Made by a program: the position numbers and the translations under genes. Source: an uncultured Mycoplasmatota bacterium (lineage in GTDB: Bacteria; Bacillota_I; Bacilli_A; RF39; UBA660). From it: a stretch of DNA of 64,000 nucleotides. The stretch spans positions 5,032 to 69,031 of the forward strand of contig UREA01000005.1 in assembly GCA_900546715.1 (NCBI GenBank). The letters run 5' to 3'. Numbering within the stretch: the first letter of the stretch is position 1; the number at the start of each line of letters is the position of its first letter. The notes under the pieces are model-generated. The model was not told the origin of the DNA. It ran no database searches and worked only from the letters and a program-made list of their open reading frames with translations. Shown here in pieces: positions 1 to 64,000 of the stretch.

Positions 1-25
1 CTTAGGAATTTTTGTTTCACTTATA

Positions 26-445
26 ATGATTTTTACAGGATGTGCAAATTATTTTAATTATACTTATCCAGATATAGAAGATATGAGTACAGCGATATTA
101 GGATTTGTATTTATGTTATCTTCTATTTGTACGTTATATCTCACACAAGGATTCGGACAATTAATTATCAATTCCGAAAAAATTGCATCTTTTATTTCAA
201 AAGAAGATCAAGAAAATTTGCTCAATAAAACTGTTGAATCAAATGTATCAAAACAAAAAATTGTTCCTGAGCCTGTTCTACAACAAAAGAAAGAATATCA
301 AGCACCTAAAAATGAATTTTCATATTCTCAAACTAAAAATGTAAAAAATGACAATAATAGTAATAAAGGAAAAATAATAATATCAATTATATTTGGGATT
401 ATTATTGGAATAGTATTGACATTTGTCTGGGCGCTTAATTATTAA
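26..445 (+). CDS. hypothetical protein with C-terminal transmembrane helix
   Basis: ORF track. Hydrophobic C-terminus IIISIIFGIIIGIVLTFVWAL. No family recognised. Lies at the window edge, so the true start may be upstream. Confidence 0.3.
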   Translation: MIFTGCANYFNYTYPDIEDMSTAILGFVFMLSSICTLYLTQGFGQLIINSEKIASFISKEDQENLLNKTVESNVSKQKIVPEPVLQQKKEYQAPKNEFSYSQTKNVKNDNNSNKGKIIISIIFGIIIGIVLTFVWALNY

Positions 446-536
446 AATAAAAGAAAATCATAAATCAATAAACAATAGAACTGTAATTTTTCAAAAATCA
501 AGCAGGTATGAATAATTGTATGTGACTATTTTCCTG

Positions 537-565
537 TTGACAAAATAGAGGATGGGGTATATAAT
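537..565 (+). promoter_or_regulatory. sigma70-like promoter (TTGACA-17 nt-TATAAT)
   Basis: ttgaca at 537-542 and tataat at 560-565, with exact 17-nt spacing. Confidence 0.6.
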
Positions 566-709
566 AAAAATGAAAGTAGAGACGCTTTCAAGAAAGACTC
601 TGCTTAACAAAATTTGTTTTGTAAATGTTTGCCGCTTACTGATGGTGCGGGGTATAAATTATTCGGTGCGTAAATTTTGTCCCCCACTCATTTCGGGTGG
701 GGGACTTTT
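566..709 (+). ncRNA. leader RNA ending in an intrinsic terminator, upstream of the toxN-like gene; candidate type III antitoxin RNA
   Basis: Promoter at 537-565. Hairpins at gtagag/ctctgc, aacaaaa/ttttgt and ccgc/gcgg. Terminator stem gtcccccac/gtgggggac (679-705) plus a T run. Only loose repeats are visible (ggtgcg x2, gtaaatNtttgNccNc x2). Confidence 0.3.
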
Positions 710-729
710 ACAAAAAGAGGATGTAAAGA

Positions 730-1236
730 ATGAGCGTTAGTGTTGGGAAGTCGTATCATATTAAGGATTCTTTCTTTTCCTTAGTGAATGATAGTAAATT
801 GATGGTCAACAAAGAAGGAAATAATTACAGGCCTCATTTCTTTTTCTTTGAGGACACCAAAACAAAAGGCATTTATTGGGCTGTACCCCAAAGCACGAAA
901 ATTGCAAAATATCAAGCAATTATTCAACAAAAGATTGCAAAATACGACAAATGTAATACCATTGTTATAGGAAATTTCGGTGGACAGGACAACGCTTTTT
1001 TGATTCAAAATATGTTCCCAATAATAGAGAAGTATGTTGACCATGAACATACAATCAACGGTTTGGGTGTAAACATACATAGCACTTTATCAGCGTCTAT
1101 CATTTCCAATGCCAAAGAAGTTCTTTCATTACATGACCGTGGATACAAACTTGTATTTCCTAATATAAACAATATTTATGCTCTGATGAAGAATGAGCTA
1201 TATCCGGACGAAACAAGCGATGCAGCTAAGAACTGA
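730..1236 (+). CDS. ToxN/AbiQ-like endoribonuclease toxin (type III toxin-antitoxin family)
   Basis: 168 aa, a typical ToxN/AbiQ length. The segments RPHFFFFEDTKTKGIYWAVPQSTKIAKY and AFLIQNMFPIIEKYV resemble ToxN segments as I recall them (..FIGIVLEIQGHKYLAPLTSPKKWH.. and ..LINLKFMIPIIEAEV..). The promoter-RNA-terminator-toxin layout is typical of type III TA loci. Confidence 0.5.
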   Translation: MSVSVGKSYHIKDSFFSLVNDSKLMVNKEGNNYRPHFFFFEDTKTKGIYWAVPQSTKIAKYQAIIQQKIAKYDKCNTIVIGNFGGQDNAFLIQNMFPIIEKYVDHEHTINGLGVNIHSTLSASIISNAKEVLSLHDRGYKLVFPNINNIYALMKNELYPDETSDAAKN

Positions 1237-1290
1237 TCGAATATCAGTTCTTTTACTGGGGACCTGGCATTAAACCAGGTCCTCTTTTTC
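1229..1290 (+). terminator. two tandem intrinsic terminator hairpins
   Basis: agaactgat/atcagttct overlaps the stop codon and is followed by tttt. ggggacctgg/ccaggtcctc is followed by ttttt. Confidence 0.6.
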
Positions 1291-1352
1291 TATTTGAACA
1301 CAAAAAAATCTATTTTACGAATTGAAGTTTTTAATTCATAAAGCAAAAAATA

Positions 1353-1381
1353 TTGACAAATTATAAAAAATATAATATAAT
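1353..1381 (+). promoter_or_regulatory. sigma70-like promoter (TTGACA-17 nt-TATAAT)
   Basis: ttgaca at 1353-1358 and tataat at 1376-1381. Confidence 0.6.
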
Positions 1382-1387
1382 ATTAAA

Positions 1388-1607
1388 AACCCAACAGAGA
1401 GTGGCGCTGGATGCTGGATGGCGCTATATAAATTAGAGCTTTATATTCAAGCCTAAGCATGCGAAAACTGCTTGTCGTTACTATTCAATGACGACTGGAA
1501 CGATAACTTCTGCATGAGACGAGTGACGGTTCTGACTCGTCGGTAAAATAAAAACTGACCGAACGAAGTTATCCAACAGGGAGGGAAATTCCTTCCCTGT
1601 TTTTTTC
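1388..1607 (+). ncRNA. orphan structured RNA of about 220 nt, family unknown
   Basis: Flanked by a consensus promoter and a strong terminator (cagggaggg/ccttccctg, 1577-1599, plus T7). No ORF. Internal helices aagca/tgctt, gtcgt/acgac and gacgagt/actcgtc, all enclosed by a long-range 9-bp helix gataacttc/gaagttatc. Visibly GC-richer than its flanks. Confidence 0.45.
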
Positions 1608-1633
1608 TTTTTAGAAAAATACTGCTTTCAATA

Positions 1634-1662
1634 TTGACTTTCTAATAAAAATAAGATATACT
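1634..1662 (+). promoter_or_regulatory. sigma70-like promoter (TTGACT-17 nt-TATACT)
   Basis: ttgact at 1634-1639 and tatact at 1657-1662. Confidence 0.5.
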
Positions 1663-1714
1663 AATTAAAAAATAGCAAACAAAATAAAACGCAATGCAGG
1701 AGGTATATTAAAAA

Positions 1715-2707
1715 ATGATTTATCTTGATAGTGCTGCTACATCTCGTTATTATGTCTCCGTGAAAGATTTTTTCAAAAATCCTCATGCTAATCATGCTTT
1801 AGGAATTAAAGCTCAAAAAGAAATGGACAGATGTAGAGAAATTATTAAAAAATATATTCATGTAAATGAAGGTATTGTAATTTTTGGATATAGCTCAACG
1901 GATTTAGCTAATAGATTGTTTAATCATCCTAAAGTTATTGGAAACGGAGTATTTATTTTTGGTGATGAACATGAATCTTTTTATCAATATGATAATCCAA
2001 TATGTACTTCCTATGTATTTCAAACACAAACATTAGTAAATAATATTACCGGTATCAAAAAACCTTTAGTTCGTAAAATGGAAAATACTTTTGTCATTGC
2101 GGATTATACGGCTGCTATTCATCATATGGTATTACCTGATAATGCAGAAGAATGTTATGATGCAATTATTGCAAGTGGACATAAATTCAATGGACCTCAA
2201 GGAACCGGGTTTATGTGGATTAGTGACCGTTTACAAAAATATTTAGGTGGTAATATTTGTGGTAATAATGAATATGGTTTTGTGCCAGGAACTCCTAATG
2301 TTAATGGGATTTTTGCTATGACAGAAGCATTGACAAAAGATGATTATACTTATATTTACAGCGAAGATTTATTAAAATCATTAAAAACAGTTTTTAATAG
2401 AAAAAATATAGAATATAAAATTATAGGAGAAAATACAAATAAAATTGCTGCTATCAATGCAATTTATCTTCCTGGGATAAACGCAGATGCTTTAACCAAT
2501 TATTTATCTACCAAAGCAATTTATATTAGTCCTGGACATTCTGCTTGTGCTGAAGAATCTGATTATAGAGTATTGAATTTTTATGGCTTAACAGATGAAG
2601 AAGCAGCTTGTACTATTAGAATTTCTTTTGATTCTCAAAATAACTATGGAGAAATTAATGAATTAGCGAAAGAAATTAGTTATTTTACAGATAAATTTGT
2701 AAAATAA
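1715..2707 (+). CDS. class V aminotransferase / cysteine desulfurase (NifS/IscS-like)
   Basis: PLP-lysine motif SGHKFNGPQGTGFMW. Catalytic Cys loop SPGHSACAEES. N-terminal YLDSAAT. RBS aggagg upstream. Confidence 0.7.
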   Translation: MIYLDSAATSRYYVSVKDFFKNPHANHALGIKAQKEMDRCREIIKKYIHVNEGIVIFGYSSTDLANRLFNHPKVIGNGVFIFGDEHESFYQYDNPICTSYVFQTQTLVNNITGIKKPLVRKMENTFVIADYTAAIHHMVLPDNAEECYDAIIASGHKFNGPQGTGFMWISDRLQKYLGGNICGNNEYGFVPGTPNVNGIFAMTEALTKDDYTYIYSEDLLKSLKTVFNRKNIEYKIIGENTNKIAAINAIYLPGINADALTNYLSTKAIYISPGHSACAEESDYRVLNFYGLTDEEAACTIRISFDSQNNYGEINELAKEISYFTDKFVK

Positions 2708-2725
2708 TAATAAGGAGTATTTAAT

Positions 2726-3820
2726 TTGAATGAGCAAATCAATGTTAAAATACTCAAATCTAAACTTACAATAGAAGATCATAAAAAAATATTAAACTAT
2801 CTTAATATACCAGTTTTTAATGAAACAGAAACTACCATCAATTATTGGACTGGTGATAAAAACAAAGATGCTTATAAAGGTAGCCCAGGAAAATTAGTTT
2901 TTTATAAAGACAACAAAATTTATGTGGGGTATACTTCTGGTCGAACTTATGATATTATTTCTCTTTGTCAAGTTCGATTAAATTTATTGAATAAAAAAAG
3001 TAATTTTTTAGATGCTATTAATTTTATTTTAGAATGTACTAATATTCAAAGTAAATCTGTCCAAAGAATTAATAAACCTAATGTTTGTAATTGGCAATCA
3101 AATTTAGAAAAATTTATAAGATTTAAAAATAATGAATCTATTTTTCAAGAATATGATGATTCTATCCTTTTGAATTTTTCTAATTCGTATTATGAAGGAT
3201 GGATAAATGAAGGTATTAGTATTCAATCAATGATAAAATATGAAATACGATATTATGATTATACTAATCAAATTATTATTCCTTGTAGAAATAAAGATGG
3301 AAATTTAATTGGTATAAGATGTCGAAATTTACATCCAGATCGAATAAATTATGCTAAGTATATTCCTTTAATTTTATTCAACAATAAGTGTTATAAATTT
3401 AATACCAACAATGAATTTTATGGCATATATTATAATTGGCCTGCGATAAAAAAAAAGAAAGAAGTAATATTAGTAGAAGGAGAAAAAAGCGTCTTAAAAG
3501 CCGATACTTGGTTTAATACTAATAGTAATGTTTTAGCTTTATATGGATCACAATTAGGATTGCACAGAAGAAACCAACTTGTAAAAATGGGAGTAAATAA
3601 AGTTATTTTAGCCTTAGATAGTGATTTTCATAACATAGGCGATAAAGAATATGAAGCCTTTGAAAAGAAAATTTTTTCATTAGGTAAACTATTTAAGGGT
3701 TATGCCAAAGTTTCTGTTATTTATAATAATATTGGGCTTGAAAACGCTTATAAATGCTCTCCTTTTGACTTTACATTAAATGAATATAAAACGCTTTATG
3801 ACAATCAAGAAGTATTATAA
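2726..3820 (+). CDS. DNA primase, Toprim domain (DnaG-like)
   Basis: TTG start after RBS aaggag. Toprim signature EVILVEGEKSVLKA ... ILALDSDF. No clear N-terminal zinc finger. Confidence 0.65.
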   Translation: MNEQINVKILKSKLTIEDHKKILNYLNIPVFNETETTINYWTGDKNKDAYKGSPGKLVFYKDNKIYVGYTSGRTYDIISLCQVRLNLLNKKSNFLDAINFILECTNIQSKSVQRINKPNVCNWQSNLEKFIRFKNNESIFQEYDDSILLNFSNSYYEGWINEGISIQSMIKYEIRYYDYTNQIIIPCRNKDGNLIGIRCRNLHPDRINYAKYIPLILFNNKCYKFNTNNEFYGIYYNWPAIKKKKEVILVEGEKSVLKADTWFNTNSNVLALYGSQLGLHRRNQLVKMGVNKVILALDSDFHNIGDKEYEAFEKKIFSLGKLFKGYAKVSVIYNNIGLENAYKCSPFDFTLNEYKTLYDNQEVL

Positions 3821-3864
3821 TTAAATAAAAATGGAGTAATACTCCATATATAATAATATAATTT

Positions 3865-4089
3865 ATGAAAGGAATAAGTATTATGAACAAGAAAAATCGT
3901 TTTTATGCGAATCGCATGGCAATCAAGGCTATCAGCGAGAAAGAGGGCGTAGATGTAGACATTGCCTCCCGCATGTATGCACAGCAGCAGGGCTGGACCG
4001 GCTGGGAAAAGGAAATGGACGAGTGGAATGATATTCAGCGTTCCTATATGCTATCTAATACAAAAACATTAGCTGATCTTTTCAAGTAA
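3865..4089 (+). CDS. hypothetical protein (GC-richer island)
   Basis: ORF track. Composition differs from the neighbouring genes. The start could instead be the ATG at 3883. Confidence 0.35.
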   Translation: MKGISIMNKKNRFYANRMAIKAISEKEGVDVDIASRMYAQQQGWTGWEKEMDEWNDIQRSYMLSNTKTLADLFK

Positions 4090-4101
4090 GAAGGGATTTT
4101 T

Positions 4102-4209
4102 ATGAAAGACGAAAATAAATCTTTCCCTGTCATATATTCAGAAGATGATGTTCCAGAAACCATGCTTGAAGAAATAAATAATGGAAAAGGAGAAGATGAA
4201 AATGAGTAA
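4102..4209 (+). CDS. small acidic ORF (35 aa)
   Basis: ATG at 4102 after RBS aagaaggg. Translates to MKDENKSFPVIYSEDDVPETMLEEINNGKGEDENE. Its stop overlaps the amidase start (ATGA-type coupling). Confidence 0.25.
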   Translation: MKDENKSFPVIYSEDDVPETMLEEINNGKGEDENE

Positions 4210-4963
4210 TAGTCCTCTTGTCACTTACACTAAACTTTCTCCTAATCATTCTGGAAAACGCAATCATGCGATTGATACTATTTCAATTCACTGTATGGCA
4301 GGTAATGCCAGTGTAGAAACTTGTGGAGCTTTATTTGCAAATCCATCTCGTAAAGCCAGTAGTAACTACGGCATTGGAAGCGACGGACGGATTGCCTTAT
4401 ATGTAGATGAAGCAAATCGTTCTTGGTGCACTTCCAGCGCCTCTAATGATAATCGCGCTATCACTATTGAGGTGGCCAATAATGGTGGTGCTCCAGATTG
4501 GCCGGTATCAAGTAAAGCCTATGCCGCATTGCTGGACCTATTGACAGATATCTGCCGGAGAAATGGGATCAAGAAACTGCTGTGGAAAGGGGATAAATCC
4601 TTGATCGGCCAGGTGGACAAGCTAAATATGACGGTTCACCGGTGGTTCGCCGCTAAAGCTTGCCCGGGGGATTATCTATACAATCGGCACGGAGAGATTG
4701 CTTCTGAAGTAAATCGGCGACTGGAAGGAGAAGAAGAAATGGATGTTGCAAAATTAATTTCTGAAATGACTAATGAGCAAGCATATCAGCTTATGCAAAA
4801 AGCAGAACTTCATGCTAAAACATTAGCTGAACCTGCTTGGTCTAAAAATGAAGGTCATTGGGCAAAAGCTACAAAAAATGGTATTGTAGATGGCACCAGT
4901 CCAGAACGGCCAATGAAACGAGATGAAGTAATTGCTGTTCTTGGTAGAAAGAATTTAATTTAA
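4202..4963 (+). CDS. N-acetylmuramoyl-L-alanine amidase (Amidase_2/PGRP-like endolysin)
   Basis: TISIHCMAG ... SSNYGIGSDGRIALYVDE ... AITIEVAN ... HRWFAAKACPG are typical Amidase_2 motifs. Of the three in-frame ATGs (4181, 4196, 4202), the one at 4202 has the best RBS spacing (aaggag). Confidence 0.75.
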   Translation: MSNSPLVTYTKLSPNHSGKRNHAIDTISIHCMAGNASVETCGALFANPSRKASSNYGIGSDGRIALYVDEANRSWCTSSASNDNRAITIEVANNGGAPDWPVSSKAYAALLDLLTDICRRNGIKKLLWKGDKSLIGQVDKLNMTVHRWFAAKACPGDYLYNRHGEIASEVNRRLEGEEEMDVAKLISEMTNEQAYQLMQKAELHAKTLAEPAWSKNEGHWAKATKNGIVDGTSPERPMKRDEVIAVLGRKNLI

Positions 4964-4971
4964 TTTTAAAT

Positions 4972-5006
4972 AAAAATAAGAGGGCATATTTACCCTCTTA
5001 TTTTTA
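4972..5006 (+). terminator. intrinsic terminator
   Basis: Stem taagaggg/ccctctta (4977-5000) followed by ttttt. Confidence 0.6.
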
Positions 5007-5029
5007 TTTAAAATTGTATGACTTGCTAA

Positions 5030-5058
5030 TTGAATTTAAAGCAAAAATTTGTTACAAT
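5030..5058 (+). promoter_or_regulatory. sigma70-like promoter with extended -10
   Basis: ttgaat at 5030-5035, then 17 nt, then TGt-tacaat at 5053-5058. Confidence 0.5.
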
Positions 5059-5090
5059 GTAAATAGCAATAAATATAAGGAGAAAGAATT

Positions 5091-5543
5091 GTGAATGAAA
5101 ATACTATATTATCTGAAAAAAAAATAAAAAAATACTTACGATGCGCAAAAAAAGTTTCTTTATTAAGTGACAATAAAAAAACTCGCGTAGGATGTGTAGT
5201 GGTATATAAAAATAAAATTATTAGTGTAGGACATAATTATGAAAATAAAACAAATCCTTTGCAGAAAAAATACAATGAATTAAGAGGATATAATCCTAAT
5301 GATTCTATAAGCAGAAATACTTTACATGCAGAAATTGACGCACTTCTTTCAATAGAACAAAATATAGAAAATTATAATAAAATACATTTATTTATTGTTC
5401 GTAGTAAGCGCGATGAATCAAATGGCATAGCCAGGCCCTGTCCTGCATGTATGGGTTTAATAAAAAAAATGGGAATAAAAAATATATATTATTCTACTGA
5501 AAATGGCCCTGGCAGTTGGTGTTATGAAAAAATAAAAGAATAA
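5091..5543 (+). CDS. dCMP deaminase (zinc-dependent cytidine/deoxycytidylate deaminase fold)
   Basis: GTG start after aaggag. Zinc motifs HAEIDAL and PCPACMGLI. Confidence 0.75.
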   Translation: MNENTILSEKKIKKYLRCAKKVSLLSDNKKTRVGCVVVYKNKIISVGHNYENKTNPLQKKYNELRGYNPNDSISRNTLHAEIDALLSIEQNIENYNKIHLFIVRSKRDESNGIARPCPACMGLIKKMGIKNIYYSTENGPGSWCYEKIKE

Positions 5544-5581
5544 ATTGTTCTTTTATTATAAAAATCTATAAGGAGATTATT

Positions 5582-7231
5582 ATGGAAATACAAACATTAT
5601 TACCAAAAATAACAAACAATTTTTTAGAAGATTATCTTAAATCTTGTGGAGTGGATGATGTAGAAACATATTTAAATGCCGATTTAAATTGTGTAGACAA
5701 TCCATTACAATATATAGATATGAATAAAGCAATAAAAAGATTGCAGAATGCTATTAAAAGAAAAGAAAAAATTGGTATTCTTATTGATTCTGATGCTGAC
5801 GGTATTTTATCATCTGCACTTTTATATTCTTTTTTAAAAGAGTATTTAGATGTAAAAGATATTGTTATTTATAATCATATTGGAAAACAACATGGATTAG
5901 TTCAAAATGAACAAGAGAATATTATTTCACAAATCGTTCAAAGTGATATCAGTCTTTTATTTTGTCCTGATTCTGCATCTAATGACGTTGAACAAGTTAA
6001 TTTACTTAAAGAATATGGTGTTGATGTTATTATATTAGATCACCATGAAATTGAAAAAATAAATTCTAATGCCATAGTAATTAATCATCATAGAAGTAAA
6101 AATTTGAATACTGCTTTGTCTGGATGTGGTGTAACATTTAAATTTGTACAAGCATATTCTCAAAAAATGGACATTGATATTAAAAATCAATATTATGATA
6201 TGGTAGCTATTAGTTTAGTTACTGATATGTGTAATATGACATCTTTGGAAAATCATGCTTTATTTAAATACGGAATTAATAATATAACAAATCCAATGAT
6301 AAAAGCAATGATTGAAGAATATTCTTTTAGAGATATAAGTCCATATAATATAGCTTGGTCTATCTCTCCTAAAATCAACTCTGTATTTAGAGCCGGAACA
6401 TTAGAAGACAAGAATAATTTTTTCTATTGTTTTGTAGAAGAAAGACCAATTTTTCAAGGATTAGATATTTGTGAATTTTGTCACAAAAATCAAAGAAAAA
6501 TTGTGAATACTTTGACAAAAGAATTAAACTCTAATTTAGAAAAATATGATAATGTAATTATTGGTTTTGCTTTTAATGAAGAAACTGTTTATAATGGATT
6601 AATTGCTAATAAAATTGCAGGTACAAATCATAAAACCACTTTAGTTATTAGAGAAATACAAGATAAATATATGGGTTCTTTAAGATCACCAATAGACATT
6701 GCTAATAAAATTAATGATACTGGTTTAGCTTTATGCCAAGGACATTTGCAAGCATGTGGAATTGAATTAGAAAAAAATAAATTGAATGATTTAGTTGAAT
6801 GGTTCAATCATCAAACTTTTTCTATAAAAAAGAATGTGTCTGCTATTATTGAAGCTAAACAAATCACTCAATCTTTATGCCAAATAATAGAGAATAATAA
6901 AGATTTGTGGAATAGTAGCGAAGCAGCTAAAATAACAAAGCCAAAGTTTTATATTACTTTTTCAAATGACAGTTATAATATTTACACCAATAGAACAACA
7001 ACAATTAAATTTAATGTAAATGGCACAAATATTATTAAATTTAGAGCTAAAAAAGAAGATGTAGAACTAATAGAAAAAGAAGATTGTAAAATCGAAGCTA
7101 TTATCACTTTATCTATTAATGAATGGAATGGTAATAAATATCCGCAAGCTATTATTGAAGAATGGGAAATCGTACCCACAACAAAAAATTCAACATTATA
7201 CGATAATAATAATTGGGCGTGTAATTGGTAA
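5582..7231 (+). CDS. RecJ-like DHH-family single-strand DNA exonuclease
   Basis: DHH-family motifs ILIDSDADGILSSA, CPDSASND and ILDHHE. Confidence 0.65.
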   Translation: MEIQTLLPKITNNFLEDYLKSCGVDDVETYLNADLNCVDNPLQYIDMNKAIKRLQNAIKRKEKIGILIDSDADGILSSALLYSFLKEYLDVKDIVIYNHIGKQHGLVQNEQENIISQIVQSDISLLFCPDSASNDVEQVNLLKEYGVDVIILDHHEIEKINSNAIVINHHRSKNLNTALSGCGVTFKFVQAYSQKMDIDIKNQYYDMVAISLVTDMCNMTSLENHALFKYGINNITNPMIKAMIEEYSFRDISPYNIAWSISPKINSVFRAGTLEDKNNFFYCFVEERPIFQGLDICEFCHKNQRKIVNTLTKELNSNLEKYDNVIIGFAFNEETVYNGLIANKIAGTNHKTTLVIREIQDKYMGSLRSPIDIANKINDTGLALCQGHLQACGIELEKNKLNDLVEWFNHQTFSIKKNVSAIIEAKQITQSLCQIIENNKDLWNSSEAAKITKPKFYITFSNDSYNIYTNRTTTIKFNVNGTNIIKFRAKKEDVELIEKEDCKIEAIITLSINEWNGNKYPQAIIEEWEIVPTTKNSTLYDNNNWACNW

Positions 7232-7240
7232 TATATAAAA

Positions 7241-7423
7241 ATGAAATATACCTTATTGATTACAGAAATAAAAAAGAAAGAAAAGATTTTATATTTGAAA
7301 TCTTATGGTTATTATAAAGATTTAGTCTTTGTTGTAGAAAGACAATGGGAGAATGATAAATTAAATGATAAAGAAAGAAGTATAATGGAACATATGGGAG
7401 TTAAAACTTATGAGCTACTTTAG
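7241..7423 (+). CDS. hypothetical small protein
   Basis: ORF track only. Overlaps the dnaE start. Confidence 0.3.
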   Translation: MKYTLLITEIKKKEKILYLKSYGYYKDLVFVVERQWENDKLNDKERSIMEHMGVKTYELL

Positions 7424-8798
7424 TATTCACAATCATTCGGATATTGGCTCTAATGCAGGGCTTGGTTTTCCAGATACAATTTGTCGTGTACCCGATTTAA
7501 TTCAGAGAGCTTATGATTTAGGATTGCCTGGAATAGCTTTAACAGATCATGAATCATTAAGTGGACATATTCAAGCACTTAATTATTATAATTCTATGGG
7601 AAAAGATCGTTCTTTTACATTAGGATTAGGCAATGAAATTTATCTTGTTCCTGAAGAATGGGATGAGATAAATAAAGAACATCATAATACATATCCGTAC
7701 TGTCATTTTATTTTATTAGCTTTAGATAATGATGGACATAAACAACTTCGAGAACTTTCTACAAGAGCTTGGAAAAGAAGTTGGAAACAAAGAAGAATAT
7801 ATCGTTGTCCTACATATTATTCAGATTTAGAAGAAATTATTAAACCCAATCAAGGACATGTTATTGCTTCGACAGCTTGCTTGGGCGGAATAATTAGCAG
7901 ATTATTATTGGACAATAAATGGGAAAAAGCATTTGGAGAAAATGGAGAATTAAACAAATTTATAAATATTTTTGGGAGAGATAATATTTATCTTGAAATT
8001 CAACCTCCTAAAGATGCAAATTGCGATCAAAGTAAAGTCAATAGATTAATGTGGAAAGGTCATGAATTTACAGGAATAAAAATTATTCCGAGTTCCGATT
8101 CACATTATCTTAAAAAAGAAGATGCTTTTATTCATAAAATTTATTTAAATTCTCAAGAAGGAGATAGAGAAGTTGATGAATTTTATGCAACAACTTATCT
8201 TATGTCTCCTGATGATCTTCGAGAACATTTGTGTATAGATTTTACAGATGAACAAATAGAACAAATGTTTGAATGGTCTTTAGAAATTTGTAATAGAATA
8301 AAAGGATATAATTTTAATCATGATCCAATTATTCCTCAAATTCCAAAAGAAAAAATCCCAGATTCATTTACTATTCAGCATTGGTTCAAAGAATATTATA
8401 AAAATTATCCTGATTTTGCTTATTATGCTCTTAATAAAAACAATAACAAATGGGAAGAATATTTTTTTTATCAAGTGGAACAAGGATTAAAATCTAAAAT
8501 AGTAGATAAAGGAAAAGATTTACAATTATATATTGCTCGACTTAATGAAGAATTTGAACAATTTAGATTGATTAGTGAACAACTGAATACTTCTATTCCT
8601 TCTTATTTTTCTTCTATGTCAAAAATTATTGATCTTATATGGGAATCAAATAGTTTGGCTATGCCCGCTCGTGGTAGTAGTGCTGCGTCATTAACTAATT
8701 ATCTTTTAGAAGTTACTCAAATTGACCCTGTTCCATTAGGAAACTACTTTCCTTTCTGGAGGTTTTTAAGTGTCGAACGTGGAACAGAGCTTCCAGAT
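7410..8798 (+). CDS. dnaE: DNA polymerase III alpha (DnaE-type), exon 1: PHP domain and start of palm
   Basis: PHP motif SIHNHSDIGS ... ALTDHESLSG. The exon ends ..RFLSVERGTELPD, in the middle of the palm motif PDxDxDF. The unspliced frame hits a stop immediately after. Confidence 0.85.
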
Positions 8799-9068
8799 TA
8801 ACAACATAGTCTGGCTATATGGTGACATATAGAAAACAAGATGGTGAACCCGTACTTGCGGGGTGTGTCTAAAAAGATGCTAACAGTGAAAATCTTGGCC
8901 TACTGAATCGGGTTATGACAACACTGTGCCAAGGCCAAAAGGCAAGGTGCAACGACTAAGTGGCATTATGGTGAAATTCCTATTGTCCAGCGCCATCCTC
9001 TCTATTCTTATAGAGATGAAGATATAGTCTGATCTCATAGAAAATCATAACTATGAGCTAACACAATG
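8799..9068 (+). mobile_element. group I intron, ORF-less (dnaE intron 1)
   Basis: Follows exon U8798 and ends at G9068. Guide gtctgg (8809-8814) pairs with exon ccagat (8793-8798), with a terminal G.U. P7 strands are caacgacta (8950-8958) and aagatatagtc (9019-9029). Removal gives ..ELPD|IDNDSE.., restoring PDIDxD. Confidence 0.85.
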
Positions 9069-10197
9069 ATTGATAATGATTCAGAAGCCTCTAAAAAGAA
9101 AACAATTATAGCAAAAATTAAAGAATATTTTGGAGAAGATAAAGTATTAAATATTATAACTTTTTCAAAAATTTCTTCTAAAACTGCTATACAAAAAGCC
9201 TGCAAAGGATTAGATATTAATAATGATATCGCAGGTTACTTAAAATCTTTGATTCCCGTAGATCGTGGTAAAGTTGCTAAATTAAAAGATTGTTTATTTG
9301 GTAATAAAGAAAAAGGAATCAAACCAGTATATGAATTAGTCTCTGAGATGAAAAAATATCCTAAGTTGCAAGAAACTTGCTTAGGAATTGAAGGACTTGT
9401 AACTAATAGAGGGATTCATGCTGCGGGTATAATTATATGTAACGAACCTTATACCAATTTTCTATCCGCTATGAGATCACCAGATGGAACTTTAATTACT
9501 GGATATGATTTAATTGATGCAGAACAAGTAGGTTGCGTTAAATTTGATATGCTAACTACTACATGCACTGATAAAATTCATAAAACTTTAGATTATTTGG
9601 TTAAATACAATAAAATAAAACCGGGGAAAAATTTGAAAGAAACTTATTATAATTGGATACATCCTGACGTATTAAATTATGATAATCCTGAAATGTGGAA
9701 AATTATTCCTACAATTTATTCAGTATTTCAATTTGACACTCCTATTTCAGTTAAAGCTCTGGAAGCTACAAAACCTAAATCAGTAATGGATTTATCAGCG
9801 GCCAATAGTTTATTAAGATTACAACCTGAAAATAGTTCTATTACACCTATTGATTCTTATATTAAATATAAAAATAATCATCAAGAATGGATAGAAGATA
9901 CTAAAAATTTTGGATTGAATGATAAAGAGCGTGAAATTCTTTGGAAATATTTAGCTGATGCTTATGGATTGGCAGATAGTCAAGAAAAAATTATGCGTCT
10001 AAGTATGGACTCAGAAGTATCTGGATATAGCTTAAAAGAAGCAAATAAATTAAGAAAATCTATCGCTAAAAAAGATGAAAAACTCCAAGCTGAAGCTAAA
10101 CAACAATTTTTTGAATATGGACGAAAAATTGGAACAAGAGAAGTATTTTTAGATTATATATGGAATGTAGTATTTGCAGCAAGTATGGGATATTCGT
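9069..10197 (+). CDS. dnaE: DNA polymerase III alpha, exon 2
   Basis: Continues IDNDSE... Contains GIHAAGIIIC and VKFDMLTT, typical of DnaE palm/fingers. Ends ..ASMGYS plus one nt (phase 1). Confidence 0.85.
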
Positions 10198-11225
10198 AAA
10201 AGATTGTTTAACCTAAACCTTGTGGCATGGTTATTCAATTAAGCGCCTCATAGTAGTAATATTATGAGTGGAGTTTGTGAACTGTTTGGTCAACAGGTGT
10301 GTGAATTATATTCATGCTAACAGAAAAAGCCTAAACTGAAAACAGCAAGGTGATTCTGTGCTAAGTTATAAGAAGTTTTAATATGCAATTATATAACGGC
10401 GATTGTTTAGAAGTAATGAAATCAATTCCAAATAAATCTATTGATTTAATTCTATGTGATCTACCTTATGGTATAACTAAATGTAAATGGGATACTCCTA
10501 TTGATTTATTTGCTATGTGGAATCAATATAATAGAATAATCAAAGATAATGCCCCAATTCTTTTATTTGCTCAAACTCCTTTTGATAAAGTTCTTGGATC
10601 ATCTAATTTATCTATGCTTAAATATGAATGGATTTGGGAAAAAACACAGGCAACAGGTCATCTTAATGCAAAGAAAATGCCGATGAAAGCACATGAAAAT
10701 ATTCTTGTGTTTTATAAAAAATTGCCAATTTATAATCCACAAAAAACAACCGGCCATAAACCCATTCATTCATATACTAAATATATTAAAACTCAAAATA
10801 ATACAGAACTATATGGATATATGAAACAAGAAATATCAGGCGGAGGAGAAACAGACAGATACCCAAGAAGTATTATCACTTTTGCTTCTGACAAACAAAC
10901 TTGTCATTTACATCCTACTCAAAAACCCGTCACTTTGCTTGAGTATTTTATTAAAACTTATACGAACGAAGAAATGTTAGTCCTTGATAATTGCATGGGT
11001 TCTGGCTCCACAGGCATAGCCTGTATCAACACAAATAGGAATTTTATTGGAATTGAACTTGATAAACAATATTTTGATATCGCTAAAGAAAGATTAACTT
11101 CTTATAAAAAGTGCAACGACTAAGTGAACGGAAATTGACTACCGTTTGAGCGCAAACTACCCTAATCTTATAGATGGGTAAAGATATAGTCTGCTCTACA
11201 TAGAAATATGTAGCTAACATTAAGG
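10198..11225 (+). mobile_element. group I intron carrying a DNA methyltransferase ORF (dnaE intron 2)
   Basis: Shares the atgctaacag block, caacgacta (11114-11122), aagatatagtc (11181-11191) and the ..agctaaca..g 3' end with intron 1. Splicing U10197 to after G11225 gives GYS|FSQLHSYSYSIVALQE, matching the DnaE motif GYGFNKSHaaaYa. No convincing P1 guide was found by eye. Confidence 0.75.
10383..11123 (+). CDS. beta-class N6-adenine/N4-cytosine DNA methyltransferase (intron-encoded)
   Basis: Motif IV DLPY (LILCDLPYG) precedes the AdoMet motif DNCMGSGSTG, which is the beta-class order. HPTQKPVTLLEYFI is also present. The stop codon lies inside the intron P7 5' strand (gcaacgacTAAgtg). Confidence 0.8.
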   Translation: MQLYNGDCLEVMKSIPNKSIDLILCDLPYGITKCKWDTPIDLFAMWNQYNRIIKDNAPILLFAQTPFDKVLGSSNLSMLKYEWIWEKTQATGHLNAKKMPMKAHENILVFYKKLPIYNPQKTTGHKPIHSYTKYIKTQNNTELYGYMKQEISGGGETDRYPRSIITFASDKQTCHLHPTQKPVTLLEYFIKTYTNEEMLVLDNCMGSGSTGIACINTNRNFIGIELDKQYFDIAKERLTSYKKCND

Positions 11226-12640
11226 TCTCTCAACTACATTCATATAGCTATTCTATTGTAGCTCTTCAAGAACTTAATCTAAATTATTTTTATCCTAAGG
11301 TTTATTGGAATTGTGGTTGTCTTTCTGTTGAATCTATGGGACTTAAAGACAATGAAGATGGTACACAAAAAATTGGTAATACTAATTATGCAGAAATTTC
11401 AAAAGCCATATATAAGATGAAACAATCTGGTATAAATGTATTACCTCCTTCTATTAATAATTCTGATATAGATTATGTTCCCTCGGAAGAAAAAGATATA
11501 ATATATTTTGGCCTTATAGGAATTTCTGGAATTAATATCAACATTTGCCAACAAATTATTGAAAATAGACCTTATAATTCATTCAAAAACTTTTATGAAA
11601 AAAATTGTTATGATGGTAGTTTAATTACACATAGCAAATTTATTCAATTAATTAAAGCAGGTTGTTTTGATGAATTTAATTCAGACCGAACAATAATAAT
11701 GAAACAATATGTTATATTATCTACTCCTATTAAAGATACATTAACAATGTCTAATCTTCCAGAAATATTAAGAATTAAATGCAATATACCGAAAAATATT
11801 ATCGAGCCTTATTATTTCAAAAAATATGTAATTAATAAGCAATTTTTATATGGACAGCATCCTAATTTTAAGACAAAGAAATTATATTGGTTAGATAATA
11901 AAGCTCTAAAATACTTTGAAAAACATTGTAAATTAAAGATGAAAGAAAATATAGATTGGTTACAAAAAGATGATTTAACTTTAATAGTTGACAAATCTTT
12001 AGAGAAAGCAATTTCTTCTCAAATACAGTCTTTGAAAGATTATATTTCCAATCCTTCTTTTATACAAGAATATAAAAATAAAACATATATATATTATTAT
12101 TCAAATATGTTAGATAATAAAGACCCTAATCATTGGTCTATTGAATCATGTGGATTTTATTCTAATCAACACGAATTATTAAACATCAATAGACAAAAAT
12201 ATAATATTTCTTTATTTGATGATATTCCTTTGTCTCCCGTATTTTATACCGAAAAATACGGAAAAAAAGAATGGAAGAAATATGAATTATATCAAATTGC
12301 TGGAACAGTTATTGATAAAATTGACAATCATCATTTAGTTACTATTCTTGATATTAATAACAAAGTAATCCAATGCAAGTTTGATAAAAATGATTATGCT
12401 TATTATAAAGCTCAAATTAGTGACACAAATGGTGATAAAGGAAAAAATATAATAGAAATTTCTTGGTTTAGAAGAGGAACAACTTTAATTTTAACTGGAT
12501 ACCGTATAGGATTAAATGATTTTCGCATAAAAACTTACAAAAACTCAATTTATAACAAAAAAGTAAAAAAAATTTGTTCTATCAATGATAAAACCGGAGA
12601 AATTATTACTCAAAGTGATAAACAAATAATTGAAAAATAA
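11226..12640 (+). CDS. dnaE: DNA polymerase III alpha, exon 3: C-terminal part with OB-fold region
   Basis: The frame is open from 11226, upstream of the first ATG at 11336. FSQLHSYSYSIVALQELNLNYFYPKVYW continues the DnaE motif. Confidence 0.8.
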
Positions 12641-12648
12641 AATATTAT

Positions 12649-12689
12649 AAACAGAGAGTTATTATAAATGGCTCTCTGTTTATTTTTTT
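12649..12689 (+). terminator. intrinsic terminator after dnaE
   Basis: Stem aacagagag/ctctctgtt (12650-12680) followed by a T run. Confidence 0.65.
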
Positions 12690-12700
12690 CTAAAAAACTA

Positions 12701-12729
12701 TTGACTTTATACGTCATTTGTCGTATAAT
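12701..12729 (+). promoter_or_regulatory. sigma70-like promoter (TTGACT-17 nt-TATAAT)
   Basis: ttgact at 12701-12706 and tataat at 12724-12729. Confidence 0.55.
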
Positions 12730-12792
12730 AAAATCACAGGCAAGGGGAAGCCGAGTAAAACGAAAGGAAAAGATAACACCACCGGAAAAGGG

Positions 12793-12919
12793 GGTGCGAA
12801 GATTGACCGAAGAGCAAATAAAAGAACTGCTTGAACTTCTTAAAAAGGCTTTGGAGAGTGAATCAGTGGAACGTATCACAATCAGTATAAAGCCAAATAA
12901 AAAGAACAAACAGTTCTAA
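12793..12919 (+). CDS. possible 41-aa peptide, or a non-coding transcript
   Basis: GTG after aaaaggggg. Translates to VRRLTEEQIKELLELLKKALESESVERITISIKPNKKNKQF. GC-richer than the flanks and bounded by a promoter and a terminator. Confidence 0.25.
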
Positions 12920-12928
12920 TAACTATGG

Positions 12929-12957
12929 TAGCGGGTTTCCCCGCCCGCTATCTTTAT
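12929..12957 (+). terminator. intrinsic terminator
   Basis: Stem tagcggg/cccgcta followed by tcttt. Confidence 0.45.
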
Positions 12958-12997
12958 TATAACCGATAAAATACAAAAATGTCAAGGAGATTAATAT

Positions 12998-13264
12998 ATG
13001 GATATTAATGTGAAAATAATATATAAAAATGAAAAATTACGTAATACTCGATTGGCAACTAATATGTCGCAATCACAGCTTGCATCAAAAGCTGAAATTT
13101 CTGTACGTGTTTTACAAGATTATGAAAGAGGGGTGCGAGATATTAATGGGGCAAAACTAATAACACTATTAAAAATTTGTAATGCTCTTAAATGTAATTT
13201 ACAAGATATTCTTACAGACCCAGCCACATTAAATAAATTAAAAGAATATAATAAAAATAATTAA
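12998..13264 (+). CDS. XRE-family helix-turn-helix transcriptional regulator
   Basis: HTH_3-like LRNTRLATNMSQSQLASKAEISVRVLQDYERGVRDINGAKLITLLKICNAL. Confidence 0.75.
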   Translation: MDINVKIIYKNEKLRNTRLATNMSQSQLASKAEISVRVLQDYERGVRDINGAKLITLLKICNALKCNLQDILTDPATLNKLKEYNKNN

Positions 13265-13282
13265 AAGAGTGCAATTTTCCTC

Positions 13283-13311
13283 TTGACAAGATCATAGAAA
13301 ACTTTTATATT
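13283..13311 (+). promoter_or_regulatory. sigma70-like promoter
   Basis: ttgaca at 13283-13288, then 17 nt, then tatatt at 13306-13311. Confidence 0.45.
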
Positions 13312-13339
13312 ATAATCAGAATAAGAAAAGAGGAAAAAT

Positions 13340-15583
13340 ATGCTTAAAGTACATTGTATTCCACAAAAAATTCTGTATGAAAATATAGATAATGATTATA
13401 AAGTATTGTCTTGTAAATATATAGATTCTTCTGAAGAAATGGAATTGTCTGAATATAATAGTTTTACTTTATCTGGAGAAAATCTTGGGTCTTTGATTCT
13501 TAATCAAAAAGCTCATTTAGTAATACAAAAAGTAGAAAATAGTAAATATCCAAATTCTTATTTAATGCTTATGTATGATGGAATTGCTATTACAGACAAT
13601 ATTCATGTTGAATCTAAATATGAATTAGAAATTTTATGCAGATTTATGGAGCCATCACAAGCAAAGAATATTAATAAATCTTATCCTAATTTTATTGAAA
13701 AAATATTAAATAATCAAATTTCTGATATTGATTATAAAAAAATTTACAATGTGGGTGAAAAACGATTAAATTCATATATTGAAAAAATAAAAAAAGATTG
13801 TATTAGTATTATTTTCTTTCCTGTTCTAAATAAATATGGAATTAAAACAAAGCATGATATTAATACAATTATTAAAAAATATGAATCTATTCCAATTTTT
13901 GAAGAAGAATTCAAAAAAAATCCTTATTATATTTATATTGATTTATTAAATTATTCTTTTTCAAAAGCAGATCGTATGATATTAAATCTTATTCCTGCTT
14001 TTAAAGATAGCTTTCATAGATGCGAATATGGAGTATTAGAAATTCTTAGACAAAATGAAGATAATGGAGACACTAAAATTAAAATTCCATTATTACTTTC
14101 TGTTTTAAGAGAGCTTGTTCCTCAATCATATCATTATGCTAAAGAAGTTATTATAAATAATACAAAAATTTATTATAACAAAGAAACTTTATATGTTTCT
14201 AAAATAACGACATGGATGAATGAAATTTATATTGCGGACAATATTGTTAATAGAATAACTGGAACTAATTCTTTCAATAATATTTGTATAGATTGGGATC
14301 AATTCAAAAAAAATAAAAAAGAAGATTTTGAATATACAGAAGAACAGTGCAATTTTTTAAAGCTTATAGCAAGCGGAAATAAAGTGGTTATGTTAAATGG
14401 CCCAGCAGGAACAGGGAAAAGCCAAACAACAAAAGCTATTGTCCGTATGTTAGAATATTATAATTTTTCTTATACTTTATTAGCTCCTACTGGTATCGCT
14501 TCTACACGTCTAAAAGAAGCTACAAGTCGAGAAAGTTCTACAATACACATGTATTTAGCTAAAGAAAAAGAACCAACCAATTATTATATTATAGACGAAT
14601 TTTCAATGGTCGGTGTCAATTTATTGGCTGATCTACTAAGAACTATTCCGTCTGATTCCAATTTAATTTTTATTTGTGATAATGCTCAATTAGCATCTAT
14701 AAGCTGCGGTAATGTTTTACAAGATATGTTAAATGCTAATATTATCCCTAATGTTACATTAACAAAAGTTTTTAGATATGGGATTGGCGGTATCGCCACT
14801 ATATCTACTGACGTTAGACAAGGAAATATTAACCATATTAATGAACAATACAATGACTTTGTATATATTGAAAATCAAAATTATAATGAACAAATTTCCG
14901 CACTAATTGAACAATATGATAGATTAATAGAAAAAGGATATACATATAAAGATATATTAATTTTACTTCCTTTCAATATTGGTCCATTAGGAACTTACAA
15001 AATTAATCAAACAATTCAACAAAAATATAATAATAATATCACTTCTAAATGTTGCCGATCATTGTCTAAAAATGAAGATATATATTTCAAAATTGGAGAC
15101 AAAGTAATTAATACAAAAAATAATTATTTTATCCCATATATCAAATATGATGAAAATGAGATAGAATATTATATTGATAAGCCTTGTATGAATGGAGATA
15201 TTGGATACGTTAGAGAAATAAGATGCGACAATCAAAATCAATACTCATTGGTAATTGAATTTAATAATGGTTTAGCTTTGATAAAAAAAGAAAACTTAAA
15301 TCATATCTTATTAGCTTATGCTATATCTATTCATAAAGTACAAGGCGCTTCTGCTAAAGCTATTATCACCATTATTCAATCTGAGCATAAAAAAATATTA
15401 TCCAGAAATTTATTATATGTGGCTTTATCAAGAGCAAAAGAACAATTAATTTTAATCAGTAATAAAAATATCTTAAATTCTATTTTAGAAATTCAAGAAA
15501 ATTATGAAAGAAATACATGGTTATACGAAATATTAATGTTATTAAAAAAGGAGAAAATTAAAATCATTGAAAGCAATAATTAA
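13340..15583 (+). CDS. RecD/RecD2-like SF1 DNA helicase
   Basis: Walker A LNGPAGTGKS, Walker B IIDEFSMV, and C-terminal motifs SIHKVQGASAKAII and LLYVALSRAKEQLILI. Confidence 0.75.
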   Translation: MLKVHCIPQKILYENIDNDYKVLSCKYIDSSEEMELSEYNSFTLSGENLGSLILNQKAHLVIQKVENSKYPNSYLMLMYDGIAITDNIHVESKYELEILCRFMEPSQAKNINKSYPNFIEKILNNQISDIDYKKIYNVGEKRLNSYIEKIKKDCISIIFFPVLNKYGIKTKHDINTIIKKYESIPIFEEEFKKNPYYIYIDLLNYSFSKADRMILNLIPAFKDSFHRCEYGVLEILRQNEDNGDTKIKIPLLLSVLRELVPQSYHYAKEVIINNTKIYYNKETLYVSKITTWMNEIYIADNIVNRITGTNSFNNICIDWDQFKKNKKEDFEYTEEQCNFLKLIASGNKVVMLNGPAGTGKSQTTKAIVRMLEYYNFSYTLLAPTGIASTRLKEATSRESSTIHMYLAKEKEPTNYYIIDEFSMVGVNLLADLLRTIPSDSNLIFICDNAQLASISCGNVLQDMLNANIIPNVTLTKVFRYGIGGIATISTDVRQGNINHINEQYNDFVYIENQNYNEQISALIEQYDRLIEKGYTYKDILILLPFNIGPLGTYKINQTIQQKYNNNITSKCCRSLSKNEDIYFKIGDKVINTKNNYFIPYIKYDENEIEYYIDKPCMNGDIGYVREIRCDNQNQYSLVIEFNNGLALIKKENLNHILLAYAISIHKVQGASAKAIITIIQSEHKKILSRNLLYVALSRAKEQLILISNKNILNSILEIQENYERNTWLYEILMLLKKEKIKIIESNN

Positions 15584-15803
15584 AGAAACATCAAGTCATT
15601 ATCATGTATTAGATATTGATGTTGATGAATGTTATATAGAAGATATTATAGAACAAGCAAATCTTATTAAAAATCAATATGATTCTGCTTGTGAAACATT
15701 GGATATTGTTCTTAAAAATCATTTTAGCGATATTTATTATACATTAGAGCCTGATTATGCAGGAACAAAATGTGAAGAAATAGCATTGGAGATGACATAT
15801 TAA
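15567..15803 (+). CDS. hypothetical protein
   Basis: ORF track only, with a TTG start. Confidence 0.3.
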   Translation: MKAIIKETSSHYHVLDIDVDECYIEDIIEQANLIKNQYDSACETLDIVLKNHFSDIYYTLEPDYAGTKCEEIALEMTY

Positions 15804-16142
15804 ATGGGAACTAATTTCTTAAACGGATATTTATATACAAATGGAGAAATATATCACATCAATAAAATAAAAAAAGTAACAATGGAAGCAAAAGATTCGG
15901 AAGAACATGAGATAAAAACGGAAAAAATAGAAAAAGAACAGCCTGTTTATAGAATCCGAGTTTTTCTCAATTATGGTGATCTGATTAAAGAAAAATGGCT
16001 TAAAAGCTATATTTTCCGTAAAATGCCATATATTCCAAGTATAGGTCATGAATTAATAGTTGATAACAAATCTTATATTGTTAATAATATCGCACATGAT
16101 TATGATAATCCATATCTATTTGAAGTTGGCGTAGTGGAATGA
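15804..16142 (+). CDS. hypothetical protein
   Basis: ORF track only. Confidence 0.3.
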   Translation: MGTNFLNGYLYTNGEIYHINKIKKVTMEAKDSEEHEIKTEKIEKEQPVYRIRVFLNYGDLIKEKWLKSYIFRKMPYIPSIGHELIVDNKSYIVNNIAHDYDNPYLFEVGVVE

Positions 16143-16570
16143 AAGAAATAAAAATAAAATATCATTATGATAATGTACAAAAAATCTCTAAAATTGAACA
16201 GGGAGATTGGATAGATTTAAGAGCCGCCAAAACTTACAATCTTTATCCTGGAAAATATTATTCAATAGATTTAGGTGTTTCTATGAAATTGCCTAAAGGA
16301 TATGAAGCTCATATTGTTCCACGTTCTTCTTCTTTCCGTAATTGGGGTTTTCTTCAAGTCAATTCAATGGCAATAATTGATGAATCATTTTGTGGACCTA
16401 ATGACATTTGGAGATTGCCTATTTATGCTACAAGAGAAGCAGTCATTAAATGCAATGAAAGAATTTGTCAATTTAGAATATTGCCTAAAATGCCTGATAT
16501 TAAATTAACAGAAATCAAAGAACTATATGATAAAGATCGTGGAGGATTTGGGACAACAAATAAAATATGA
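16139..16570 (+). CDS. dut: dUTP diphosphatase (dUTPase)
   Basis: Motifs IVPRSSSF, AIIDESFCGPND, ICQFRILP and C-terminal DRGGFGTT. Confidence 0.75.
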   Translation: MKEIKIKYHYDNVQKISKIEQGDWIDLRAAKTYNLYPGKYYSIDLGVSMKLPKGYEAHIVPRSSSFRNWGFLQVNSMAIIDESFCGPNDIWRLPIYATREAVIKCNERICQFRILPKMPDIKLTEIKELYDKDRGGFGTTNKI

Positions 16571-16764
16571 TATACCCCACTTTTCATTATAACGAACCTC
16601 AAAACATATTAGCAATAGAACTTATTGACGCAATATCAGGAGAAGAATGCTTCGTTTTTGAGGTTACAGAAATCAATGAAGACCCAGACGCACTTATAGA
16701 ATATATGATATTTTTTTATTATTTATTAGAAGGATTCTTTAATAATAATGGATTTGTCTTTTAA
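16567..16764 (+). CDS. hypothetical protein
   Basis: ORF track only. Confidence 0.3.
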   Translation: MIYPTFHYNEPQNILAIELIDAISGEECFVFEVTEINEDPDALIEYMIFFYYLLEGFFNNNGFVF

Positions 16765-16785
16765 CAAATATAATTATATAAAAAA

Positions 16786-16824
16786 GTAAAAAAAAGACTG
16801 AGAACTTAATCTCAGTCTTTTTTC
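16786..16824. terminator. bidirectional terminator at the convergent junction of the + and - blocks
   Basis: Stem agactgaga/tctcagtct (16795-16818), flanked by an A run and a T run. Confidence 0.65.
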
Positions 16825-17361
16825 TTATTCTTGCGCTAATGTTATTGTGAGTATTTGATCTTCATCTGCCGTTACTTGAACCTCTTGTGCTACATATCCA
16901 GAAGCACTCACATTAACAGTATATTCCCCATCAATTTCATCAAGAGGAAATATATTATTTGCCTCAGCAAAAGGCTCTATTTGTTCTTCTCCTTTAGTAA
17001 CAGTAATTTTACATCCGGGAACAATATCCCCATATACATCTGATACCAACACTTCTAAAAGATATCTCTCTGTAAAATTTAATACGCCTTTTTCATCCAC
17101 AGAGAAATAATGCCCATCACAAAGAATAGAACAATTTGCTTTTATTAAACTACCAAGAGGTATCTCCTCATGTCTGGTAGCCATACTAATTATATATCTA
17201 TCTTCAACTTTGCCTACGCTAAAAATATTAGAATCCCATAATTGCCCACAGCTTGTCACAGGATCATGGACCTCTGATTCAGTAGATAAAGTAATAACTC
17301 CATTTATCTCTTTAAAGACATCTTCATTTAATTTAATTCCACCACATTTAGCAACAAACAT
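16825..17361 (-). CDS. tail-fibre-module protein with a carboxypeptidase-regulatory-like beta-sandwich C-terminus
   Basis: Last gene of the fibre cassette. The C-terminus YGDIVPGCKITVTKGEE...GEYTVNVSASGYVAQEVQV resembles a CarboxypepD_reg-like domain. Confidence 0.3.
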   Translation of the reverse strand: MFVAKCGGIKLNEDVFKEINGVITLSTESEVHDPVTSCGQLWDSNIFSVGKVEDRYIISMATRHEEIPLGSLIKANCSILCDGHYFSVDEKGVLNFTERYLLEVLVSDVYGDIVPGCKITVTKGEEQIEPFAEANNIFPLDEIDGEYTVNVSASGYVAQEVQVTADEDQILTITLAQE

Positions 17362-17376
17362 TTATATCCCTCATTA

Positions 17377-18168
17377 TTAACTGGAGGCAAGAATACCCGC
17401 ATTCCGTAGACTAACTAATAATTCATTGATCGTAGTAACTGCATTATCTGAAGCGTCTGTAACAGCGGCGGCTTGTTTTACAATCCCTGCAACACTGGTA
17501 GTAGCAGCAGTAGGAAATTCATCATTGGTGATAAAATTAGCAATTTCAGCCTTAGTAGCATAAGTAGTATCAGCCGTTGCTTTGTTCATTGCATCATTAG
17601 CTTCAGTAGGAGCACCTAAATTAGTAATTTTATGATTATTTAAATCCACATCGGTCTCTACAGCGATTTCAGTAGTATTACCGCTAATACTACCTACATG
17701 ATTTAAGTTAGCTCCATTTAAATCTATATTCTCAGAAGTTAAAGAAATAGTAGTATCATTAGCTTTAAGTTCAATGCCACCTGATGTAGCTCTTACACTG
17801 GAAGTAACACCATCATTAGTATTAATAATTTCAGCACCCGATGCAGTCACCCCTAAACTACAAGTGTTATTTCCAGAAGTTGAAGTAATTATAATCTCAT
17901 CAGTAGCTTGAATATTAGCATCAGCATTCATAATACCACCGTCAAGAGATAAACATTTACTTATAGCTTCTCTCATGCTTGTATTTGTAGGAATTTTTTC
18001 TTGGTCGACAGAAATAGTATTTCCAGAAATAGTTATACCTTCTCCTGCCGTATATGTCGCACCTTCTCCTGATTCGCCCACGAATTTAATAGAATTTTCC
18101 TCGTAATCAACATTAAATTGATCGCTCTCTAAATAAAAAGAGCCGGAAGGGTCCTTAATTAAACTCAT
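17377..18168 (-). CDS. tail fibre protein
   Basis: Low-complexity T/S/G/N-rich fibre-like sequence. Contains the ..NHKITNLGAPTEANDAMNKATAD.. motif common in phage fibres. Confidence 0.45.
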   Translation of the reverse strand: MSLIKDPSGSFYLESDQFNVDYEENSIKFVGESGEGATYTAGEGITISGNTISVDQEKIPTNTSMREAISKCLSLDGGIMNADANIQATDEIIITSTSGNNTCSLGVTASGAEIINTNDGVTSSVRATSGGIELKANDTTISLTSENIDLNGANLNHVGSISGNTTEIAVETDVDLNNHKITNLGAPTEANDAMNKATADTTYATKAEIANFITNDEFPTAATTSVAGIVKQAAAVTDASDNAVTTINELLVSLRNAGILASS

Positions 18169-18183
18169 TCATATCTCTCCTTC

Positions 18184-19815
18184 TTAATAATATACTATAT
18201 ATTTTATATTTACTGAAGTAGAACCATCAGCAAAATAAAATCTTAATACATTATCTTTTGATTCTATTGCAGTAATTTTATTCCAATCATCCTGATATGT
18301 TATCATATCTGATAAAGTTGACCAATTAGGAAATACTAAAGGATTAATACTACTTGTCATGCCTGATACAGTCTCATCTATATAATATTGATAGCCACTT
18401 GGATTACTTAAGGCCAAAATAGGTATCGCATTGAAACTACTTGTCTTACTTTTTGAATAATTACTACCACCCGAGCCTATCAAATTATCTACATATTGTT
18501 TAGTAGCTGGTTGATTATATTCTTTTGGTTCTTTTAACCCTGTAATTTCCAAGCCATTTGCACTACCATTAATATTATAAGCATTAGTAGCACCGTCAGC
18601 AATAATTAATTGTGACTCGTTTATACCTAATACTACCCCATTAGTTTCTAAACTAATACCTTCATTCTGAACTTGAATACAATAATCACCAGATTGAGAC
18701 TGAATTCTAACACTACCATCTGAGCCAAAAGGCTCAATAGGATCAGAAACCATTATTTTTCCTGTACCTCCGGTAGTTAATACTCTTAATACAGTTTCGT
18801 GACCACCATTTCGAGCTAATAAATCTACTTTAACAAACTTATTGGTTTCAATTTGTGACTGCCCCAAGATTTGTGATAAACCAGATGAATTTTGCGTCCC
18901 TAACGCAAAAGAAGAGTATTTATTAGCATCATTAACAAATCCTAAAACTGCTTGATAAGTCCTGTCACTTGTATTATTATCAGTCATATTTAACATAAAA
19001 GGCGTAGCCATATTTTCATAAGTCCCACCAGCAATAGGTAGCCAAGGAGCGTCAATAGCTTTTACTTCCCCAGGAATAGTCCCTTCTTTTACAATTACCT
19101 GCCCGTCCGTTCCCTCAATTTCTTTTTGAAAAGAAATTAATACAGTTTCTAAATAACTGGCTAATGGAATATATTTATCATTTTGTTTAGTAAAAACGTT
19201 TTTATCCGAAGTAAAATCCCATTCACCCCATGTAATAGTATCTTGCCCATAACCTGATCTATAAAATTTATAAATTGGATTCTGTCCTAAATCAGCACTT
19301 AATAAATTTTGATACTCTTGTATATATAAATAAAAAGAACTGCCCTCTAAAAGAGTTTTATAATAATAAACATTTAATTTAAATAAATAATTTTTAGAAC
19401 TTGAATCATCCCCCGAAATCATCGAAGGAACATTTTGAATTGGAGTATTATACCCGATATCTGGAAAATAAGCCCCTACATAAGTACCTGGCGTTATAAC
19501 ATTATTTAGATCAGTTATGCTTAACTCTTTGAAAGACTTCATCTGACTAAAATCATTTTGAGGCATTCTGCTCAAATAATCAGACAAACTTAATGAAGTT
19601 CCTTCGCTATTTTCGGCAGATATATTTTTTACAGAAGTGGCCCAAGATAATTCACTATATTTTTTTACTCCATCCCCAACTTTAAATCCAATAGTTCCAT
19701 CTTCTTTGGAAACAATGATTAACTCTCCATTTAATAATACAGGATTATTAGTAGTCCAATTTTGTTCTGTATCATATTTATTTTGAATTCTACTATCTAA
19801 TTTTTTAGTAGCCAT
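18184..19815 (-). CDS. tail fibre / receptor-binding protein paralog 1
   Basis: N-terminus MATKKLDSRIQNKYDTEQNWTTNNPVLLNGELIIV..FKVGDGVKKYSELSW, the conserved fibre N-domain shared with 19874-21127 and 22499-23563. Confidence 0.55.
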   Translation of the reverse strand: MATKKLDSRIQNKYDTEQNWTTNNPVLLNGELIIVSKEDGTIGFKVGDGVKKYSELSWATSVKNISAENSEGTSLSLSDYLSRMPQNDFSQMKSFKELSITDLNNVITPGTYVGAYFPDIGYNTPIQNVPSMISGDDSSSKNYLFKLNVYYYKTLLEGSSFYLYIQEYQNLLSADLGQNPIYKFYRSGYGQDTITWGEWDFTSDKNVFTKQNDKYIPLASYLETVLISFQKEIEGTDGQVIVKEGTIPGEVKAIDAPWLPIAGGTYENMATPFMLNMTDNNTSDRTYQAVLGFVNDANKYSSFALGTQNSSGLSQILGQSQIETNKFVKVDLLARNGGHETVLRVLTTGGTGKIMVSDPIEPFGSDGSVRIQSQSGDYCIQVQNEGISLETNGVVLGINESQLIIADGATNAYNINGSANGLEITGLKEPKEYNQPATKQYVDNLIGSGGSNYSKSKTSSFNAIPILALSNPSGYQYYIDETVSGMTSSINPLVFPNWSTLSDMITYQDDWNKITAIESKDNVLRFYFADGSTSVNIKYIVYY

Positions 19816-19832
19816 AAAATCTCCTTTTATTA

Positions 19833-19863
19833 AATAGAGAGAAGGAAAAACCTTCTCTCTATT
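19833..19863 (-). terminator. hairpin between fibre genes (possible attenuator or terminator)
   Basis: 13-bp stem aatagagagaagg/ccttctctctatt. Confidence 0.4.
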
Positions 19864-19873
19864 TAATTCAATA

Positions 19874-21127
19874 TCAGATTACATCAGAAGAAGTCCCACA
19901 ATTAATAATTAAATAGTCTCCCTCTATTTGAGTAGCATCATTAATATTACCAGTCTTACCAATCTGACTCACAGCAGAAGCATCTATCTTTGCGGACAGA
20001 GCAGTTTCAAGACCAGAAATTTTAGATTGGCTTAAAGTAGGAATTGCCGCCTCAGTAATAGCAGCACGAGTTACACTAATAATACCATCAGTCTGAGAAA
20101 CAACGGTTACAAATTGATTAGCAACAGCACTATCAGCCTTATCAAGACTACCAATCTTGGTAGTAATTTGCTGATCGGTTTCAGTCTTAGTGTAATAATT
20201 AGTTAAATCGACTGCGCCACTTAAAGCATCAAGATAGTATGTATCATCCTCTACAATTACTGCTACGTTAGTGCCAGCAGGGAAATGTTCTCCTACTTCA
20301 GCAGTTACGAAACGAGCATCTGCCTCAAAAGCATCATTTACATTATAAACATTACCTAATTCGGTTTTAGAAAGAGTTTTAGGTAAATTTGCAAAATTAA
20401 CACTACCAACAGGTTTGTAAACAGAACCTATTTTTGCTGCGATTTGATTATCAGTATAAGTATTGGATTCCTGTACTGCCCCTTTGATCGTAGTAGAAGT
20501 TGCGCTACCAGTACCAATCAAATCAGTCTTAGCTTCACCAACAATAGTATCTGCATGATCTTCTGCCGCTGATTGAGCAGCAGCAGCAGCACCGGCAGTA
20601 TCAAAAGCAGAAGATTCCTGATAAGCAGCAGATTTTAGACCTGCAACAGCTACATCAGTTCCATTAAATTTAACAGTGCCGTTGACAGTACCGGTAGTTA
20701 AAGTATATACAATAGAGATGGGGTCTCCGACATCAGACCAAGACCCATTTAAAGGTTTGGACTGTAATTTAAAAGTAGTATTATTAACTTTTACCAACTG
20801 ATACTGAGTATCTGTATCCTCTACTTTCCCAGAAATATAAGCATCTAATCCTTCAATTTCAGACGCTTGATAAGTAGGTTTAGTAGGTGCTAATGCCCAA
20901 GAATATACATCAGCAGATTTAGCGCTTATCCAAGGCAGTTCACTAAACTTCTTCGTTCCGTCGCCTATCTTCATTAGCACAGCAGGCTCTTGCCGAACTA
21001 CATCAGTAGAGGCAGGAACATCTACAATAGCAATTTCACCCTTTAATAATACAGGGTCATTGCTGGTCCAATTTGCATAAGTATCAATTTTATTTACTAA
21101 TCTTGCTTTAAATTCTTTAGTAGCCAT
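19874..21127 (-). CDS. tail fibre / receptor-binding protein paralog 2
   Basis: N-terminus MATKEFKARLVNKIDTYANWTSNDPVLLKGEIAIV..MKIGDGTKKFSELPW. The central region is shared with 21155-22480 (FANLP.., PAGTNV.V, VDLTxYxTKTE). Confidence 0.55.
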   Translation of the reverse strand: MATKEFKARLVNKIDTYANWTSNDPVLLKGEIAIVDVPASTDVVRQEPAVLMKIGDGTKKFSELPWISAKSADVYSWALAPTKPTYQASEIEGLDAYISGKVEDTDTQYQLVKVNNTTFKLQSKPLNGSWSDVGDPISIVYTLTTGTVNGTVKFNGTDVAVAGLKSAAYQESSAFDTAGAAAAAQSAAEDHADTIVGEAKTDLIGTGSATSTTIKGAVQESNTYTDNQIAAKIGSVYKPVGSVNFANLPKTLSKTELGNVYNVNDAFEADARFVTAEVGEHFPAGTNVAVIVEDDTYYLDALSGAVDLTNYYTKTETDQQITTKIGSLDKADSAVANQFVTVVSQTDGIISVTRAAITEAAIPTLSQSKISGLETALSAKIDASAVSQIGKTGNINDATQIEGDYLIINCGTSSDVI

Positions 21128-21154
21128 AATTTATGCCCCCCCCAAGTTTTGAAT

Positions 21155-22480
21155 TTAATTACTATTTCCACCATTTAGAATTAGTTCGTCTCCTTCGGTT
21201 TGAACTAATTGGTTTACATTCAATTTATTTATAACCATAGTGCCATCATCATTTACAACAACACCATTTTCAGCGTCAGTGCCTTTAACAATACCTAATA
21301 CCGTAAAAGAAGCAACAGGAATATCTACCGCTTTCTCAGAAATAGGAAGTGCCTGCCCATTTAACTTGACAGATTCAAGCACATTAGTTTGAGCTTCGGC
21401 CTGAATACCATCTAATTTAGTTTTTAATTCATTAGTAAAATCGTTTGTAGACAGCCCTTTGCCCTCTACTTTATCAACTTTACTATCTAAAGCAGTAGTT
21501 AAGTCAGTTACTTTATCTTGAGAAACAGAAGTTAAATTTAATTGTCCTTTTTCACTTAAAGTAAACTCATTAGAAACAGACTTAATATCAGCAAGACCAT
21601 TTAATTTAGTAATTAAAGTATCTTGAATTAAGCTATATCCAGTTTTCTTATCTACTTTGTTTTCTGCTTCAGCCTTAGTTAAATAAGTCGTAGAGGCTTC
21701 TGTTTTAGTTAAATAATCAGTTAAATCAACAGCAGTAGATAAAATTTCATATTTATAAGTATCAGGATTAGAACCTGTTTTAACTACTACAACATTAGTA
21801 CCTGCCGGATATTCCTGCCCAGGAGTAACGAATTTATCATCAGTAGTAAATCCATCATTGACAATAATTACATCGCCTAAATTATCTGCACCAGGAGTCG
21901 GAAGATTAGCAAAGTCACTGGAGCCAGTAGGAGTATATACACCAGAAATAGCTGCATCAATTTTGGCATCAGTCTCAGTCTTAGTATATACATCATTAGT
22001 ATCAGCTTTATTTGCTAATTCAGTGTTAATCCCATCGACAGCAGTTTGTAATTGCCCAACTTCTGTTTGTAAATCCTCAACAGCAGAATTATCAGGAGTG
22101 AACCACTCTAATTCTCCATTCTCTCCAACTCTAACTTGTTGATTAGTTAAAGCAGAAGAAAATCCTTTTAATGCTAATATCCCGGCAGAAGAAGTAATAG
22201 ATTTACCATCCACCTCAACATCAGCGGCCGCACCAGAACCAACAGGTTTTAATGTTTTATCAGGTTGAATAATATATAATGTGGCTTCATTATCTTCTAC
22301 TACAATGATATTTTGTCCAAAATAATATTGTGTAGCAGAACTACCAGCTTGCTCTGCGCTTTCAGCGGCAGTCATAGCAGCCTCTAAACTCTCAAAATAA
22401 CTATTTGCATCTAAAGGTAATGCTGAAGTCATTGCAAAAGGAATACTAAAATTTAATTTAGGTAATCTTTCAACAGCCAT
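21155..22480 (-). CDS. tail fibre protein (coiled/segmented shaft)
   Basis: Repeated TKTE/TKAE segments. Shares blocks with 19874-21127. Confidence 0.5.
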   Translation of the reverse strand: MAVERLPKLNFSIPFAMTSALPLDANSYFESLEAAMTAAESAEQAGSSATQYYFGQNIIVVEDNEATLYIIQPDKTLKPVGSGAAADVEVDGKSITSSAGILALKGFSSALTNQQVRVGENGELEWFTPDNSAVEDLQTEVGQLQTAVDGINTELANKADTNDVYTKTETDAKIDAAISGVYTPTGSSDFANLPTPGADNLGDVIIVNDGFTTDDKFVTPGQEYPAGTNVVVVKTGSNPDTYKYEILSTAVDLTDYLTKTEASTTYLTKAEAENKVDKKTGYSLIQDTLITKLNGLADIKSVSNEFTLSEKGQLNLTSVSQDKVTDLTTALDSKVDKVEGKGLSTNDFTNELKTKLDGIQAEAQTNVLESVKLNGQALPISEKAVDIPVASFTVLGIVKGTDAENGVVVNDDGTMVINKLNVNQLVQTEGDELILNGGNSN

Positions 22481-22498
22481 TTTTACACTCCCTTTCTA

Positions 22499-23563
22499 TT
22501 AAATAGTTACCTTATAGGTATTTTGAGTATCATTAGGATTAGCATAATCTAAATAATACACTTTATAATCAATACCATTATAATCATTAGCGCCAGTTAC
22601 AGATACAGTTTGTTTAGTAAAAGAAGATTTGATTTCTGCATTTAGTCCATTAACATCCTGTACGCTACTAACATCTGCTAAAGTTGCTGGATAAGCAAAA
22701 ATAACTCTCTTGGCACCGACAGGAATGGAAATATTCCATACAGCACCAGTAGTAACCGCCTTATTACTCTTACCAGATAAAGCACGAATATTAGTAGAAT
22801 CTAACTCAGTTATAGAATCTTGAGTTCCATAAAATCCATTTCTGTACCCAGTAATTTTTAATGTAGAGCTTGCTTTAGTGCCAGCTTGTATTTTTCCTTC
22901 CTCATACTCTTGTCCTAATGCAGTTAAAGGAATAGCACCTTCAGTATAAGTTACTTCACCTTGGAACGAATAATTAATATTATCAATTACTTCTACTTCT
23001 TTCAGGCTTCCAGTTTGCCCTTTTACTGTCTCTTCCCCCGCTTTAACAGTATAATCAGTTGCAGTTACACCAGTATCAGGTCCAAACTCATATTTGCCAG
23101 GATTAAAAGTTAAAGAATATGCAGGTGTAACCTTATTACCAACCTCATAAGCGCCAGCTTGCGTAGAAGAAATAGACACAGAAGGTTGTGTAATAGTAGG
23201 ATTTACATCTTCAGCATAAGCGTCTAATAATACTTCTAATAAAGTTTTTCCATTAGCAGGCACAGTTACTTTGCCATTTACAGGTTCATATTTGCCAAAA
23301 GGCTCAGTAAAAACTAAATCCTGAGAAAAATCTACTTGACTGGCATCCACTGGTAATTCTATTGAACCACCACCAGCGCCTCCAACATAAGGTAATTGCC
23401 CCCATGTACTGGTTCCATCACCAATCTTAAATTTACCTTTGTTTTCTCCATCATTAGTAACACAGGCTTCGCCAACTAAAGGAACAAAACTATCAGCTAC
23501 TGTCAACCAATTAGCTTCAGTATCATTTTTTAGTTGAATTCTGGTTATTAATTCACTTTTCAT
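22499..23563 (-). CDS. tail fibre / receptor-binding protein paralog 3
   Basis: Preferred start is the ATG at 23563, after RBS aaggag. N-terminus MKSELITRIQLKNDTEANW...FKIGDGTSTWGQLPY. Confidence 0.5.
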   Translation of the reverse strand: MKSELITRIQLKNDTEANWLTVADSFVPLVGEACVTNDGENKGKFKIGDGTSTWGQLPYVGGAGGGSIELPVDASQVDFSQDLVFTEPFGKYEPVNGKVTVPANGKTLLEVLLDAYAEDVNPTITQPSVSISSTQAGAYEVGNKVTPAYSLTFNPGKYEFGPDTGVTATDYTVKAGEETVKGQTGSLKEVEVIDNINYSFQGEVTYTEGAIPLTALGQEYEEGKIQAGTKASSTLKITGYRNGFYGTQDSITELDSTNIRALSGKSNKAVTTGAVWNISIPVGAKRVIFAYPATLADVSSVQDVNGLNAEIKSSFTKQTVSVTGANDYNGIDYKVYYLDYANPNDTQNTYKVTI

Positions 23564-23567
23564 ATAT

Positions 23568-24083
23568 TCACTCCTTTTGTGCAGGCTCAAAGGCGTTACC
23601 GCCATCTATACCTATCGGATATTTTACAGGAGAAAAAGCGTCTCCTCCATTAATACCCGTAATATCTAAAAACTCTCCAGTTTTCAATTCTTCATATAAC
23701 TCTCTTATTTCCGCCTCTATTTGATAAAACTCTGTTGGAACAGGATCATAAGCACAATAAGGGTCAATAGACTCAGTTACCCAGACCTCAAAAGTTTCTG
23801 TTTGATAAGTTTGAGCATCATTATATCCTACAAATTGCATGATATATCTTCCACCAAAAGGCAACATGTGTCTTGTTAAATCAACAGACAAAACATTGCC
23901 ATTGCGGTCCAAATTAATAATATTATATTTATCAACTTTAGTCATATAAATTTTTAATTGATAAAACCAATCGGCAGAAGTATCAACAGTTACTTCAAAA
24001 TGATCTACTAAATTATTCAAAGCAAATCCTATAACTTTATTCCCTGTGATATTTACTGTTGTTCCTATTATTTCTATTGTCAC
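23568..24083 (-). CDS. hypothetical structural protein
   Basis: ORF track and position in the fibre cassette. Confidence 0.3.
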   Translation of the reverse strand: MTIEIIGTTVNITGNKVIGFALNNLVDHFEVTVDTSADWFYQLKIYMTKVDKYNIINLDRNGNVLSVDLTRHMLPFGGRYIMQFVGYNDAQTYQTETFEVWVTESIDPYCAYDPVPTEFYQIEAEIRELYEELKTGEFLDITGINGGDAFSPVKYPIGIDGGNAFEPAQKE

Positions 24084-24115
24084 TTATTACCCCCCTTTTG
24101 TTTATTTAATTGTAT

Positions 24116-24487
24116 TTATACTTTAAAAATATCTTTAATTTTATTTATAGCATCAGTTAAATAATGGATAGTAGCAGTTAGAAAAGCACCAACTATTACT
24201 AAGCTATCAAAAGCAGTTAAAGCCTCTTCACCTATATCAATACCAATACAAGTTGCAAAAGAAGGAACAATAGTTATTACAATAGTTAATAGTCCTATAC
24301 ATATTCCTAAAACTAAGAATTTCACACAACTATTCCCTATTTTTTTCCAATCAAAAGTTCCTTTATCAATTTTAATACTTTTCCAAGCACCAAGGCCCAT
24401 ATTAGCTAAATAAGCGCCTATAAACATTAATAACCCAATACCTACTTTTTCTAAATTACCCAATATTATAAAAAGTAATTCATTCAT
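24116..24487 (-). CDS. holin-like membrane protein
   Basis: 123 aa with 3-4 predicted TM helices (GIGLLMFIGAYLANMGLGAW, FLVLGICIGLLTIVITIV, LVIVGAFLTATIHYL) and a charged C-terminus. Confidence 0.45.
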   Translation of the reverse strand: MNELLFIILGNLEKVGIGLLMFIGAYLANMGLGAWKSIKIDKGTFDWKKIGNSCVKFLVLGICIGLLTIVITIVPSFATCIGIDIGEEALTAFDSLVIVGAFLTATIHYLTDAINKIKDIFKV

Positions 24488-24517
24488 TTTTCATCTTCCT
24501 TATTATTAAAGTTTTCT

Positions 24518-24873
24518 TTATCCCAAAACAACGCCTTGTACATAGATATTAGAATAATCTGTATATTGATCTATAACAAGAGCTTTTATTTTAAATACAT
24601 CGTCCTCTTGAAAACTAATATCATTAAACTGCACAGCTGTATTATTTGTAGAAAACATTATCGAGGTTTTACCCAACCAATTAATTTTTTCGCTTACCGT
24701 ACAAGACCCTAAATACTTCCACACGTTATCATAAATCTGTATATAAAAATTTAATATTGCATATTTTGGCTCGAATCCCAGAATAAAAGATTTTTTTTGA
24801 CTGTTTATTGTATCATTAATATAAACAATATCCCCCCCCCAGCAAAGGGGGCATTATTCACAAAATTTATCAT
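24518..24873 (-). CDS. hypothetical protein whose frame is broken at a G9 tract (needs a -1 shift or a G10 allele)
   Basis: ATG at 24873 with RBS agaggt reads MINFVNNAPFAGGG, then stops at 24805 in frame. The frame opening at 24853 continues DIVYINDT... to 24518. The track ORF 24518-24724 starts at a GTG with no RBS. Confidence 0.4.
24832..24840 (-). repeat. homopolymeric G9 tract (coding strand) at the frame junction
   Basis: Nine consecutive C on the + strand, within otherwise AT-rich sequence. Confidence 0.9.
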
Positions 24874-24885
24874 ATCTACCTCTTA

Positions 24886-25458
24886 TTACAATATATCCAT
24901 ATCATAATCAACATTGTCTATATCTTCTTTGGTATTTAATGTATCTATATAAGCACAAAGTTTTTTATAACGTAAAAGAATATTATTCTTATTTTCATTC
25001 AACTTTGTAAAAATAGTTTCTATATCTTCTTTACTATATAGTTCATAATCTTCTCCATCAGCATGATATAAATAATTATCATTGTTTTTATCATAATTAA
25101 CATTATAATAAGCTGATAAAATATTTAACTGGTCAGTTTCCATAAAAGAAAAATGCTTTTTTATCTGGTCAGATAAAACAATATCAATTCCATTTTTTAT
25201 TTCTTTAGAGCATCTTTTAGAAAATATAGATTTCTTTTTATTTTTATATTCTTTTATAATATCATCTGGCAAAGGAATTTCTGATAATGATATTATCTCA
25301 TTATTTTCATTAAATTCAATTTTTACAAAAGGAAAAGAGTCAGGAATAGAAATATTGTCTGGAATAGCTACCCATCCATCAGGGACCGGACAATCTTGTT
25401 CCCAAATGGAGTTTTCATACGATCCATTTTCATTTGGTATTAAATTAATTATTTTCAT
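24886..25458 (-). CDS. hypothetical protein
   Basis: ORF track only. Confidence 0.3.
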   Translation of the reverse strand: MKIINLIPNENGSYENSIWEQDCPVPDGWVAIPDNISIPDSFPFVKIEFNENNEIISLSEIPLPDDIIKEYKNKKKSIFSKRCSKEIKNGIDIVLSDQIKKHFSFMETDQLNILSAYYNVNYDKNNDNYLYHADGEDYELYSKEDIETIFTKLNENKNNILLRYKKLCAYIDTLNTKEDIDNVDYDMDIL

Positions 25459-25459
25459 T

Positions 25460-26125
25460 TTATGATACCCCTACAATATATACACAATATTCAGTTAATC
25501 CTGAATTAAATCTATTAGCAGAAAATTCGCCCACAGAATTGAAAGTGATCTTTATTTGAGAAGAAGTGGCACTAATATTTAAGTTTGAGCCATTAATTTG
25601 TTCATTACCTAATGTTATACTATAAATCCCTTTTGATATACTATACATAAACACACCTTCTGCCAAACCACCAGAATCTGCATAATATATTAAAAAATCT
25701 GCTTTGAAAGAAGTAGGGATAGTTATACTATTACTGCCATTTCCTGATCTTTTACTAATTGCAACTAATGGATAATTTACATAATCAGATTGAAGAACAA
25801 ATTCAGTCCCACTATTAGTAACATTAATATGAGCGCCATTTAATTCTAATTTAATTTTTGGTTCAGTTGCTTCTGCTTTTAAAAAGCCTAAACTACCATC
25901 AATATTAATATTACCTTTAACATTACCACCATTTAATGGGAGATAATCCCCCCCCCCAGATTCACCTATTTTACTATTTAATTCCATCAATACTTGAGAT
26001 ACATTAGTACCAGTAAAACCAGTAGTATCTTTACTTAATTTGATTTGAGTATCTAATGATTCTGGATATAATTCATCATAATCAGAATCATTCTTTTGTT
26101 TCATAGTAATATTATATTTAGACAT
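25460..26125 (-). CDS. hypothetical fibre-module protein containing an in-frame G10 tract
   Basis: ORF track. The G10 tract (C10 on + at 25948-25957) encodes GGG within ..IGESGGGDYLPLNGG.. Confidence 0.35.
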   Translation of the reverse strand: MSKYNITMKQKNDSDYDELYPESLDTQIKLSKDTTGFTGTNVSQVLMELNSKIGESGGGDYLPLNGGNVKGNINIDGSLGFLKAEATEPKIKLELNGAHINVTNSGTEFVLQSDYVNYPLVAISKRSGNGSNSITIPTSFKADFLIYYADSGGLAEGVFMYSISKGIYSITLGNEQINGSNLNISATSSQIKITFNSVGEFSANRFNSGLTEYCVYIVGVS

Positions 26126-27583
26126 TTATTTCCATTCTCCATTTGATCCTATTTTTACGATACATTGTTTCCAAGCACCATTAACGCCATAATAAACAGT
26201 ACCTTTAACCCATTTATTATTAACTCCTACATATACATTGTTATCATCTGATGAAGTATCTTGCCAAATAGCATATACAGTTCTTACATTATTATTCCAT
26301 TGTTCCACCCATGTTTTATAAGAACCAGAAGAAGTAGTAGACCATCCTAACAATATATGATCTGCATAAGACAATGAAGGTTCAGTAGGAATATTATTAG
26401 TTTTAGTTCCGGTGCCATAATAATAATTTGTACTACTACTACTACTAACAGTAGTTCCACCATTTTGAGGATAATAAACCATTTGCTCTTGTTTTTTATA
26501 AACCCCATAAAGAGTGGTGTAGCCAGCGCCGTAGGCTTGTTTATAATCTGAATAACTTACAGAACTACTTGACGATGATATACTCCATCCCTGAAAAGAA
26601 TAGGAAGAATCAGATAAACATGAAGTATTAACAGTTCCATAATCAGTAGACATTACATGCCCACCATCATGATCTCCTCTTCCATAATAATACGCATCAG
26701 TCGTCTTTGTAGAAACAGAAACAGATTGTCTTGAACTACTTCCTCTATAATAATATTTTGTGTCGGTAGTAGTCCCCCCACCTTTAAAATAAACCCCATA
26801 AAGAGTGGTGTAGCCAGCATTATAAGCCTGTTCATAGTCTGTATAATAAAAATCGGTGGTTCCGTCCTCCGTTGCCCACCCCTGAAATTCATAAGTGCTA
26901 TCTGCCGCACAAGAAGTAGTCACTGATCCATAAGTGGTCGAAACATCTCCTTCTTCATATACACCTTTACCATAAATATAAGAAGTTTCTTTTTTTTCGT
27001 ATGCTGTCACAGATCGTCGAGTACTATTGCCTCTATAATAATATCTTGTACTTGTAGAAGTTTCACCTTCTTGACTATATATGCAATATAAGGTCTGTCT
27101 ATTAGCTGTAGCCCAACTATTCAAAAATTCCATGTGAGCATCATAAATACCATTCCTGCTGGAATCAATCGAGGCGCCAATTAAATTCCATCCTACTAAT
27201 GTGCATTCACTACGCAAGTTTGGATTGTCAAGACTGTTAAGTAACTCAGAACTACTAAATCCTTTATAATATACTGTTGCAGCATATTTAGGTAAATCTA
27301 AATAATATACATAACTGATGCTACCAACAGTAATAGCTGTATCATAATATGTATCACATAATACAATTTGCAATTCTAAGGAGCTTTCTTCTGGATAGGC
27401 ATTTAAAGTAACATATCCAGAACTTCCAGACAATCTTCCTTTATACCAATAACGATAATTAGTAAAAGAACCACCTATATAAATATAATAATTACTTGTT
27501 CCTCTAACTTGTATTCTCGCCCCATCATTAAACCCATTAGGCCCAACCCATGATGCAGAAGTAGGTTTTGCAAAATTAGCCAT
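26126..27583 (-). CDS. repeat-containing adhesin-like protein (Listeria-Bacteroides-type repeats)
   Basis: Two repeats of about 95 aa: YYYRG.S.R.SV...YG.G....TSC..DS.Y.FQGW...Y..AY.AGYTTLYGVY. A third, degenerate copy ends ..LLGWSTTSSGS...VYAIW. Confidence 0.45.
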   Translation of the reverse strand: MANFAKPTSASWVGPNGFNDGARIQVRGTSNYYIYIGGSFTNYRYWYKGRLSGSSGYVTLNAYPEESSLELQIVLCDTYYDTAITVGSISYVYYLDLPKYAATVYYKGFSSSELLNSLDNPNLRSECTLVGWNLIGASIDSSRNGIYDAHMEFLNSWATANRQTLYCIYSQEGETSTSTRYYYRGNSTRRSVTAYEKKETSYIYGKGVYEEGDVSTTYGSVTTSCAADSTYEFQGWATEDGTTDFYYTDYEQAYNAGYTTLYGVYFKGGGTTTDTKYYYRGSSSRQSVSVSTKTTDAYYYGRGDHDGGHVMSTDYGTVNTSCLSDSSYSFQGWSISSSSSSVSYSDYKQAYGAGYTTLYGVYKKQEQMVYYPQNGGTTVSSSSSTNYYYGTGTKTNNIPTEPSLSYADHILLGWSTTSSGSYKTWVEQWNNNVRTVYAIWQDTSSDDNNVYVGVNNKWVKGTVYYGVNGAWKQCIVKIGSNGEWK

Positions 27584-27595
27584 TATATCTCTCCT

Positions 27596-27862
27596 TTAAG
27601 CATCATAAGCAATCAAAATAGCGCCATTAGTAACCCCTGGTAAACTGGAAGTGCTACCATGCAAAATGATCTTATAAGGTAAATAAGATTCAGGTATCTT
27701 TCCACCAGACAACTCTACTCTCTGACCTAAAGCAGTATTCATTTCACTTATAGTTTTATTGAAAGTAGCCATAGTAAATTGATCTGTGCCTACATAAGCA
27801 GTTATGTCATTACCACTTGTTGACGCTTCTGATGCTCTAACTACATCACTCATAATTACCAA
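27596..27862 (-). CDS. hypothetical protein
   Basis: ORF track only. Confidence 0.3.
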   Translation of the reverse strand: MVIMSDVVRASEASTSGNDITAYVGTDQFTMATFNKTISEMNTALGQRVELSGGKIPESYLPYKIILHGSTSSLPGVTNGAILIAYDA

Positions 27863-28305
27863 CCTCCTTCATCAGCTTGTGCCCAAGTCAATCCTAATTT
27901 ATCAATATCAGCAAATATTTTGCTTAATGCCGTTACTTCATCGAAAGTATATGCCTGAGCAATTTCCCCGCCAGTTACTTGAAACCAAACATCTCCTGTT
28001 TTTATGTCTGCAGGAGGCTCAGTGCTTACCTTTATAATATCAGGCTTATCTTGAGGTTTAACAGTTTCTTCTACTGCAACTATTTTAGTAGTAATACTGT
28101 TTATTGTTTCCGCAACCATTTTCTTTGTATCAAATTGTGCATTTTGTAATTGATTCAAAGCATTTGAATACTGAAAACGGTCCCAACTATTCTTAAATTT
28201 TTGCCATATTTCTCTATCATTCTTATGAATATCTTGGCTTCTTTCTGAATATTTCATATACAAATTATCCCTTTTTACGTAACTTCTCCAGTTATTTGAA
28301 ACCAA
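27856..28305 (-). CDS. hypothetical baseplate/fibre-associated protein (paralog of 28275-28595)
   Basis: Carries the motif GDVWFQVTGGE; the neighbouring gene has GDFWFQITGE. Confidence 0.3.
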   Translation of the reverse strand: MVSNNWRSYVKRDNLYMKYSERSQDIHKNDREIWQKFKNSWDRFQYSNALNQLQNAQFDTKKMVAETINSITTKIVAVEETVKPQDKPDIIKVSTEPPADIKTGDVWFQVTGGEIAQAYTFDEVTALSKIFADIDKLGLTWAQADEGGW

Positions 28306-28595
28306 AAATCACCAGGTTGTAATCCCTCCGGCTCTTCTTGAGATACTACATATCCAATCGTATACCAATTCAAAGTATATTCTTGAATAGCATTTAAAGT
28401 ATCATTCATTGTATTAAAATAATCAGCAGTAATTATTTTTTTCTGATGATCGGGAATTTGCTCCAAAAACTCATTTGCCGCTGCTATATCTCCACGACTC
28501 ATGGCAGATTGATATTGTTGAATCATCTCTCCATCTTCGGCCGTTATATTTTGTAATGTTTCAAAAGTTTGTATTTCATCAGGAAAGACAGTCAT
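28275..28595 (-). CDS. hypothetical baseplate/fibre-associated protein
   Basis: ORF track. C-terminal motif PGDFWFQITGEV. Confidence 0.3.
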   Translation of the reverse strand: MTVFPDEIQTFETLQNITAEDGEMIQQYQSAMSRGDIAAANEFLEQIPDHQKKIITADYFNTMNDTLNAIQEYTLNWYTIGYVVSQEEPEGLQPGDFWFQITGEVT

Positions 28596-28610
28596 ATTTT
28601 CACTTCCTTT

Positions 28611-30308
28611 TTAAGATAAATCGAGAGTATATGTGCCTGGTTTATCAACAATAATTTGACGATAAGCCCACAATCCGCTTTGATTTAAATAACGAACATA
28701 ATAATTTCCCGCACTTGGTAATTGTAAATTCAATTTATAATTTATAGTAGTACCGGAAGCAATCAACGCCTCTCCTGAATCTAAAACTTGTATAGGTGTT
28801 TTTTCATATATTGTCGTTATATCTAAATAAATATACTGATTACTATTAGAAGTTGTATAATATGGATAAAATGTAATAGCATTAATATTCATGGATACAG
28901 AATCAGAATAAGTAACAGAAAAAGATTTTATTATATATTTTTTTAATTCTTGCCCTCTCGCTGAATGGGTAAATAAAATATTAACATCTAACCAAGGAAT
29001 AGGCAAAGTAGATAAAGTAATACTATCATTTAGTCTTGTTGCCCAATAAAGCTCTATATTTGCTCTTTGCAAAGCTAAATCATCATTTATGATATTATCA
29101 TATTCTCCACCATAACACACTTTGCGAATTTCACCAATAGACCCATACACATAAAAAGGACTATTCACATTCAAATCTTTAGCAATAGCATATACTTGGT
29201 CATGTCCCAACAAAATATACGGAGGCTCTTCATACCTAAATTGAATTACATAATACTCTCCTTCAGAAAGCGACCTAATAATAGTACCGTTAGGATCAGC
29301 TAAAGATTTAGGCTGTGATCCATCTGCATTCATAGATACAAATTCAAAATTTCCAGAACCAGAAGGAGCGATAAATCCCAATGTCTCATTATAATCATAA
29401 GCCTCTGGTCCAGCAGAGTTGGGCAATGTTAAAACATTAACATTAGCACCTTCATATCTAATACTCTTTATCTCAGGAGTTTCACAATAATAATCTACTT
29501 CGTTAGTTCTTCCATAAACTTCTATAACATTTTTCACTGATTCAAAATCTGTATTTACATCTTCACCAATCAATACATCTTGCAAAATTGAATCAGTCAT
29601 TGTTATCGGTTCATCTTCATCAGCGGGAATAGGTTCATAATGAAATATACCATCTATATCAAAATAAACTTGATAATTAGGAAGAATATCTCTAAGTTCT
29701 TCCAATAAATTATACAAAGTCCCGCCCCTATCTATTTGTATATCATAAGGAACTTCTTGAATTACACCATCAACATTCTTACACTCTTCTACAACATATT
29801 GCTCAAATCCTGCTAATTTAATAGTTGCAATAATAGCATCTCTTACGTTGCTACCTTCTGGAATAAGAGTAGGAACACCAGGTAAATATCCATTCCTTAA
29901 TCCAGTCATTTTTGCCATTAAATCTAATCCCTGCAATGACAAAGAATTGGTAGTAGCATCATAAGTCCATGAAGGAGCATTAACCATAAATATACCTTGA
30001 TTATACCATTGTATCTCTCCAGTGAGTATATTATTATATCCAACTAATATCTTTATATATTTATCTAACCAAACATTGCTTCCTGGTTCTGCATTGAATT
30101 TATCATCTACTGCAATTAATGTTAAATTACAACTTCTTCTTAAATCACTATCTGCATCAACATCTATTGATAAATCCATTAAACTTCCACTTATCTCATC
30201 GTCCACTTTATATTGTCCAGATTCAAGAGATAAAATTTGAATTTTAAGATATAATGCAGTATTTTTCTGTTTTAATATTTGTAAATCTGCTTGACTAAGA
30301 CTTATCAT
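28611..30308 (-). CDS. tail/baseplate structural protein (Tal-like by position)
   Basis: 565 aa, fourth gene downstream of the tape measure. No catalytic motif recognised. Confidence 0.35.
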   Translation of the reverse strand: MISLSQADLQILKQKNTALYLKIQILSLESGQYKVDDEISGSLMDLSIDVDADSDLRRSCNLTLIAVDDKFNAEPGSNVWLDKYIKILVGYNNILTGEIQWYNQGIFMVNAPSWTYDATTNSLSLQGLDLMAKMTGLRNGYLPGVPTLIPEGSNVRDAIIATIKLAGFEQYVVEECKNVDGVIQEVPYDIQIDRGGTLYNLLEELRDILPNYQVYFDIDGIFHYEPIPADEDEPITMTDSILQDVLIGEDVNTDFESVKNVIEVYGRTNEVDYYCETPEIKSIRYEGANVNVLTLPNSAGPEAYDYNETLGFIAPSGSGNFEFVSMNADGSQPKSLADPNGTIIRSLSEGEYYVIQFRYEEPPYILLGHDQVYAIAKDLNVNSPFYVYGSIGEIRKVCYGGEYDNIINDDLALQRANIELYWATRLNDSITLSTLPIPWLDVNILFTHSARGQELKKYIIKSFSVTYSDSVSMNINAITFYPYYTTSNSNQYIYLDITTIYEKTPIQVLDSGEALIASGTTINYKLNLQLPSAGNYYVRYLNQSGLWAYRQIIVDKPGTYTLDLS

Positions 30309-30309
30309 A

Positions 30310-31227
30310 TTAATACTCCAAAGGAATCATTCCATTATTATATAAATCATCTCTATTGTTTGGCGCTCCTATTTCCGTCCAAGATGAAGTCACAGTAGTT
30401 ATTCCCATGCCATAACTTGCATTATAATCAACAGAAGGAGAATCAACAATAATAGTAAGCCAAGAATTTCCATTCCAATCTTTAATAACTTTTGGTTTTT
30501 TATTAGTCAAAAATTGTAATATCCTGTTAGTTTTAGTAACAATTTCTCGACGATTTATTATGCCATTCTTTTCAAAACCATCAGGAAATATATTTCCTGT
30601 AATACCACCTGTTTGATAATTAGGAGTCCCATTATAAATAATCGTTGGATATTTTTTCCCAAAGACTTGATAAACTCCTACTTGTTGATTTTGCATTGTA
30701 GTAGAATAACTGACACCATTATAAAATTTAATAATACTATCTACATCACAAACAAAAACTCCTCTAAAATTAACAAGAATTTCATTTGTAATATATTCCA
30801 TTTCATGTCCAAAAGTATCAACAGGAACAAGAGCATATTCATAAATAGTATTATTTTCTGAAACTAAATTATCATAAAAATGAAAATTATATTCTCCTCT
30901 GCGGTTTAACTGAAAATCTTGAATAGTAATCCAATCAAAATCGCCCTTAACTCTTCTCTTAAACCGAACTCCATCAGCAAATGAAATCTGACCTAACGAA
31001 CTTCCTGCATCTAAAGTCCCATCAAAATGAGCATCCATAATAGTATCTATTCCCCATCCATCAGGAGGGACATTAGTGTAATTAATATTTGTATTTTTAG
31101 AAACTATTAAACGATCATATATACCGCCTTTTATTTTTACAGTAGTAAATACATCGCCTTGACTAAAAGGAAGAGGATCAACCGAATTTCCATCTGAATA
31201 AAAATTATATCCTAAAAGTCCTATCAT
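30310..31227 (-). CDS. tail/baseplate structural protein
   Basis: Position downstream of the tape measure. Confidence 0.3.
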   Translation of the reverse strand: MIGLLGYNFYSDGNSVDPLPFSQGDVFTTVKIKGGIYDRLIVSKNTNINYTNVPPDGWGIDTIMDAHFDGTLDAGSSLGQISFADGVRFKRRVKGDFDWITIQDFQLNRRGEYNFHFYDNLVSENNTIYEYALVPVDTFGHEMEYITNEILVNFRGVFVCDVDSIIKFYNGVSYSTTMQNQQVGVYQVFGKKYPTIIYNGTPNYQTGGITGNIFPDGFEKNGIINRREIVTKTNRILQFLTNKKPKVIKDWNGNSWLTIIVDSPSVDYNASYGMGITTVTSSWTEIGAPNNRDDLYNNGMIPLEY

Positions 31228-32414
31228 GTCTGTTCCCCTAAATTCTCTATAATTAATTCAAATAAATTATCTACGTATTTGACCCATAAAAATAACTGAT
31301 CTTTATCTTTAGGAATAGGTATTGCGTCACTAAAAACAACATGCACATCTTTAATTGATGTTAAATCAGGATGATTGTCGGCATGTAATTCAAACCAGGC
31401 TAAATTTTCTTCCTTGTCCTCATTATAAAAAATACCAACTTGTTTTATTTCATTTTCCAACATTATATTATAAACATTAGGTATACCCCCACCAATAGTT
31501 TCATAAGTATCAAAATCTCTTCCCCATACTCTTAAAACATATCCATCAGGAATAACAATATTTTTATCCCAAGTTACAGAAGGGGTCTTTTTATTCTTTG
31601 TTCTTAGATCAGCTTCCTTATTATCAATATACTCAATGTCTCCCTCACCTGTACCAGGTAAAGAACTTAAATTTACAGTTATTTCCACTCTTCCTTCATC
31701 ACATAAATTATTTAGTTGAAGAGCATCGCTTCCTACTCCAGATTCTATATAATAAACACTAAAATCAAAAACATTCGGATAGGTGTCTATAAAATCATGT
31801 TCCGTTACTATATCTACGTCAATATGATATCTACTGCCATTTTGAAAACCAGTAAAAACATGACTAAAAGTATATTTTCCGCTATTTTCTTCATAAGAAT
31901 ATGACACCGTTTTAACGCCAGTTGAAGACACCATTACATCATTTTCATCATACATTTTTATATTATATGATTTTAGTAACTCCTTGCTTCCAACGCCGGG
32001 GCTATAATTAAATATAAAATTATAACTTGCCCAACTAAGGCTTGCAATATAATTAGCACCTAAAACCGTAGGAGTGGATATTGCCCAAAATACTATAGTA
32101 TTAGAAACTGATGATGTACCATCATCATTATATGTCGTTAAAAAAGCCCGATATTGTTTTTCATTGGAAATAGAATTAATAGGCATACTATGTTCATATA
32201 TCCCGTCACCTTTATACCAAGGATATAATTTTGAAGTTCCCTGATAGACATAATTATCGCCAGAACTGGATATATCTTGCACATACAATTTACTTCCTTC
32301 CGGCTCATCTCCCCCAGCTATTGAAAAGCGGAAGGGTATTGAATTGCCAAAAGGAGTACCAGTCAAAGCGTTAAAAGTAGGTTGAGACAATAAATTAGGC
32401 GTTGCTAAAGACAT
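31224..32414 (-). CDS. tail/baseplate structural protein (distal-tail-like by position)
   Basis: Position downstream of the tape measure. Confidence 0.3.
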   Translation of the reverse strand: MSLATPNLLSQPTFNALTGTPFGNSIPFRFSIAGGDEPEGSKLYVQDISSSGDNYVYQGTSKLYPWYKGDGIYEHSMPINSISNEKQYRAFLTTYNDDGTSSVSNTIVFWAISTPTVLGANYIASLSWASYNFIFNYSPGVGSKELLKSYNIKMYDENDVMVSSTGVKTVSYSYEENSGKYTFSHVFTGFQNGSRYHIDVDIVTEHDFIDTYPNVFDFSVYYIESGVGSDALQLNNLCDEGRVEITVNLSSLPGTGEGDIEYIDNKEADLRTKNKKTPSVTWDKNIVIPDGYVLRVWGRDFDTYETIGGGIPNVYNIMLENEIKQVGIFYNEDKEENLAWFELHADNHPDLTSIKDVHVVFSDAIPIPKDKDQLFLWVKYVDNLFELIIENLGEQT

Positions 32415-32429
32415 GAAACCACCTCCTTA

Positions 32430-32684
32430 TCATTTAGGTGCTAAAATAAAACCCTGACTCATTTGCCCTTGAGGTATAAATACTTTGACAGTTTGATTTA
32501 CAACTAAATCTCCTATGTTTCCTCCATACACGGGCAATTTATAAGTTTTATCTTTTACTTTTACTTTCTTTTCTCCATCTTCTAATACTACTAATCCAGT
32601 ATATATTTGAGTTGTATTTTTTCTTACTTTAGCATCAATTAATACTTCAATAGCATCTATAAAAATTTTATTGAGATTAACCAT
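32430..32684 (-). CDS. hypothetical small tail protein
   Basis: ORF track with RBS aggagg. Confidence 0.3.
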   Translation of the reverse strand: MVNLNKIFIDAIEVLIDAKVRKNTTQIYTGLVVLEDGEKKVKVKDKTYKLPVYGGNIGDLVVNQTVKVFIPQGQMSQGFILAPK

Positions 32685-32693
32685 ATACTCCCC

Positions 32694-32730
32694 TTAAAAA
32701 TATAAGAGGGGAAGTTATCCCCTCTTATAT
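32694..32730 (-). terminator. hairpin overlapping the tape measure stop codon
   Basis: Stem ataagagggg/cccctcttat, followed on the - strand by atattttt. Confidence 0.45.
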
Positions 32731-35700
32731 GCTGTCTGATAAGCAAAATTAACTAAAGATTGAACAAATTCTTGAACGTCATTTTTATTCTTAATACTTG
32801 GGAAAGATAAATCTACATTACTCATATTAAGCTGGAATCCTTTGTCTTCTGTCGGTAAATTGCTTAAAAGATCAATAGGATTCATTTTGCCCCAATCCCA
32901 TAAATTCTTTGTGACATCAGAAGGGAGAATACTATCCCCAGTATTTAATAACCTAAGTTCAGGCCCTTCTTCTCCCACAAGAGACATACCGCCTTTAGAA
33001 GACAAAGTGCCCTTAGCATTCTTTTCAACTAATTTGCTCCAAAGACCATTAATTGGATTATATTTAGCACCAGGAGTATATGGATGTACAATCTCATAAT
33101 CTCCTCCGGCTGTATGAATAATATCACCAATAGTAGCACCTTCTGGAGCATTACCGCCTGGAGCTACATCTAAATGTTTCCCGCCACCAACATATTCACT
33201 TTGATAGCTACCATCTTCATTAACTCCTGTAATTCTATAATTACCACCAGCAGTTGAAACTATTGTGCCAACAGGTAATCCCTTAGTTTGTGTTTTACCA
33301 TCCTTAATATCAACATCTATAACACCGACACCAGGAACCCAAGCAGTACCCGGAGTCCCTCTTCCACCTTCGGCATTTGGACCAGATACTACTGTATTTT
33401 TATCTTGCCCTGTTTGCCAATTTTCGTTTTCGAGTTGTTGCATGAGTTGAATATATCGGTCAACATAATCCTGTAAATTACCAAGACGTTTTTCCCAATT
33501 ATCTCCCTCAAGTTTAATACCTAATATTTGTTCGGCTAATAAACGATCTTGAAGATCATTGACTTCGTCAATAGCACTACCATATTCATCAACATAATCC
33601 TGCCAATATTTAATTTTTTCTTCAAGAATTTTTAACTCTTCGTCTCTATTTTTCTCTAACTGCTCTATTTGCTCTTCGAGAGCCTTTTCAGCCTTATATC
33701 TATCCAGCTCTTTTTGCGCTTCAGAAATAGCGTCTGTATCTTGTATATATTGAAACCGTCCATCTTTATATACATACAATTTTTGAGTACGAGCTTTTGC
33801 TAAGGCATCCAACTTTTCTTGAAGCTCTATCTGCTCATTAGTTTCTTCATTTTGCTTCTCTAATTTTTCTATCTCAGCATCATATTTATCATTAATAGCA
33901 TCTTTTTGCTCTTCGAGTTTGTCTATTTCTCTTTGAGCTAATTCAGCTACATAATTTAAGGCTTTTTCAATATTATCAGCTTCAGTTTCCCACGCATCAC
34001 GTTCAGCCTCTATATAATTATCGAGCGCATCTTCTCGTTGTTCAAGATAATACTCATAATCAATTAAGCCTTGTTCATACCAATCGTCCATCCATTCCAT
34101 GACGCGACGCCAAGCATCAATTTCATTATCAGCGCCCCAATCATTGAAATAATTACGATCTTCTATATAATCTTCTGAGCGTTTTAATCGTTTATCAAAG
34201 GCATCCTGTTGGAGTTTAAGAATATCTTCTTCATACCCCCACCACTCTTTCTGAAGTTCCATTATATACTCAGACTCATCGTCAAGTCCTTGTTTTCTAT
34301 AACTTTCAGCTTCATCATGAGCTTTCTTTTGCATTTGACGTAAATGAGCTATCTGTTCTTGTTCAGTAGCACCATTCTTTTCCATTAAATACAATTTATG
34401 ATCTAATATATCCATCTGTTCTTTATACAGATCATTTTGTTCTTTAATGGCATCATTTTCATCCTTTATTGCTTTGGTAGAAGATTTAGCAGTAGATGTC
34501 TTTTTCTTGGAAGCAGAAGATGAAGAGGAAGAAGAAGGTTTTTTAGAAGATGGCGGTTTCGAGGTAGAAGGTTTTGACCCAGAAGGTTTTTTATCTCCCC
34601 ATAAATTTCCAACAGTGTCTGAAACATCTATTATAGATTGTCTTCCTGTACCTTGAGCATATCCACCTTTTACATCTTCTTTTTCTACTTTATGCCCAAC
34701 ATTCCTACTAATGTCTTTATTAGAAGTAACAACCGCTCCTTTGGGTAAAGTAACTATTTCAGGACCTTGTTCTCCTACCCAATATTGCCCGGCTCTATTT
34801 ACTTTACCTCCCTGAGCTTTGCCGCCGCCAAGATCAGGAATAATATAACCTAAAACTTTCTGAGCACCGGAACCAATTTGTGAAATAATTCCCTTCAAAC
34901 TATTCCAAATTGAACTGACTCTATTATAACAATTTTGAGCAGCAGAAATTAAACCGCTGAATGCGCCCTGAGATGCACTTGTATCTACTGGATTATTTGT
35001 AACCTCTTGTTGAGCATCTTTTACTCCTTCAACAGGTCCAGCAGCATCTTCAGCCGCAGACTTTTCTTCATTTAATTCGGTCTGACTTGCATCTGTATTA
35101 GCCGGATTTTCAGTCACTCTCTTTTGAGCAGTGGCAACTAATTCTAATGCTCTTGCATCGGCATCTGCTACTCCCTTACTCTCTAAGAAAGAAGCAATCA
35201 TGTCAACATTCGCATTAGCCAGTCCTTCAACGCCTAATTGAGCCTCTAACATCGTATAAGCTAAATTAGTGACTTGTTCTTGAAATTCCTCAAAAGTGGT
35301 AGAACCAGATACAAGCCCCTCAAGAATTTCATCCCAACCTTCCAATCCACTAAATGCTTCATTTAACTGCATAATAGACTCAAAACTTAACTGTCCATTT
35401 TCAGCAAATTCAGCTACAGATTGAGAAAGTATGTCAAAATATCCGCCTACATCTCCTAAACCACTTAATTGCCCTGATAAAGAATTTATGCTTTCTGCCG
35501 CCGCCTCAATAGTTGTTCCAAAATGATCCTGAAAGAAATCAAGAACACTAATGGTTTCTCCATTTAGTACCATTACAGCATTCTTTAATCGTTTTGGAAG
35601 CTCTCCTGTCTTTGCATATAACTGAGTCATTGTATCCCAATATTCAGTTAATACGCCCTCTTGCTCTAAAAGGTCATCATTAGCTTCAGCTATTTGCTTA

Positions 35701-36884
35701 AAATCGCCAGTACTTAAAGCCTCATCGACTGCTTTTTGATAATTATTCCACTGAGTAATTGCTTTTTCGATATATAGCTCAGTGTCCATCATTTCTCCAG
35801 TAATAGTAGCACGAGTTTTTTGTCCTGATGCTATTCTATCACCGATCGGAGAAGCAGTTAAAATAGCTTCTAATTTTTCAGTCTCAAGAGACGCTATATT
35901 GTTCTTCATCTGTTTTAATTGCTCATTATAAGCTGCTAAAACAGATGCACTTGCACCGCTACCCTCTAATTCTGCTATTTTCTGTTCAAGTTCGGAAACA
36001 GCTTCTGTTGTTTCATCAATCTCATCTTGAATAACATGCTCGGCAGTAGCTTCTTCCATAGATTTCTTTGCAGCAAATCCAATGGAAATAAGCGCACTAA
36101 CTAACATCGCAATAGGTCCAGCAAAAGTCCCTATTTTGCTTAATGCCCCAGATAGTTTACCAACAGAACCAGACGCTTTACCAGCGGCAGAAGCAATACC
36201 ACTTATAGCATCACCAGTAGCAGAAGCAGCGGAAGCAGCTTTGCCCACATCCCCCATAGTGGAAAACAATTTACCCATATTAACAAATTTAGCTCCCACT
36301 TTCCCGGCAATAGCTAAGAAACCTGTGAGAACTCCGCTTAATAAAGTAAATTGTGTTACTGCTACGCCAACATCTGTTGATAATAACTCTAACCCAGTGT
36401 TAGCTAAATCTAATATTCCTTTAACCAAATCACTATCTATAACAGAAGTAGATAGTTCTTGGAAAGTATTTTTAAGGTTGCCAACTTTTGCCTCTAAGCT
36501 ATCCATATAAGCGGCATTTTCTCTTGTGGCAGAACCTGCAGAATCCATTGCAGTTGCCGTTGCACTTATAGCAGATTCAAAGTTGGTCATAACAGAAGTT
36601 AATACGTTAAATTGGTTTTTACCAGCAAGAGCCTCACCAATAGCAGCTTGTTCTACACTGGCTAATTCATCCCAAGCAACCGATTGACCTTCTACACCTT
36701 CATAAAGTTCTTTTAAAACTTCATATGTTGATTTCATTTCTCCCTGAGAATCTCTCAGAGAAATATTAACTTTGCCATTAGCAGCTACATATTTATCTGT
36801 TTCAGCCGCTAATGCTGCTATGTTCAACCCTATTGTTCGTAGACCATTGCCCACCTTACTTGGCTGGCCTACAAGGATTTCAGT
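32715..36884 (-). CDS. tail tape measure protein, exon 5
   Basis: The frame is open upstream of the track start back to 36884. It begins TEILVGQPSKVGNGLRTIGLNI, the conserved TMP core motif. Long coiled coils, hydrophobic segments and two VGE.GPE motifs follow. Confidence 0.85.
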   Translation of the reverse strand, partial: TEILVGQPSKVGNGLRTIGLNIAALAAETDKYVAANGKVNISLRDSQGEMKSTYEVLKELYEGVEGQSVAWDELASVEQAAIGEALAGKNQFNVLTSVMTNFESAISATATAMDSAGSATRENAAYMDSLEAKVGNLKNTFQELSTSVIDSDLVKGILDLANTGLELLSTDVGVAVTQFTLLSGVLTGFLAIAGKVGAKFVNMGKLFSTMGDVGKAASAASATGDAISGIASAAGKASGSVGKLSGALSKIGTFAGPIAMLVSALISIGFAAKKSMEEATAEHVIQDEIDETTEAVSELEQKIAELEGSGASASVLAAYNEQLKQMKNNIASLETEKLEAILTASPIGDRIASGQKTRATITGEMMDTELYIEKAITQWNNYQKAVDEALSTGDFKQIAEANDDLLEQEGVLTEYWDTMTQLYAKTGELPKRLKNAVMVLNGETISVLDFFQDHFGTTIEAAAESINSLSGQLSGLGDVGGYFDILSQSVAEFAENGQLSFESIMQLNEAFSGLEGWDEILEGLVSGSTTFEEFQEQVTNLAYTMLEAQLGVEGLANANVDMIASFLESKGVADADARALELVATAQKRVTENPANTDASQTELNEEKSAAEDAAGPVEGVKDAQQEVTNNPVDTSASQGAFSGLISAAQNCYNRVSSIWNSLKGIISQIGSGAQKVLGYIIPDLGGGKAQGGKVNRAGQYWVGEQGPEIVTLPKGAVVTSNKDISRNVGHKVEKEDVKGGYAQGTGRQSIIDVSDTVGNLWGDKKPSGSKPSTSKPPSSKKPSSSSSSSASKKKTSTAKSSTKAIKDENDAIKEQNDLYKEQMDILDHKLYLMEKNGATEQEQIAHLRQMQKKAHDEAESYRKQGLDDESEYIMELQKEWWGYEEDILKLQQDAFDKRLKRSEDYIEDRNYFNDWGADNEIDAWRRVMEWMDDWYEQGLIDYEYYLEQREDALDNYIEAERDAWETEADNIEKALNYVAELAQREIDKLEEQKDAINDKYDAEIEKLEKQNEETNEQIELQEKLDALAKARTQKLYVYKDGRFQYIQDTDAISEAQKELDRYKAEKALEEQIEQLEKNRDEELKILEEKIKYWQDYVDEYGSAIDEVNDLQDRLLAEQILGIKLEGDNWEKRLGNLQDYVDRYIQLMQQLENENWQTGQDKNTVVSGPNAEGGRGTPGTAWVPGVGVIDVDIKDGKTQTKGLPVGTIVSTAGGNYRITGVNEDGSYQSEYVGGGKHLDVAPGGNAPEGATIGDIIHTAGGDYEIVHPYTPGAKYNPINGLWSKLVEKNAKGTLSSKGGMSLVGEEGPELRLLNTGDSILPSDVTKNLWDWGKMNPIDLLSNLPTEDKGFQLNMSNVDLSFPSIKNKNDVQEFVQSLVNFAYQTAYKRG

Positions 36885-37253
36885 CTTTTATGTTTAGAAT
36901 TTTTTGTTTAAATGAATTGTTCTAATTCCTTTTATATTTCTATAAAAAATAGACCATATCTTAATATATAATATTTTATATATTTAGGGCGCTTAGGCTT
37001 TCGCCTACACTACTCACTTCGTTTGTTAATACAACTTATTCTCTATTAAGAGTTACATTTATTATTTGCTTTCGTTGGCCGTTGAAGGTTATACTATATT
37101 TCAATAGTATCTTCCCTGCGGATTGTCTACATATTTTTATTCTTATTACTATACCTTTGGCATTACCCTAAGCCCTTATAATATCACTATTATAAGTTAG
37201 TAAATAAAACTTTAAGATATCCCCGCAATTCACCCTATACTGGCAAGAAATCC
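36885..37253 (-). mobile_element. group I intron, ORF-less (TMP intron 4)
   Basis: Follows exon U37254 and ends at G36885. Guide gccagt (37244-37239) pairs with exon gctggt, with G.U pairs. P7 3' strand is aagatatggtc (+ strand gaccatatctt, 36952-36962). Paralog of TMP intron 3. Confidence 0.8.
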
Positions 37254-37389
37254 ACCAGCCGTAACCAAACCTATCGTCTCTTCAAATGTATTCCCTGTTG
37301 TTCCTAATGCTGTACCAGCTTTTATAAGAGCAGTAGATAAATCATTAGTACCAACAGCAAAATTATTGGCTGTCTCATTGCTATATTAA
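37254..37389 (-). CDS. tail tape measure protein, exon 4
   Basis: Encodes (V)NETANNFAVGTNDLSTALIKAGTALGTTGNTFEETIGLVTAG, a canonical TP901-type TMP core. It has no start codon of its own. Confidence 0.8.
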
Positions 37390-37724
37390 AATAAATTTTT
37401 ATTATTTGTTTAATATTCGACTATATCTTTATATTTAACTAAATATATCAGGGCGCTTGGGCTTTCGCCTACTCTACTCACTTCGTCTATTAAAATAGCT
37501 TATTCTCTATTAAGAGTTACATTTATCATTTGCTTTCGATAGTCTGTGAAGATTCATCTTTGTTTCAAAAGATGCTTTCCTGCGGATTGTTTATTATTAT
37601 ATCCTTTTTCCTTATTACTATTCCTTTGACATTACTCTCAGCCCTTATAATATCACTATTATAAGTTAGTAGAAAAAGACATTAAAATATTCCCGCAATT
37701 CACCCTAAAACGGCCTTTATTAAA
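37390..37724 (-). mobile_element. group I intron, ORF-less (TMP intron 3)
   Basis: Follows exon U37725 and ends at G37390. Guide gccgt (37714-37710) pairs with exon gcggt. P7 3' strand is aagatatagtc (+ strand gactatatctt, 37428-37438). Confidence 0.8.
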
Positions 37725-37924
37725 ACCGCATCAATAATATGCTCGGAATTTTCAGCCTCTATATTAAAGGCTTTCATTTGAGAGATCAAAAATCGTGCTG
37801 CGTCAGCACTTGATACTTGAGTATCAGCTATATTTGTATATTTAACCGCTATTTCTGCTAATAAAGCAGAATCACTATCATCAAAAGAGTTTTTTCTGAA
37901 TTCAGTGGCAGCTTGTAACATTTC
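37725..37924 (-). CDS. tail tape measure protein, exon 3
   Basis: Encodes EMLQAATEFRKNSFDDSDSALLAEIAVKYTNIADTQVSSADAARFLISQMKAFNIEAENSEHIIDA(V). The exon may begin 3 nt earlier, at 37927. Confidence 0.75.
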
Positions 37925-37930
37925 CGACAG

Positions 37931-38188
37931 TTAATCATCTATTGGACCATATTCTTCCATTTGTTCATTTTGCTCTCGATTATCTTCTTCAATCATTGAT
38001 TCAATAACTCCTTCATCTGTTTTCTCCTTTGAAAAAATAGCACAAAAAATCCCTGTTATTCCTACCATAATAAATGGTAAACAAACTACAATTTTTGGCA
38101 ATTCAGAAGGTCCAGCATAAAGAATAGCTAAAAGAATAAACCAAGCAATTATTAAAACAAAAACAAACAAACACACCATGACTCCCAT
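37931..38188 (-). CDS. intron-encoded small membrane protein (two TM helices plus an acidic tail)
   Basis: RBS aaggaga and ATG at 38188. Sequence VCLFVFVLIIAWFILLAILYA and IVVCLPFIMVGITGIFCAIF, then EEDNREQNEQMEEYGPIDD. The stop lies 3-6 nt before the 3' splice site. Confidence 0.5.
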   Translation of the reverse strand: MGVMVCLFVFVLIIAWFILLAILYAGPSELPKIVVCLPFIMVGITGIFCAIFSKEKTDEGVIESMIEEDNREQNEQMEEYGPIDD

Positions 38189-38209
38189 CTCCTTTTTAAT
38201 TCTATTATA

Positions 38210-38239
38210 ATTTTATCACTCATAAAATTAAAAAGTCAA
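38210..38239 (-). promoter_or_regulatory. sigma70-like promoter inside TMP intron 2
   Basis: On the - strand: ttgact (38239-38234), 18 nt, then extended -10 TGaTAAAAT (38218-38210). Confidence 0.45.
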
Positions 38240-38559
38240 TAGACAATTTTAACAAAAATACTTTCATATTTTCCTGGACTATTTCTTCACCCTATAATAT
38301 TTGGAGGGGTCGAACTTTTAAAGTCTCTTGACACATCCCTCATCAGGACTTCGCAACCAATCAACCATTCAATGATTATATAATCATTCCAGACTTAGGT
38401 ATTTCTACCATATCTTATTCTATTTATTGTTAATAGTTTCCCGCATTCATATTATCATATCTCATATAATATTGTAGCTAAATAGACTTTAGGTGTTATT
38501 GGATTTTGAACGATTCTCAGTGCTAATTTACCATCTTAACACTCCGGCCAGAAATATTA

Positions 38560-38648
38560 ACCGGTACGCCCAAACTGTTTACCAGCTTGAGATAATTGTG
38601 AAGTATAACTCTGCAGTCCTTCTTCACTCAGGTCAGAAACTTTCTTGA
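38560..38648 (-). CDS. tail tape measure protein, exon 2 (89 nt micro-exon)
   Basis: Encodes (F)KKVSDLSEEGLQSYTSQLSQAGKQFGRTG, which matches the TMP consensus ..ALTEFRKVSDLSgE.. when joined to exon 1. It falls below the ORF-track length threshold. Confidence 0.75.
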
Positions 38649-39046
38649 CATTTATATTAGGAAGTAATTGATAAAATATCAATTATATGGACGCTACTCC
38701 ATTCCCCTGTTTATATAACAGCTTTAATTTTCATTAAAGATTAGACTATATCTTCTTCTATAAATAATAGAAGTGTGCCATTTCAAAATACCAAACACTT
38801 GTATTTTTACTCCTTTTCAGGATAGTCGTTGAACGTTCCTTTATTCAAGGCTTCGCTGCTGATTATCTATTAATATTTACTTAGGATTTAACCATATAAA
38901 CATATTTTGCTTTTTTTCTACTTTCGTAACATTCACACTTAGGCATGTTTCATCCTTATGTTGTAGTAGCAAAATCTTTAAGACGTCCCAGCAATTAGAC
39001 ACATATTTTTACACTCATCTCACAATAAGCGAGAGCAAAAAAGTTC
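38649..39046 (-). mobile_element. group I intron, ORF-less (TMP intron 1)
   Basis: Follows exon U39047 and ends at G38649. Guide gctct (39036-39032) pairs with exon agagt. P7 strands are caacgacta (+ strand tagtcgttg, 38823-38831) and aagatatagtc (+ strand 38744-38754). The 5' half is near-identical to the tail-tube intron. Confidence 0.85.
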
Positions 39047-39320
39047 ACTCTGTCAATGCGCTATCTAATTCAAAGACTTGATCCACCATAGACCTAATAG
39101 CACTTGCCGAAGCATCCATAATCATATTTGCTTCTTGGAAAGTTAAGCCTATGTCCTTAGCAATGTCATTCAAATTTTTAGCACTATTTGTCGCCTTATC
39201 TAATCCCGAAGAATCAGCACTTATTTTTATTTTAGAATCTATTCCTTTTAACTGACTCTTTATACTTGATAAATCAAGTTCTACATCAGTTATAATAGAA
39301 TAATTAGAGCCTCCTGCCAT
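39047..39320 (-). CDS. tail tape measure protein, exon 1
   Basis: ATG at 39320 with RBS aaggatggg. Ends ..MVDQVFELDSALTE plus one nt. Confidence 0.8.
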
Positions 39321-39337
39321 AACTCACCCATCCTTCA

Positions 39338-39841
39338 TTATTTATTATTAATTTTGCTCCATGCAATAAGTATGGCTTCAGCCTGATCATCTTGAGTTTT
39401 CTTGCTTTTAGGCCCATGCCATTCTAATTTTAAATTAAATAATTTATTTGCCATAAGAATAGCTTTTTCCTTTAGCACTTCTCTTTTACGACCATCTTTT
39501 GTTCCATCGAACATATTCAACCTACTTCTCCAAACAGTAGGAGAAATATATTCAATTTCTATATCAAAATTAACACAAATATCAAAAATAAAACCATGAA
39601 CAGCCCCCAATAATAAAAGATTTTTACTACTTCTGCTTTCTAAAGGGACATCTTCCATATAAGCCATTATAGGTTCATATTTTTTAATTATTTCTTCTAT
39701 TTGATCTTTTTGTTCTTTCAATCTTTGATGCCATTCATCACTCTTAGCTCTGATTTCTGTACTGTAAACTAAATTTTTATTATTAAAAATAGAAATACCA
39801 GTACAAGTAGTGGACGCATCAATCCCCATAACTACACTCAT
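39338..39841 (-). CDS. RuvC-like Holliday junction resolvase
   Basis: Catalytic acidic residues in MGIDASTT, AYMEDVP and DDQAEAILIAW. 167 aa. Confidence 0.7.
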   Translation of the reverse strand: MSVVMGIDASTTCTGISIFNNKNLVYSTEIRAKSDEWHQRLKEQKDQIEEIIKKYEPIMAYMEDVPLESRSSKNLLLLGAVHGFIFDICVNFDIEIEYISPTVWRSRLNMFDGTKDGRKREVLKEKAILMANKLFNLKLEWHGPKSKKTQDDQAEAILIAWSKINNK

Positions 39842-40323
39842 TAACTTTTATCCAATCCAATACCAGAAGTATGGCGTTTCCATCTTAATCCAGCAGCAGT
39901 CATTCCAGCTTCAAAATATTGTCTTAATTTATTTTTTCCTAAAACTTTCTGAAGTTGTTTAAAAGCATTTCTTTTGGTAGTCCAAAATCCTGTTCCAAAT
40001 ACATGCCCCGCCATACCTTCGTAAATAATATCAACTAATCCTTGCCTAACATCTTCTCCTGTAAATACAGAAGGGTGGTATCCTAATTTTTCAGGAGCCC
40101 ATTTAAACTCTGATGAAATTCCTCCACCACCCCCTGATGTTGCTTCCCAGGCTTCTCCAAAAGTATAAGTTCTTCCATACACGTTGGGAGACCCTGCATT
40201 ATATACTACTTCTTGAATAATATCATAATTTTCTTCTAAAATTTTGTCAGCAGTATAATCAACGGCTTTTTGCAAGGCAGGTTCTAACAATGCTCTTAAT
40301 TCCGCATCATTTCGAGCGCCCAT
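39841..40323 (-). CDS. hypothetical tail-module protein
   Basis: ORF track. GC-richer than its neighbours. Overlaps the upstream gene by 17 nt. Confidence 0.3.
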   Translation of the reverse strand: MGARNDAELRALLEPALQKAVDYTADKILEENYDIIQEVVYNAGSPNVYGRTYTFGEAWEATSGGGGGISSEFKWAPEKLGYHPSVFTGEDVRQGLVDIIYEGMAGHVFGTGFWTTKRNAFKQLQKVLGKNKLRQYFEAGMTAAGLRWKRHTSGIGLDKS

Positions 40324-40681
40324 TTTTCACCTTCAAAGAATTATCTATATAATTTACAATTTGAGTCAAACTTCTTTCAATAGAAGTATAATATTTAATA
40401 CATTTATCAATGTCATCTAAATTTAAAATTTGACTTTTCACAGTATCAATTAAACCAGAAGAATGTAATAATTCATGCCCATTCTTACTAATTTCTTCAT
40501 CTTTTATATCTGTACAAAAATGAAGAACTAAAACATCATAATTTATTTGTTTTTTATCCCAATCGTCAAATTTCATTACACCACGAGCAATGGCATATAC
40601 TTCAGAATAATCTAAATATCTTTTTACATGAACATCATATTCTTCAAGATAGATGGCATCTTTTTCCTTTATTTGTTTCAT
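40307..40681 (-). CDS. possible tail assembly chaperone (by position and acidic composition)
   Basis: 124 aa, located between the tube and tape measure genes. Confidence 0.3.
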   Translation of the reverse strand: MKQIKEKDAIYLEEYDVHVKRYLDYSEVYAIARGVMKFDDWDKKQINYDVLVLHFCTDIKDEEISKNGHELLHSSGLIDTVKSQILNLDDIDKCIKYYTSIERSLTQIVNYIDNSLKVKNGRSK

Positions 40682-40693
40682 ACAAAACTCCCT

Positions 40694-41098
40694 TTATAAT
40701 TTAATAAATTTTGCAATATAAGCTCCTCCTAAGCCTATTAAAACTAAAATTAAAGGCCAATTATTTTTTATATATTGCAAAATATCAAATTTTCCTTTAT
40801 CTTCCACTAATTGAATTTTGTTACTAACTTCATCTATTTTATCATTAGTTCTGTCTGATAAAATATTGAACTCTTCGCGAATTTCCTTAATAGATGTAGA
40901 TTGAAGCTCCATTTTTTCATTTAATGCCCGCATAGAATATTGCACCTCTTGCATAGTTTCACCCAACAATTCACAAATTGATACATTTCTATCCACCATC
41001 TCTTTTAAAAATGGGCGCGTACTTTCAATCTCGACCAACCTTTTATCTATATTATTTAATCTTTTATAGATTGCATCAATATCTTTCTCTACATCCAT
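40694..41098 (-). CDS. coiled-coil protein with a C-terminal TM anchor
   Basis: C-terminus NWPLILVLIGLGGAYIAKFI. Confidence 0.3.
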   Translation of the reverse strand: MDVEKDIDAIYKRLNNIDKRLVEIESTRPFLKEMVDRNVSICELLGETMQEVQYSMRALNEKMELQSTSIKEIREEFNILSDRTNDKIDEVSNKIQLVEDKGKFDILQYIKNNWPLILVLIGLGGAYIAKFIKL

Positions 41099-41404
41099 TT
41101 ACAGCGCCCCTTTAATAGACCACTTCCCATTTCTATCCTTAGATAGTTTTACATAAACTGGAACATAATCAAACGGATTTTTTAAGATAATAATATTATT
41201 TTTAACTTCTATATATAAAGAATTTTTCTTTTCAAATTGTACTTTATAATAATTCTTAGGTATCACTTCTGGTTTTTTTTTACAAGTATTGTTCATTCTT
41301 GGATTAACCCTATATTCATTATTTTTATTGCAATAAAATAAAAAAGGACAAAATCCATTATCTACATTGCATTTTCCAGCTTTAATATTAACATATTCAC
41401 ACAT
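41099..41404 (-). CDS. hypothetical Cys-rich small protein
   Basis: ORF track only. Confidence 0.3.
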   Translation of the reverse strand: MCEYVNIKAGKCNVDNGFCPFLFYCNKNNEYRVNPRMNNTCKKKPEVIPKNYYKVQFEKKNSLYIEVKNNIIILKNPFDYVPVYVKLSKDRNGKWSIKGAL

Positions 41405-41414
41405 TTTTCTAATA

Positions 41415-41446
41415 TAAATATAGGAGGGTTTTCCCTCCTATATTTA
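41415..41446 (-). terminator. hairpin after the tube/Ig-like genes
   Basis: Stem ataggaggg/ccctcctat. Confidence 0.45.
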
Positions 41447-41457
41447 TCAACTATAAA

Positions 41458-41790
41458 TTATTCTACAGTCACCTTAACAAATGCAGGTTCTACTTTGCCC
41501 GTATAATCAGTTAAATTAACAGAAACAATAGCTGTACCAGCAATAGAACCAGCAGTTATTTTACCATCATGTGCCCCAACAGCAGTACCGGTAGCAGTAG
41601 AAGCAGGATCACTTTCTATTGCAAAAGTAAAGTTAGAATTATCTTTCCGCTGTGCAGGAAGAGTACCTTTATAAATTACTCTAACAGATAAGGTTTCAGT
41701 CCCATTTTGAGAAAGTTCAACATCACCGTTTTCTACAGCAATACCAATAACATCATCCTGCCATTTAGCATTATAAATTTCCTCGGTCAT
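41458..41790 (-). CDS. Ig-like (Big_2-type) domain protein, in frame with the tube gene behind a single TAA
   Basis: Typical Big_2 pattern ..VELSQNGTETLSVRVIYKG...GKITAGSIAGTAIVSVNL.. . Own ATG with a weak RBS (aagg). Confidence 0.55.
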   Translation of the reverse strand: MTEEIYNAKWQDDVIGIAVENGDVELSQNGTETLSVRVIYKGTLPAQRKDNSNFTFAIESDPASTATGTAVGAHDGKITAGSIAGTAIVSVNLTDYTGKVEPAFVKVTVE

Positions 41791-41796
41791 AGTACC

Positions 41797-41888
41797 TTAA
41801 TAGGGGTCCTCTTCACAACTGGTCTCATCATTAATAGCTAAAGCAGAACCAGTTAAAGAAACGGTAGCAGCACCAGTAGAAGTTAGTG
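41797..41888 (-). CDS. major tail (tube) protein, exon 2
   Basis: Encodes (S)LTSTGAATVSLTGSALAINDETSCEEDPY*. An alternative 3' splice site after G41903 would add NQNLA. Confidence 0.6.
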
Positions 41889-43145
41889 CAAGATTTTGAT
41901 TACTTTATGTTCACATAAGTTCGTTAATCTTATGCCGTTTTTAACAGCTTACACTTTCGTGCAAGAACAGACTATATGTTCAACTTAATTGTTCGTTATT
42001 CGTCATGTCAATATACCCAATAGAATGACCGGCCAACAAATAATCAATTTCTTGTTGTAATCTTTCTATTGTAGGTATACTATCTTTTTTATCACCTAAA
42101 ATACGCAAAACTTTATACCCTTGATTAATCAACCAATGATTTCTACGTCTATCATAATCTTTCATATCTTTATGCCAAAATACCCCGTCATACTCGACAT
42201 CAATCTTAACATTATTAAGAATTAATAGACAATCTAAATTTATTTTATCAACAGGATAACCAGGTTTGCAATTTTCTTTACCATATAATTGAATTAACAT
42301 ATTGATAATTTTTTGTTCTGGCTTAGATGTTGGCACTGTTCCATTTTTATACATAGATTTTTTGGCCTTAGCTTGCAATATATCACTTTTAACAGGATTA
42401 TCAACACCATAATTTTTAATCATACTATTTTTAAATTTTTCTTGTCCTATTTTTGTTTGCATAGCATAAGGTTTGCCGTATTTAGAAATCATTGACTCTT
42501 TAGCTTTAGCCCGTAATTTTTTATTTCCCCATAAAGAAGTTGAATTATATTTTCTTAATAAAGTATCTCGTATTTTTAGTTGTTTACATTGTTTACATGC
42601 CTGTTTACCGCGATCTTTTCCAATATTATAATTTGCATATCTTGTTTGATATTGTCTTCCGCAATAATCACATATACAAATCACATTCATTCGACTTCTT
42701 AAAGGCATATCTTTTGCAGGAACAAAAAACTCATCACCAATATATGTATAATGATATCCTTTGCTAATATAATGTTTTTTATTATTTGAAGACCATTTTA
42801 CTGATATTATTTGATTATCATTAAACATTTCATTCCTCCTTTCTATAAAAATATAACGAACAATCAAGTGCCGGATTTTTCAACTCACTTGAGTTTACTT
42901 CCCCACAAGGGAATAGTCGTTGAACCTTTCTCTATTCGAGAAGTGGCTGCTAAATACCCATTGCATAAACACTTAGGATTTAACCTTATGTCATTCTTTG
43001 CTTTTTTTCTACTTTCGTAACATTCACACTTAGGCATATTTCATCCTTATGTTGTAGTAGCAAAGACTTTAGGGATTCAAAGCAATTAACCCGGAGCATA
43101 TACTAATCACTTAATATATGTGGCATTATTTTTAAGCAATCTTGG
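41889..43145 (-). mobile_element. group I intron with a homing-endonuclease-like ORF (tail tube intron)
   Basis: Follows exon U43146. An 8-bp P1 forms between guide gcttaaaa (43137-43130) and exon ttttaagt. P7 strands are caacgacta (+ strand 42914-42922) and acatatagtc (+ strand 41970-41980). A 40-nt block (42998-43037) is identical to TMP intron 1 (38907-38946). Confidence 0.8.
41980..42828 (-). CDS. intron-encoded putative homing endonuclease (zinc ribbon, K..k.SM..kYG repeats, C-terminal Vsr/DUF559-like PD-(D/E)XK domain)
   Basis: ATG at 42828 after RBS aaggagg. CICDYCG...CKQCK zinc ribbon. Three repeats: KAKESMISKYGKP, KFKNSMIKNYGVDNP and KAKKSMYKNG. The C-terminus IDVEYDGVFWH...GYKVLRI resembles a DUF559/Vsr-type nuclease. 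The stop abuts the P7 3' strand. Confidence 0.55.
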   Translation of the reverse strand: MFNDNQIISVKWSSNNKKHYISKGYHYTYIGDEFFVPAKDMPLRSRMNVICICDYCGRQYQTRYANYNIGKDRGKQACKQCKQLKIRDTLLRKYNSTSLWGNKKLRAKAKESMISKYGKPYAMQTKIGQEKFKNSMIKNYGVDNPVKSDILQAKAKKSMYKNGTVPTSKPEQKIINMLIQLYGKENCKPGYPVDKINLDCLLILNNVKIDVEYDGVFWHKDMKDYDRRRNHWLINQGYKVLRILGDKKDSIPTIERLQQEIDYLLAGHSIGYIDMTNNEQLS

Positions 43146-43797
43146 ACTTAAAAATTTCACCATCCATTTGTAATCTTGGTACATCAGTAATTAACCGACC
43201 ACAACGGGTCTGATCAGTTTGTACATTAATATCACCAGAATATAAATCATTTAAAATAACCACATGAAGTTCAGAAGGAACATATTGAGTTTTAATTCTA
43301 ATAGATTTAGCGTTCTCATTCTGATAAAAATACTTGACACAATAATGATCGTTGCTCTGAGAACTAGGAATCGTCATAGTATTGCCACTAATAGCACCGA
43401 TCGTCCAATTAGAATCAGCAGGTTTCTTATACCAACCAATTAAAGTACCATCGAACATCACAGGAGTCTCAGTGAGTTCAACATTGCCTCCACCACCACT
43501 GACTGTCACTTCTTCTTCTATAACAGATAAGCCTCCAGATTCAATATTAACGCCAAGAGAAGCCGCAATATACTCGAAGTTGAACATTGTGTCGGTCAAA
43601 GTGATAGCTAAGTTACTGTCATGGAAGAATTTACCCCACAAAGCATTACCTTGACCGCCACGAACTTCTTCGGCGGTAATAGTGAAATCGAAGGTAGTAT
43701 CAGTTAAAGTTTTAGCTACGCCAATTAACTCATTATTCTTAAAAATTAATGCACGACCTACGCCAGCAGCATAATGATTTTGAGCCATTAATTTCAC
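43146..43797 (-). CDS. major tail (tube) protein, exon 1
   Basis: Position and size fit a tube protein, and the exon ends in ..LITDVPRLQMDGEIFK. The stop codon of the unspliced frame lies inside the intron guide sequence. Confidence 0.65.
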
Positions 43798-44618
43798 TCC
43801 TTATAAAAATTATTAAAAGCAACATCCATATTATCTCCATAAGAAGTATTAGATGTCTGCTTAATAGTTGAATTGTTACCCATAGACTTTTTATATTCAT
43901 CTACATTAACAACATAATCATCAAATTTACCTTTTTTCTTTTTAAATATCCAATTATCAAATTTATCAGCCTGTCCACTATAAATAGCTATAGGCATAAT
44001 AACATTATATTTAATCTCTTCATACACTTCCGCAAATAAAATCGAATGACTACGATAAGTCATATCTAATTGTTCTTTTTTAGAAAGACCTGTATGAGAA
44101 GTAATAATAGCTATTTTTCTTTCTAAATTAGGAGAAATTAATCCTTTATTTCTTAATTGATCTTTTTCATCCATATTTTTCTTGAAATTGGGATCAATAT
44201 ATTCATCATCATATCCCGGAAAATTTTGATACAAAATAATTCGTTTTATATCATCAAATTCTTTTTGATTAATTTTAATTCCTAATTCTTTGTCTATTAT
44301 ATAAAATTTTTCGTCCTCTGTAATAATTTGAGGTTTTTTAAGTTTTAAACACAAAATTAAAATATTCAATAATTTTTGTATATTAACTTCATCTTGAAAT
44401 AAAATAACTACTATAAATTTTAAATAAGACATTTGAATTATTTCAATAGAAGAATTAGAATTTTTATCTACAGTTAAAATACCAATACTGCTAAGAAAAA
44501 ATTCACTATCTTTTAATTGTATTGGATATATATTAATCTCATTATCTTTTAATTTATATTTAACAGGTTCATCTAAATAAAAATACCTGGTTTTTAAATA
44601 TTCTATATCTACCATCAA
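43794..44618 (-). CDS. hypothetical head-tail joining/neck protein
   Basis: Position between the capsid and tube genes. Confidence 0.3.
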   Translation of the reverse strand: MMVDIEYLKTRYFYLDEPVKYKLKDNEINIYPIQLKDSEFFLSSIGILTVDKNSNSSIEIIQMSYLKFIVVILFQDEVNIQKLLNILILCLKLKKPQIITEDEKFYIIDKELGIKINQKEFDDIKRIILYQNFPGYDDEYIDPNFKKNMDEKDQLRNKGLISPNLERKIAIITSHTGLSKKEQLDMTYRSHSILFAEVYEEIKYNVIMPIAIYSGQADKFDNWIFKKKKGKFDDYVVNVDEYKKSMGNNSTIKQTSNTSYGDNMDVAFNNFYKE

Positions 44619-45181
44619 GAATCACATTCAGTTTCTATACCTGTATCGCCAACCAATACACTAATAAATAATTGTTTTCCTGTATATGTTTTTGAATTTC
44701 CAATTACACTCCTTGATAAATCATATCTCGACATATCTTGATGAAAAGTCATTTTCCCTACGCCATCAACTTCTGTACCATTCAAAACAGATAACAACCG
44801 ATTTACAATTAAATCTCCTCTTGACACAGGAATGCCATTATATCCCACCAAGGACATTTTACCACCATATAAAATATCAAAAGCATAAGTAACATTACCA
44901 ACATATAATGATTCAGGCTCAATATAATAATTATATATTTTTATCAAACATTTAGATTCTGCAATAGCATCCTCAATTAGATTAGTAAAAAATATACCAT
45001 ATTGTTCTTGAGGCCCACTCTTCCATACCAATTCCATTTTTTCAGAAAAAGTCAGATTGGGTTTATCTAAAGCATCATAATCATTATATTTCAACAATTT
45101 CCAAATAATCTCATCTGATAAAGCTAAATGTTTTAGAATATTATAAGGAATAGTTGGTAAAGCATAATAACTATTATACAT
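44615..45181 (-). CDS. hypothetical tail completion/neck protein
   Basis: Position only. Confidence 0.3.
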   Translation of the reverse strand: MYNSYYALPTIPYNILKHLALSDEIIWKLLKYNDYDALDKPNLTFSEKMELVWKSGPQEQYGIFFTNLIEDAIAESKCLIKIYNYYIEPESLYVGNVTYAFDILYGGKMSLVGYNGIPVSRGDLIVNRLLSVLNGTEVDGVGKMTFHQDMSRYDLSRSVIGNSKTYTGKQLFISVLVGDTGIETECDS

Positions 45182-45190
45182 AATAACCTC

Positions 45191-46489
45191 CTATCCCATC
45201 ATACTAATCACATCTAATGATAATACTTCATCAAAAGTAAAATTAGGATTATCATTTTGAATTTTAATATATATAAATTGCGGATTATTACTAATTTTTT
45301 TGCCAGTTATAGTAAACATATAATTGTCATTTTGTTCTATATCTATATAGTCATTAAACAAAACAATTTCATTTTCTGTCAAACTTAAAGACAACATAGA
45401 TAAATTATTAATTATTTCTGAACCATAATTAACTTCTATTTTAAATTGAATAGATTCAAATTGACGAATCTGACTGAATGCAGGTTGAATAATAAGTTTA
45501 GGCGTAACATTTTCTTTGTCTACAACTTTAATATTTATACTATCATAGACTTTTTTATTACCTTTTAAATATCCAATTATTTGACATTCTCCAGAAGAAC
45601 CTAAAACTGTATATTCGCCCTTTTTATTTATATTTACTATTCGCCAATTAGTTGAATACCAAATTATATCTCTCTCAACTTCTTCTCCATTTAACAAAAT
45701 CTGAGCTTCTAATACTCCTTTATCATTCTTAACCAATTCCATATTATTAGAATTAATTTTCAAAGTATAATTAAAAGTTCCATTATAAGCTAATTGATTC
45801 TCTATATCATCTTTCGCTTGAAGTTCATCAAGATATAAATCAAGATATAATAAAGTAGGTTCATTAGAAATAGATTTATCTATTATTGTATTTTGATATG
45901 CTAATAATTTAAACGGACGACCACCAAGAATATATCTGGTATTTATTTTGAAAAGTCTTAATGTATCTTTATTGCCTTGAACTATTACAGTAGCATGATT
46001 ATTAGGAGTAATAACATAACTACTAACTTGAACATTTGGAGAAGTCATATCATAATCAACTACACAAGGCACAACAAAAATTTTGCCATTTTCAGGATCA
46101 ACAATTTTTAAAACATTATTACAACGACGGACACCTATATCTTCATTAACAGCAGCATAACTATCTGTAAAATAACAAATCCAATAATTGTCATCAAATT
46201 TATAATATAAACCTCTTTTTACTTGATGATTTATATTTCTAAAAAGCAGACGTTTAAAATCCTGCCCATTTGTAAAACCTCTGTTACTTAATCCAACTAC
46301 ATTATCAACCCAAACTTCAATTTTCCTAAAGTCATAAGACCCAAAATCCACTTGTTCTTCTATGGTATATCTTGCAGAGGTATATTCCCATTGTTGATCT
46401 ATTGCCGCTTGTTGTTGATCTCTAAAATAATCATTAGGAGTTTGAATAATCCCATTATTTATCGCATTCTCAAAAAAACTATAATTCAT
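45191..46489 (-). CDS. structural protein with a C-terminal Ig-like domain
   Basis: Big_2-like segment ..GVLEAQILLNGEEV..IIWYSTNWRIVNINKKGEYTVLGSSGECQIIGYL.. Confidence 0.35.
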   Translation of the reverse strand: MNYSFFENAINNGIIQTPNDYFRDQQQAAIDQQWEYTSARYTIEEQVDFGSYDFRKIEVWVDNVVGLSNRGFTNGQDFKRLLFRNINHQVKRGLYYKFDDNYWICYFTDSYAAVNEDIGVRRCNNVLKIVDPENGKIFVVPCVVDYDMTSPNVQVSSYVITPNNHATVIVQGNKDTLRLFKINTRYILGGRPFKLLAYQNTIIDKSISNEPTLLYLDLYLDELQAKDDIENQLAYNGTFNYTLKINSNNMELVKNDKGVLEAQILLNGEEVERDIIWYSTNWRIVNINKKGEYTVLGSSGECQIIGYLKGNKKVYDSINIKVVDKENVTPKLIIQPAFSQIRQFESIQFKIEVNYGSEIINNLSMLSLSLTENEIVLFNDYIDIEQNDNYMFTITGKKISNNPQFIYIKIQNDNPNFTFDEVLSLDVISMMG

Positions 46490-46742
46490 ACTCTTTCTCC
46501 TTAGAAAGAATATTAATAATATGAAAAACTGTTCGTTTTACCTGACTATGCTCTGCTTTGTCTCCTAAAATATAAAGACCTTTAATAGCCGTTGCAATAT
46601 CATTATTATATCCTAAATACCAAACATATAATCTATCTAAATATTTAATATAAGTATCTTTATTAACATTTGAATCAGGAGAGTCAATTTTTTCAAATTG
46701 AAAAAGAATGTTATAAATTTCATTTATTCTTTGCTGTAACAA
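46479..46742 (-). CDS. hypothetical connector protein
   Basis: Position only. Confidence 0.3.
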   Translation of the reverse strand: MLQQRINEIYNILFQFEKIDSPDSNVNKDTYIKYLDRLYVWYLGYNNDIATAIKGLYILGDKAEHSQVKRTVFHIINILSKEKEYEL

Positions 46743-46746
46743 ATCA

Positions 46747-47187
46747 TCACTCCTTTTTCAAATAATTTATATTAATATCTTGTAATAAATAATCAGTAAT
46801 TTTTTGATAAACTTTTTCTCTTAATGTATCTATATATGCACCTTTTTCTTTCAAATTTTGAGAAGCCGCATGTGTTTTAAAACTCCCCGAAGTCTGAAGA
46901 AGAGCATTAATCTTTGTAGAATTCTGTATTTCTCTATTAAACCATTCTATTACCCAAAAATCAGCTAAAATACTAATTTCAACATTGGTTAAATCAGAAA
47001 TGAACTTTCTTTTATCTACATTATAATCAAGAGACTGTTTGCATTGAAAGAAATTAGGTATTGCATTTATTAAAAATCCATCACAATATTGTTTAAAAAC
47101 ATCCTGACTTTGATTATAAACCTTCATTATCTTATAATCATCAACTTTAACTAAAGCAATATCTATTATTTCATCAAAAGAAGTCAT
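46747..47187 (-). CDS. hypothetical head-tail connector protein
   Basis: Position only. Confidence 0.3.
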   Translation of the reverse strand: MTSFDEIIDIALVKVDDYKIMKVYNQSQDVFKQYCDGFLINAIPNFFQCKQSLDYNVDKRKFISDLTNVEISILADFWVIEWFNREIQNSTKINALLQTSGSFKTHAASQNLKEKGAYIDTLREKVYQKITDYLLQDININYLKKE

Positions 47188-47188
47188 A

Positions 47189-47833
47189 TTATCCCTCCTT
47201 TAAAAGAGGTTCAATATTTATATAATCAATATTTGTCTTATTTTGAAGATACATTAAAATATTAGCATCAACATTCTCTCCATTCAATCTCTTATCAAAA
47301 ACCATAGAATTAATAATAGTTTTTTGACCTAATGGAGCAGATTCATATATAGCAATAAATTCCTCATGATTCTTATCAAGAATATTCTTCATAACAGTAG
47401 GATCAAGAATATTTTTGTATAATCTGGTCAAACGGTTCTTTTGCACAAACTCTTTGTCGTTAATATAATAAGAGCCTCCTTGAGTAATACGAGGCATAGA
47501 ATTTATAATTAATTTTAAATCTGATTCAGGAATATATTTTATAGTATATTGTTTCTCAAATTCATATTTTTTTCCATCTGCTTTTCCAGTAGTACTTAAA
47601 ATCATTTGAGCATTCGTTAAACTAATAACTTCAATATCTCTATCTTCATTACTTGATTCTATATTACTCTGATTATTCAATGCAGATAAAAGTTGATTCA
47701 TCTGTTTTTCAATTTCTAACATCTTTTCTTTTAACTGCATATTTTCTTTTTCTAAATTAGTTATATCTATACTATCAACGACATTTTTCTCATTTTCTTT
47801 AATATTAGTATCGACTTTTTTTGTATATGCCAT
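47189..47833 (-). CDS. hypothetical protein downstream of the capsid gene
   Basis: ORF track. N-terminal coiled coil. Confidence 0.3.
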   Translation of the reverse strand: MAYTKKVDTNIKENEKNVVDSIDITNLEKENMQLKEKMLEIEKQMNQLLSALNNQSNIESSNEDRDIEVISLTNAQMILSTTGKADGKKYEFEKQYTIKYIPESDLKLIINSMPRITQGGSYYINDKEFVQKNRLTRLYKNILDPTVMKNILDKNHEEFIAIYESAPLGQKTIINSMVFDKRLNGENVDANILMYLQNKTNIDYINIEPLLKEG

Positions 47834-47855
47834 TTATTGTTTTCCTTTCTTTCCT

Positions 47856-47892
47856 TTTAAAAAAGAGGAAGGAAAACCTCCCTCTTTTCCCT
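47856..47892 (-). terminator. intrinsic terminator after the major capsid gene
   Basis: On the - strand: aagagggagg tttt ccttcctctt, followed by tttt. Confidence 0.6.
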
Positions 47893-47912
47893 ATTATCCA
47901 ACAAAATAAATA

Positions 47913-49034
47913 TTAAGCATTCATATTATAAACGCCACTGACTGCACCAGATAAGAACTCAAAACCAAATCTCTTATTAATAGTAAAGTTGCTGGTTAAA
48001 TCAGCATTATCATAATAATCATTAGAATTTGTTAGAGTGCTCCCCTCAATAACACCTTTGACAATCTTATCAGTAGCAGGGCTAATAACAAATAATAGAT
48101 CATCATTTAAAGCAAGACCATAATTGGTGAAATCACCAGTAGCCACTTGAGGTAACTCCATGAAATCATACCCATAAATATTACGAATTAGCTGAATATT
48201 CATATTAGCAGAATCTGCATTAATTCTATAACCATTGGCAGAATCAGGTAATACCTTGGAAAGAGCTAAAGTAGTGCCAGCAATAACAGGTTTCATATTG
48301 AAATTATATGCCTGAACAGTCTGAGCTAACTTAATTAACTTCTGAATGTCAAATGCACCCTCAATCTTTAGAGCAGCAGGACGATTAACACCAATTAGAC
48401 CAGCAGTTACAGCACCGTATGCTTCCTTAGTCATTTCAGTCTCAATAGAAAGAACTGCAATGCGAGCAAATTCAGCCAAAGACTGACGACCAGATAAAAC
48501 AGCATACATATCAACAGAAGTAGTAATCACATGATTAAATACAGGAATAGTAGCATCAGACTTGTATTGTTTCTGAATTAGAGTCTGACGCTGTGCATTC
48601 CCGCCTCTGGACACAGTCATTAAAGAGCGAGGAGGAACCTTAAATAAAGGAACATCACCAAAACCAATCTGACGAATTTCGGTATAAAGACCAATCTCAT
48701 TAATAATAGTAGCAGGTAAAATGGTCTCAATCATCATCGTGACTACCGCAAAAGTAGACCACTTAAAATTAGGATTAGAAGCCCAAATTTCAGCAGGAAC
48801 ATTTTCAGGACGCTTTACACCCGCAAAGCGTTCAATCTCACAAAGCATAGCTTCATGAACTCTCTTTTCCTTTTCAGCAAAAGAAATGGGCTTGCCCTCT
48901 TTAGTCATGGTTTCATAAGAGCCAATATTCTTTTTTAAAAACTCATCAGAATAATGACGATAATAATCGGCAAACTGCTCATAAACAGTAGTATTGCCAT
49001 TAGAAAATTTTACAATATCATTAGATAATTTCAT
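47913..49034 (-). CDS. major capsid protein
   Basis: 373 aa. Strong RBS aaaggagg and a terminator directly after. Sits in the order portal, scaffold, capsid. Confidence 0.6.
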   Translation of the reverse strand: MKLSNDIVKFSNGNTTVYEQFADYYRHYSDEFLKKNIGSYETMTKEGKPISFAEKEKRVHEAMLCEIERFAGVKRPENVPAEIWASNPNFKWSTFAVVTMMIETILPATIINEIGLYTEIRQIGFGDVPLFKVPPRSLMTVSRGGNAQRQTLIQKQYKSDATIPVFNHVITTSVDMYAVLSGRQSLAEFARIAVLSIETEMTKEAYGAVTAGLIGVNRPAALKIEGAFDIQKLIKLAQTVQAYNFNMKPVIAGTTLALSKVLPDSANGYRINADSANMNIQLIRNIYGYDFMELPQVATGDFTNYGLALNDDLLFVISPATDKIVKGVIEGSTLTNSNDYYDNADLTSNFTINKRFGFEFLSGAVSGVYNMNA

Positions 49035-49054
49035 ATTATTAAAAACCTCCTTTA

Positions 49055-49612
49055 TTAAGAAATAGTAGCTTCAGGATTCTTTACTACTTCTAATATATGA
49101 GCAGGTAAATAATCTTGCCCAATCACAATAGCCTCAGTGCCTTGATACTGAGCGACAAAACCAGTTACAGCAGTAGCAGTAGAGGCAGCCTGCCATTCAC
49201 CATTAGCATCTGCATAACCATACTTATTAGTAGAAGAAGGTTTGGTGTTATCACCAAAAGTAGTCTCAGAAACATGAATGATATCACCAGGCATTAAACG
49301 AATGATGTCAAAAGGAGTGCCAGCAGGAATAGAGAACTCACGAGGATCATCGTATAGATTGCCACAAACTTCCTTAGACACTTCAGGACCACGGACCATC
49401 CACACATCATTCACATTACCATCAATAACAGAAGTTAAAGTTGCAGGAAAAACATACCCCATACCTTGAGCAGCACCTGTACCCATTGTATCTAACGTAA
49501 CTAAAGAACCATTATATACAGTGGTCTTAGAAACTGCCACTCTGTTTAAGGAATCAACATTCTGAGACATTGCAGTTTTATAATAAACTACAGGAAAATT
49601 ATTCTTTGCCAT
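49055..49612 (-). CDS. capsid-associated protein (decoration-like by position)
   Basis: 185 aa, between the scaffold-like and capsid genes. Confidence 0.3.
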   Translation of the reverse strand: MAKNNFPVVYYKTAMSQNVDSLNRVAVSKTTVYNGSLVTLDTMGTGAAQGMGYVFPATLTSVIDGNVNDVWMVRGPEVSKEVCGNLYDDPREFSIPAGTPFDIIRLMPGDIIHVSETTFGDNTKPSSTNKYGYADANGEWQAASTATAVTGFVAQYQGTEAIVIGQDYLPAHILEVVKNPEATIS

Positions 49613-49632
49613 AATTACCTATTCTCCTTTTA

Positions 49633-51270
49633 TTACCAAATAGAATTTATTTTACTTTCAACTTGCACAGGATTAGCAAAACTCCACATAGTACCTTTTT
49701 GAGCTTTTTTCTTAACTCCCGTTTCAAAACAAAATGCTTTGACCTTATTAGCCCAAGCATCTACACCGTCAACAGAGCATTGTAATCCTTCATCACGAAA
49801 CTCTTTGTATTTATCATCAGATAAACAATCTTTTACTTCACTCATAACAGATTCAACAGATGCTGCAAGAGTTTGTTTATCAGCAGCTTCTTTAAATGCA
49901 CGAAGCTCAGATAGCTCTTTCTCCATATCTTTCATCTGCTTATCTTTGTCCATAATAATATTCTTATTATCTTCAACATCTTTAGATAAACGATCTATTT
50001 CAGCCATCGCTTCATCAATAGACATTTCTTTTTTCTCAGACATTTTCTGATCCTTGTCTTTCTTCACAGTATCCCAATGAATATCTGCATCAACAGTTTT
50101 ATCGTCTTTATCAACTTTTATATCGGCTTCTACACGATAACGAACATCATCCTTAGTATAAATAATATGATCTTTTTCAATACTATCTACATAAGCATCT
50201 CTACCTTCATGCTCTTGAACTTCTTCGATAACATCGGCCCAAGCCTTACGACCTTCAATTTCATCAAAATATTTGGTGCTCATTTCAGTGTCAGCCTCCT
50301 TTCCTTCTTTAAATAATCCTAATTTACGCTGAATCTTTTCTACCTTAGAAACAACAGAAGAAACATTTTCTTTTTTTGCATATCCTAAAGCAGAAGATAA
50401 ACCATCTCTATTATAAACAAAAGTATCGCCTTTTAATTCCATAACAGGATATTTCAAATGCTCAGAAGGAGCGTCTTCCCACCCATCTTCTACAAGCATA
50501 TAAACATCTTTAACAAGTGTATTTTTATTAGATGCTCCCATTATGTCATTTCGTAGTTTTGTTTTATCTACTTCGCCCCAAGGCTTATCAGACAACGCCT
50601 CTTTTGATTTATCAATTTTATATTTCTTTTCTTCAGACATTCTATTTTTCCTTTGATCCATAAAATTTTCAAGATTTGAACATTTTTTCTTGCAATCTTC
50701 AAAAAAAGCATTTGCCTCTGTTTCAGAAAATCGAGTGAATACAATATCAGAACCTGGGCAACTTGGATTAATATGCTTCCCTAATGTAGTTACTCCTACA
50801 ATATTAAAATCTAATACTTCATGTTCATCTTCTTCTGAAGTATGAACATTCATTTCTACACTCACATTTCTTAAATTATCAGATTCAAACATAGCACAAT
50901 AATTTTTAGCATATACTTTACTAATAATTACATCAACATAAGATTTTAAATATCCATCTTCATCATAAACAAAATCTACTTCTTGATCTCTTGGAACCAT
51001 ACCAACTATATATTCTTGTTCTGTATGAGTGCCGGCATCTACAACTCCTGTCATATCTGCTACAATCCATTTACCAAGAACACTTGGTGCTGATTCCTTT
51101 AATACTGTCTCACTAATATTTAATTGGTGAGAATTAGGACGTGTTGAAAGAAAACCCATTTTCCCTATGGCAAATTCACTGTTTTCATATTCACTCGAAT
51201 TTATTCTTTTTACTTCGTTAATAGAAAAACGAGCCATTTTCCCCAATTCTTTCTCACTCCCTTCTATCAT
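49633..51270 (-). CDS. scaffolding / prohead-maturation protein
   Basis: The C-terminal half is a highly charged coiled coil (KDKDQKMSEKKEMSIDEAMAEIDRLSKDVEDNKN..). Located between the portal and capsid genes. Confidence 0.4.
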   Translation of the reverse strand: MIEGSEKELGKMARFSINEVKRINSSEYENSEFAIGKMGFLSTRPNSHQLNISETVLKESAPSVLGKWIVADMTGVVDAGTHTEQEYIVGMVPRDQEVDFVYDEDGYLKSYVDVIISKVYAKNYCAMFESDNLRNVSVEMNVHTSEEDEHEVLDFNIVGVTTLGKHINPSCPGSDIVFTRFSETEANAFFEDCKKKCSNLENFMDQRKNRMSEEKKYKIDKSKEALSDKPWGEVDKTKLRNDIMGASNKNTLVKDVYMLVEDGWEDAPSEHLKYPVMELKGDTFVYNRDGLSSALGYAKKENVSSVVSKVEKIQRKLGLFKEGKEADTEMSTKYFDEIEGRKAWADVIEEVQEHEGRDAYVDSIEKDHIIYTKDDVRYRVEADIKVDKDDKTVDADIHWDTVKKDKDQKMSEKKEMSIDEAMAEIDRLSKDVEDNKNIIMDKDKQMKDMEKELSELRAFKEAADKQTLAASVESVMSEVKDCLSDDKYKEFRDEGLQCSVDGVDAWANKVKAFCFETGVKKKAQKGTMWSFANPVQVESKINSIW

Positions 51271-51294
51271 TTAATTATATATAAAATCGTTAAA

Positions 51295-51474
51295 TTAATA
51301 ACGATTTTTTATTTTATTCAGAATTTTTTCTAACTTTTTTCCCTTTTTAAAGTACAAATTACCTTCATAATCTTTCCACTCAGGCGGTAATCCTGCTTGA
51401 TGAATTTTAATAGCTTCTTCCCCATCTGCTACATAATATAATTCATAATTAGAAGGTTCCCCAATACGTATCAT
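51295..51474 (-). CDS. small hypothetical ORF (59 aa)
   Basis: ATG at 51474 with RBS gaggat. Translates to MIRIGEPSNYELYYVADGEEAIKIHQAGLPPEWKDYEG.. . Falls below the track threshold. Confidence 0.25.
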   Translation of the reverse strand: MIRIGEPSNYELYYVADGEEAIKIHQAGLPPEWKDYEGNLYFKKGKKLEKILNKIKNRY

Positions 51475-51502
51475 TTTATATCCTCTTCAAAAATAATTGA
51501 TT

Positions 51503-52015
51503 TTAATTATCTTTACCTAAAATCCAAAATCCATCAATATGTCTGTCAAAACTGGGATTAGTTCCATAAATAGATATTTTATCACTTAATAAAATAGCTT
51601 GTTCAACTATTTCATTAAAATCTTCTAACATATCAAGCATATCTACATAAACATGTAAATCATCATTATGTTGTGCTATTTTACAAACACCCATCATAGC
51701 AATTTGAAAATCTAACATTCTTTCTTCCATATCTTTAATAATTTCTTCCACCGAAGAATAATCTTGTCCAGCCGATGGAGTGGCAGGATAATAAACTGGA
51801 ATATTATATCTTTCTAAGGTCTTTTCTCCAATTTCATCTGCCAATAATGGAAAATAATGCGCTATACCTTTATGAATTAAATTGGATGTATTATTATATG
51901 CAAATTTTGTTCCCAAAATAGACACTAAACGATCTAAATATCTATTTTCAACAAAACATTTGCCAATTAATTCAATTAAAGAGTTTTGAGTCTCTTGAGT
52001 TACAATCATTTTCAT
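51503..52015 (-). CDS. hypothetical helical protein (possibly ferritin/Dps-like four-helix bundle)
   Basis: Only a weak resemblance to Dps helices (..HKGIAHYFPLLADEIGEKTLERYNIP..). Confidence 0.25.
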   Translation of the reverse strand: MKMIVTQETQNSLIELIGKCFVENRYLDRLVSILGTKFAYNNTSNLIHKGIAHYFPLLADEIGEKTLERYNIPVYYPATPSAGQDYSSVEEIIKDMEERMLDFQIAMMGVCKIAQHNDDLHVYVDMLDMLEDFNEIVEQAILLSDKISIYGTNPSFDRHIDGFWILGKDN

Positions 52016-52025
52016 CTCTACCTTA

Positions 52026-53594
52026 TCAAATATTACTTTCTACATCTCTATTCATTTGACCAGATTCAGATAAATCTATGTCATCTTTTTTAGGACGCCC
52101 TGGACTATTCTGCCCCGTAGTATTAGAATTCAACATTAATGTACTAAATTTATTTATCCAATCGCTATATTTAGACTCTTCTAAACTTCTCTCAAAAATT
52201 TGAGGTTCTATTCCCATTGCAGAAGCCCACATACTTTGATTCAGAACTAATCCTTTATCAGCCAATTTACAAATTCTGTCAAACCGTTTTTCTCTATCAA
52301 AAGAATAAGTACATCCAGAAAAATGAAATTTAAATTTATATTTTTTAGTTAATTGATTAACATAATAATCTAAAAAGTTCTCAAACTGATAATACATAGA
52401 ACTCATAGTATTATATTGATCTGTGATTCCAGCTTCAATTTCCGCATTACTCATTCTATCAGATGAATAAATAATTCTACTAACACCAGAACCAACACCA
52501 GCAGAAGTTGATAATTGATCTTGATACATAGAACTATTATTATCATTAAATTGATAATATTTGGTATTTTCAGTAGGAAGGGCACCTAATTTAATTTGCC
52601 GACCTAATCCTTCTTTAGCTTTCCCCATAAAACTGCCTAATGTAACAGGATCAATAGCAAACTGATTAGCTTTTGTTCCTGATTTAGCGTTATCAAATAA
52701 TCTTATTTCGCCAGCTAAAATGGCAGAAGCAGCAATTATATCTTTATCATATTGTAATTTTTCTATTTCATCATTTCTAATAGCATTCTTTAGAAAAGGT
52801 GCCAAAAACGGAACTTGAGCAAAATTATTAGGATTCCATTTAAAAGCCCATGCCCCGTTTTCAGGAGAAGTCTGTGCCCAATATGCAAATTGTCCAGTTC
52901 TATTATTTAAAGGATTTGTCGGCCTATAATTAATAGGATTTTTTACATCTTCAAATACTCTTTTATAAGTTTTAGCTAAAGAAGGATCATATCCATCAAG
53001 ATCAGTTCCCGGTTGTAAAAAGTAATTAAAATCAAAATCCCAAAGCAATCCTTTTTCCCATTTTCCAGTTAATAAACAGTAATCTTGAGGCATGGTTTGT
53101 AAAGCAAATTTCATGCCTTTATTGCCCCATTTGGTTTTTCTATACCATACAAAATCTGTCTCGTGGGCAAGAACCTCAACTAATACTTCTTTAAATTCTT
53201 TTTTATATTTAAAATTATCAAGGAAATTATATACTCTTTTTTTATCTTCTTTATATAAATCCGATTGATAATCTTCTTCTGTAAAAGCATTGACACAAGT
53301 TAAATCTAAATCAAAAGCCAAAACATTTGCATAGCTATACAAAGTTCTTTTAAATATCATATCAAATTGAGTCATAAACTCTGTATATCCTTGCAAATTT
53401 TTCTCGTTCTGTTTATATTCAGACAATGCTTCACAAATTTTATTAAATGTAGGGATTCGTGGATTATTATTCAAATTTTGTAATAATTGATTACTTAACC
53501 AAGGAGTAAACAGTCCATAATTCTCAGAATAATATAGACCCTGAGCAAAATCAATTACATCTTTTACTCTTTCTTTACTAATATAATCAGACAT
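52026..53594 (-). CDS. portal protein
   Basis: 522 aa, immediately downstream of the large terminase. Confidence 0.6.
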   Translation of the reverse strand: MSDYISKERVKDVIDFAQGLYYSENYGLFTPWLSNQLLQNLNNNPRIPTFNKICEALSEYKQNEKNLQGYTEFMTQFDMIFKRTLYSYANVLAFDLDLTCVNAFTEEDYQSDLYKEDKKRVYNFLDNFKYKKEFKEVLVEVLAHETDFVWYRKTKWGNKGMKFALQTMPQDYCLLTGKWEKGLLWDFDFNYFLQPGTDLDGYDPSLAKTYKRVFEDVKNPINYRPTNPLNNRTGQFAYWAQTSPENGAWAFKWNPNNFAQVPFLAPFLKNAIRNDEIEKLQYDKDIIAASAILAGEIRLFDNAKSGTKANQFAIDPVTLGSFMGKAKEGLGRQIKLGALPTENTKYYQFNDNNSSMYQDQLSTSAGVGSGVSRIIYSSDRMSNAEIEAGITDQYNTMSSMYYQFENFLDYYVNQLTKKYKFKFHFSGCTYSFDREKRFDRICKLADKGLVLNQSMWASAMGIEPQIFERSLEESKYSDWINKFSTLMLNSNTTGQNSPGRPKKDDIDLSESGQMNRDVESNI

Positions 53595-53607
53595 TTTTCC
53601 TCCTTTC

Positions 53608-55464
53608 TCACCAAATTAATTGAATTGAATTTAAATCTATTTCTTCTTGTTGTTGATTTTTTGCATATCTATTGTCAAACCGTTCAGCAATATAATTGGC
53701 ATAAGCAAGCACGATTGCCCTATCCTTAAATCCTGAACGAGGTTCTTTTAATCTTACTAAACCATTTCTATATTCAGCAGATAAATTTACACATTCATGT
53801 ATTAATTCATCTGTTTGTCCATAAGGAGCTATTGAATAAGCATATTGATCTGGAGTTAATTTATAAAATTCTCCATTATCCTCTAAATTGTTTTGAGCTT
53901 CCTCAGCATTAATTAAAAATTTAATATTATTAATTTCAAGCTGCTTTTTTAAACTTTGCCAAACCAAACTATTTAATTCCAAAGTACCAATAAAAGGAAT
54001 TAAACAAGGAATCGCATTTTTATCAACTGTTCTATTAGATAACTCTTCCATTTTCCCAGAAGTTATTATTTGAACATCTTTGTCTAAACATAAAGTAAAA
54101 CCACTATTATTCCAATAAAAACCTCTTTCAGGATGTTCTGTTTTATTAGAGAGAAAATCATATATTGTTTCACCACCAGACCTGTTATCATATATTAAAT
54201 AATCAGCCTGATAATCATAATATAATTCTTTCATTCTTAAAACAATTTGATCGGCTCGGCCCCCTGGACGTGTCTCTATATAGTCTATATGTCTTTCAAA
54301 AGAAAACTTTTTCCAATGTAAAGACATGCACATAAAAACTGTATGGTCATTATTTTGTCTTGAACTATTTCCACTAAAAGCCAGGTCTGCTATAACAAAT
54401 CTAATTTCATTCAATTTTTTATCTTGCATAGACAAAGGCGCTTCATCAATAATATCTTTGATTTTAGGAGGATAAAAACATTGACTTAATACTTGATTAT
54501 TTCTAAATGATTCAATATTAAAATAACCATTTTCATTTATACGGAACATTTCATTTAAAATTTCCATACGAAAATCTGTTGTTGTCATAGATTTTTTATT
54601 TTTCCTATAATCTGCCCAAGTTCTTGACCCATCTTCAATAGCTGTGAAAATATCCTGCGCAAAAGGAATAAATCTTTCATGTTTAGAAGTATAATAATGC
54701 TTTGTAGTATCTATAAATTTTTTAAAAAACCACTCATAACTATATCTGGCAGAAGTTATATACATTGACTTAGCTTCTTCTTGCCATCTTTTTGTATTGT
54801 ATTTTGGATTCGACAAATATTTAGCTTGACGAACATGCCCCATAGGTTCAAATACAGAAGAAATAATACTTGGTTTTAATAATCTCGTCTCTTCATATAT
54901 ATTATAGGTTGAACGCGATCCTCTACTTGATTCGAGGCAAGGTAAAACCGTTATAGTTGAACCATTTAGTTTATTTTCTACTGTATAAGCGCCCTCAGCA
55001 GTATTTGATTTAGTAATTACTATATACTCATTTTCATACATATATAATAAATAAGGAGATAATTTTTTTATAATTTCATCTCTTATTTTCTTTTCAACTA
55101 ATTTTGCTGCTTGAGGTATAGTAGAAGAAGTTATAACAATTTCTGAATAAGGATATAAAGAAAAAGCACATATTGCAGCAATACCAGCACGAAAAGATTT
55201 TGCAGCACCTCTTGTTGCTATTTCAAAATATTCATTAGCAACTCCAGCCATATGTAAAGAAAATTTTTGTAATGGATATAATTTAATTTGCAAAACTTGT
55301 TCACAAAACAAATCCCAATTTCTTCTATAATATGATATCCACTTTTTTACATTAGCTCTTTGTTTTTCTGAAAGCCAAGAATCATAATTTATATTAGTAG
55401 TAGATAATTGTTTATTTAGAAATTGACGACGTAAATTTTTCCCATGATTAATAGGTAAACTCAT
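53608..55464 (-). CDS. terL: terminase large subunit
   Basis: Walker A-like ATRGAAKSF. 618 aa. Position upstream of the portal gene. Confidence 0.7.
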   Translation of the reverse strand: MSLPINHGKNLRRQFLNKQLSTTNINYDSWLSEKQRANVKKWISYYRRNWDLFCEQVLQIKLYPLQKFSLHMAGVANEYFEIATRGAAKSFRAGIAAICAFSLYPYSEIVITSSTIPQAAKLVEKKIRDEIIKKLSPYLLYMYENEYIVITKSNTAEGAYTVENKLNGSTITVLPCLESSRGSRSTYNIYEETRLLKPSIISSVFEPMGHVRQAKYLSNPKYNTKRWQEEAKSMYITSARYSYEWFFKKFIDTTKHYYTSKHERFIPFAQDIFTAIEDGSRTWADYRKNKKSMTTTDFRMEILNEMFRINENGYFNIESFRNNQVLSQCFYPPKIKDIIDEAPLSMQDKKLNEIRFVIADLAFSGNSSRQNNDHTVFMCMSLHWKKFSFERHIDYIETRPGGRADQIVLRMKELYYDYQADYLIYDNRSGGETIYDFLSNKTEHPERGFYWNNSGFTLCLDKDVQIITSGKMEELSNRTVDKNAIPCLIPFIGTLELNSLVWQSLKKQLEINNIKFLINAEEAQNNLEDNGEFYKLTPDQYAYSIAPYGQTDELIHECVNLSAEYRNGLVRLKEPRSGFKDRAIVLAYANYIAERFDNRYAKNQQQEEIDLNSIQLIW

Positions 55465-55470
55465 ACTTTA

Positions 55471-56337
55471 TCATTCCTCTTCAATAGGAATATCTGGATA
55501 TATAGTATCACCTGTCAAAATATTTTTCATAGACCTCATCCAACTATTATAAATCTTTTCATAACCTGCAATATCACTATATTTTGCTCGATCTTCTTCT
55601 TCCGCTGGTTCAGTTTCTTCTATCATCCAAGCAATTCTATCAATAAATTTTTGGCGTTCATCTTTTTGATTTATAGAAAAGTCATTCATTTTTAACAAAT
55701 TAAGTTGCTTATTCAAACTTTCTTGAGCACGACTAATCTCTGTACCATCATTAATCTCATTGGCTTTTCGCAATCTTAATTCACATTTCGCCAAATCTCT
55801 AAATCTTTTTTCTAAATTAACATCTATATCTAATAATTCAGAAGTATATTCTTCATACGTTTTATTTAAAAACTCATAAGATTCTCGGTCAAGTTGTTTA
55901 GTATTTATATCAACATAAAAATTACCCCAAATTTTTCTTTCTTCTTCTAAATTCAATTCTTGCTTTGGGACAATTTCATCTTTTTTTATTTGAATTAGAT
56001 CATCTAACATGACATCACTTTCCCAAAATCCGTTCACAAGACGACCATCTTCTATCAAAGTTTTTAAATACAATAATAAATAATCTTTTCCTCTACGTCC
56101 AGCAGAAGGATAAGTTTCTACAATTTTCCATATTTCAGAAATAAAAGGAATGCCAATTTCAGATAACACCAGCCAAAAAGCAGCAGATTTTTTATCTAAT
56201 ATATTTTCATACTCTTTTAATTTTTGTCCACAGCAATTTTTGCATAAAAATATATATTCTTCTTTAATTTTAGGAGATTTATAAAATTCTTTAGAATCTT
56301 TTATTTCTCCACAACACCCACATAATTTTCTTCCCAT
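55471..56337 (-). CDS. possible terminase small subunit (N-terminal zinc ribbon)
   Basis: CGCCGE...CKNCC. Position upstream of terL. Confidence 0.35.
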   Translation of the reverse strand: MGRKLCGCCGEIKDSKEFYKSPKIKEEYIFLCKNCCGQKLKEYENILDKKSAAFWLVLSEIGIPFISEIWKIVETYPSAGRRGKDYLLLYLKTLIEDGRLVNGFWESDVMLDDLIQIKKDEIVPKQELNLEEERKIWGNFYVDINTKQLDRESYEFLNKTYEEYTSELLDIDVNLEKRFRDLAKCELRLRKANEINDGTEISRAQESLNKQLNLLKMNDFSINQKDERQKFIDRIAWMIEETEPAEEEDRAKYSDIAGYEKIYNSWMRSMKNILTGDTIYPDIPIEEE

Positions 56338-56356
56338 TTTTCCTTTATTCTAATAT

Positions 56357-57583
56357 TTAGTTTAAATATATAACCTTTTCCCAAGTTTTATTATTGTCTT
56401 CAAATAATATAAATTTAGCTCCAGCTCTTGCTAATTTACGATTCTTCCGACTAAATTCATCTATTCCAATTAAACTTGGAACTATTATTATTTCTTTGTC
56501 GCCAGTAGGACTATATCCAAGACTTATTTGTTCTTGATGATGAAAATGCCCCATTAATAAAATATCAATAGTAATATTATGATATTGTTCCCAATAAGAT
56601 ATTTCATTAATATTTTTTTTGCTATCATCTCCATGAATAGCTAAAATATTAATACCTTCAATTTGTTTAAAACTAAAATCACTATAAGGATCAACTTTAA
56701 TATTCTGATTATCTTTTAATCTTAAAGCTATAAACTCTCTGATTACTTTACCTAAATTTTCAGATTCCCAATTCCTCCCTGTTGAAATCAATCTTAATTC
56801 AGAATGATTTCCTCCTAAACATGAAAATTCAATTTGAATATTTAATTCATTTTGTATTTTATTTAAAAATTGAGATATCATTTCAGCATATTGTAAAACA
56901 CTATCAATAACACCTGTTTTTAATTTAGCTATATCTGATAATCTTAATATATTTTGTATACCATCACCAAGATCAAAAACAATTAATTTTTTATTATTAA
57001 AATTATTTTTATAATCTTTAATAACTGTATCAGCTAATTTATTTAATCTTTTTTTTAATATATCTGGAGAATAAATATTTATAGGTTCATTAAACACTGT
57101 TTGCATATTAATCTCAACACCATTGTGAGCGTCAGATATACAAAGTACAGCAGTTTGTTTACTATTAAATTTGTCTTGTATAGTATTAGAAAAAATTAAA
57201 GCAGGCATATTATCAATAGCTTCTTTAATTTTTTCATTAAATAATTCAAAACGTGAAATATCTCTAACGTATTGATTATATTCTAAATTAATTGTTTGTA
57301 TTTTTTTGCGTTCTTTTTCCAATTCTTTTTTAGCAATTAAAATTTCTTGTAATTTATTTTCATCTTGAATATTGTTAATTTCATCGTTTTCAAGAATTGA
57401 TAAAAATTTTTCAAAAAATACAAAACAACGTCGAGTATTTTCTTCTCCATATATATTTTCATTTAACAAAGATTTAGCCCATTCTTTATAACTAATAGTT
57501 TTATTAGATAATGCCCGAGTTACTCTTTTAGAAAAAGATAAATAAGATTCATTTTTTTTTCTATCCATTTTTTTTATCATCAA
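56357..57583 (-). CDS. calcineurin-like metallophosphoesterase
   Basis: Motifs ISDAHNG, DLGDGIQN, GGNHSE, IHGDD and GHFHH. Confidence 0.65.
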   Translation of the reverse strand: MMIKKMDRKKNESYLSFSKRVTRALSNKTISYKEWAKSLLNENIYGEENTRRCFVFFEKFLSILENDEINNIQDENKLQEILIAKKELEKERKKIQTINLEYNQYVRDISRFELFNEKIKEAIDNMPALIFSNTIQDKFNSKQTAVLCISDAHNGVEINMQTVFNEPINIYSPDILKKRLNKLADTVIKDYKNNFNNKKLIVFDLGDGIQNILRLSDIAKLKTGVIDSVLQYAEMISQFLNKIQNELNIQIEFSCLGGNHSELRLISTGRNWESENLGKVIREFIALRLKDNQNIKVDPYSDFSFKQIEGINILAIHGDDSKKNINEISYWEQYHNITIDILLMGHFHHQEQISLGYSPTGDKEIIIVPSLIGIDEFSRKNRKLARAGAKFILFEDNNKTWEKVIYLN

Positions 57584-58061
57584 TCATTTTCTTAAAATCT
57601 TTTTTAGAATTTTCAATTCTAACGCTACTAATACTACCATAGCTTTCTAATTTTTGAGCTCTAACTTCTCTTAAATAATCTCTTTTACTCAATTTTTGAT
57701 TTTTCAATCTTTTTCTAAATTGCTTAGTTACTCCTTGCATATTTATATCATTAATAAAATGATCGCTTGCCGTAAAGAAAGGAACATCACGTTCTGGAAC
57801 TCTATAAGTAACTAAATTACCTTTAGGATCATGTTGCACAGACATTTGTTCTTTCATTCTTTTAGTATAGAAATTTCCAATAAATGGTACTCTACATTTT
57901 CCTTTATAATATACTTCATGTATTATAAACTCTAAAAAACCTTGTTCCCAATATTCTTTTACTTTTTCTGGAGAAATATTCAATTTTTTACTTACTCCAA
58001 TATAAAATTCCTTGTCAGTCAAATATGTTATTTTTGAAGCCATATTATTCCTCTTTGTCAA
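57561..58061 (-). CDS. HU/IHF-like DNA-binding protein (extended)
   Basis: ..KCRVPFIGNFYTKRMKEQ....DPKGNLVTYRVPERDVPFFTAS.. resembles the HU arm region. Confidence 0.4.
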   Translation of the reverse strand: MTKRNNMASKITYLTDKEFYIGVSKKLNISPEKVKEYWEQGFLEFIIHEVYYKGKCRVPFIGNFYTKRMKEQMSVQHDPKGNLVTYRVPERDVPFFTASDHFINDINMQGVTKQFRKRLKNQKLSKRDYLREVRAQKLESYGSISSVRIENSKKDFKKMIDDKKNG

Positions 58062-58389
58062 AAAATTCGGTTTTCCTTTTTAATCTTTTTCTGAAAGCTG
58101 AACTAAATTTAATACGCGGGTCTAAATATCCTGGATAATCTTTAGGAGGTAAAAATTCTCCTTTAGCCGGATTAAAATATACTTTATTTAATCTTGGAGG
58201 TTTTACTTTAAAACTAATTTTACCAATATTCAATACTTGAATGTCAATATAATTAGCTAAACATTCTTCTACAATGTCCTCATAAACTTTAAATACTTCT
58301 TTAATTGCTGAATAAGGAACACCAGTTCTATTCATAATTTCCGTATATGCTTCTTGATTTGTAATATAAGGATATTGTTTCTTTCCCAT
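58045..58389 (-). CDS. HU/IHF-like DNA-binding protein
   Basis: ..IQVLNIGKISFKVKPPRLNKVYFNPAKGEFLPPKDYPGYLDPRIKFSSAFRKRL fits the HU-fold pattern. Confidence 0.5.
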   Translation of the reverse strand: MGKKQYPYITNQEAYTEIMNRTGVPYSAIKEVFKVYEDIVEECLANYIDIQVLNIGKISFKVKPPRLNKVYFNPAKGEFLPPKDYPGYLDPRIKFSSAFRKRLKRKTEFFDKEE

Positions 58390-58464
58390 TTTTATTCTCC
58401 CTATTTGTTTCTATTTTATTTATTAAATATAATAATATTTTATATATTTCAATAGATTGTCGGC

Positions 58465-59107
58465 TTATTCTGAGTTCCGTTTTTCTTTTTTCCTTTGATT
58501 TTTCAGTTGTAATGAGCATTTTTCACTACAGGTTAGAGTATGTAATGCCATGTTTTTAGGAATAAATCTTCTTCCACAAACAATGCAGATTCTACTTTTA
58601 GGGTCTAAATTATTTTGTATATTGTCTATCATCACATCACCAAAACAATCCCATAGTCCTTTTTTAGCAGAAGTTTTTCTAACTGTATATAAATAAGCAA
58701 CTAAAGTATTCACAATATATTTAATATCTTCTCCGCTTTCCTCAATAATTTTCTCTCTCATATTTTTGTATTTATACATATCTTGATTTTTTATCCCTTT
58801 GTTCTTTTCTTTGAAGGTATGTAATCGTTTATTATAATAATCATAAAGCTGTATTATTGAATTATTATCAGAGATATTAAAACCAAAATTTAAGTCCATT
58901 AACATACGATAATCAAATTTATTAATAGATTCAGAAAAAATTATCTTAGAATCCGGTATTTTTTCGGCTATACGATTCATGGCAGATTTATTTTTCAAAT
59001 TTACCTGTTCCTTTTTTTTATCTTTAGCATAAATAAAAAAGTAGGGCAATTTCATATTGGTGTTTCTTTTTATAATTTCCTTCACATCTTTAGGCGGCTC
59101 TGGCAAC
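58465..59107 (-). CDS. YonO-like two-barrel RNA polymerase, exon 3
   Basis: The frame is open upstream of the track start. Joins as ..NNAV(M)LPEPPKDVK.. . C-terminal zinc ribbon CIVCG...CSEKC. Confidence 0.6.
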
Positions 59108-59417
59108 CACAGTGTTTTAGCAGAATCTCTTTTCTACCCTCGGTTTCCCGATATTTATTAGGGGAATAGACTATATCTTCATCTCTATAAGAATAGAGAG
59201 ACCGGCACTTCGGAATAAGGAGTTTCACCTTAAACCTACTCCCTTATGGGATAGTCGTTGCACCTTCCTTTTTATCAAAGGCTTGGCACAGAGTTGCCAT
59301 AATTCAATTTAATAAATTAAGGTTTTCTCTGTTAGCATGAATAAAATCCACACACCCTGTATTTACAGGTTCACCGGTTTTTACTTATACATCGCTGTAT
59401 AAGGTGACTATTATTTA
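59108..59417 (-). mobile_element. group I intron, ORF-less (RNAP intron 2)
   Basis: Follows exon U59418 and ends at G59108. Guide gtcac (59408-59404) pairs with exon gtgat. P7 strands lie on the + strand at 59252-59260 and 59169-59179. A 33-nt block at 59168-59200 is identical to dnaE intron 1 (8998-9030) on the opposite strand. Confidence 0.85.
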
Positions 59418-59695
59418 ATCACTGCATTATTATAAAAAGTTAACCAACGAATTACATTTAATTGTTCTTCTTCTATTTTTTTATTATTCCATATTTTAGT
59501 TATTTTATTAGATATAGGACCAATATTACCTTGAGTATAATTAAAAATCATACCTTCGTATATAGAATCAGAATCTAAATGCTTTTCTTTTGCTTTTTTT
59601 AACTCATAGTCTAAAGGAACTATATTTTTCATATTTCTTTCTGCAATAGAGCATATCAATTTACTTTGAATTACAAGCAATTTATCACCGTCGCA
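59418..59695 (-). CDS. YonO-like two-barrel RNA polymerase, exon 2
   Basis: Begins CDGDKLLVIQ.., which completes the metal-binding motif. Confidence 0.65.
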
Positions 59696-60595
59696 CGTAA
59701 AAGCTACTGACTATATCATAACCATGCGGTTTCCCGTTTAGGTCCAGTGCGCTTGGAAGCAGGGAGTTTCACCCTGCTTCTACTCTACTCAGTTATTACC
59801 TTGTAGCGGGTTCTGGCTTAATATCGAATTTATATATCATGGAAGGAACTTCATTTTTATATTTAGAAATTATTGAAAGAAATTTTCTCGCTTCTTTTGT
59901 ACCACACAATAAGCGATAATATTTATGATCTTTATTTTGATAAAATTTAATATGAAATTTTTCAAAAAACCAGTCAATAATTATTTGATTTTGATTTTGT
60001 TCTGCTTGAGTATTCAAATATAAAATGTTAGCAACCACTTGATTATTTTCTTTCTTTTTTGTCAAACTTCCATCATCTAAATACCAAATATAAAGTCCTA
60101 AAGATTCAATAGAATTTAATATAGATTTTTGATAGATTTTTTTAGAAGGTTTATATAATCTTCTTCTCCAAACCCTGATAAAATCATAAGATTTTGTTCT
60201 AAATTCATATCCACCATATTCATTATTATTAACATAATAAATTTCACTAACGGCTATTCCATTTTCTTTCAATATTTTTCTTTTCCATTCTAAATATTCT
60301 TTTTGTTTAATTGAATGACGAATACTTAAATAACCATTAGCATTAAATGTTCCATCTCCTAATGCCATCCATAATACTAAATTCCTTCCTAATTTTGTTG
60401 TTTTCATATTAAGTCTCCATACATATAAATGATGTTTTTTCCACCCTTAGTCGATAGAGGTTCCAGAATTTTTCTGGCTTCCTACGGAGTTGTGCTTACG
60501 TTCTCCGTTGCACTATTTTTAGTACATGGCATATTTATGCCTTCACACTGTTTTATATCCCATAGTTTCCTGATGGGTTCGACCGCGACGAACTA
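59696..60595 (-). mobile_element. group I intron with a LAGLIDADG ORF (RNAP intron 1)
   Basis: Follows exon U60596. A 6-bp P1 forms between guide gtcgaa (60583-60578) and exon ttcgat. P7 strands are atcgactaa (+ strand 60447-60455) and atgatatagtc (+ strand 59709-59719). Ends at G59696. Confidence 0.85.
59796..60407 (-). CDS. LAGLIDADG homing endonuclease (double-motif)
   Basis: Motifs LVLWMALGDGT and LYIWYLDDGS. 203 aa. Located between the two P7 strands. Confidence 0.8.
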   Translation of the reverse strand: MKTTKLGRNLVLWMALGDGTFNANGYLSIRHSIKQKEYLEWKRKILKENGIAVSEIYYVNNNEYGGYEFRTKSYDFIRVWRRRLYKPSKKIYQKSILNSIESLGLYIWYLDDGSLTKKKENNQVVANILYLNTQAEQNQNQIIIDWFFEKFHIKFYQNKDHKYYRLLCGTKEARKFLSIISKYKNEVPSMIYKFDIKPEPATR

Positions 60596-62188
60596 ATCGA
60601 ATTGTAATATTTTTGAAATTAAATCATGACAACTTGTATAAATGCACTTAGTGTTTCCGAACCAATATTCTATTTCAGTATTTTTATTATTGATTCTTAT
60701 AGGCCATTCTCTATATAAATGCGGACTTCTTAAACAAGCCAATTTCTTATTATCTTTGAAATCTTTACAATAAACTTCTCCTTTTTGTAATATTCCTTTC
60801 GGATTCTTAATTCCTAAAAATAACCATTCACAAAAAGCATAGAGATCAGGAGATACAAAATAATAACCTCCATTAACTCGTAATCGTCCAGCCTTTGCTT
60901 GTTTTACTAAACTAATTTTTGTTTGTTTCAATATATCTCGACAATAAGGATCACGTATTAATTCAGGATATAATATCAATGCTTGCTGAAACCAACTTGG
61001 ATTAATATTATTTTTTGTAGCTCCTAATAGACGCATACTTGTTTGAAAATCATTTCCTATGGAATTTATTTCTTTTATAGTATTTTTTATTAAATAATTA
61101 ATTTCATTAGAGGTAATATCTGTCAAAGTCTGCAGCATTTGATAATTTATACGGCTTTTAGGTATATAATTTTCTTCTATATTACAATAACATACTTCAC
61201 AATTATATTTTTTAAAATTATCTTTATATTCTTGCCAGGAAGAATAATATTTATACAATTTAAATTGAGATTTTGTGAATATATATTCAATTCCATCAGC
61301 TAAAATATCATATTCTTTACCATAAATATCTTTGATAATACATGTTCCATTTTTACATTTTTCTTTAATAAATTTGTCAAAAGGAAAAGTTATAAGCAAA
61401 CCTTTTATAAATGGTGCTCTAATCATTCTTGTAGGACCATTAAGCATAATACCACATCCATCAGTATGAGATATTTTAACTTCTTTTTCTTGTCGTGTTA
61501 TTTTATATGTTTTAGAATCAATATAATCTACTTCCTCTTGAACATTTGTTTCAAAATCTTCTACAACTATACTTTTATCAATGTCAAAATCGTTCCAAGG
61601 ATCGGTTGCTGAATTACTCAAAGCAAGATAACTTAAAAATTTATTTGGGTTTATACCGCCTTTTTCATTAATTTTTTCTATTGTTAATCCACACATTAAA
61701 GTCAAAGAAATTTTATTATATATTTTTTCTTTTATAAAAACACTTTTTTTTGTTCTTATTTGTCCAGCAGAAGCAGTTAAAAAAATATATTTTTCATTAT
61801 TGTATAAAAATCCATTTTTAACTAAATTTTTGAATACTTGAAAAAAATATACATCAACTATGAATAAGTCTTTAGTCAAAGAATTTGTTGTAATATTCAT
61901 AGTTCTTGTTAAACTGCTTTCAAATAAACTAATAATATTTTTTTCTTTAAGAGATTTTATATTCAATTCTCTAACAATATCACTATTTTTTTTAGCATCT
62001 AATAGACAAGTTAATTTTCTTTTTTCTTGTTTTATTAATTTATTGATCCATTTTTTACGCCATTCGGATTTATTTTTGTTTTTAGCTATATAAAGTCTTA
62101 ATAATCTTTTGTGAAAAAATTGTTCTTCTGAATTGTAAAAATCATCAGTAGAAATAGAATATAAAAAAATTTGTTTATTCAAACTCAT
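60596..62188 (-). CDS. YonO-like two-barrel (RdRP-like) single-subunit RNA polymerase, exon 1
   Basis: ..ACLRSPHLYREWPIRI...ILQFD|CDGDKLLVI aligns with the beta-prime pattern NRAPTLHR...NADFDGDQMAVH. The exon ends inside the DxDGD motif. Confidence 0.6.
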
Positions 62189-62862
62189 TTTTCATTCTCA
62201 CAGTCTTATTTAAGTATTTATTTTTTATTTTAATTATAATAATTTTTTAGTCTATTTTTATTTTTATTATACCACTCCTTCTCTTTATATAGGATTTGCT
62301 TTTAGAATCAAAAATAAAAAGATTTTTTATTGTAATTATAATAAAATAAAATTTTATGTTTTTGCAAGTAATTCTCTTCGCCCCGCAGGGAGTATAAATG
62401 CGGAGCAATTTGCATAATAACAAAGAACAAAAAGTTTTTGCATTTTTCAAAAAGAAAGTACCAAAGAAATTTTATTTTTAAAAAATAAAAATTTTATTTC
62501 ACTTCATTTCATTACGTTCAATAAAAATTTTATTTTTTAAAAATATATTATATTATTATTTGATATTTATTTATAAAATATATAATAATATAATATATTT
62601 TTTCTTTTTCTTTATATATTTCTTTTTCTTTTAATAAGTATATTTAATATATATATTAAATATATAAATATATTATATATAATAGTTTTTATAATGTCAA
62701 GTATAAAAATAGACAAATTTATTATATAATATATTATATATTTTATTCAAAATAACACTTGACAATTACAAGATGAATAGATAATATAAAGAAAAACAAA
62801 ACAGATAAAACGAGTGTGATCGGGGTGCGGAGCCCGCATGGACATAAAGGAGGAAAACAATC
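62189..62862. promoter_or_regulatory. extremely AT-rich divergent control region (candidate promoter hub or origin)
   Basis: No credible ORF. Palindromes: tatatttaatatatatattaaatata near 62640-62665, and aaattttatttttaaaaaataaaaatttt near 62470-62500. Iterated ataatatat motifs. Sits between divergently transcribed blocks. Confidence 0.5.
62759..62787 (+). promoter_or_regulatory. sigma70-like promoter (TTGACA-17 nt-TAATAT)
   Basis: ttgaca at 62759-62764 and taatat at 62782-62787. Confidence 0.5.
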
Positions 62863-63231
62863 TTGGCTCAGTTTTATAAAATGACGCTATATGTATGCGA
62901 TTTGGAAGAAAACCTTTCCTTTGATGAAATCAAAAGACTTATTAAATGTGATGCTCTTGATGGCATTTCTATCAGCTGTGTCACCCACTTTGCAAATGAA
63001 AAAGTCGGTGCTCATGTAGACTGGGATGACGATATCGACATCAACTATACAAACTCCACAACAGAGCAGTGGGAAAAGTATTTTTACGACAGCAAGTATC
63101 GTATTTTGTGTGACAAGGGAAAGGGCGTATGTCCAAATTGTCATCGGATTGATAGCATAGACCAGCTTGCACGATACTGTAGATATTGTGGTGCAAAACT
63201 GGCTCAGGAGGACAAACATGAGGCTGATTGA
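62863..63231 (+). CDS. hypothetical protein with a C-terminal zinc ribbon
   Basis: TTG start after aaggagg. CPNCH...CRYCG. GC-richer island. Confidence 0.4.
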   Translation: MAQFYKMTLYVCDLEENLSFDEIKRLIKCDALDGISISCVTHFANEKVGAHVDWDDDIDINYTNSTTEQWEKYFYDSKYRILCDKGKGVCPNCHRIDSIDQLARYCRYCGAKLAQEDKHEAD

Positions 63232-63421
63232 TGCTGCTATGGCCCCGATCTATCTGAATGAAAGTGCCTGCGATCAAATTAAGATGATGCCCACCATCGA
63301 CGCCGTGTCTGTAGTCAGGTGCCGGGAATGCAAGTATGGCAAAGAGAGTAAAATTTCCTTTGATTGTGATGGGAAAACTTCTCTTTGTGAATGTCCGCAC
63401 ATGATGTTGATACACCAGTGA
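63218..63421 (+). CDS. hypothetical Cys-rich small protein
   Basis: ATG at 63218 after aggagg. Translates to MRLIDAAMAPIY...VVRCRECKYG... Confidence 0.4.
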   Translation: MRLIDAAMAPIYLNESACDQIKMMPTIDAVSVVRCRECKYGKESKISFDCDGKTSLCECPHMMLIHQ

Positions 63422-63546
63422 GATGAGTATTGCAGTTTTGGTGAACGAAAAAGAATCAGCTACGAAGAATAATTAGAGCGATTATATTCTTCTAATTTGC
63501 TATTGCATGGATTAATAAAAAAAATAATGTAAAAAAAGGAGAAAAT

Positions 63547-63879
63547 ATGAAAAAATATGTAAAAGAAAATATATTTGATTCACGTGAAGCAATTCTTGAA
63601 GAAGCAGAAAGAATTGTTTCGCAAGATCGTAACAAAGAATATGGTGGACCTGAAAATTCTTTTTCTTTAATTGCTAAACTTTGGGAGCCTGTAATTAGTT
63701 CAAGATGTGTAGCTGAAGGGACAGAAGTAAAAGTAGACGAAGTAACAGTAGCTTTACTTATGGCTTTATTAAAAATTGCTCGTGCGTCTTCTAATCAAAA
63801 TCATATAGACAGTTGGATAGATTGTTGTGGATATATGGCTTGTGGTGGAGAATTGGCAATGTTGGAGGTAGAAAGTTGA
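63547..63879 (+). CDS. conserved phage protein of unknown function
   Basis: The pattern ..SQDRNKEYGGPENSFSLIAKLW....VALLMALLKIARA....HIDSWIDCCGYMACGGE recurs in many phage genomes, as I recall it. Confidence 0.4.
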   Translation: MKKYVKENIFDSREAILEEAERIVSQDRNKEYGGPENSFSLIAKLWEPVISSRCVAEGTEVKVDEVTVALLMALLKIARASSNQNHIDSWIDCCGYMACGGELAMLEVES

Positions 63880-64000
63880 ATAAAACAACATGTAAAGTAT
63901 GCGGGTATGTATTTGAATTAACTAAGAAGCGACATTATATTGCCCGTGAAAAAACAGAACTATTTCTTTTACCTTCTAATAAAATGGAGCCTACCCTATA
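63876..64000 (+). CDS. hypothetical protein, truncated by the window end
   Basis: TTG start after ggagg. Translates to MNKTTCKVCGYVFELTKKRHYIAREK... Confidence 0.3.
   Translation, partial: MNKTTCKVCGYVFELTKKRHYIAREKTELFLLPSNKMEPTL

Follow-up and report, generated by a model that had tools for sequence, protein, structure and literature searches.

The window, that is the whole stretch of 64,000 nt of DNA that was analysed, carries two essential enzyme genes of a gut phage, dnaE and a gene for a YonO-like RNA polymerase (RNAP), both of which are interrupted by group I introns in conserved parts. On the + strand, dnaE exon 1 (7410..8798) covers the PHP domain and the first part of the Pol III alpha domain (Pfam PHP; DNA_pol3_alpha profile positions 4-103) and ends in GAG CTT CCA GAT (ELPD). 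It is followed by dnaE intron 1 (8799..9068, +), a group I intron of 270 nt without an ORF, identified by Rfam RF00028 and by intronless homologues. Exon 2 (9069..10197, +) supplies the finger domain together with the remainder of the Pol III alpha domain, continues the Pfam profile from exon 1 at positions 104-259 and ends in GGA TAT TCG T, and exon 3 (11226..12640, +) encodes the HHH_6 domain and the C-terminus, as seen from Pfam and the spliced ORF. Spliced dnaE is an uninterrupted ORF of 1310 aa. The insertion site of intron 1 is the catalytic PD|ID motif, where excision restores ELPD|IDND, and the predicted limits 8799-9068 are exact according to intronless homologues reading ELPDIDNDSEASKK (L144, L149, L150 and L151; DnaE 68-71% identical). 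The match of this intron to RF00028 (49.5 bits, E 8e-12 for the short stretch searched) is 0.5 bit under the gathering score of 50 bits. Its P1 pairs exon positions 8793-8798 with the IGS at 8809-8814 (CCAGAU/GUCUGG), followed by P2 with a GUGA loop (8815-8832), P3 (8840-8846 with 8991-8997), the R element/P7 5′ strand (8946-8958), P9 (9034-9058) and the omega-G at 9068.

The second dnaE intron (10198..11225, +; 1028 nt) is a group I intron recognised by its core blocks and covarying P2 and P3, and its junction with exon 2 was placed from intronless homologues reading MGYSFSQLHSYSYS. The stem of P6 is TTATAAGAAGT/ACTTCTTATAA, the putative P1 pairing is weak (3-4 bp), and P8 is unlike that of dnaE intron 1 and RNAP intron 2. 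The P6 loop holds an ORF of 246 aa for an N6/N4 DNA methyltransferase (10383..11123, +; Pfam N6_N4_Mtase 1e-27, PHROG 67 4e-79) whose stop codon falls within the GTGCAACGACTAA core. L001 and L006 contain the complete ORF, and in L005 it is broken. Hence this intron does carry the blocks of dnaE intron 1, as originally predicted, but it is not ORF-less.

The RNAP gene lies on the − strand. Exon 1 (60600..62188) encodes an RdRP-fold single-subunit RNA polymerase of the YonO family (Pfam RdRP PF05183, 3e-11); along its entire length it is 46-47% identical to SPbeta yonO, which carries the annotation DNA-directed RNA polymerase. RNAP intron 1 (59694..60599, −), a group I intron of another subtype than RNAP intron 2, was delimited by its boundaries (U|...G, QFDGDK) and contains a LAGLIDADG endonuclease ORF (59796-60407, −; Pfam LAGLIDADG_2 1e-22, PHROG homing endonuclease). 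Its insertion point is the catalytic DFDGD motif, and RNAP intron 2 follows 276 nt downstream. The intervening exon 2 (59418..59693, −; 276 nt), supported by the spliced ORF and homologues, begins with C GAC GGT GAT AAA and completes the catalytic F-DGD motif. RNAP intron 2 (59129..59417, −) is a group I intron of 289 nt that has no ORF, with boundaries set by homologues and an RF00028 match above the gathering score (64.4 bits, E 3e-16). It interrupts the NNAVI|DSAKTL segment. Exon 3 (58465..59128, −) starts with A GAT TCT GCT AAA ACA CTG TGG TTG (I-DSAKTLWL), in keeping with IDxAKTL in the intronless L129 and L134-L143, and the NNAV-IDSAKTLW-LPEPPK of intronless homologues is restored solely by removing 59417..59129; spliced RNAP is an uninterrupted ORF of 842 aa. 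The 3′ end had been placed at 59108, and an ending gctaa(a)ac..tg had been regarded as common to both introns. Since the true 3′ end is the omega-G at 59129, the RNAP ending 'gctaaaacactgtg' is exon and not a shared intron feature. In P1, the exon GUGAU (59422-59418) pairs with the IGS GUCAC; GCGA forms the P2 loop, P7.1/7.2 exceeds its counterpart in dnaE intron 1 by 11 nt, and P9 is a UCGG-GAAA-CCGA hairpin.

In both genes every exon upstream of an intron ends in U and every intron in G. RNAalifold analysis of nine family introns found compensatory changes in 35 of 51 pairs, covering P2, P3, P4, P5, P6 and P7.1/7.2. Judged from these sequences, dnaE intron 1 and RNAP intron 2 are IA-type group I introns that possess P7.1/P7.2, and they are predicted to splice. 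The evidence supports one structural family comprising dnaE intron 1, dnaE intron 2 and RNAP intron 2, as had been proposed for the two genes. Also the proposed collinearity was confirmed, as atagtc plus guide, the P2 hairpin, ggtgaacc, ggtgtgt..atgctaacag and ggtgcaacgacta are common to dnaE intron 1 and RNAP intron 2, and each guide matches its own exon (CCAGAU/GUCUGG in dnaE, GUGAU/GUCAC in RNAP). Intron identity, boundaries and family membership are direct observations. The family is widespread; besides the yonO intron of SPbeta-like Bacillus phages it includes numerous introns from phages of Firmicutes and of the gut.

Both insertion sites are occupied in some relatives and empty in others. 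The dnaE site is occupied in L009 (Enterocloster phage CB473P1), L153, L159 and L154, and the RNAP site in L052, L184, L189, L190 and L194, the last being a 90%-identical relative of the window phage; in L129, which has an 88%-identical RNAP, the RNAP site carries no intron. The dnaE introns of Enterocloster phages CB457P1-CB473P3, L153, L159 and L154 share the exact insertion site (ELPD|ID), P1-P2 (98% identical to dnaE intron 1, as in CB473P1), P7.1/7.2-P3′ (0.81-0.87) and a P8 of the CUCU..AGAG type. They differ in that their P6 loop (in L154 the P8 loop) houses an I-HmuI-like HNH ORF and in having mostly a long GAAA-hairpin P9 where that of the window copy is short, and the P8 loop of the window copy is found in none of them.

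The original prediction held that only the guide sequences differ between dnaE intron 1 and RNAP intron 2, indicating recent intragenomic spread of an ORF-less intron. However, the two introns are 71.7% identical over 265 ungapped columns, and 67.7% when the identical 33-mer is excluded, with indels of 5, 11 and ~4-7 nt in P6, P7.1/7.2 and P9. Identity is 0.69-0.71 in P3-P6 (family median 0.66-0.69), 0.55-0.61 in P7.1/7.2-P3′ (ranks 27-39 of 133) and 0.60 in P9. By sequence, the two introns are thus at family background outside the block, no nearer to each other than to members from unrelated phages. The closest relatives of dnaE intron 1 in P7.1/7.2-P3′ are L009 (0.87) and L159 (0.81), those of RNAP intron 2 are L194 (0.98) and L080a (0.80), and nearer relatives at their own sites exist for both (L009, L153 and L159 for dnaE; L194 and L052 for RNAP, together with the yonO intron of SPbeta-like Bacillus phages, 4 nt from this site). 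This discordance between segments, like the empty and orthologous sites, is observed directly. It makes it very unlikely that one ORF-less intron was recently transposed between dnaE and the RNAP gene by reverse splicing or ectopic homing, with essentially only the guide changed thereafter. Such an event would agree with the shared family, the collinearity, the block and the exon-matched guides, and near-identical intron pairs within one genome do occur, as the pairs in L174 and L163 are ~93% identical across the 3′ half. Yet the window introns show 68% identity outside the block and several indels, are mutual nearest relatives in P8 and in no other segment, and have closer homologues at both sites in other phages; reverse splicing as a route of transposition is moreover without direct experimental support according to a review (PMC3984707). 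Background similarity, nearer own-site relatives and empty sites together leave recent intragenomic spread unsupported.

The 33-nt block CTCTCTATTCTTATAGAGATGAAGATATAGTCT was correctly predicted as perfectly identical and has exactly two copies, in dnaE intron 1 (8998..9030, +) and RNAP intron 2 (59168..59200, −), both exact matches which the Rfam alignment assigns to P8, J8/7 and the 3′ strand of P7 (GAUGAAGAUAUAGUCU). P8 is here a 7-bp stem (UCUCUAU/AUAGAGA) with a UCUU loop. No third copy with up to 3 mismatches was found, and there were no occurrences in 100 shuffles. When the columns of the pairwise alignment were permuted 50,000 times, no run of 33 identical columns arose; the universal core accounts for 14 of the 33 nt, and without these bases the remaining identical run of 19 has P ~0.01 by column permutation. 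The exact 33-mer is confined to this phage species in IMG/VR, and in the 134 family instances of the region every non-self copy has at least 9 differences in 33 positions. These results support the conclusion that the identity is not due to chance.

The comparison with unrelated introns, suggested as a test of the original prediction, gave no excess similarity anywhere except in the P8 hairpin, where identity is 1.00 against a best value of 0.81 outside this phage lineage and a family median of 0.57. This sequence pattern points to intragenomic exchange of a module of ~19 nt and not of a whole intron. That the introns diverged long ago and kept P8 unchanged in both by luck is improbable. The universal core bases in the block and the P value for the remainder, which is not astronomically small, would allow for it, but no helix of the family varies more than P8, in which even orthologues with 81-98% identity in adjoining segments differ. 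The data already suggest that P8 evolves faster than its flanks in both lineages.

Convergence or selective maintenance of P8, for example as a minor-groove receptor for a GNRA L2 or as the docking site of a common splicing factor from phage or host, is an unlikely explanation of the identity. The L2 loops of both introns are GNRA (GUGA and GCGA), and the P8 stem is rich in CU:AG steps, which we take to agree with the rules for GNRA receptors. The 8-bp stem CUCUCUAU/AUAGAGAG is found again, capped by different loops, in introns of other subfamilies on 26 IMG/VR contigs, and two introns of the L154 genome match at 19 of 20 P8 positions although their flanks differ. Selection on the stem, however, leaves the identity of the 4-nt loop unexplained. 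Since this loop varies between strains (TCTC in L186, TTTT in L194), it is not rigidly constrained. Furthermore, L194 retains P8 although its L2 is now GUAA, dnaE intron 2 of the window phage has another P8, and orthologues at both sites function with quite different P8 helices.

An artefact of assembly or chimera formation is scarcely credible, even though in one metagenome contig (L191) the dnaE intron is fused to the RNAP intron precisely at the 33-mer, with another, unrelated junction 233 nt beyond it, and repeats of such a length are known to mislead assemblers. Both intact introns, with the block and their own flanks, are present in 8 IMG/VR loci and in at least 7 independent ENA/JGI metagenome contigs.

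The most plausible hypothesis, which we consider probable, is that each of the two introns has long resided at its own site, neither being a recent copy of the other, and that P8 is a gene-conversion patch passed from the dnaE intron to the RNAP intron. The shared P8 is 0.67-0.72 identical to dnaE-site orthologues and 0.44-0.56 to RNAP-type relatives. Since P8 is the most variable helix and the shared version is of the dnaE-site type, short-patch conversion (module shuffling) inside one phage genome would be the most likely origin of the 33-mer, with dnaE intron 1 as donor; this direction is based on a partial P8 resemblance to three dnaE-site orthologues. The exchange would have preceded the split of the window phage and L194. 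In the dnaE-site lineage the P6 loop usually encodes an HNH endonuclease, an ORF that the window copy appears to have lost. The RNAP-site lineage, ORF-less here, could presumably spread solely with a nuclease in trans, possibly by co-conversion with the LAGLIDADG intron upstream. A conventional conversion tract is hard to draw because the block, owing to the unlike P3′ strands, has no sequence homology on its left side, and no highly identical pre-conversion RNAP intron was found. The recurrence of the P8 stem with other loops in the 26 contigs suggests that selection for the helix may contribute.

Among known introns, that of SPbeta-like yonO (phi3T, SPR, SPbetaL4 and Goe14, in pieces annotated yonO_2/yonO_1) resides in the same host gene as RNAP intron 2, with RNAP 46-47% identical in amino acids. 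It shares GTGAACC..GGGTGTG..GCTAACAG, GGTGCAACGAC, P7.1/7.2 and the P9 motif CCCTAATAAATATCGGGAAACCGAGGGTA, and 143 nt of its 3′ half match at 78-80% identity (phi3T, SPR and Goe14). In contrast to RNAP intron 2, it is inserted 4 nt downstream, after the Asp codon, and has an interior ORF of ~300 aa and an unlike P8 (CATCTGT..ACAGATG).

Phage T4 contains three homologous introns (td, nrdB and nrdD/sunY), between which recombination occurs in the laboratory, as reportedly described by Hall, Liu and Shub (Nature, 1989) and by Bryk and Belfort (Nature, 1990). The window resembles T4 in that a single phage genome has related group I introns spread over several genes, where short identical core stretches are substrates for recombination between introns yielding chimeric introns. 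The T4 events are laboratory-selected crossovers with rearranged genomes, whereas the trace in the window would be a non-crossover patch limited to P8, from natural populations, in introns on opposite strands and 50 kb apart.

The Herelleviridae, with many introns per genome and intron subgroups decoupled from nuclease cargo (PMC11878797), harbour IA2-type introns in Twort orf142, in terminase genes of Staphylococcus K-like phages and Listeria A511/P100, and in Bastillevirinae. These are 94-96% identical to RNAP intron 2 over ~50 nt of J8/7-P7′-P9 (GAAGATATAGTCT..CCCCTAATAAATATCGGGAAACCGAGGGTA) but differ in their 5′ halves and host genes. In collaborative homing, ORF-less introns are mobilised by a nuclease in trans (PMC3984707). 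The window introns are likewise ORF-less, at conserved sites and close to encoded homing endonucleases, in the RNAP gene at a distance of 276 nt, and by this analogy mobilisation in trans is a candidate mechanism for them.

The identical block of 33 nucleotides noticed in intron 1 of dnaE, the DNA polymerase III alpha gene (8998-9030, plus strand), and in intron 2 of the gene for a YonO-like single-subunit RNA polymerase (RNAP; 59200-59168, minus strand) is exact, and neither the window, allowing up to three mismatches, nor shuffled sequence contained a third copy. The collinearity of the two introns and their common blocks were likewise borne out. The original prediction that only the guides differ was overstated, since the introns match at 71.7% of 265 ungapped columns and at 67.7% once the block is left out, and RNAP intron 2 has insertions of 5 nt in P6 and 11 nt in P7.1 as well as a longer, dissimilar P9 relative to dnaE intron 1.

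The differential similarity of each segment was assessed against about 130 other introns sharing the R and S anchors and against orthologues found later. In P3-P6 the two introns are 0.69-0.71 identical, against a family median of 0.66-0.69 and 0.74-0.77 for the best outsiders. In P7.1/7.2-P3' the value is 0.55-0.61 (ranks 39 and 27 of 133), the nearest sequences being those of L009 (Enterocloster phage CB473P1; 0.87) and L159 (0.81) for dnaE intron 1 and of L194 (0.98), L080a (0.80) and L098 (0.78) for RNAP intron 2. P9 is at background level (0.60), and the mutual ranks of the pair in the P7.1/7.2 and P9 segments are 27-60 of 133. P8 is fully identical (1.00), compared to a median of 0.57, a 95th percentile of 0.71 and a best value of 0.81 outside the phage lineage. 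Similarity is thus no greater than to unrelated introns in every segment except P8. The two introns are not mutual closest relatives that are near-identical but for the guide, and both have closer relatives at their own sites elsewhere. The initial observation is largely real; the recent intragenomic spread of an ORF-less intron that it was taken to indicate is not supported.

The limits of dnaE intron 1 (8799-9068, plus strand) are confirmed by four database contigs without the intron (L144, L149, L150 and L151), which read ELPD|IDNDSEASKK exactly. Its P1 pairs exon CCAGAU with guide GUCUGG, the terminal G is at 9068, and the insertion site is the catalytic PDxD motif of Pol III alpha. For RNAP intron 2 (minus strand) the predicted start at 59417 agrees with a GUGAU/GUCAC pairing, but the 3' end had been placed at G59108 and is actually G59129. 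Every intronless RNAP homologue reads ..NNAV-ID(S/Y/F)AKTL-.., and after GAAAAG the gene directly encodes this stretch as AT|A GAT TCT GCT AAA ACA CTG TGG. The intron is consequently 289 nt long and ends in ...CCGAGGGUAGAAAAG, as in its relatives, and the sequence gctaaaacactgtg, which had been aligned with the end of dnaE intron 1, therefore belongs to the coding exon. The earlier limits gave an in-frame splice lacking eight residues conserved in intronless homologues and were rejected. Comparison with intronless homologues also led us to drop limits of 10194-11224 for dnaE intron 2 in favour of 10198-11225 (plus strand), with the join MGYS|FSQLHSYSYS and a weak predicted P1 pairing. Removal of each intron leaves a continuous host gene: the spliced ORFs for DnaE (1310 aa) and RNAP (842 aa) are without internal stops, intronless homologues at both sites read ELPDIDNDSEASKK and NNAVIDSAKTLWLPEPPK, and the Pfam profile runs across the junction without a gap.

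Judged by sequence, both introns have the predicted hallmarks of group I, with an exon-final U paired to a guide G, an intron-final G and a conserved core, in which the R and S elements of P7 (GGUGCAACGACUA and GAAGAUAUAGUCU) are present. In scans of short stretches with Rfam RF00028, RNAP intron 2 scored 64.4 bits, exceeding the gathering score of 50, and dnaE intron 1 scored 49.5 bits (E 8e-12), 0.5 bit below it. Neither was reported in whole-window scans in gathering or E-value mode, an absence that is due to speed filters and is not evidence against intron identity. The structure of the family was examined by RNAalifold and segment-wise alignments. Nine family introns yielded 51 pairs, with compensatory double changes in 35, and the covarying helices were P2, P3, P4, P5, P6 and P7.1/7.2; P7 is invariant across the nine and hence uninformative for covariation. 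P3 pairs GAUGGUG with CGCCAUC in dnaE intron 1, ACCGGUG with GUGCCGGU in RNAP intron 2 and GUUUGUG with CGCAAAC in dnaE intron 2. Rfam places P3 at AAGAUGCUA; GAUGGUG/CGCCAUC was preferred since it covaries in the nine introns. A predicted covarying P7.1/P7.2 between ACGACUA and P3' (alignment columns 205-229) assigns the introns to subgroup IA (phage IA2-like). Furthermore, all members of the family have two more covarying hairpins between the P3 5' strand and P4 (8847-8884 and, on the minus strand, 59334-59369; alignment columns 52-88), flanked by invariant GAAC, GGUGU and GCUAAC, and these account for the conserved GGUGAAC..GGUGUG..GCUAAC blocks. In the Rfam model this region counts as an insertion, and P3 is put in the wrong place. 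When each sequence was folded singly, P1, P2, P3 and P8 were recovered and the z-scores were -2.9 and -4.1. A large part of the dnaE intron 1 P2 hairpin (8815-8834, TATATGGTGACATATAGAA) recurs as P9 in unrelated introns of three contigs (L172, L173 and L178), where a P8 stem CTCTCTAT/ATAGAG is also present.

The inheritance of both introns is of the homing type, each at its own site. The dnaE gene of Enterocloster phage CB473P1 is interrupted at the identical point by an intron with P1-P2 98% identical to the window copy and an I-HmuI-like HNH ORF in P6, and further occupied alleles of the site in IMG/VR (L153, L159 and L154) differ from the window copy by compensatory changes in P2 and P9. 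Four contigs (L052, L184, L189 and L190) have an intron in the RNAP gene at the same nucleotide as the window, and L194, with an RNAP locus 89-90% identical, has the same RNAP intron 2 with a larger P5. In SPbeta-like Bacillus phages (phi3T, SPR, SPbetaL4 and Goe14) yonO is interrupted 4 nt further downstream by an ORF-containing intron, the 3' half of which is 78-80% identical to RNAP intron 2. The RNAP intron 2 site is empty in L129 (RNAP 88% identical) and the dnaE intron 1 site in L144, L149, L150 and L151 (DnaE 68-71% identical), so that presence is polymorphic among close relatives at both sites and gain or loss of both introns has been recent enough for polymorphism. ORFs of at least 60 aa are absent within 8799-9068 and 59129-59417, and neither intron thus encodes a homing endonuclease; the dnaE-site orthologues, unlike the window copy, do bear HNH ORFs. 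L129, the nearest RNAP relative that lacks intron 2, has an ORF-bearing intron at another, more upstream position, within RNAP exon 1 and ahead of ..YYSSWQEYKDNF (~130-1440); this intron almost matches RNAP intron 2 in P6 and P9 (P9 0.89) but not in P8. Related introns accordingly sit at separate sites of one gene in sister phages.

By Rfam alignments the identical block comprises P8, J8/7 and the 3' strand of P7, and its last 14 bases (UGAAGAUAUAGUCU) agree with the universal consensus. Universal conservation of the entire block was ruled out, since exact matches in IMG/VR are confined to the phage species of the window and P8 is unlike in all other sampled members. Among 134 family instances, non-self copies mismatch the block at 9 or more of 33 positions, all within the P8 part, and P8 varies even among orthologues that are 81-98% identical in adjoining segments. 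The P8 of the window is more like that of the dnaE site (CTCTCTTAAATAGAG in L159, CTCTCTCCTATTGGAGA in L153 and CTCTTGTTATTAAAACAAG in L009; identity 0.67-0.72) than that of the RNAP type (TTGCTTCAATATGAAGT in L052 and CCCCTTAATAATTTAAGGG in the upstream intron of L129; 0.44-0.56). A run of 33 matches was reached 0 times in 50,000 column permutations, and when the 14 universal bases were left out the remaining run of 19 had P ~0.01. The variability of P8, its likeness to the dnaE type and these run statistics lead us to read the block as a probable short gene-conversion patch, by which a P8 module of dnaE-site type would now reside in the RNAP intron.

The window P8 is present in L194 with a single change in the loop, a different loop change is seen in L186, and the transfer would therefore be older than ~10% nucleotide divergence, with the loop free to vary. 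No flanking homology is seen at the left edge of the block. Selection for the P8 helix may contribute to the identity, as 26 contigs from other intron subfamilies have the stem CUCUCUAU/AUAGAGAG too, with different loops. With regard to conversion, one may tentatively propose, with slightly less than even confidence, that P8 was copied from the dnaE-site intron to the yonO-site intron, on the opposite strand and 50 kb off, by a non-crossover event and was then kept identical. This would represent natural shuffling of ribozyme modules and concerted evolution of intron parts in one phage genome. Two introns of L154 have P8 alike at 19/20 positions and divergent flanks, which hints that exchange of P8 recurs. 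The intron pairs of L174 and L163, ~93% identical, are genuine recent duplicates.

Two database contigs were judged to be probable artefacts. In metagenome contig OGEG01006828.1 (L191), recJ, dnaE exon 1 and the 5' portion of dnaE intron 1 are followed by the 3' portion of RNAP intron 2, with RNAP exon 3 after it. The junction falls exactly at the 33-nucleotide block, and inversion across the inverted repeat would give such a product. A natural recombinant was nevertheless rejected because a second junction, to unrelated G+C-rich sequence, follows 233 nt on, and the contig is probably a misassembly at the repeat. IMGVR_UViG_3300045988_168969 (L132/L133; 73 kb) contains two copies of the RNAP locus that mirror each other about position 36,700, and looks like a palindromic assembly artefact.

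The window DNA is that of a phage with 30% G+C, and near-identical copies are found in IMG/VR and among metagenome contigs of ENA/JGI, of which several bear the label human gut. A search of bacterial genomes, one per species, with the block and a DnaE segment found no relative, host or prophage. A replication module like that of SPbeta and Enterocloster phages lies on the plus strand, with RecJ (5582-7231), the split dnaE and a RecD-like helicase (13340-15583), and the minus strand carries the split gene for the RNAP, of RdRP fold. Along its full length the spliced RNAP has 46-47% identity to SPbeta YonO, which is annotated as a DNA-directed RNA polymerase; a sequence search against the PDB gave no match. 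The phage is unusually intron-dense: the 64 kb hold at least eight introns of group I, one of them with a DNA methyltransferase in place of a nuclease.

In dnaE intron 2 a 246-aa N6/N4 DNA methyltransferase ORF (10383-11123, plus strand) occupies the place in the P6 loop where relatives have HNH endonucleases. Its stop codon lies within the ribozyme core (GTGCAACGACTAA), and L001 and L006 have the ORF intact, while in L005 it is frameshifted. RNAP intron 1 (59694-60599, minus strand), with a LAGLIDADG ORF, interrupts the catalytic DFDGD motif (QF|DGDK). At ~1990-2195 of L194 the alignment gap matching this intron is ~205 nt, against ~747 nt in the window, which suggests that the counterpart may be ORF-less or of another version. 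Four Rfam group I matches of another, classical AAUUGCGGG/AAUCCGCAG type are found on the minus strand at 36854-39045: 38722-39036 (65 bits), 38255-38384 (28 bits), 37407-37748 (22 bits) and 36930-37336 (41 bits). A hydrophobic ORF of 85 aa (37931-38188) lies among them, they are flanked by a tape-measure ORF of 1379 aa (32715-36854) and an ORF at 39045-39320, all on the minus strand, and the tape-measure gene would seem to have several interruptions. A further intron, probably of group I (~41950-43130, minus strand), has GGTTCAACGACTA at 42914-42926, GAACATATAGTC at 41970-41981 and a homing-endonuclease ORF of 295 aa (41980-42867, minus strand), and adjoins a virion structural protein gene (43132-43797). 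In the dnaE homologue of L154 (1690-2990) a mini-exon of 23 nt (CCAGAGGTGCAGAACTTCCAGAT) lies between two group I introns, and the downstream intron has ORFs in its P8 loop; the pair with a common P8 consists of the upstream intron and a third at ~6360-6430.

If exchange of P8 is true, the peripheral helices of phage group I introns are exchangeable cassettes and introns resident together in one genome are not independent lineages. The pair would be a clean natural case of one ribozyme helix with a history unlike that of the rest, with bearing on part exchange between co-resident introns and on the building of intron phylogenies, in which peripheral helices would be excluded or partitioned. 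The corrected splice sites also yield the full-length DnaE and YonO-like RNAP of a common uncultured gut phage.

Several related IA-type introns in essential genes, as in this Firmicute-type phage, are familiar from T4, Twort, SPbeta and the Bastillevirinae (PMC3984707, PMC11878797), and since several related group I introns per phage genome are classical, the family assignment is ordinary. The literature searched yielded no discussion of introns in yonO-type genes or in Enterocloster phages, and no methyltransferase-bearing group I introns. Of the relatives described, the closest are the intron in yonO of SPbeta-like phages, with the same arrangement of extra hairpins and P7.1/7.2 as the window introns, and the introns in dnaE of Enterocloster phages; GenBank records contain both. 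Co-resident T4 introns reportedly recombine through short core homologies, as Hall et al. in 1989 and Bryk and Belfort in 1990 are said to have described. This recombination between T4 introns is the nearest precedent for the exchange of P8 proposed here.

Follow-up and report, generated by a model that had tools for sequence, protein, structure and literature searches.

The dnaE gene of this phage raises the question of how a DNA methyltransferase gene came to lie inside a polymerase gene, and whether the DNA around it is an intron. An initial annotation of the window (the whole 64-kb stretch of DNA that was analysed) had described the interval as a group I intron carrying a methyltransferase as its only cargo. 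To our knowledge, the protein cargo of bacterial and phage group I introns described so far serves intron mobility, being either homing endonucleases or IStron transposases. In the automated annotation of the locus, dnaE appears as three separate genes, with the methyltransferase between two of them.

Intron boundaries and the split dnaE gene

Judged from its sequence, the interval 10198-11225 is a group I intron (intron 2) within the phage dnaE, the PolIII-alpha gene (Table 1). The last nucleotide of exon 2, U10197, is the U at the 5' splice site, and the last nucleotide of the intron is the omega-G11225. An in-frame stop, T/AA (10197-10199; slashes within codons and junctions mark splice sites), spans the 5' splice site. 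Joining of U10197 to U11226 led to GYSFSQLHSYS, as in uninterrupted homologues, and the spliced reading ...WNVVFAASMGYS-F-SQLHSYSYS... matches the uninterrupted dnaE of two related loci (L016 and L023) exactly. Removal of intron 2 restores a conserved host gene with the product MGYSFSQLHSYSYS, identical in both of these loci, and the boundaries interrupt a codon of an invariant dnaE motif. The same two loci confirmed the end of exon 1, where the junction ELPD/IDND equals their uninterrupted sequence; P1 and P2 of intron 1 are present in its minimum free energy (MFE) fold (z=-4.3). The spliced gene would encode 1310 aa in total, compared to 1300-1305 aa for uninterrupted dnaE.

Table 1. Exons, introns, predicted ribozyme elements and the methyltransferase ORF, with positions in the window.
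Feature	Position	Strand	Sequence or content	Basis
dnaE exon 1	7410..8798	+	PHP domain and start of PolIII-alpha domain; ends ...ELPD	Pfam PHP, DNA_pol3_alpha
dnaE intron 1	8799..9068	+	no ORF	Rfam RF00028, 49.5 bits, E=6.6e-11
Predicted ligated-exon junction, intron 1			CTTCCAGAT/ATTGATAATGA	
dnaE exon 2	9069..10197	+	DNA_pol3_alpha and finger domain	Pfam, junction check
dnaE intron 2	10198..11225	+	1028 nt	partial Rfam matches, covariation (8 introns), junction restored
Predicted ligated-exon junction, intron 2			...GGATATTCGT/TCTCTCAACT...; also written GGGATATTCGT/TCTCTCAACTAC	
dnaE exon 3	11226..12640	+	HHH_6 and C-terminal region	Pfam HHH_6, junction check
Candidate P1	10195..10245	+	exon CGU 10195-97 / guide GCG 10243-45	read from sequence
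P2 hairpin	10248..10268	+	CUCAUA 10248-53 / UAUGAG 10263-68	in MFE fold
P3 5' strand	10273..10279	+	GUUUGUG, partner CGCAAAC 11151-57	
Family-specific hairpins hpA and hpB, between P3 5' strand and J3/4	10282..10314	+		covariation
hpA		+	CUGUU 10282-86 / AACAG 10292-96	covariation
hpB		+	UGAAU 10302-06 / AUUCA 10310-14	covariation
J3/4 to P6 5' strand	10315..10362	+	J3/4 UGCUAAC	Rfam partial match, model positions 60-138
P4		+	ACAGAA 10320-25 / UUCUGU 10354-59	covaries
P5		+	GCCU 10329-32 / AGGU 10348-51	
P6 5' strand	10360-62	+	GCU	P6 covaries
P6a 5' strand	10366-71	+	UUAUAA, pairs with UUAUAA 11102-07, closes ORF loop	read from sequence
DNA methyltransferase ORF	10383..11123	+	246 aa, 741 nt, beta-class N6_N4	Pfam PF01555
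3' strands	11102..11122	+	P6a 11102-07, P6 AGU 11110-12, J6/7 GCAAC 11113-17, P7 5' GACUA 11118-22	
P7.1-like hairpin	11127-46	+		Rfam match 10991-11213, BLAST, covariation
P3 3' strand	11151-57	+	CGCAAAC	as above
P8		+	UACCC 11158-62 / GGGUA 11176-80	as above
J8/7 and P7 3' strand		+	AAAGAUAUAGUC, UAGUC at 11187-91	as above
P9		+	CUACAUA 11196-202 / UAUGUAG 11207-13	as above

Ribozyme core and covariation

Rfam at its gathering threshold (50 bits) did not report intron 2; the sole intron reported for the window was 38722-39036(-), the dnaE introns being missed, and nothing was found by Rfam in the related loci L001, L002 and L014. At the E-value threshold RF00028 matched intron 2 at 10991-11213 (40.4 bits, E=3.5e-8) and at 10320-10400 (16.7 bits, E=0.46), a split caused by the 741-nt ORF that intervenes in L6. 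The general Rfam model is insensitive to this dnaE intron family once the loops hold insertions. By means of a hand-built alignment the core could be placed in full (P3-P8, the P3/P7 pseudoknot, J6/7 and J8/7-P7). Both GCAACGACUA and AAGAUAUAGUC agree with the RF00028 consensus of the conserved core, and GUGCAACGACUA, the P6/J6/7/P7 5' region, was aligned by Rfam to the consensus with high posterior probability. The 3' core also matched the P7/J8-7 cores of 223 phage records in BLAST.

An alignment of whole ORF-trimmed introns by MAFFT was discarded because the 5' ends aligned too poorly; it was replaced by hand-picked helix strands, whose order in the source sequences was confirmed. All 40 helix pairs form in each of the eight related dnaE introns, a paired fraction that is biased upward, since we chose the helices ourselves and aligned them manually, so that the alignment leans towards the proposed structure. 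Compensatory changes were detected at 30/40 pairs, none of 500 shuffles equalled the observed value, and slid controls paired at 32-44%. Conserved flanks anchor the compensatory changes in P3, P4, P6 and P7. For P3, 7/7 pairs form in 8/8 introns, with double changes at four pairs; Rfam places this strand elsewhere (GAUGCU beside J3/4), but we preferred the one further upstream (GAUGGUG/CGCCAUC type), as it alone covaries among the introns. Within P2, a C-G pair is replaced by U-A in L018, L019 and L020. The group I assignment made initially for 10198-11225 is thus upheld by an exact junction, canonical J6/7-P7 and J8/7-P7, and covariation across eight introns.

The initial annotation had also found no convincing P1 guide. 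This stands insofar as the candidate P1 is weak, with an exon-guide pairing of only 3 bp that includes the wobble pair U10197-G10243, but a candidate can be drawn that is homologous to P1 of the L022 intron (exon CUUU paired to GAAG, and a stem of 9 bp). Its extension stem (GAUUG 10202-06 / CAAUU 10236-40, plus inner stems) is part of the MFE fold, and the L018/L019/L020 haplotype carries compensatory changes in it (G10206-C10236 to A-U and C10219-G10224 to U-A). A possible alternative guide is GUGGA 10268-72.

The Rfam score below the gathering threshold and the very short P1 exon-guide pairing, together with an internal ATG in exon 3 at 11336, would fit an unspliced interval, in which a split dnaE assembles from separate polypeptides, the methyltransferase is intergenic and the ribozyme-like sequence is a relic. 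We regard this as very improbable, as the core helices are all intact and covary, including compensatory changes within the species, J6/7, P7 and J8/7 fit the consensus, and the boundaries split a codon in an invariant motif, which splicing would restore exactly. A start at ATG 11336 would moreover cost exon 3 37 conserved residues.

A complete methyltransferase as the only cargo

A Pfam search of the ORF, proposed as a check by the initial annotation, confirmed its claim of a complete beta-class enzyme: N6_N4_Mtase (PF01555) is covered over the whole model (1-221/221; 97.8 bits, cut-off 26.7; E=1.1e-27), and the motifs follow in beta-class order with IV before I (DLPY 26-29, HPTQKP 177-182 and DNCMGSGSTG 202-211, with motif I as MGSGSTG at residues 205-211). 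The protein also matched PHROG 67 (E=3.6e-79). Its nearest solved relatives in the PDB are M1.HpyAVI (5hek), MboIIA, CcrM and RsrI, and the target base is therefore probably N6-adenine. Motif IV reads DLPY and not DPPY; it aligns to DPPY of M1.HpyAVI, with L replacing the first P. In a family alignment of 11 members (71-84% identity to the window copy) D26, L27 and P28 are invariant and Y29 is replaced by F in one member. Every family-invariant residue is retained in the window copy, and dN/dS was ~0.1 versus free-standing orthologues and 0.10-0.18 within the intron-borne lineage, which supports a complete gene under purifying selection.

Two alleles with in-frame deletions, L019 (-22 aa) and P0002 (-15 aa), suggest that the methyltransferase is not indispensable in every genome. 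These variants, and DLPY in place of DPPY, could also indicate a decaying passenger that is inactive or being lost. We give this reading hardly any credence in view of the low dN/dS, intron-borne lineage included, the retention of all family-invariant residues with DLP of motif IV among them, and a dominant allele that is identical across very many samples.

The search for a cryptic endonuclease in the same intron was negative: no other ORF of at least 40 aa in intron 2 has a Pfam match, and the space outside the ORF (185 nt on its 5' side and ~100 nt on its 3' side) leaves no room for an endonuclease. None of the intron-encoded nuclease families that mark a mobile intron (LAGLIDADG, GIY-YIG, HNH, His-Cys box, PD-(D/E)xK or EDxHD) is present in intron 2. 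In the 64-kb window neither a second methyltransferase homologue nor an HNH gene was detected; the other ~30 kb of the phage genome, beyond the window, may encode further methyltransferases or endonucleases.

Overlap of the ORF with the ribozyme

The ORF lies in L6, looped out of P6 by the closing stem P6a. As stated initially, this is the usual endonuclease slot upstream of P7; intron 1 of the Enterocloster phage CB457P2 uses the same L6 position for an I-HmuI-like HNH gene. The claimed overlap of the last codons and stop with the P7 5' strand was found as well, with TAA 11121-11123 falling within GACUA 11118-11122. Altogether the last seven codons (SYKKCND) and the stop are encoded by P6a, P6, J6/7 and the P7 5' strand. 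Among the C-terminal tails of 33 close methyltransferase homologues, the ending KKCND occurs only in P0001 and P0002. On the other side of the loop, a Shine-Dalgarno-like AAGAAG (10370-75), 7 nt before the AUG, overlaps the P6a 5' strand; the other five aligned variants have AAGAGG. Scanning 9900-11400 for promoters and terminators gave nothing on the + strand ahead of the ORF, with fewer hits than expected from shuffled sequence. Competition between translation and ribozyme folding is a reasonable expectation from this arrangement, and for introns of the T4 td type a passage in PMC3984707, citing Gibb & Edgell (2010), expects translation to conflict with splicing.

Probable origin, distribution and possible function of the methyltransferase gene

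As also suggested initially, homologous introns were searched and their cargo was compared. The nearest homologue of intron 2, in L022, inserted 1 nt further downstream, carries no methyltransferase, and in CB457P2 the cargo is HNH. L014 and L015 have a methyltransferase in hairpin hpB of dnaE intron 1, and L8 of the same intron holds an HNH gene, which in L014 is HNH_3. L014 is a sister phage, and its intron-borne copy occupies a different hairpin from the window copy (hpB versus L6). Orthologous methyltransferases are usually free-standing (e.g. L013, L104 and L106), and in many cases they directly precede an uninterrupted dnaE (L016, L017 and L105). The closest orthologue, P0003 in L013 (86-87% identity), is free-standing, and L113 has a methyltransferase-HNH tandem upstream of an uninterrupted dnaE, with the genes adjacent and their start and stop codons overlapping. 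When core motifs were sought in 80 IMG/VR loci with methyltransferase homologues, they were ordered around the gene only in three near-identical relatives, in a scan that detects only this dnaE intron family.

Between the window and L014, dS was 1.31 for the methyltransferase and 0.23-0.55 for the dnaE exons. In a neighbour-joining tree (no support values) the two intron-borne copies were not sisters, and that they are not each other's closest relatives points to independent captures in two dnaE introns. The favoured origin is that the intron took up a free-standing phage gene from its neighbourhood, because orthologues adjoin an intron-less dnaE and because a second capture seems to have taken place in the sister phage. 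The initial suggestions that the intron acts as a vehicle and that the methyltransferase replaced an endonuclease are both possible.

The co-occurrence of methyltransferase and HNH_3 in L014 intron 1, and the overlapping tandem in L113, may call to mind a restriction-modification-like pair, in which methylation shields intron-bearing or self DNA from the HNH nickase. We consider this very improbable: intron 2 of the window is without an endonuclease and the 64 kb without an HNH homologue, the majority of orthologous methyltransferases stand alone and have no HNH gene beside them, and homing endonucleases normally need no immunity, as insertion destroys the target site.

The host phage is very common in the human gut. 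The exact methyltransferase protein is indexed in 1167 metagenome-collection blocks. Viral and metagenome collections yielded no allele of this species that lacks the intron; all 12 uninterrupted dnaE alleles recovered came from distant relatives with only 71-75% nucleotide identity. Intron 2 with its methyltransferase hence appears fixed in the phage species, in contrast to another dnaE intron of the same species, which varies both in its presence and in whether it carries a LAGLIDADG gene. An identity profile around intron 2 gave no break at the borders, the drop beginning ~750 nt into exon 3, and no co-conversion signature is therefore apparent.

This apparent fixation, the polymorphic second intron, the two captures in two introns and the L113 tandem adjoining dnaE would fit a benefit of the methyltransferase for both intron and phage. 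Precise intron loss would then delete a useful anti-restriction gene, so that the intron would avoid the usual course from invasion through decay of its endonuclease to its own loss, and it could move the gene between co-infecting phages, given a trans-acting endonuclease. We put this forward tentatively, as an addition to the explanation given below and not as its replacement. Fixation could be due simply to a young species descending clonally, and no endonuclease targeting the intron 2 site was identified. There is also no sign of a transfer of intron and methyltransferase between lineages, and identity is unbroken at the intron borders.

Proposed explanation

We think it likely that intron 2 is a splicing-competent, subgroup-IA-like dnaE intron whose P6 loop houses the orphan beta-class methyltransferase of the phage, probably an N6-adenine enzyme. 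A single dnaE pre-mRNA would be transcribed, and ribosomes on exon 2 would halt at the UAA across the 5' splice site, leaving intron 2 free to fold. The ribozyme would then fold with P6 and P6a keeping the 741-nt ORF outside the core, and splicing would give the mRNA for the 1310-aa polymerase. Ribosomes may reach the methyltransferase ORF through a weak Shine-Dalgarno sequence of its own, partly within P6a. As the last 24 nt of the ORF are also strands of P6a, P6, J6/7 and P7, translation and core folding would be mutually exclusive on each RNA molecule, and the enzyme would probably be made chiefly from intron RNA after its excision, or from those transcripts that do not splice. The enzyme would modify phage DNA during replication and so protect it from host restriction. 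The gene was presumably once a free-standing neighbour of dnaE, sometimes beside a free-standing HNH gene, and would have been captured by intron loops at least twice. Without an endonuclease of its own, intron 2 should be immobile or dependent on an endonuclease in trans.

More speculative, and in our view rather doubtful, is the general idea that accessory anti-defence genes land repeatedly in the peripheral loops of group I introns in phages, by which endonuclease-less introns persist and serve as vehicles with an endonuclease in trans. If true, the first cases of this would be the two methyltransferase captures by dnaE introns in these sister gut phages. The intron of a widespread gut phage with a sole cargo probably useful to the phage, and an apparently independent second instance in a sister lineage, offer a concrete system for asking how self-splicing introns persist after endonuclease loss, whether they are stabilised by, or spread, beneficial genes, and how translation of an ORF sharing nucleotides with the catalytic core is compatible with the splicing that an essential polymerase mRNA requires.

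Comparison with known systems

The initial annotation knew of no described group I intron with a methyltransferase as cargo, and our literature searches agree in that no published example was found; in papers on algal organelles the methyltransferases were free-standing. The closest cultured relatives are the Enterocloster phages CB457P1, CB457P2 and CB473P1-3 (OP172753-OP172757; ~67% nucleotide identity), in which dnaE is also split in three by the same intron family, with intron 1 at the identical PD/ID site. Their introns carry I-HmuI-like HNH genes or nothing, whereas a methyltransferase is present in the window. A common insertion site of intron 2 in the window and in L014 and these phages was considered and rejected: the Enterocloster site is GGC U/AU, in a Tyr codon, while that of the window lies 6 nt downstream, after the first base of a Phe codon.

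Intron 2 shares with the td intron of T4 (subgroup IA2, encoding I-TevI) its group I type, its place in a phage gene of DNA metabolism and an ORF looped out of the P6 region. In both, the ribosome-binding region of the ORF is involved in RNA structure. The cargo of td is the GIY-YIG homing endonuclease I-TevI, which mobilises the intron. The sole cargo of intron 2 is, unlike this, a DNA methyltransferase without a nuclease domain. Cargo other than a homing endonuclease is shared with the IStron of Clostridioides difficile, a group I intron (IA2) with IS605-family transposases at its 3' end that serve mobility (PMC3984707). Intron 2 differs from it by a DNA-modification enzyme in L6 without a known role in mobility; no IS200/IS605 transposase ORF (TnpA/TnpB) is present in intron 2, with only 12 nt 3' of P9. 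The fungal mitochondrial rnl intron mL2449 encodes Rps3, a host-useful gene that may stabilise the intron, and is ancient and vertically inherited. That intron is organellar and lies in an rRNA gene, unlike the phage intron with a putative anti-defence gene described here. Orphan phage beta-class N6-adenine methyltransferases (M1.HpyAVI/MboIIA/CcrM-like; PHROG 67) belong to the same family and probably have the same anti-restriction role, but the window copy differs from them in lying inside a ribozyme, with its seven C-terminal residues and stop encoded by strands of the ribozyme core.

Exon junctions and the ribozyme core of dnaE intron 2

The window belongs to a phage with an AT-rich genome of some 95-100 kb, whose nearest cultured relatives are the Enterocloster bolteae phages CB457P1, CB457P2 and CB473P1-3 (~67% nucleotide identity in the polymerase region). 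Its PolIII-alpha (DnaE) coding region (7410-12640) is split in three; the first piece carries PHP and the beginning of the alpha domain, the second the remaining alpha domain with the finger domain, and the third HHH_6. Exon 2 ends with ...ATG GGA TAT TCG T at 10197, and because this final T precedes AA, an in-frame UAA spans the 5' splice site. The intron ends with ...CATTAAG and omega-G11225 as terminal nucleotide. Joining 10197 to 11226 led to WNVVFAASMGYSFSQLHSYSYS, identical to the uninterrupted DnaE of the related loci L016 and L023, which supports the group I intron proposed at 10198-11225 in the initial annotation. Removal of intron 1 (8799-9068) likewise restores ELPD/IDND, and the spliced ORF encodes 1310 aa compared to 1300-1305 aa in intron-less relatives. 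Three insertion sites are used by related introns in a 7-nt stretch at the conserved DnaE GYSF motif, namely after the first base of the Tyr codon and after the first or second base of the Phe codon.

Intron 2 was missed by Rfam at the gathering threshold. With an E-value threshold, RF00028 matched at 10991-11213 (40.4 bits, E=3.5e-8) and 10320-10400 (16.7 bits), two pieces that flank the methyltransferase ORF, and the 3' core matched the P7/J8-7 intron region in 223 phage records. By comparison with intron 1 and the dnaE introns of L001 (CB457P1), L002, L014 and L022, every group I core element could be placed. In an alignment of eight family introns, which was assembled by hand and favours the proposed structure, all 40 pairs of P3, hpA, hpB, P4, P6, P7, P8 and P9 form in 8/8 introns and 30 of them show changes on both sides; none of 500 shuffles matched the observed pairing and covariation, and pairing fell to 32-44% when the partner strands were shifted by 1-3 columns. 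Despite the hand-built alignment the double changes are clear for P3, P4, P6 and P7, which are anchored by invariant flanks, as in P3 with GAUGGUG/CGCCAUC, GUUUGUG/CGCAAAC, AUCGGUG/CGCCGAU and GUCUGUG/CGCAGAU. Two hairpins (hpA and hpB) lie between the P3 5' strand and J3/4 in all introns of the dnaE family (with equivalents in L014, L001 and L022), the second ranging from 12 nt to >700 nt, the latter with an ORF; in the Rfam alignment this stretch counts as an insertion, and P3 is put elsewhere than here.

Coordinates of intron elements and related features (window positions unless a locus is named)
Feature	5' strand or location	3' strand	Remark
P2	10248-53	10263-68	
P3	GUUUGUG 10273-79	CGCAAAC 11151-57	
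hpA	10282-86	10292-96	family-specific hairpin
hpB	10302-06	10310-14	family-specific hairpin
J3/4	UGCUAAC 10315-21		single-stranded
P4	ACAGAA 10320-25	UUCUGU 10354-59	
P5	GCCU 10329-32	AGGU 10348-51	
P6	GCU 10360-62	AGU 11110-12	
P6a	UUAUAA 10366-71	UUAUAA 11102-07	
J6/7	GCAAC 11113-17		single-stranded
P7	GACUA 11118-22	UAGUC 11187-91	
P7.1-like hairpin	AACGG 11127-31	CCGUU 11142-46	
P8	UACCC 11158-62	GGGUA 11176-80	
P9	CUACAUA 11196-202	UAUGUAG 11207-13	
Two-hairpin regions	8848-8880; 10273-10321		
Insertion points of related introns	10197/10198; L014 7534/7535; L022 ~442/443		
Extra exon 2 intron, L004	5424-5685		~262 nt, ORF-less in L004-L008 and L010-L012
Extra exon 2 intron, L020	4604-5841		~1240 nt, 349-aa LAGLIDADG ORF
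Apparent tape-measure gene pieces	39045-39320 (N-terminal); 37700-37921; 32715-36854		
Deletion allele, L019	6220-6893		residues 141-162 missing
Deletion allele, P0002			~15 residues missing around 101-115

The lack of a convincing P1 guide noted initially is justified in so far as P1 is weak. A candidate can nevertheless be drawn by homology to the L022 intron, which pairs exon CUUU with GAAG and has a 9-bp extension. This best candidate pairs exon CGU (10195-97) with GCG (10243-45), including a U10197-G10243 wobble, and continues beyond an internal loop with GAUUG/CAAUU and inner stems. The extension stems and P2 are present in the MFE fold, and another haplotype within the species (L018, L019, L020) shows compensatory changes, with G10206-C10236 to A-U and C10219-G10224 to U-A in the P1 stems and one C-G to U-A in P2. 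GUGGA at 10268-72, immediately 5' of P3, offers 5 bp at the guide position of the P2-less intron 2 of L014 and CB457P1, and may serve as guide instead.

The methyltransferase as sole cargo

The ORF at 10383-11123 matches PF01555 (N6_N4) over model positions 1-221 of 221 (E=1.1e-27) and PHROG 67 (E=3.6e-79). Together with the motif order DLPY, HPTQKP, DNCMGSGSTG this bears out a complete beta-class methyltransferase, with M1.HpyAVI, MboIIA, CcrM and RsrI as nearest solved relatives. Intron 2 itself contains no endonuclease gene: the remaining ORFs of at least 40 aa share sequence with the methyltransferase gene in different reading frames and gave no Pfam match, and 185 nt before and ~100 nt after the ORF leave no room for a hidden one, so that the methyltransferase is indeed the only recognisable cargo. 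Every residue that is invariant in an alignment of 11 homologues (71-84% identical to the window copy) is kept; D26, L27 and P28 of DLPY are invariant, and Y29 is replaced by F in one. Compared with orthologues located in other contexts, dN/dS was 0.11-0.13; between intron-borne alleles it was 0.10-0.18, a value based on few substitutions. Two intron-borne alleles carry in-frame deletions (L019, 22 aa; the protein P0002, 15 aa) and are probably inactive, as each loses invariant residues. Neither a second methyltransferase of the tested kinds nor an HNH homologue was found in the 64-kb window, which covers about two thirds of the phage genome. One strain (L007, 817-2607) encodes a 596-aa N6_N4 methyltransferase between a DHH (RecJ-like) gene and dnaE, whose 15 N-terminal residues exactly match the beginning (27539-27583 (-)) of window ORF 26126-27583(-), suggesting a shared start module.

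As anticipated, the ORF resides in a peripheral loop upstream of P7, which is L6, with P6 and P6a as closing stems. An AAGAAG resembling a Shine-Dalgarno sequence (AAGAGG in the five other aligned variants) lies 7 nt 5' of the AUG and overlaps P6a by 2 nt. P6a and P6 (with their 3' strands), J6/7 and the P7 5' strand supply the final seven codons (SYKKCND) together with the stop; the overlap with P7 was thus correctly recognised, with the stop codon inside it, and is more extensive. Free-standing homologues have different ends beyond the conserved AKER(I/L). As the ORF end is shared with core strands, a finishing ribosome would occupy P6, J6/7 and P7 of the same RNA, and translation and ribozyme folding would be mutually exclusive on one molecule. 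No promoter-like site was found upstream of the ORF on the + strand, and therefore the simplest expression route is the dnaE transcript or the excised intron RNA. Most likely, this is a functional intron that houses the orphan methyltransferase of the phage in L6; the enzyme would be co-expressed with the replicative polymerase and shield newly made phage DNA from restriction.

In a metagenome collection, the index lists the exact protein for 1167 blocks, most of them from assemblies of the human gut with 50-100 kb contigs. No same-species allele without intron 2 was found in the viral and metagenome collections; their 12 uninterrupted GYSFSQLHS alleles all show 71-75% nucleotide identity. Many same-species genomes carry an extra exon 2 intron at a site corresponding to window ~10070 (SIAK/KDEKLQ). 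The window lacks it, L004-type genomes have it without an ORF, and in L020 it bears a LAGLIDADG gene; such classic variation in presence and in endonuclease content is usual for a homing element. A third group I intron of the window (38722-39036 (-)), which alone exceeds the gathering score of Rfam (65.4 bits), interrupts an apparent tape-measure gene, in which more than one interruption seems likely.

Homologous introns and origin of the cargo

Homologous introns and their cargo were compared, as suggested in the initial annotation. The closest homologue of intron 2, in L022, is inserted 1 nt further downstream and holds no methyltransferase; its ORFs, in L1, L6 and around P9, are all small and could not be assigned. 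A phage closely related to that of the window (L014 and L015; exon proteins 91-96% identical) has the methyltransferase in dnaE intron 1, looped out of hpB, with an additional HNH_3 gene in L8; the window intron 1 is the ORF-less form of this intron. In L014 the stem that loops the gene out of hpB is AGGUUAAU (4993-5000) with AUUAACCU (5721-28), and the final ~15 methyltransferase codons run through J3/4, P4 and P5. In L014, CB457P1 and CB457P2, intron 2 is inserted 6 nt upstream of the window site and contains an HNH gene or is empty. At the expected 3' splice site of CB457P1 intron 2 (L001 ~6270-6285) an A (...CAATTCA/ATTCC) is found instead of the terminal G of CB457P2 (...CATCACG/ATTCC), so this intron may be defective or use another 3' site; in CB457P1 intron 1, P7 is altered on both strands (GGUCA/UGACC).

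Orthologues with 76-86% identity are usually ordinary genes. In L013 the gene follows DnaB, in L104 and L106 it has other neighbours, and in L016, L017 and L105 it immediately precedes a 1300-aa dnaE that is uninterrupted. A more distant homologue in L113 (57% identity, canonical DPPY) and a free-standing HNH gene directly precede an uninterrupted 1305-aa dnaE, an arrangement that may resemble the state before capture by L014 intron 1. In L113 (6851-8205), the stop codon of the 242-aa methyltransferase overlaps the start codon of the 209-aa HNH-like ORF.

Between window and L014, the methyltransferases differ by dS 1.31 and dN 0.13, compared to dS 0.23-0.55 and dN 0.02-0.05 for the flanking dnaE exons. 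In a simple NJ tree without support values, the window copy pairs with the free-standing P0003 from L013, and the L014 copy falls outside the clade of P0003, P0005, P0006 and the window copy. Divergence and tree placement thus suggest that the two copies were captured separately and did not hop from one intron to the other; alternatively, the interior of the intron may have been replaced laterally. In a published route, a free-standing endonuclease gene beside its target enters an intron via illegitimate recombination (PMC3984707). A methyltransferase beside dnaE, sometimes also beside a free-standing HNH gene, would fit this route, and we infer that, at least for L014 intron 1, an endonuclease moving into the intron took the neighbouring methyltransferase along.

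Comparison with known intron cargo

The best-known host gene within a group I intron is rps3 in fungal mitochondrial rnl introns. For bacterial group I introns, homing endonucleases and, in IStrons, transposases are reviewed as cargo (PMC3984707). Full-text literature searches gave no example of a DNA methyltransferase as group I intron cargo, in agreement with the initial annotation; our own survey for further examples was confined to the dnaE intron family. The loop itself is used elsewhere, as L6 of CB457P2 intron 1 houses an HNH gene instead of the methyltransferase of window intron 2. Ribozyme and enzyme are each ordinary; what is unusual is that they are combined, that this combination recurs, and that it is apparently fixed in a very common gut phage.

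Follow-up and report, generated by a model that had tools for sequence, protein, structure and literature searches.

Precedents for the twin group I introns analyzed here are already known from prophages of the Bacillus cereus group and from Staphylococcus phage Twort. In the former, TMP-IVS1 and TMP-IVS2 are homologous IA2 introns at two positions of the tape-measure gene (Tourasse and Kolsto 2008, NAR 36:4529, PMC2504315). Their overall identity is about 80%; the core is better conserved, and P1, P2, P8, and P9 diverge. Their guides are adapted to their own sites, and most copies carry no endonuclease gene (PMC2504315). In Twort, as summarized in two secondary accounts (PMC10136302, PMC11878797), introns 2 and 3 of the tail tube gene orf142 are highly similar, ORF-less IA2 introns with a 23-nt exon between them, and exon skipping has been shown experimentally (Landthaler and Shub 1999, PNAS 96:7005, via PMC10136302 and PMC11878797).

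The window, by which we mean the entire 64,000-nt stretch of DNA that was analyzed, contains such a pair. Its tape-measure (TMP) gene is interrupted by four introns, the third and fourth of which (I3 and I4) resemble TMP-IVS1 and TMP-IVS2 in being about 80% identical, located in a tape-measure gene, fitted with site-adapted guides, and ORF-less. However, TMP-IVS1 and TMP-IVS2 have been described in different prophages, whereas I3 and I4 lie side by side in one gene, 127 nt apart. Unlike the Bacillus introns, I3 and I4 also have counterparts in sibling phages that bear endonuclease forms of each, and the copies exchange segments. As in Twort orf142, to the extent that the two accounts describe it, several introns interrupt a phage tail gene, and two similar ORF-less ones flank a short exon. 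The Twort exon is 23 nt long, whereas the exon here is 127 nt long and its skipping would shift the reading frame.

The locus goes beyond these precedents in three respects: a population series of intron states, evidence for exchange of cores between sites, and the density of sites. We consider it likely (probability about 0.8) that the twin introns are paralogous members of one mobile intron-plus-endonuclease family, whose members are brought together and homogenized by homing and recombination.

Layout and boundaries of the tape-measure gene

The TMP gene (32715..39320) consists of five exons and four group I introns; the gene and all features given below lie on the minus strand. I1 (38649-39046, 398 nt) belongs to a different subfamily from I3 and I4, and is missing from three of the sibling phages introduced below (L007, L047, and L054). 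I2 (37928-38559, 632 nt) follows ..ACCGGT|, the site at which the initial annotation had placed it (..ccGGT|), and holds an ORF of 85 aa, which does not encode an endonuclease. I3 (37381-37724, 344 nt) is inserted after the second base of codon V189 (..GAT GCG GT|), and I4 (36885-37253, 369 nt) after codon G231 (..ACG GCT GGT|). The 127-nt exon between them (37254-37380) encodes (V)NETANNFAVGTNDLSTALIKAGTALGTTGNTFEETIGLVTAG, the most conserved motif of the TMP, and gives a 70.9% DNA match to the TMP gene of Enterocloster phage PMBT24.

The splice sites were set from the reading frame, the U.G rule, and the sequences of relatives. When all four introns are spliced out, a coding sequence of 4863 nt results, which encodes 1620 aa and has a single terminal stop codon and none internal. 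Over its N-terminal 376 aa, this protein aligns without gaps to the TMP of PMBT24, which is intron-less, at 42% identity; in particular, the alignment is gapless at all four junctions (TE|FKK, RTG|SEM, DAV|NET, and TAG|TEI). Both I3 (..AATATAG|CAATGAG) and I4 (..ATAAAAG|) end in G. The initial annotation had the length of I4 (369 nt) and the outer coordinates of the pair (36885-37724) right, but it placed the 3' end of I3 9 nt early, which leaves an in-frame TAA. The actual length of I3 is 344 nt instead of 335 nt, and with this correction the introns are separated by 127 nt instead of 136 nt. The corrected boundaries of I3 and I4 are adopted because of the gapless alignment to PMBT24, the empty I3 site in sibling L054, and the stop-free 4863-nt coding sequence.

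Searches with the Rfam group I model RF00028 (gathering score, 50 bits) agree with this layout to different degrees. The match to I1 (38722-39036, 65.4 bits) is the sole TMP match above the gathering threshold. At relaxed thresholds, the model also matches I4 (36930-37336, 40.6 bits, E=1e-7), I3 (37407-37748, 22 bits, E=0.04), and I2 (38255-38384, 27.9 bits); neither I4 nor I3 reaches 50 bits. The alignments of I3 and I4 place insertions of about 100 nt, which correspond to the P5 extension and P7.1/7.2 and are penalized by the model.

The segments could instead be read as repeated intergenic or regulatory elements that separate independently translated fragments of the TMP. Gene callers do split such TMPs into several ORFs, as in phage CB457P1. 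However, the exons fit one reading frame only once the introns are removed: the 127-nt exon starts in phase 2 and lacks an initiation codon. Moreover, the spliced product is gapless against intron-less TMPs, empty sites occur in siblings, and the group I core covaries as described below. We therefore regard this reading as practically untenable.

Other TMP genes of related gut phages are likewise interrupted, at recurrent residues near 91, 121, 148-150, 189, 192, 226, 231, 305, 319, and 363-372 (window numbering). One of them (L020) has four introns of 205-253 nt within the stretch that matches the 127-nt exon of the window and its borders; the exons left between them measure 10, 103, and 14 nt, and splicing preserves the frame. 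Another (L036) has two intron copies that are 97% identical.

Ribozyme fold and guide sequences

Two collinear similar elements occupy 36885-37724, where a repeat search returned families of 144, 73, and 42 nt whose copies are 464-470 nt apart. Aligned in full (337 aligned columns), I3 and I4 are 79% identical, and their cores are 82% identical; BLAST aligns them at 80.6% over 315 nt (E=1e-73). The repeat search, the pairwise alignment, and BLAST thus bear out the collinearity and high similarity proposed in the initial annotation. The 32-nt block that it had pointed out is indeed identical in I3 (37640-37671, in the P5 extension hairpin) and I4 (37171-37202), and each intron contains one of the only two copies of AATTGCGGG in the 64 kb. 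The shared 5' motif, GGGTGAATTGCGGG, is also present in both introns, but it begins 18-19 nt into each of them, not 21-22 nt as had been stated. The ORF listing contains no ORF within I3 or I4 of the window. At the DNA level, the window introns weakly match Staphylococcus phages (74.7% over 154 nt).

A hand-written structure with P3, P4, the P5 extension, P6, the P7 pseudoknot, and P7.1/7.2 was counted on eight members of the family. In this structure, pairing is found in 96% of cells and compensatory change at 30 of the 66 pairs, whereas controls in which the partners were slid by 1-3 columns are 36-50% paired and show 3-7 compensatory pairs. P7 is paired in 100% of cells, with two compensatory pairs, and RNAalifold reports compensatory changes at 25 of 53 pairs. 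The comparison of I3 with I4 alone gave 11 compensatory pair changes as first scored, four of them in P6a and one in P7, and gives at least 12 when the P7.2 stems CUAU/AUAG and UUGU/ACAA (two compensatory changes) are included. For example, P6a is CAUCUUU/AAAGAUG in one intron and AUACUAU/AUAGUAU in the other, and in P7 GACUA/UAGUC corresponds to GGCCA/UGGUC. The J8/7-P7 segment is of the AAGAUAUAGUC type in both.

I3 and I4 are group I introns, as defined by U.G in P1, the terminal G, the restored frame, and the P3-P8 core. Three hairpins (helices 11-13) lie between P7 (GACUA) and P3' (CGCCCU); they are 87-92% paired and show compensatory changes. Extra helices between P7 and the 3' strand of P3 are also found in introns of phages Twort and T4, and the P7.1/P7.2 insertion places I3 and I4 in subgroup IA; by analogy, they would be IA2-like introns. 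The comparison supports the view that both are under selection as ribozymes, and the ORF-less copies presumably still splice.

The guides are read directly from the sequence. In I3, GCCGU (37710-37714) pairs with GCGGU of the 5' exon (37725-37729), with U.G at the splice site; in I4, GCCAGU (37239-37244) pairs with GCUGGU (37254-37259), again with U.G at the splice site. Both guides and their match to their own exons are as the initial annotation described them. In addition, the first seven nucleotides of I4, GGAUUUC (37247-37253), are a perfect complement of positions +4 to +10 of exon 5, GAAAUCC (36875-36881), and may define the 3' splice site by a P10-like pairing. A third intron type, I4', is found in sibling phages after codon 226, 14 nt upstream of the I4 site of the window. 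Its guide GCCCUAU pairs with AUAGGGU and is followed by a 6-bp P10. Here, guide and exon covary in place: AUAGGGU/GCCCUAU in L002 corresponds to AUAGGAU/GUCCUAU in L008. Each intron would accordingly be addressed to its site by its own guide, through P1 and, for I4, also P10, and would be removed from the mRNA by its own ribozyme.

The guides and targets bear on the reading that the initial annotation favored over homing, namely that the RNA of an ORF-less intron reverse-spliced into a second, similar target in the TMP and had its guide adjusted later, which would also entail reverse transcription and recombination into the genome. In line with this reading, the window copies are ORF-less, all guides have a 5'-GCC core, and GGT precedes three of the four window introns, compared with 5-6% of T positions in the coding sequence. 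The I3 guide GCCGU could pair with the I4 target UGGU over four contiguous positions, two of which are G.U, and guide and exon do covary in place between L002 and L008. However, the YGGU target is unspecific, with 74 GGT in the coding sequence, and the enrichment of GGT is explained equally well by the need of a stable P1 for G/C in DNA of 37% G+C. The targets are thus similar, as had been noted, in that GGT is shared and enriched, but their likeness is limited to GGT. Moreover, guide-exon complementarity is required for splicing by any route, and is therefore not diagnostic of the mode of arrival. The 6-nt ACGGCU in the 127-nt exon, a complement of the guide region of I3, was considered as a footprint of reverse splicing and rejected, as it is in a shifted register, 3 nt off the real site.

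Intron states and endonuclease genes in sibling phages

Siblings of the window phage were recovered from IMG/VR and human-gut metagenomes by an exact-match scan with the 32-nt block and by scans with a three-block family pattern. They lie on contigs of about 97 kb and are 96-99% identical outside the intron region. A near-identity search of window positions 30-50 kb against a phage collection and a scan of genome contigs with the family pattern gave no match.

Presence and absence of introns is polymorphic among these close relatives at all three sites, that is, after codons 189, 226, and 231. The window shares its state, with ORF-less I3 at 189, an empty site at 226, and ORF-less I4 at 231, with L003-5, L048, L051, and L056; L058 has at least the same I4. 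In L002, L006, L008, and a contig sampled as L052/L055, the arrangement is I3 with a 286-aa ORF after P7 at 189, ORF-less I4' at 226, and an empty site at 231. L054 is empty at 189, where it reads GATGCGGTTAATGAGACAGCC, and at 226, and has at 231 an I4 of 1036 nt with a broken endonuclease homologue; the I4 site is thus occupied in L054, L048, L051, L056, and L058 as in the window. L050 is empty at 189 and 231 and has at 226 an I4' with an intact 322-aa homologue. In L017, whose TMP is 79% identical, 226 and 231 are both empty.

This survey of relatives, which had been suggested with the initial annotation, reveals two single-intron alleles: I4 without I3 in L054, and I4' without I3 in L050. 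Therefore, homing or recombination of such alleles can bring a pair together. The exons differ by synonymous polymorphisms that are linked to the intron type, a pattern that resembles co-conversion or allele replacement. Three further siblings (L007, L047, and L053) show a single chimeric intron and no 127-nt exon. We do not count it as a natural recombinant, since repeat collapse during assembly is at least as likely: the exons join out of frame (GCG GT|TG GTA.. leads to TGA), and the crossovers fall in identical stretches of 30-64 nt.

The ORF in I3 of L002, L006, and L008 encodes a homing endonuclease of 286 aa. In L002, it matches PHROG 559 (E=3e-36) and PHROG 9084, 'homing endonuclease' (E=7.5e-20). 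The endonucleases of I3, I4, and I4' are homologous to one another, with mutual identities of 30-40% at the amino acid level (E=4e-20 to 8e-35), a common motif FDFY..N..IE.(D/N)GE.H, and a homologous C-terminus. PHROGs alone names the family; sequence searches of Pfam, NCBIfam, and PDB gave no significant match, nor did BLASTP against the other endonuclease of the window (41980-42867). Motifs and weak matches suggest that the nuclease is PD-(D/E)XK-like.

The 3' end of I4 in the window retains a remnant of such a gene. The segment at 36885-36918, AATTCATTTAAACAAAAAATTCTAAACATAAAAG, reads NSFKQKILNIK, the last 11 codons of the ORF. These last 34 nt of the intron are identical at 31 of 34 positions to the 3' end of the endonuclease ORF of L054, and the C-terminal stretch that they encode can be aligned to the C-terminal ends of the endonucleases of I3 and I4'. 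Therefore, the ORF-less state of I4 is secondary, and the intron is a derivative of a deletion of about 667 nt. The deletion would have spared the last codons of the ORF because the same codons double as the 3' end of the intron. The tail of I3 in the window was also inspected for a remnant, but the stretch is too AT-rich and too short to call one. The earlier statement that neither intron encodes an endonuclease thus holds for this genome, but not for the lineages, given the homologues in siblings and the remnant in I4.

These findings weaken the case for reverse splicing as the alternative to homing. Both introns have endonuclease-bearing forms at the very same sites, I4 keeps an ORF remnant, and single-intron alleles exist. 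A comparable argument comes from nuclear rDNA, where related group I introns at neighboring sites have been read as circumstantial evidence that introns spread by reverse splicing (Bhattacharya et al. 2005, as cited in PMC3984707). As far as that case is described there, it too concerns related introns that occupy several positions of a single gene and have different guides. However, the rDNA introns are mostly without endonuclease genes, whereas each TMP site has an endonuclease-bearing form, and therefore the rDNA argument does not transfer. The same review, from 2014, states that direct evidence for the reverse-splicing route is lacking and names as an alternative relaxed endonuclease specificity combined with illegitimate recombination (PMC3984707).

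We favor homing of intron-plus-endonuclease units instead. One clade of such units fills the three neighboring TMP sites after codons 189, 226, and 231 and would spread at the DNA level among the genomes of about 97 kb of these human-gut phages. Homing would be driven by the intron-encoded, PD-(D/E)XK-like endonuclease, whose gene is inserted after P7/P9, and I3 and I4 of the window would be passive derivatives at the endonuclease-less stage of the homing cycle. The distribution of states suggests that homing moves the I3, I4, and I4' units. It accounts for their spread to cognate sites, and not for how a paralogue first arises elsewhere.

In the model of Goddard and Burt, to which PMC2504315 also refers, an intron and its endonuclease reportedly pass through a homing cycle of gain, degeneration, and loss. 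The states that such a cycle comprises co-exist here without essential difference: intact (L050 and L002), degenerate (L054), deleted (the window), and empty (L054 and L017).

Paralogy and mosaicism of the intron copies

The paralogy of I3 and I4 put forward in the initial annotation is supported by two comparisons. In nhmmer searches with a family profile of the core, every copy of I3, I4, and I4' scores at least 239 bits, whereas all other family members found score at most 135 bits; I3 and I4 of the window score 283 and 267 bits, respectively. In a neighbor-joining tree, I3, I4, and I4' form one clade, within which the copies are grouped by phage lineage rather than by site. The clade excludes TMP introns found at the same or adjacent positions in other phages, namely L033 (189), L031 (190), L040 (231), and L041 (233). 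I3 and I4 are thus paralogues in one clade with I4'.

The copies are mosaic. Segment identities between intron types range from 0.42 to 1.00; I4 and I4', for example, are 0.92 identical in P4'-P6-P7 but 0.46 identical in P3'-P8-P7'. The P7.1 hairpin is TCTTAATAGA in both copies of the window, TATATAAATATA in both copies of L002, and TCTGAATAGA in both copies of L008. In the intron at the I4' site of L050, the P4'-P6-P7 segment is 100% identical to that of I3, as in a swapped core. The mosaic segments point to continuing exchange between copies, by homologous recombination within one genome or between co-infecting genomes, which would yield both the near-identical parts and the mosaic cores.

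A more distant phage, L020, with a TMP that is 77% identical, carries short introns at both 189 and 231. In P1, P7, and P9, they are 0.74 identical to I3 and 0.77 identical to I4, respectively, but 0.60 identical to each other. Given the mosaic segments and these counterparts, the present similarity does not date a duplication. It follows that the similarity of I3 and I4 would derive in part from recombination between neighbors, and that the two site lineages, at 189 and 231, would be older than the window genome. The duplication within this gene that had been proposed is not demonstrable in view of the single-intron alleles, the L020 counterparts, and the mosaicism. A shift of the intron from 226 to 231 by 'intron sliding' is ruled out, as L020 fills both sites, with a 14-nt exon between them.

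The grouping of I3, I4, and I4' by phage lineage and not by site also fits reverse splicing, and the L020 counterparts, only 60% alike in a TMP that is 77% identical, speak against it. With the endonuclease-bearing forms, the I4 remnant, and the single-intron alleles on the other side, and a guide match that is non-diagnostic, we consider reverse splicing in place of homing improbable.

The same data can be read in another way, in that I3 and I4 were acquired independently from different donors and owe their similarity to conservation at the level of the family and to later gene conversion. This would fit the alleles with one intron in L054 and L050, the greater divergence between the two L020 introns (0.60), the homogenization of P7.1-7.2 within genomes (0.96-1.00), and the synonymous exon differences linked to intron type. 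However, all segments of I3, I4, and I4', whether converted or not, are closer to one another than to other sampled members (at least 239 versus at most 135 bits), and the endonucleases of the types are mutually homologous. In addition, the L020 counterparts are reduced mini-introns, so that their divergence may be secondary. Separate origins are in our judgment unlikely, and membership in one mobile family, assembled and homogenized at this locus by homing and recombination, remains the reading that we prefer.

More tentatively, the family may be a single radiating group of introns and endonucleases with at least 10 recurrent sites in the conserved N-terminal core of the TMP gene of these human-gut phages, some of them 14 nt apart and occupied together. 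In such a group, the address parts (the P1/P10 guide and the endonuclease) and the core would be exchanged as separate modules, as the I3 core at the I4' site of L050 illustrates. We put this extension at somewhat less than even odds.

The locus has practical and general consequences. In annotations, intron-dense TMP genes wrongly appear as series of hypothetical ORFs, for example in Enterocloster phage CB457P1, and identical stretches of 64 nt in twin introns may make assemblies lose the exon between them. ORF-less twin introns should not be counted as evidence for spread at the RNA level unless their relatives have been checked. If modular exchange is real, the intermediates at this locus could show stepwise how a group I intron and its endonuclease gain a new site.

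Exchange between neighbouring TMP intron sites

The tape-measure gene (TMP) twins I3 and I4 have a third relative, I4', inserted 14 nt upstream of the I4 site. In the gut-phage contig L050, which is close to the window, the I4' site is occupied by an intron (L050 196-479, OGPA01000092.1) that encodes an intact 322-aa endonuclease. The guide and the 5' part of this intron are of I4' type. Its P4'-P6-P7 and P7.1-7.2 segments, in turn, share 99-100% identity with I3 of a second close contig, L002. The ribozyme core of the L050 intron has been exchanged between sites.

Three independent assemblies of close gut-phage contigs, L007 (11682-12003), L047 (about 6654-6936), and L053 (about 11714-11988), carry one chimeric intron, in which an I3 5' part is joined to an I4' 3' part and the 127-nt exon is absent. 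The crossovers fall at two distinct points, each within a 30-64-nt stretch that is identical in both twin introns, and the exons joined by the chimeric intron lose the reading frame. The chimeras reflect either recombinational deletion, the genomes then being defective, or collapse of the repeats in assembly.

Further paralogous and clustered introns

A fifth group I intron (about 41800-43135, minus strand) lies in a gene upstream of the TMP region, with ORF 43132-43797, a putative tail gene, as its host. It contains a 295-aa endonuclease ORF (41980-42867, minus strand) with the domains DUF7487 and DUF559 and a weak match to I-Bth0305I (3r3p, E=0.018). The 5' part of its ribozyme (42913-43088) is ~81% identical to that of TMP intron 1 (38822-38997), and the two introns form a second paralogous pair within the window.

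In L036, from another phage (IMGVR_UViG_3300045988_142959), a related intron occurs in two copies, at 7-252 and 1422-1667, the 5' exon of the first being truncated by the contig end. The cores of the two copies are 97% identical and the differences in P8 are all compensated; this pair is far younger than the twin pair of the window. In another compared locus, L020 (IMGVR_UViG_3300045988_128355), 127 nt of coding sequence hold four small group I introns of 253, 217, 205, and 205 nt (2521-3527), leaving a 10-nt (CAATGAGGTT) and a 14-nt (TAGTTACTGCCGGT) mini-exon. Both sites spaced 14 nt apart are filled in L020, whereas the siblings of the window use one or the other.

The intron 1 site and the TMP neighbourhood

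TMP intron 1 (38649-39046) is absent from the siblings L007, L047, and L054. When the region is compared with L007 10739-10790, the intron-plus exons of the window, GCATTGACAGAGT|TCAAGAAAGTTTCTGACCTG, differ from the L007 sequence, GCATTAACCGAATTTAAAAAGGTCAGCGATTTG, at many synonymous positions, which is the pattern that co-conversion or allele replacement would leave.

A RuvC-like resolvase gene (39338-39841, minus strand; Pfam RuvC, E=2.7e-6) lies immediately upstream of TMP, and the annotation of Enterocloster phage PMBT24 shows the same resolvase/TMP order. In the isolated Enterocloster phage CB457P1 (OP172753.1, about 25.3-31.0 kb), the annotation splits TMP into several 'hypothetical proteins'. 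The gene holds a member of the intron family to which I3 and I4 belong, with an endonuclease ORF in fragments, at a position matching residue about 319. The public record thus has an annotation gap at TMP.

The ORF of TMP intron 2

TMP intron 2 (37928-38559) contains an 85-aa ORF (37931-38188, minus strand), preceded by a good ribosome-binding site (AAAGGAGATGGGAGTCATG). No Pfam or PHROG entry matches the ORF, which does not encode an endonuclease. The product resembles a membrane segment in its hydrophobic N-terminal half and has an acidic tail. The ORF is kept in the siblings L002, L007, and L054, where it differs by a few amino acids and the frame is intact. A predicted small membrane protein is an unusual cargo for an intron.

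Follow-up and report, generated by a model that had tools for sequence, protein, structure and literature searches.

The second group I intron of a phage tape-measure protein (TMP) gene, on the minus strand of a 64,000-nucleotide stretch of DNA (hereafter the window), raises two questions: what a gene for a small membrane protein, with a predicted promoter of its own, is doing in the 3' part of an intron, and how a 3' splice site lying far beyond the ribozyme core could be recruited. Phage group I introns are generally seen as nothing more than ribozymes or else as carriers of homing endonucleases, and an earlier note on the same DNA had described the moron-like gene in the 3' extension of this intron as unusual and had asked about the distant splice site. 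Considering the gene structure, the covariation of the intron core, the fold of the 3' extension and a family of related introns from other phages, we think it rather probable that intron 2 is self-splicing and that a hairpin at its 3' end serves as the cargo site for a moron-like accessory membrane-protein gene.

Results

Introns of the TMP gene

The window has a G+C content of 30%, and between about 16.8 and 62 kb the minus strand corresponds to the structural module of an SPbeta-like phage, in relatives of which YonB, YomX, YomW and YomU_Tube domains are present. Within this module a 1379-aa ORF (36854..32715) and short ORFs upstream of it match the tape-measure families PF10145 and phrog_4211, and the gene to which they belong is interrupted by four group I introns (Table 1). 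In silico removal of all four gives a single TMP ORF of 1620 aa, the N-terminal 300 residues of which show a continuous PF10145 match (residues 113-296, 72 bits), compared with 15.7 bits for exon 3 alone. Excision of intron 2, again in silico, keeps the host reading frame, and seven intron-less homologues from gut MAGs (34-56% identity), belonging to Bacilli, Coprobacillaceae, Ca. Scybalousia, Ca. Coprovivens, Anaeroplasma and Clostridium sp., cross the position of its junction uninterrupted.

Table 1. Features of the TMP intron region, in window coordinates; nt numbers in the remarks count from the first nucleotide of intron 2.
Feature	Window positions	Strand	Remarks
Intron 1 of TMP	39046..38649	minus	Rfam 65.4 bits; ends, and with them the exon 1/2 junction, fixed by relatives without intron 1
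TMP exon 2	38560..38648	minus	ends ...ACC GGU; final 5 nt are the exon strand of P1
Group I intron 2 of TMP	37928..38559	minus	632 nt; intron nt i is window position 38560-i
Ribozyme core	38254..38559	minus	nt 1-306; covariation; near-invariant among close relatives
IGS/P1, P10, P2, P3			nt 12-16; nt 6-11; nt 17-41; nt 47-49 with 248-250
P4, P5, P5 extensions			nt 57-62 with 199-204; nt 66-68 with 194-196; nt 74-169
P6, P7, P8			nt 206-229; nt 235-238 with 280-283; nt 250-253 with 268-271
P9			nt 287-306, GAAA loop
Closing stem, 5' strand (predicted)	38237..38253	minus	GUUA-AA-AUUGUCUAUUG; directly after P9; overlaps the -35 hexamer; MFE fold
Sigma-A-type extended -10 promoter (predicted)	38210..38239	minus	TTGACT, 18-nt spacer, TGa, TAAAAT
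Local hairpin (14 + 5 bp)	38192..38235	minus	promoter spacer to first G of the Shine-Dalgarno
82-aa ORF with stop	37931..38179	minus	TM1 about residues 2-21, TM2 about 29-49; acidic tail ends EEYGPIDD
T6 run in the ORF	38044..38049	minus	one T lost in 8/18 relatives, giving 53-54 aa
Closing stem, 3' strand (predicted)	37930..37944	minus	CAAUAGAUGAU-UAAC; last four ORF codons and stop; MFE fold, duplex analysis
TMP exon 3	37725..37927	minus	starts UCG GAA AUG; nt 1-6 can pair with IGS nt 6-11 (P10)
Terminator-like hairpin and U-tract in exon 3	37785..37809	minus	hairpin 37809-37795; 119 nt past the 3' splice site
Intron 3 of TMP	37724..37381	minus	missing from L003, L005 and L006
Intron 4 of TMP	starts 37253	minus	

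The ribozyme core of intron 2

Intron 2 scores 27.9 bits against Rfam RF00028 (gathering threshold 50), with only P2, P8, P7' and P9 among the aligned parts. Rfam alone being inconclusive, it is the in-frame excision together with covariation that identifies intron 2 as a real group I intron, as had been proposed from the window sequence. Covariation was tested on a MAFFT alignment of 22 distinct related introns, using a structure that comprised P1, P2, P3, P4, P5, the P5 extensions, P6, P7 (forming a pseudoknot with P3), P8 and P9. Paired cells reached 83.6%, compared with 72.3% after shuffling and 31-47% when the partners were slid by one to three columns; changes on both sides were found at 35 pairs, and the covariation score was 0.342 against 0.03-0.12 in the slid controls. 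P1, P2, P3, P6, P7, P9 and P10 covary across these introns, whereas in P4, P5 and P5a the signal is blurred by MAFFT, which moves the more distant subfamily out of register.

The core contains recognisable R and S consensus elements (GUCAAGAGACU and GAAGAAAUAGUCC), and the P7 that they contribute (GACU 38325-38322 with AGUC 38280-38277) contains the P7-like strand reported earlier at about 280 nt into the intron. GACU/AGUC is also seen as GAAU/AUUC and GAGU/ACUC, the third pair occurring as A-U, G-C and C-G. The good P1 of the same account consists of exon CCGGU (38564-38560) paired with GCCGG (38548-38544); all five pairs are kept, one position being C-G, G-C or U-A, and the splice-site pair is U.G in 18 of the 22 introns and C-G in three. 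Compensation affects five of the seven pairs of P2 and two pairs of P6, and pair 47:250 of P3, compared by eye in the four closest subfamilies, appears as U-A, C-G and G-C. P7.1 and P7.2 are absent from the core. Among close relatives only 5/305 core columns vary, while the proportion in the ORF is 9-19%.

Other candidate pairings for the central helices were rejected. P7 as AGUCU (nt 165-169) with AGACU (nt 234-238) conflicts with the covariation of nt 145-148 with nt 166-169, a pairing that extends a GNRA hairpin and shows a G-C to C-G change; P4 as CGGGA (nt 117-121) with UCCUG (nt 212-216) conflicts with that of nt 211-215 with 221-225 in P6; and for P3 with UUGAAU (nt 188-193) or GGUUGA (nt 194-199) the pairing breaks in type B and other subfamilies.

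Position and proposed recruitment of the 3' splice site

The 3' splice site of intron 2 was placed after G37928. A site after G37925, the intron end assumed in the earlier note, was rejected, since intron-less homologues, 25 family members and P10 all favour G37928. The homologues read KTG-T-EM across the junction; splicing at G37928 would give RTG-S-EM, whereas splicing at G37925 would give RTG-EM, which is one residue short. At the intron/exon end all 25 family members have a G followed by TCNGANATG (TCCCAAATG in L018), and this final intron nucleotide, omega-G, is invariant across the family. P10 also fits G37928, as UCAGA/UCUGA in most members, as UCCC/GGGA in L018 and with five of six pairs in the window. 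The stop codon thus lies 3 nt before the 3' splice site, within the range of 3-6 nt given earlier.

The earlier note had counted some 350 nt beyond the P7-like strand; what follows the core measures 326 nt, with the cargo in the position described, and makes up the loop of a 3'-terminal hairpin. In the predicted fold the stem that closes this hairpin consists of 4 bp, an AA bulge and 11 bp, and omega-G lies two nucleotides past it. A change of GAUGAU to GACAAU in relatives turns G.U pairs of the stem into G-C and U-A. Duplex analysis of the 25 family members revealed equivalent stems of 11-18 contiguous bp, the sequences of which are unrelated from one subfamily to another and in all of which the end of the ORF is paired with the promoter region. 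They include 15 perfect pairs in L074 (ACAAAUUAUUCAAUA with UAUUGAAUAAUUUGU), 18 bp in L081, about 17 bp in L079, 11 bp in L060 and 10 + 11 bp in L076.

According to these folds the cargo has been inserted into a P9.1-like hairpin, at its terminal loop, and endonuclease ORFs are usually accommodated as insertions in peripheral terminal loops of this kind. By forming, the predicted closing stem would bring the 3' splice site back to the core, which offers an answer to the question of how a remote site is recruited. Because the -35 region and the stop codon both fall within the stem in part or in full, one and the same sequence would act as DNA signal, RNA structure and coding sequence.

The ORF within the loop

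An ORF of 85 aa had been reported in the loop. The ORF itself stands, at a length of 82 aa: the ATG at 38188 was rejected as the start because it abuts the Shine-Dalgarno, and the ATG at 38179 lies 9 nt after GGAG and is the start picked by gene callers in relatives. The strong RBS of the first description is this GGAG (38192-38189), and the stop codon is the TAA at 37933-37931. The two TM helices and the very acidic tail were likewise recovered, residues 50-82 containing 13 acidic and three basic residues (net -10). A structure prediction, suggested in the earlier note and made here with AlphaFold2, gave helices at residues 2-21 and 24-76 (mean pLDDT 73), a helical hairpin with a long C-terminal helix. 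In agreement with the earlier view that the protein is not an endonuclease, Pfam, PHROGs and PADLOC yielded no endonuclease match, and neither the window ORF nor 15 family members matched LAGLIDADG, GIY-YIG, HNH, His-Cys, PD-(D/E)xK or EDxHD families in Pfam or PHROGs.

Comparison of seven distinct intact alleles points to purifying selection on the ORF, with a pN/pS of about 0.12. Between the window and the commonest allele group there are 11 synonymous and five non-synonymous differences (pS 0.22, pN 0.026), and in the two-TM part 6-8 synonymous differences face no non-synonymous one (pN/pS 0/0.19). Purifying selection, together with the conserved protein family described below, supports the ORF as a real gene.

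Absence or disruption of the ORF in close relatives without a phenotype had been named as an observation that would speak against such a gene, and it is seen in part. Eight of 18 close relatives, from several independent samples, are indeed frameshifted in the T6 run, although both TM helices are kept in them and the intact copies are strongly constrained. What these copies lose is the tail with the family motif, and the tail is therefore dispensable in circulating lineages; its loss fits an accessory gene, or possibly phase variation.

Predicted promoter and hairpins

The promoter first noticed as ttgact, 18 nt, TGaTAAAAT is present in the window, with TTGACT at 38239-38234, a spacer ending in TGA and TAAAAT at 38215-38210. 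Counting the TG, its score is 10/12, which places it in the top two of the 16 sites found in the region, where the AT-rich sequence alone predicts 13.7, so that the number of promoter-like sites is not above chance. Across the family, TTGACA-17-TGn-TAnnnT occurs in 24 of the 25 ORF-bearing introns (the spacer being 16 in L098), always just after P9 and amid diverged flanking sequence, and TTGACT-18-TGa-TAAAAT of the window is a slightly weaker form of it. Conservation of this element across diverged introns is good evidence for a functional sigma-A promoter.

The local hairpin between the promoter spacer and the Shine-Dalgarno (38235-38192; -12.9 kcal/mol, z = -2.4) could form on read-through pre-mRNA only, being absent from promoter-initiated RNA, and three substitutions in relatives preserve its pairing. 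Conservation of an RBS-sequestering hairpin was not supported across the family, the effect being inconsistent between subfamilies; control of the RBS by a hairpin, as for T4 I-TevI, is a possibility suggested by analogy. No terminator was found between the ORF and the splice site. The sole candidate is the hairpin with a U-tract inside exon 3, a terminator-like element that recurs in exon 3 of several subfamilies and that may, speculatively, end transcripts from the intron promoter.

A family of introns at one TMP site

A pattern scan of IMG/VR recovered the same intron at 96-97% identity, as well as introns at the same TMP codon position of a higher-GC phage (L018, L022, L025) with a core 76% identical to that of the window. 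In this L018 type the core is followed by TTGACA-17-TATAAT with a TG, a Shine-Dalgarno and an ORF for a 77-aa single-TM protein, which ends 7 nt before the splice site. When the N-terminus of the spliced TMP served as query in a protein-guided scan, 71 loci were returned; in 29 of them an insertion of 600-1530 nt splits the tblastn match exactly between residues 121 and 122 of the query. All 29 insertions have conserved blocks in common with the window intron, giving at least 29 IMG/VR loci with homologous introns at the exact site, and among TMP homologues the presence of the intron is polymorphic. One locus with an intron at this site (L069) carries in the equivalent loop an endonuclease-like ORF of 391 aa without a sigma-A promoter. 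Two scans of viral contigs for an ORF-less form, in which the core would be followed by the exon within 25-86 nt, gave nothing or chance coding matches, and neither megablast and blastn with the region and the core nor tblastn with the ORF found a match among 50,697 phage records.

The cargo ORFs of the other introns encode proteins of 64-148 aa with one to four TM segments and a K/E/Q/R-rich linker. Two or three of them stand in tandem in L070, L077 and L078, for a family range of one to three. Most share a C-terminal [WY]G motif, as in KYDNDWGYIR, QYDDWGFIE, NDWGFIDYSKKD, EQEYGIIDFFDKDK and DDERWGKL. When 15 diverse cargo proteins were aligned, the G of the motif was invariant and the end of the window protein, ...QMEEYGPIDD, fell on it. 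The window and L018 proteins showed no significant similarity in BLASTP, and their kinship is visible only through the alignment of many members and through a two-TM ORF in L087, the end of which, ENEYGIID (ENEYGIIDSHDKEK), bridges the window tail EEYGPIDD to the remaining family. In L018, L060 and L079 the motif is kept upstream of the closing-stem strand, and is therefore a feature of the protein and not a by-product of the RNA helix. Single-TM members have basic residues after the helix (e.g. YTTKRK), from which the positive-inside rule places the tail probably in the cytoplasm.

A profile search extended the family to 546 protein clusters, none with a Pfam domain; the only name among them is one automatic label, probably spurious, and the two cluster contexts sampled both lie between TMP fragments. 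With the window protein, phmmer against 1.84 billion representatives returned only close relatives and three likely spurious matches, Foldseek of the AlphaFold2 model against BFVD gave nothing at E <= 0.001, and Pfam, PHROGs and PADLOC gave weak generic membrane-type matches only, with no PADLOC family at E <= 0.1. Homology to exclusion, holin, toxin or defence families was not found in these searches.

Discussion

A model for intron 2 and its cargo

We propose that the ribozyme core (nt 1-306) folds on the late pre-mRNA and that the long-range stem would then form between the sequence after P9, including the -35 region, and the last cargo codons with the stop. The stem would loop out about 290 nt and leave omega-G 37928 two nucleotides beyond its base, and P10 would align exon 3, so that TMP exons 2 and 3 could be ligated. 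Independently, the host sigma-A RNA polymerase may initiate at the extended -10 promoter within the loop. A transcript begun there would contain neither the ribozyme nor the closing stem's 5' strand, and the 82-aa ORF could for that reason be translated without competing with splicing.

The product would be a small protein that spans the membrane with two helices, its highly charged tail bearing the [WY]G motif of the family. Its gene is presumably dispensable for virion production, yet kept by selection, and the protein most likely acts at the host membrane to the benefit of the phage or prophage. The host-type promoter in a late operon, the small membrane protein, its presence or absence and the variable number of copies and TM segments together suggest a design of the moron type. 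As to function, we would rank superinfection exclusion or other competition at the membrane level first, followed by lysis timing, toxin-like activity and a function linked to the TMP; exclusion, that is, blocking DNA entry by related phages, is our leading guess.

A more far-reaching version, which we hold to be doubtful, is that these introns have exchanged the homing endonuclease for a diversifying, promoter-driven membrane-protein cassette that acts against competing phages, and that they spread through the advantage given to the carrier. Such a cassette might, for example, block the TMP-mediated genome entry of rivals, and it would provide a self-splicing intron with a drive independent of an endonuclease.

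Alternative explanations

It is unlikely, in our judgement, that the cargo is a holin or an antiholin-like lysis-timing protein by which the cassette adds to or tunes lysis. The small size, the one to four TM segments with a charged C-terminal tail and the predicted helical hairpin with its long C-terminal helix are generic holin features, but no holin family was matched in Pfam or PHROGs, and a strong promoter of the constitutive sigma-A type does not match the late timing at which holins are expressed. Basic tails are the rule among holins, whereas that of the window protein is very acidic, and the location is a tail gene and not a lysis cassette.

Still less probable is a membrane-active, type I-like toxin or addiction factor that would stabilise the intron or the prophage and not aid the phage. 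The cargo is a small hydrophobic peptide, its 5' leader being structured beside the Shine-Dalgarno in some members, and SPbeta-type prophages are known to carry type I toxins. Against this, no antisense promoter or antitoxin was identified, proteins of 64-148 aa with long charged tails exceed typical type I toxins, and the conserved strong promoter and good Shine-Dalgarno argue for routine expression.

That the cassette serves the intron or the TMP itself appears similarly improbable. Its product could be a membrane-tethered factor that binds the TMP or an assembly partner by way of the C-terminal motif, or the promoter and the ORF, as a leader, could lead to re-initiation of translation at the TMP AUG that lies in frame 9 nt past the cargo stop, to give an N-terminally truncated TMP. 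Restriction of the cargo family, among the loci examined, to one TMP site and the invariance of the exon 3 ATG at 9-25 nt after the cargo stop would agree with this; however, that ATG encodes a Met also conserved in the intron-less homologues, several subfamilies have a terminator-like hairpin further on in exon 3, and an interaction of TMP and cargo is without support.

Least probable of all is that the ORF is a decaying or incidental frame, its conserved features being retained only as RNA helices for splicing: the -35/spacer region and the last codons do pair with each other in the closing stem, a frameshift is present in eight of 18 relatives and the regional promoter count is not above chance, but 10 synonymous changes face about one non-synonymous in the TM part, outside any helix, a substitution pattern that makes a non-functional ORF unlikely, the motif is kept upstream of the stem strand, the -10 hexamer, the TG and the 17-nt spacing are conserved although their region lies only partly in the stem, and the ORFs, of which different members hold one to three, each have a motif of their own.

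Implications

If intron 2 does carry a moron-like accessory gene in its 3' hairpin, then a whole family of introns uses one peripheral loop for what is predicted to be an autonomous expression cassette, at one fixed TMP position in many gut Firmicute phages. Should the promoter prove active, such loops would be a new place for moron, exclusion and anti-defence genes that annotation pipelines have missed; the cargo ORFs sit between the pieces of an apparently broken TMP gene. The family would also be a natural system in which to ask how a ribozyme tolerates a promoter and a translated ORF in a terminal loop, and why a selfish intron retains cargo other than an endonuclease.

Comparison with known systems

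For the ORF-bearing introns of phage T4, a promoter inside the intron and structure-controlled translation of the ORF are established, the RNA structure near the RBS forming only on transcripts initiated upstream (PMC2988022). The td/I-TevI, nrdD/I-TevII and nrdB/I-TevIII introns resemble intron 2 in that the ORF is looped out from a peripheral element and the promoter lies inside the intron, embedded in the transcription unit of the host gene. They differ in their cargo, which is a homing endonuclease and not one to three small membrane proteins, in their promoters, which are phage middle or late and not of the host sigma-A extended -10 type, and in the sequestration of the RBS, which is not consistent across the family described here. 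The T4 sunY intron is also similar in layout: as Michel and co-workers are said to have described in 1992, its whole core lies 5' of the ORF and its 3' splice junction is remote.

IStrons, which occur in Clostridioides and the Bacillus cereus group, join a group I core to a 3' IS200/IS605 element. They share with intron 2 the 5' ribozyme core, a 3' cargo that is not an endonuclease and a 3' splice site far from the core. In contrast to them, intron 2 has neither TnpA/TnpB nor IS ends, its 3' part holding only the 82-aa ORF with no transposase domain, and its family carries small membrane proteins behind a predicted promoter and occupies one conserved TMP codon position. Organellar group I introns can also carry genes other than homing endonucleases, such as rps3 in a fungal mitochondrial rnl intron, but rps3 is a housekeeping gene without a promoter of its own and is unrelated to membrane proteins or phages.

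A further parallel is offered by the morons of temperate phages, in which, as is predicted here, a small accessory ORF with its own promoter stands in the late structural operon, present in some relatives and absent from others. HK97 gp15, reportedly the subject of work by Juhala in 2000 and Cumby in 2012, is reported to be encoded next to the TMP and to be a small protein of the inner membrane that acts in superinfection exclusion. The present cassette departs from morons in lying inside a presumably self-splicing intron within the TMP coding sequence and not between genes, in having no terminator before the coding sequence resumes, and in cargo without sequence similarity to any known moron product. 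In the literature that we searched for intron-borne morons, membrane proteins or cargo we found no precedent, which agrees with the view of the earlier note that the arrangement is unusual. What appears to be new is thus the kind of cargo: a predicted sigma-A-driven cassette for small membrane proteins of an undescribed family, recurring at one codon position of the TMP gene.

Possible transcript end and re-initiation, and frame of the cargo ORF

Intron 2 of the tape-measure protein (TMP) gene carries its small membrane-protein cargo ORF behind a predicted promoter of its own, and downstream of this ORF exon 3 contains a terminator-like hairpin followed by a U-tract, which could be the end point of the transcripts started at the intronic promoter (coordinates of all features are listed in the table). 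Exon 3 hairpins were found at the same exon position in loci L069, L072, L078, L081 and L082. Of the TMP alleles with an intron, 13 of 24 had a terminator-like site within 400 nt, versus 2 of 30 of those without, counts that are uncorrected for phylogeny. Exon 3 also offers an in-frame AUG; on transcripts from the intronic promoter, ribosomes that terminate at the cargo stop codon might in principle start again there and read on into TMP exon 3.

Two T6 runs lie within the cargo ORF. The first is repeatedly one T shorter in relatives, across several independent samples, and the second has also lost a T in loci L008 and L009; these losses could reflect either decay of the ORF or slipped-strand phase variation.

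Features of the TMP region and of other split or apparently split genes in the window
Feature	Position	Strand	Remark
Terminator-like hairpin + U-tract	37809-37785	minus	inside TMP exon 3, 119 nt past 3' splice site
In-frame TMP AUG	37921-37919		conserved Met of S-E-M; 9 nt past cargo stop codon
First T6 run	38049-38044		within cargo ORF
Second T6 run	38037-38032		within cargo ORF
TMP intron 1	39046-38649	minus	group I
TMP intron 3	37724-37381	minus	group I
TMP intron 4	37253-~36885	minus	group I
YomU-like tail-tube gene	41458-43797	minus	
295-aa ORF	42867-41980		insertion in YomU-like gene
Weak group I match	42108-41948		insertion in YomU-like gene
DnaE-like gene	7410-12640	plus	
DnaE-like gene pieces	7410-8801, 9066-10199, 11336-12640	plus	
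Rfam group I match	8789-9050		49.5 bits
Rfam group I match	10991-11213		40.4 bits

Splice and insertion sites in related loci

The final base of exon 2 is C rather than U (GGC versus GGU) in loci L073, L089, L092 and L098. The splice-site pair of P1 would then be C-G instead of the canonical U.G, and unpaired in L098.

At the same TMP codon position as intron 2, L069 (2462-4000) harbors a homologous but more diverged intron, with a 391-aa endonuclease-like ORF and no sigma-A promoter in its terminal loop; this may be how the cargo site was organized ancestrally. The TMP homologue of a Bacilli MAG (L011), which is without intron 2, has an insertion of ~1.4 kb (6510-7957) at the position of intron 4, making this another recurrent insertion site of the gene. 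In the 73-kb viral contig IMGVR_UViG_3300045988_168969 the TMP region is present twice and inverted (L023/L026, L046/L047), probably an assembly chimera and not biology.

Other introns of the window

In addition to intron 2, the TMP gene of the window contains three more group I introns. Introns 3 and 4 share ~83% identity, suggestive of a duplication or of ectopic homing inside this one gene. Intron content varies among the relatives: intron 1 is absent in L001-L010, and intron 3 in L003, L005 and L006.

The YomU-like tail-tube gene is apparently split by an insertion, where we found a weak group I match and an ORF with DUF7487, DUF559 and MTES_1575 endonuclease-type domains. The gene for a DnaE-like DNA polymerase III alpha subunit is in at least three pieces, and this split, together with the two sub-threshold Rfam group I matches in its region, brings the window total to at least seven introns.
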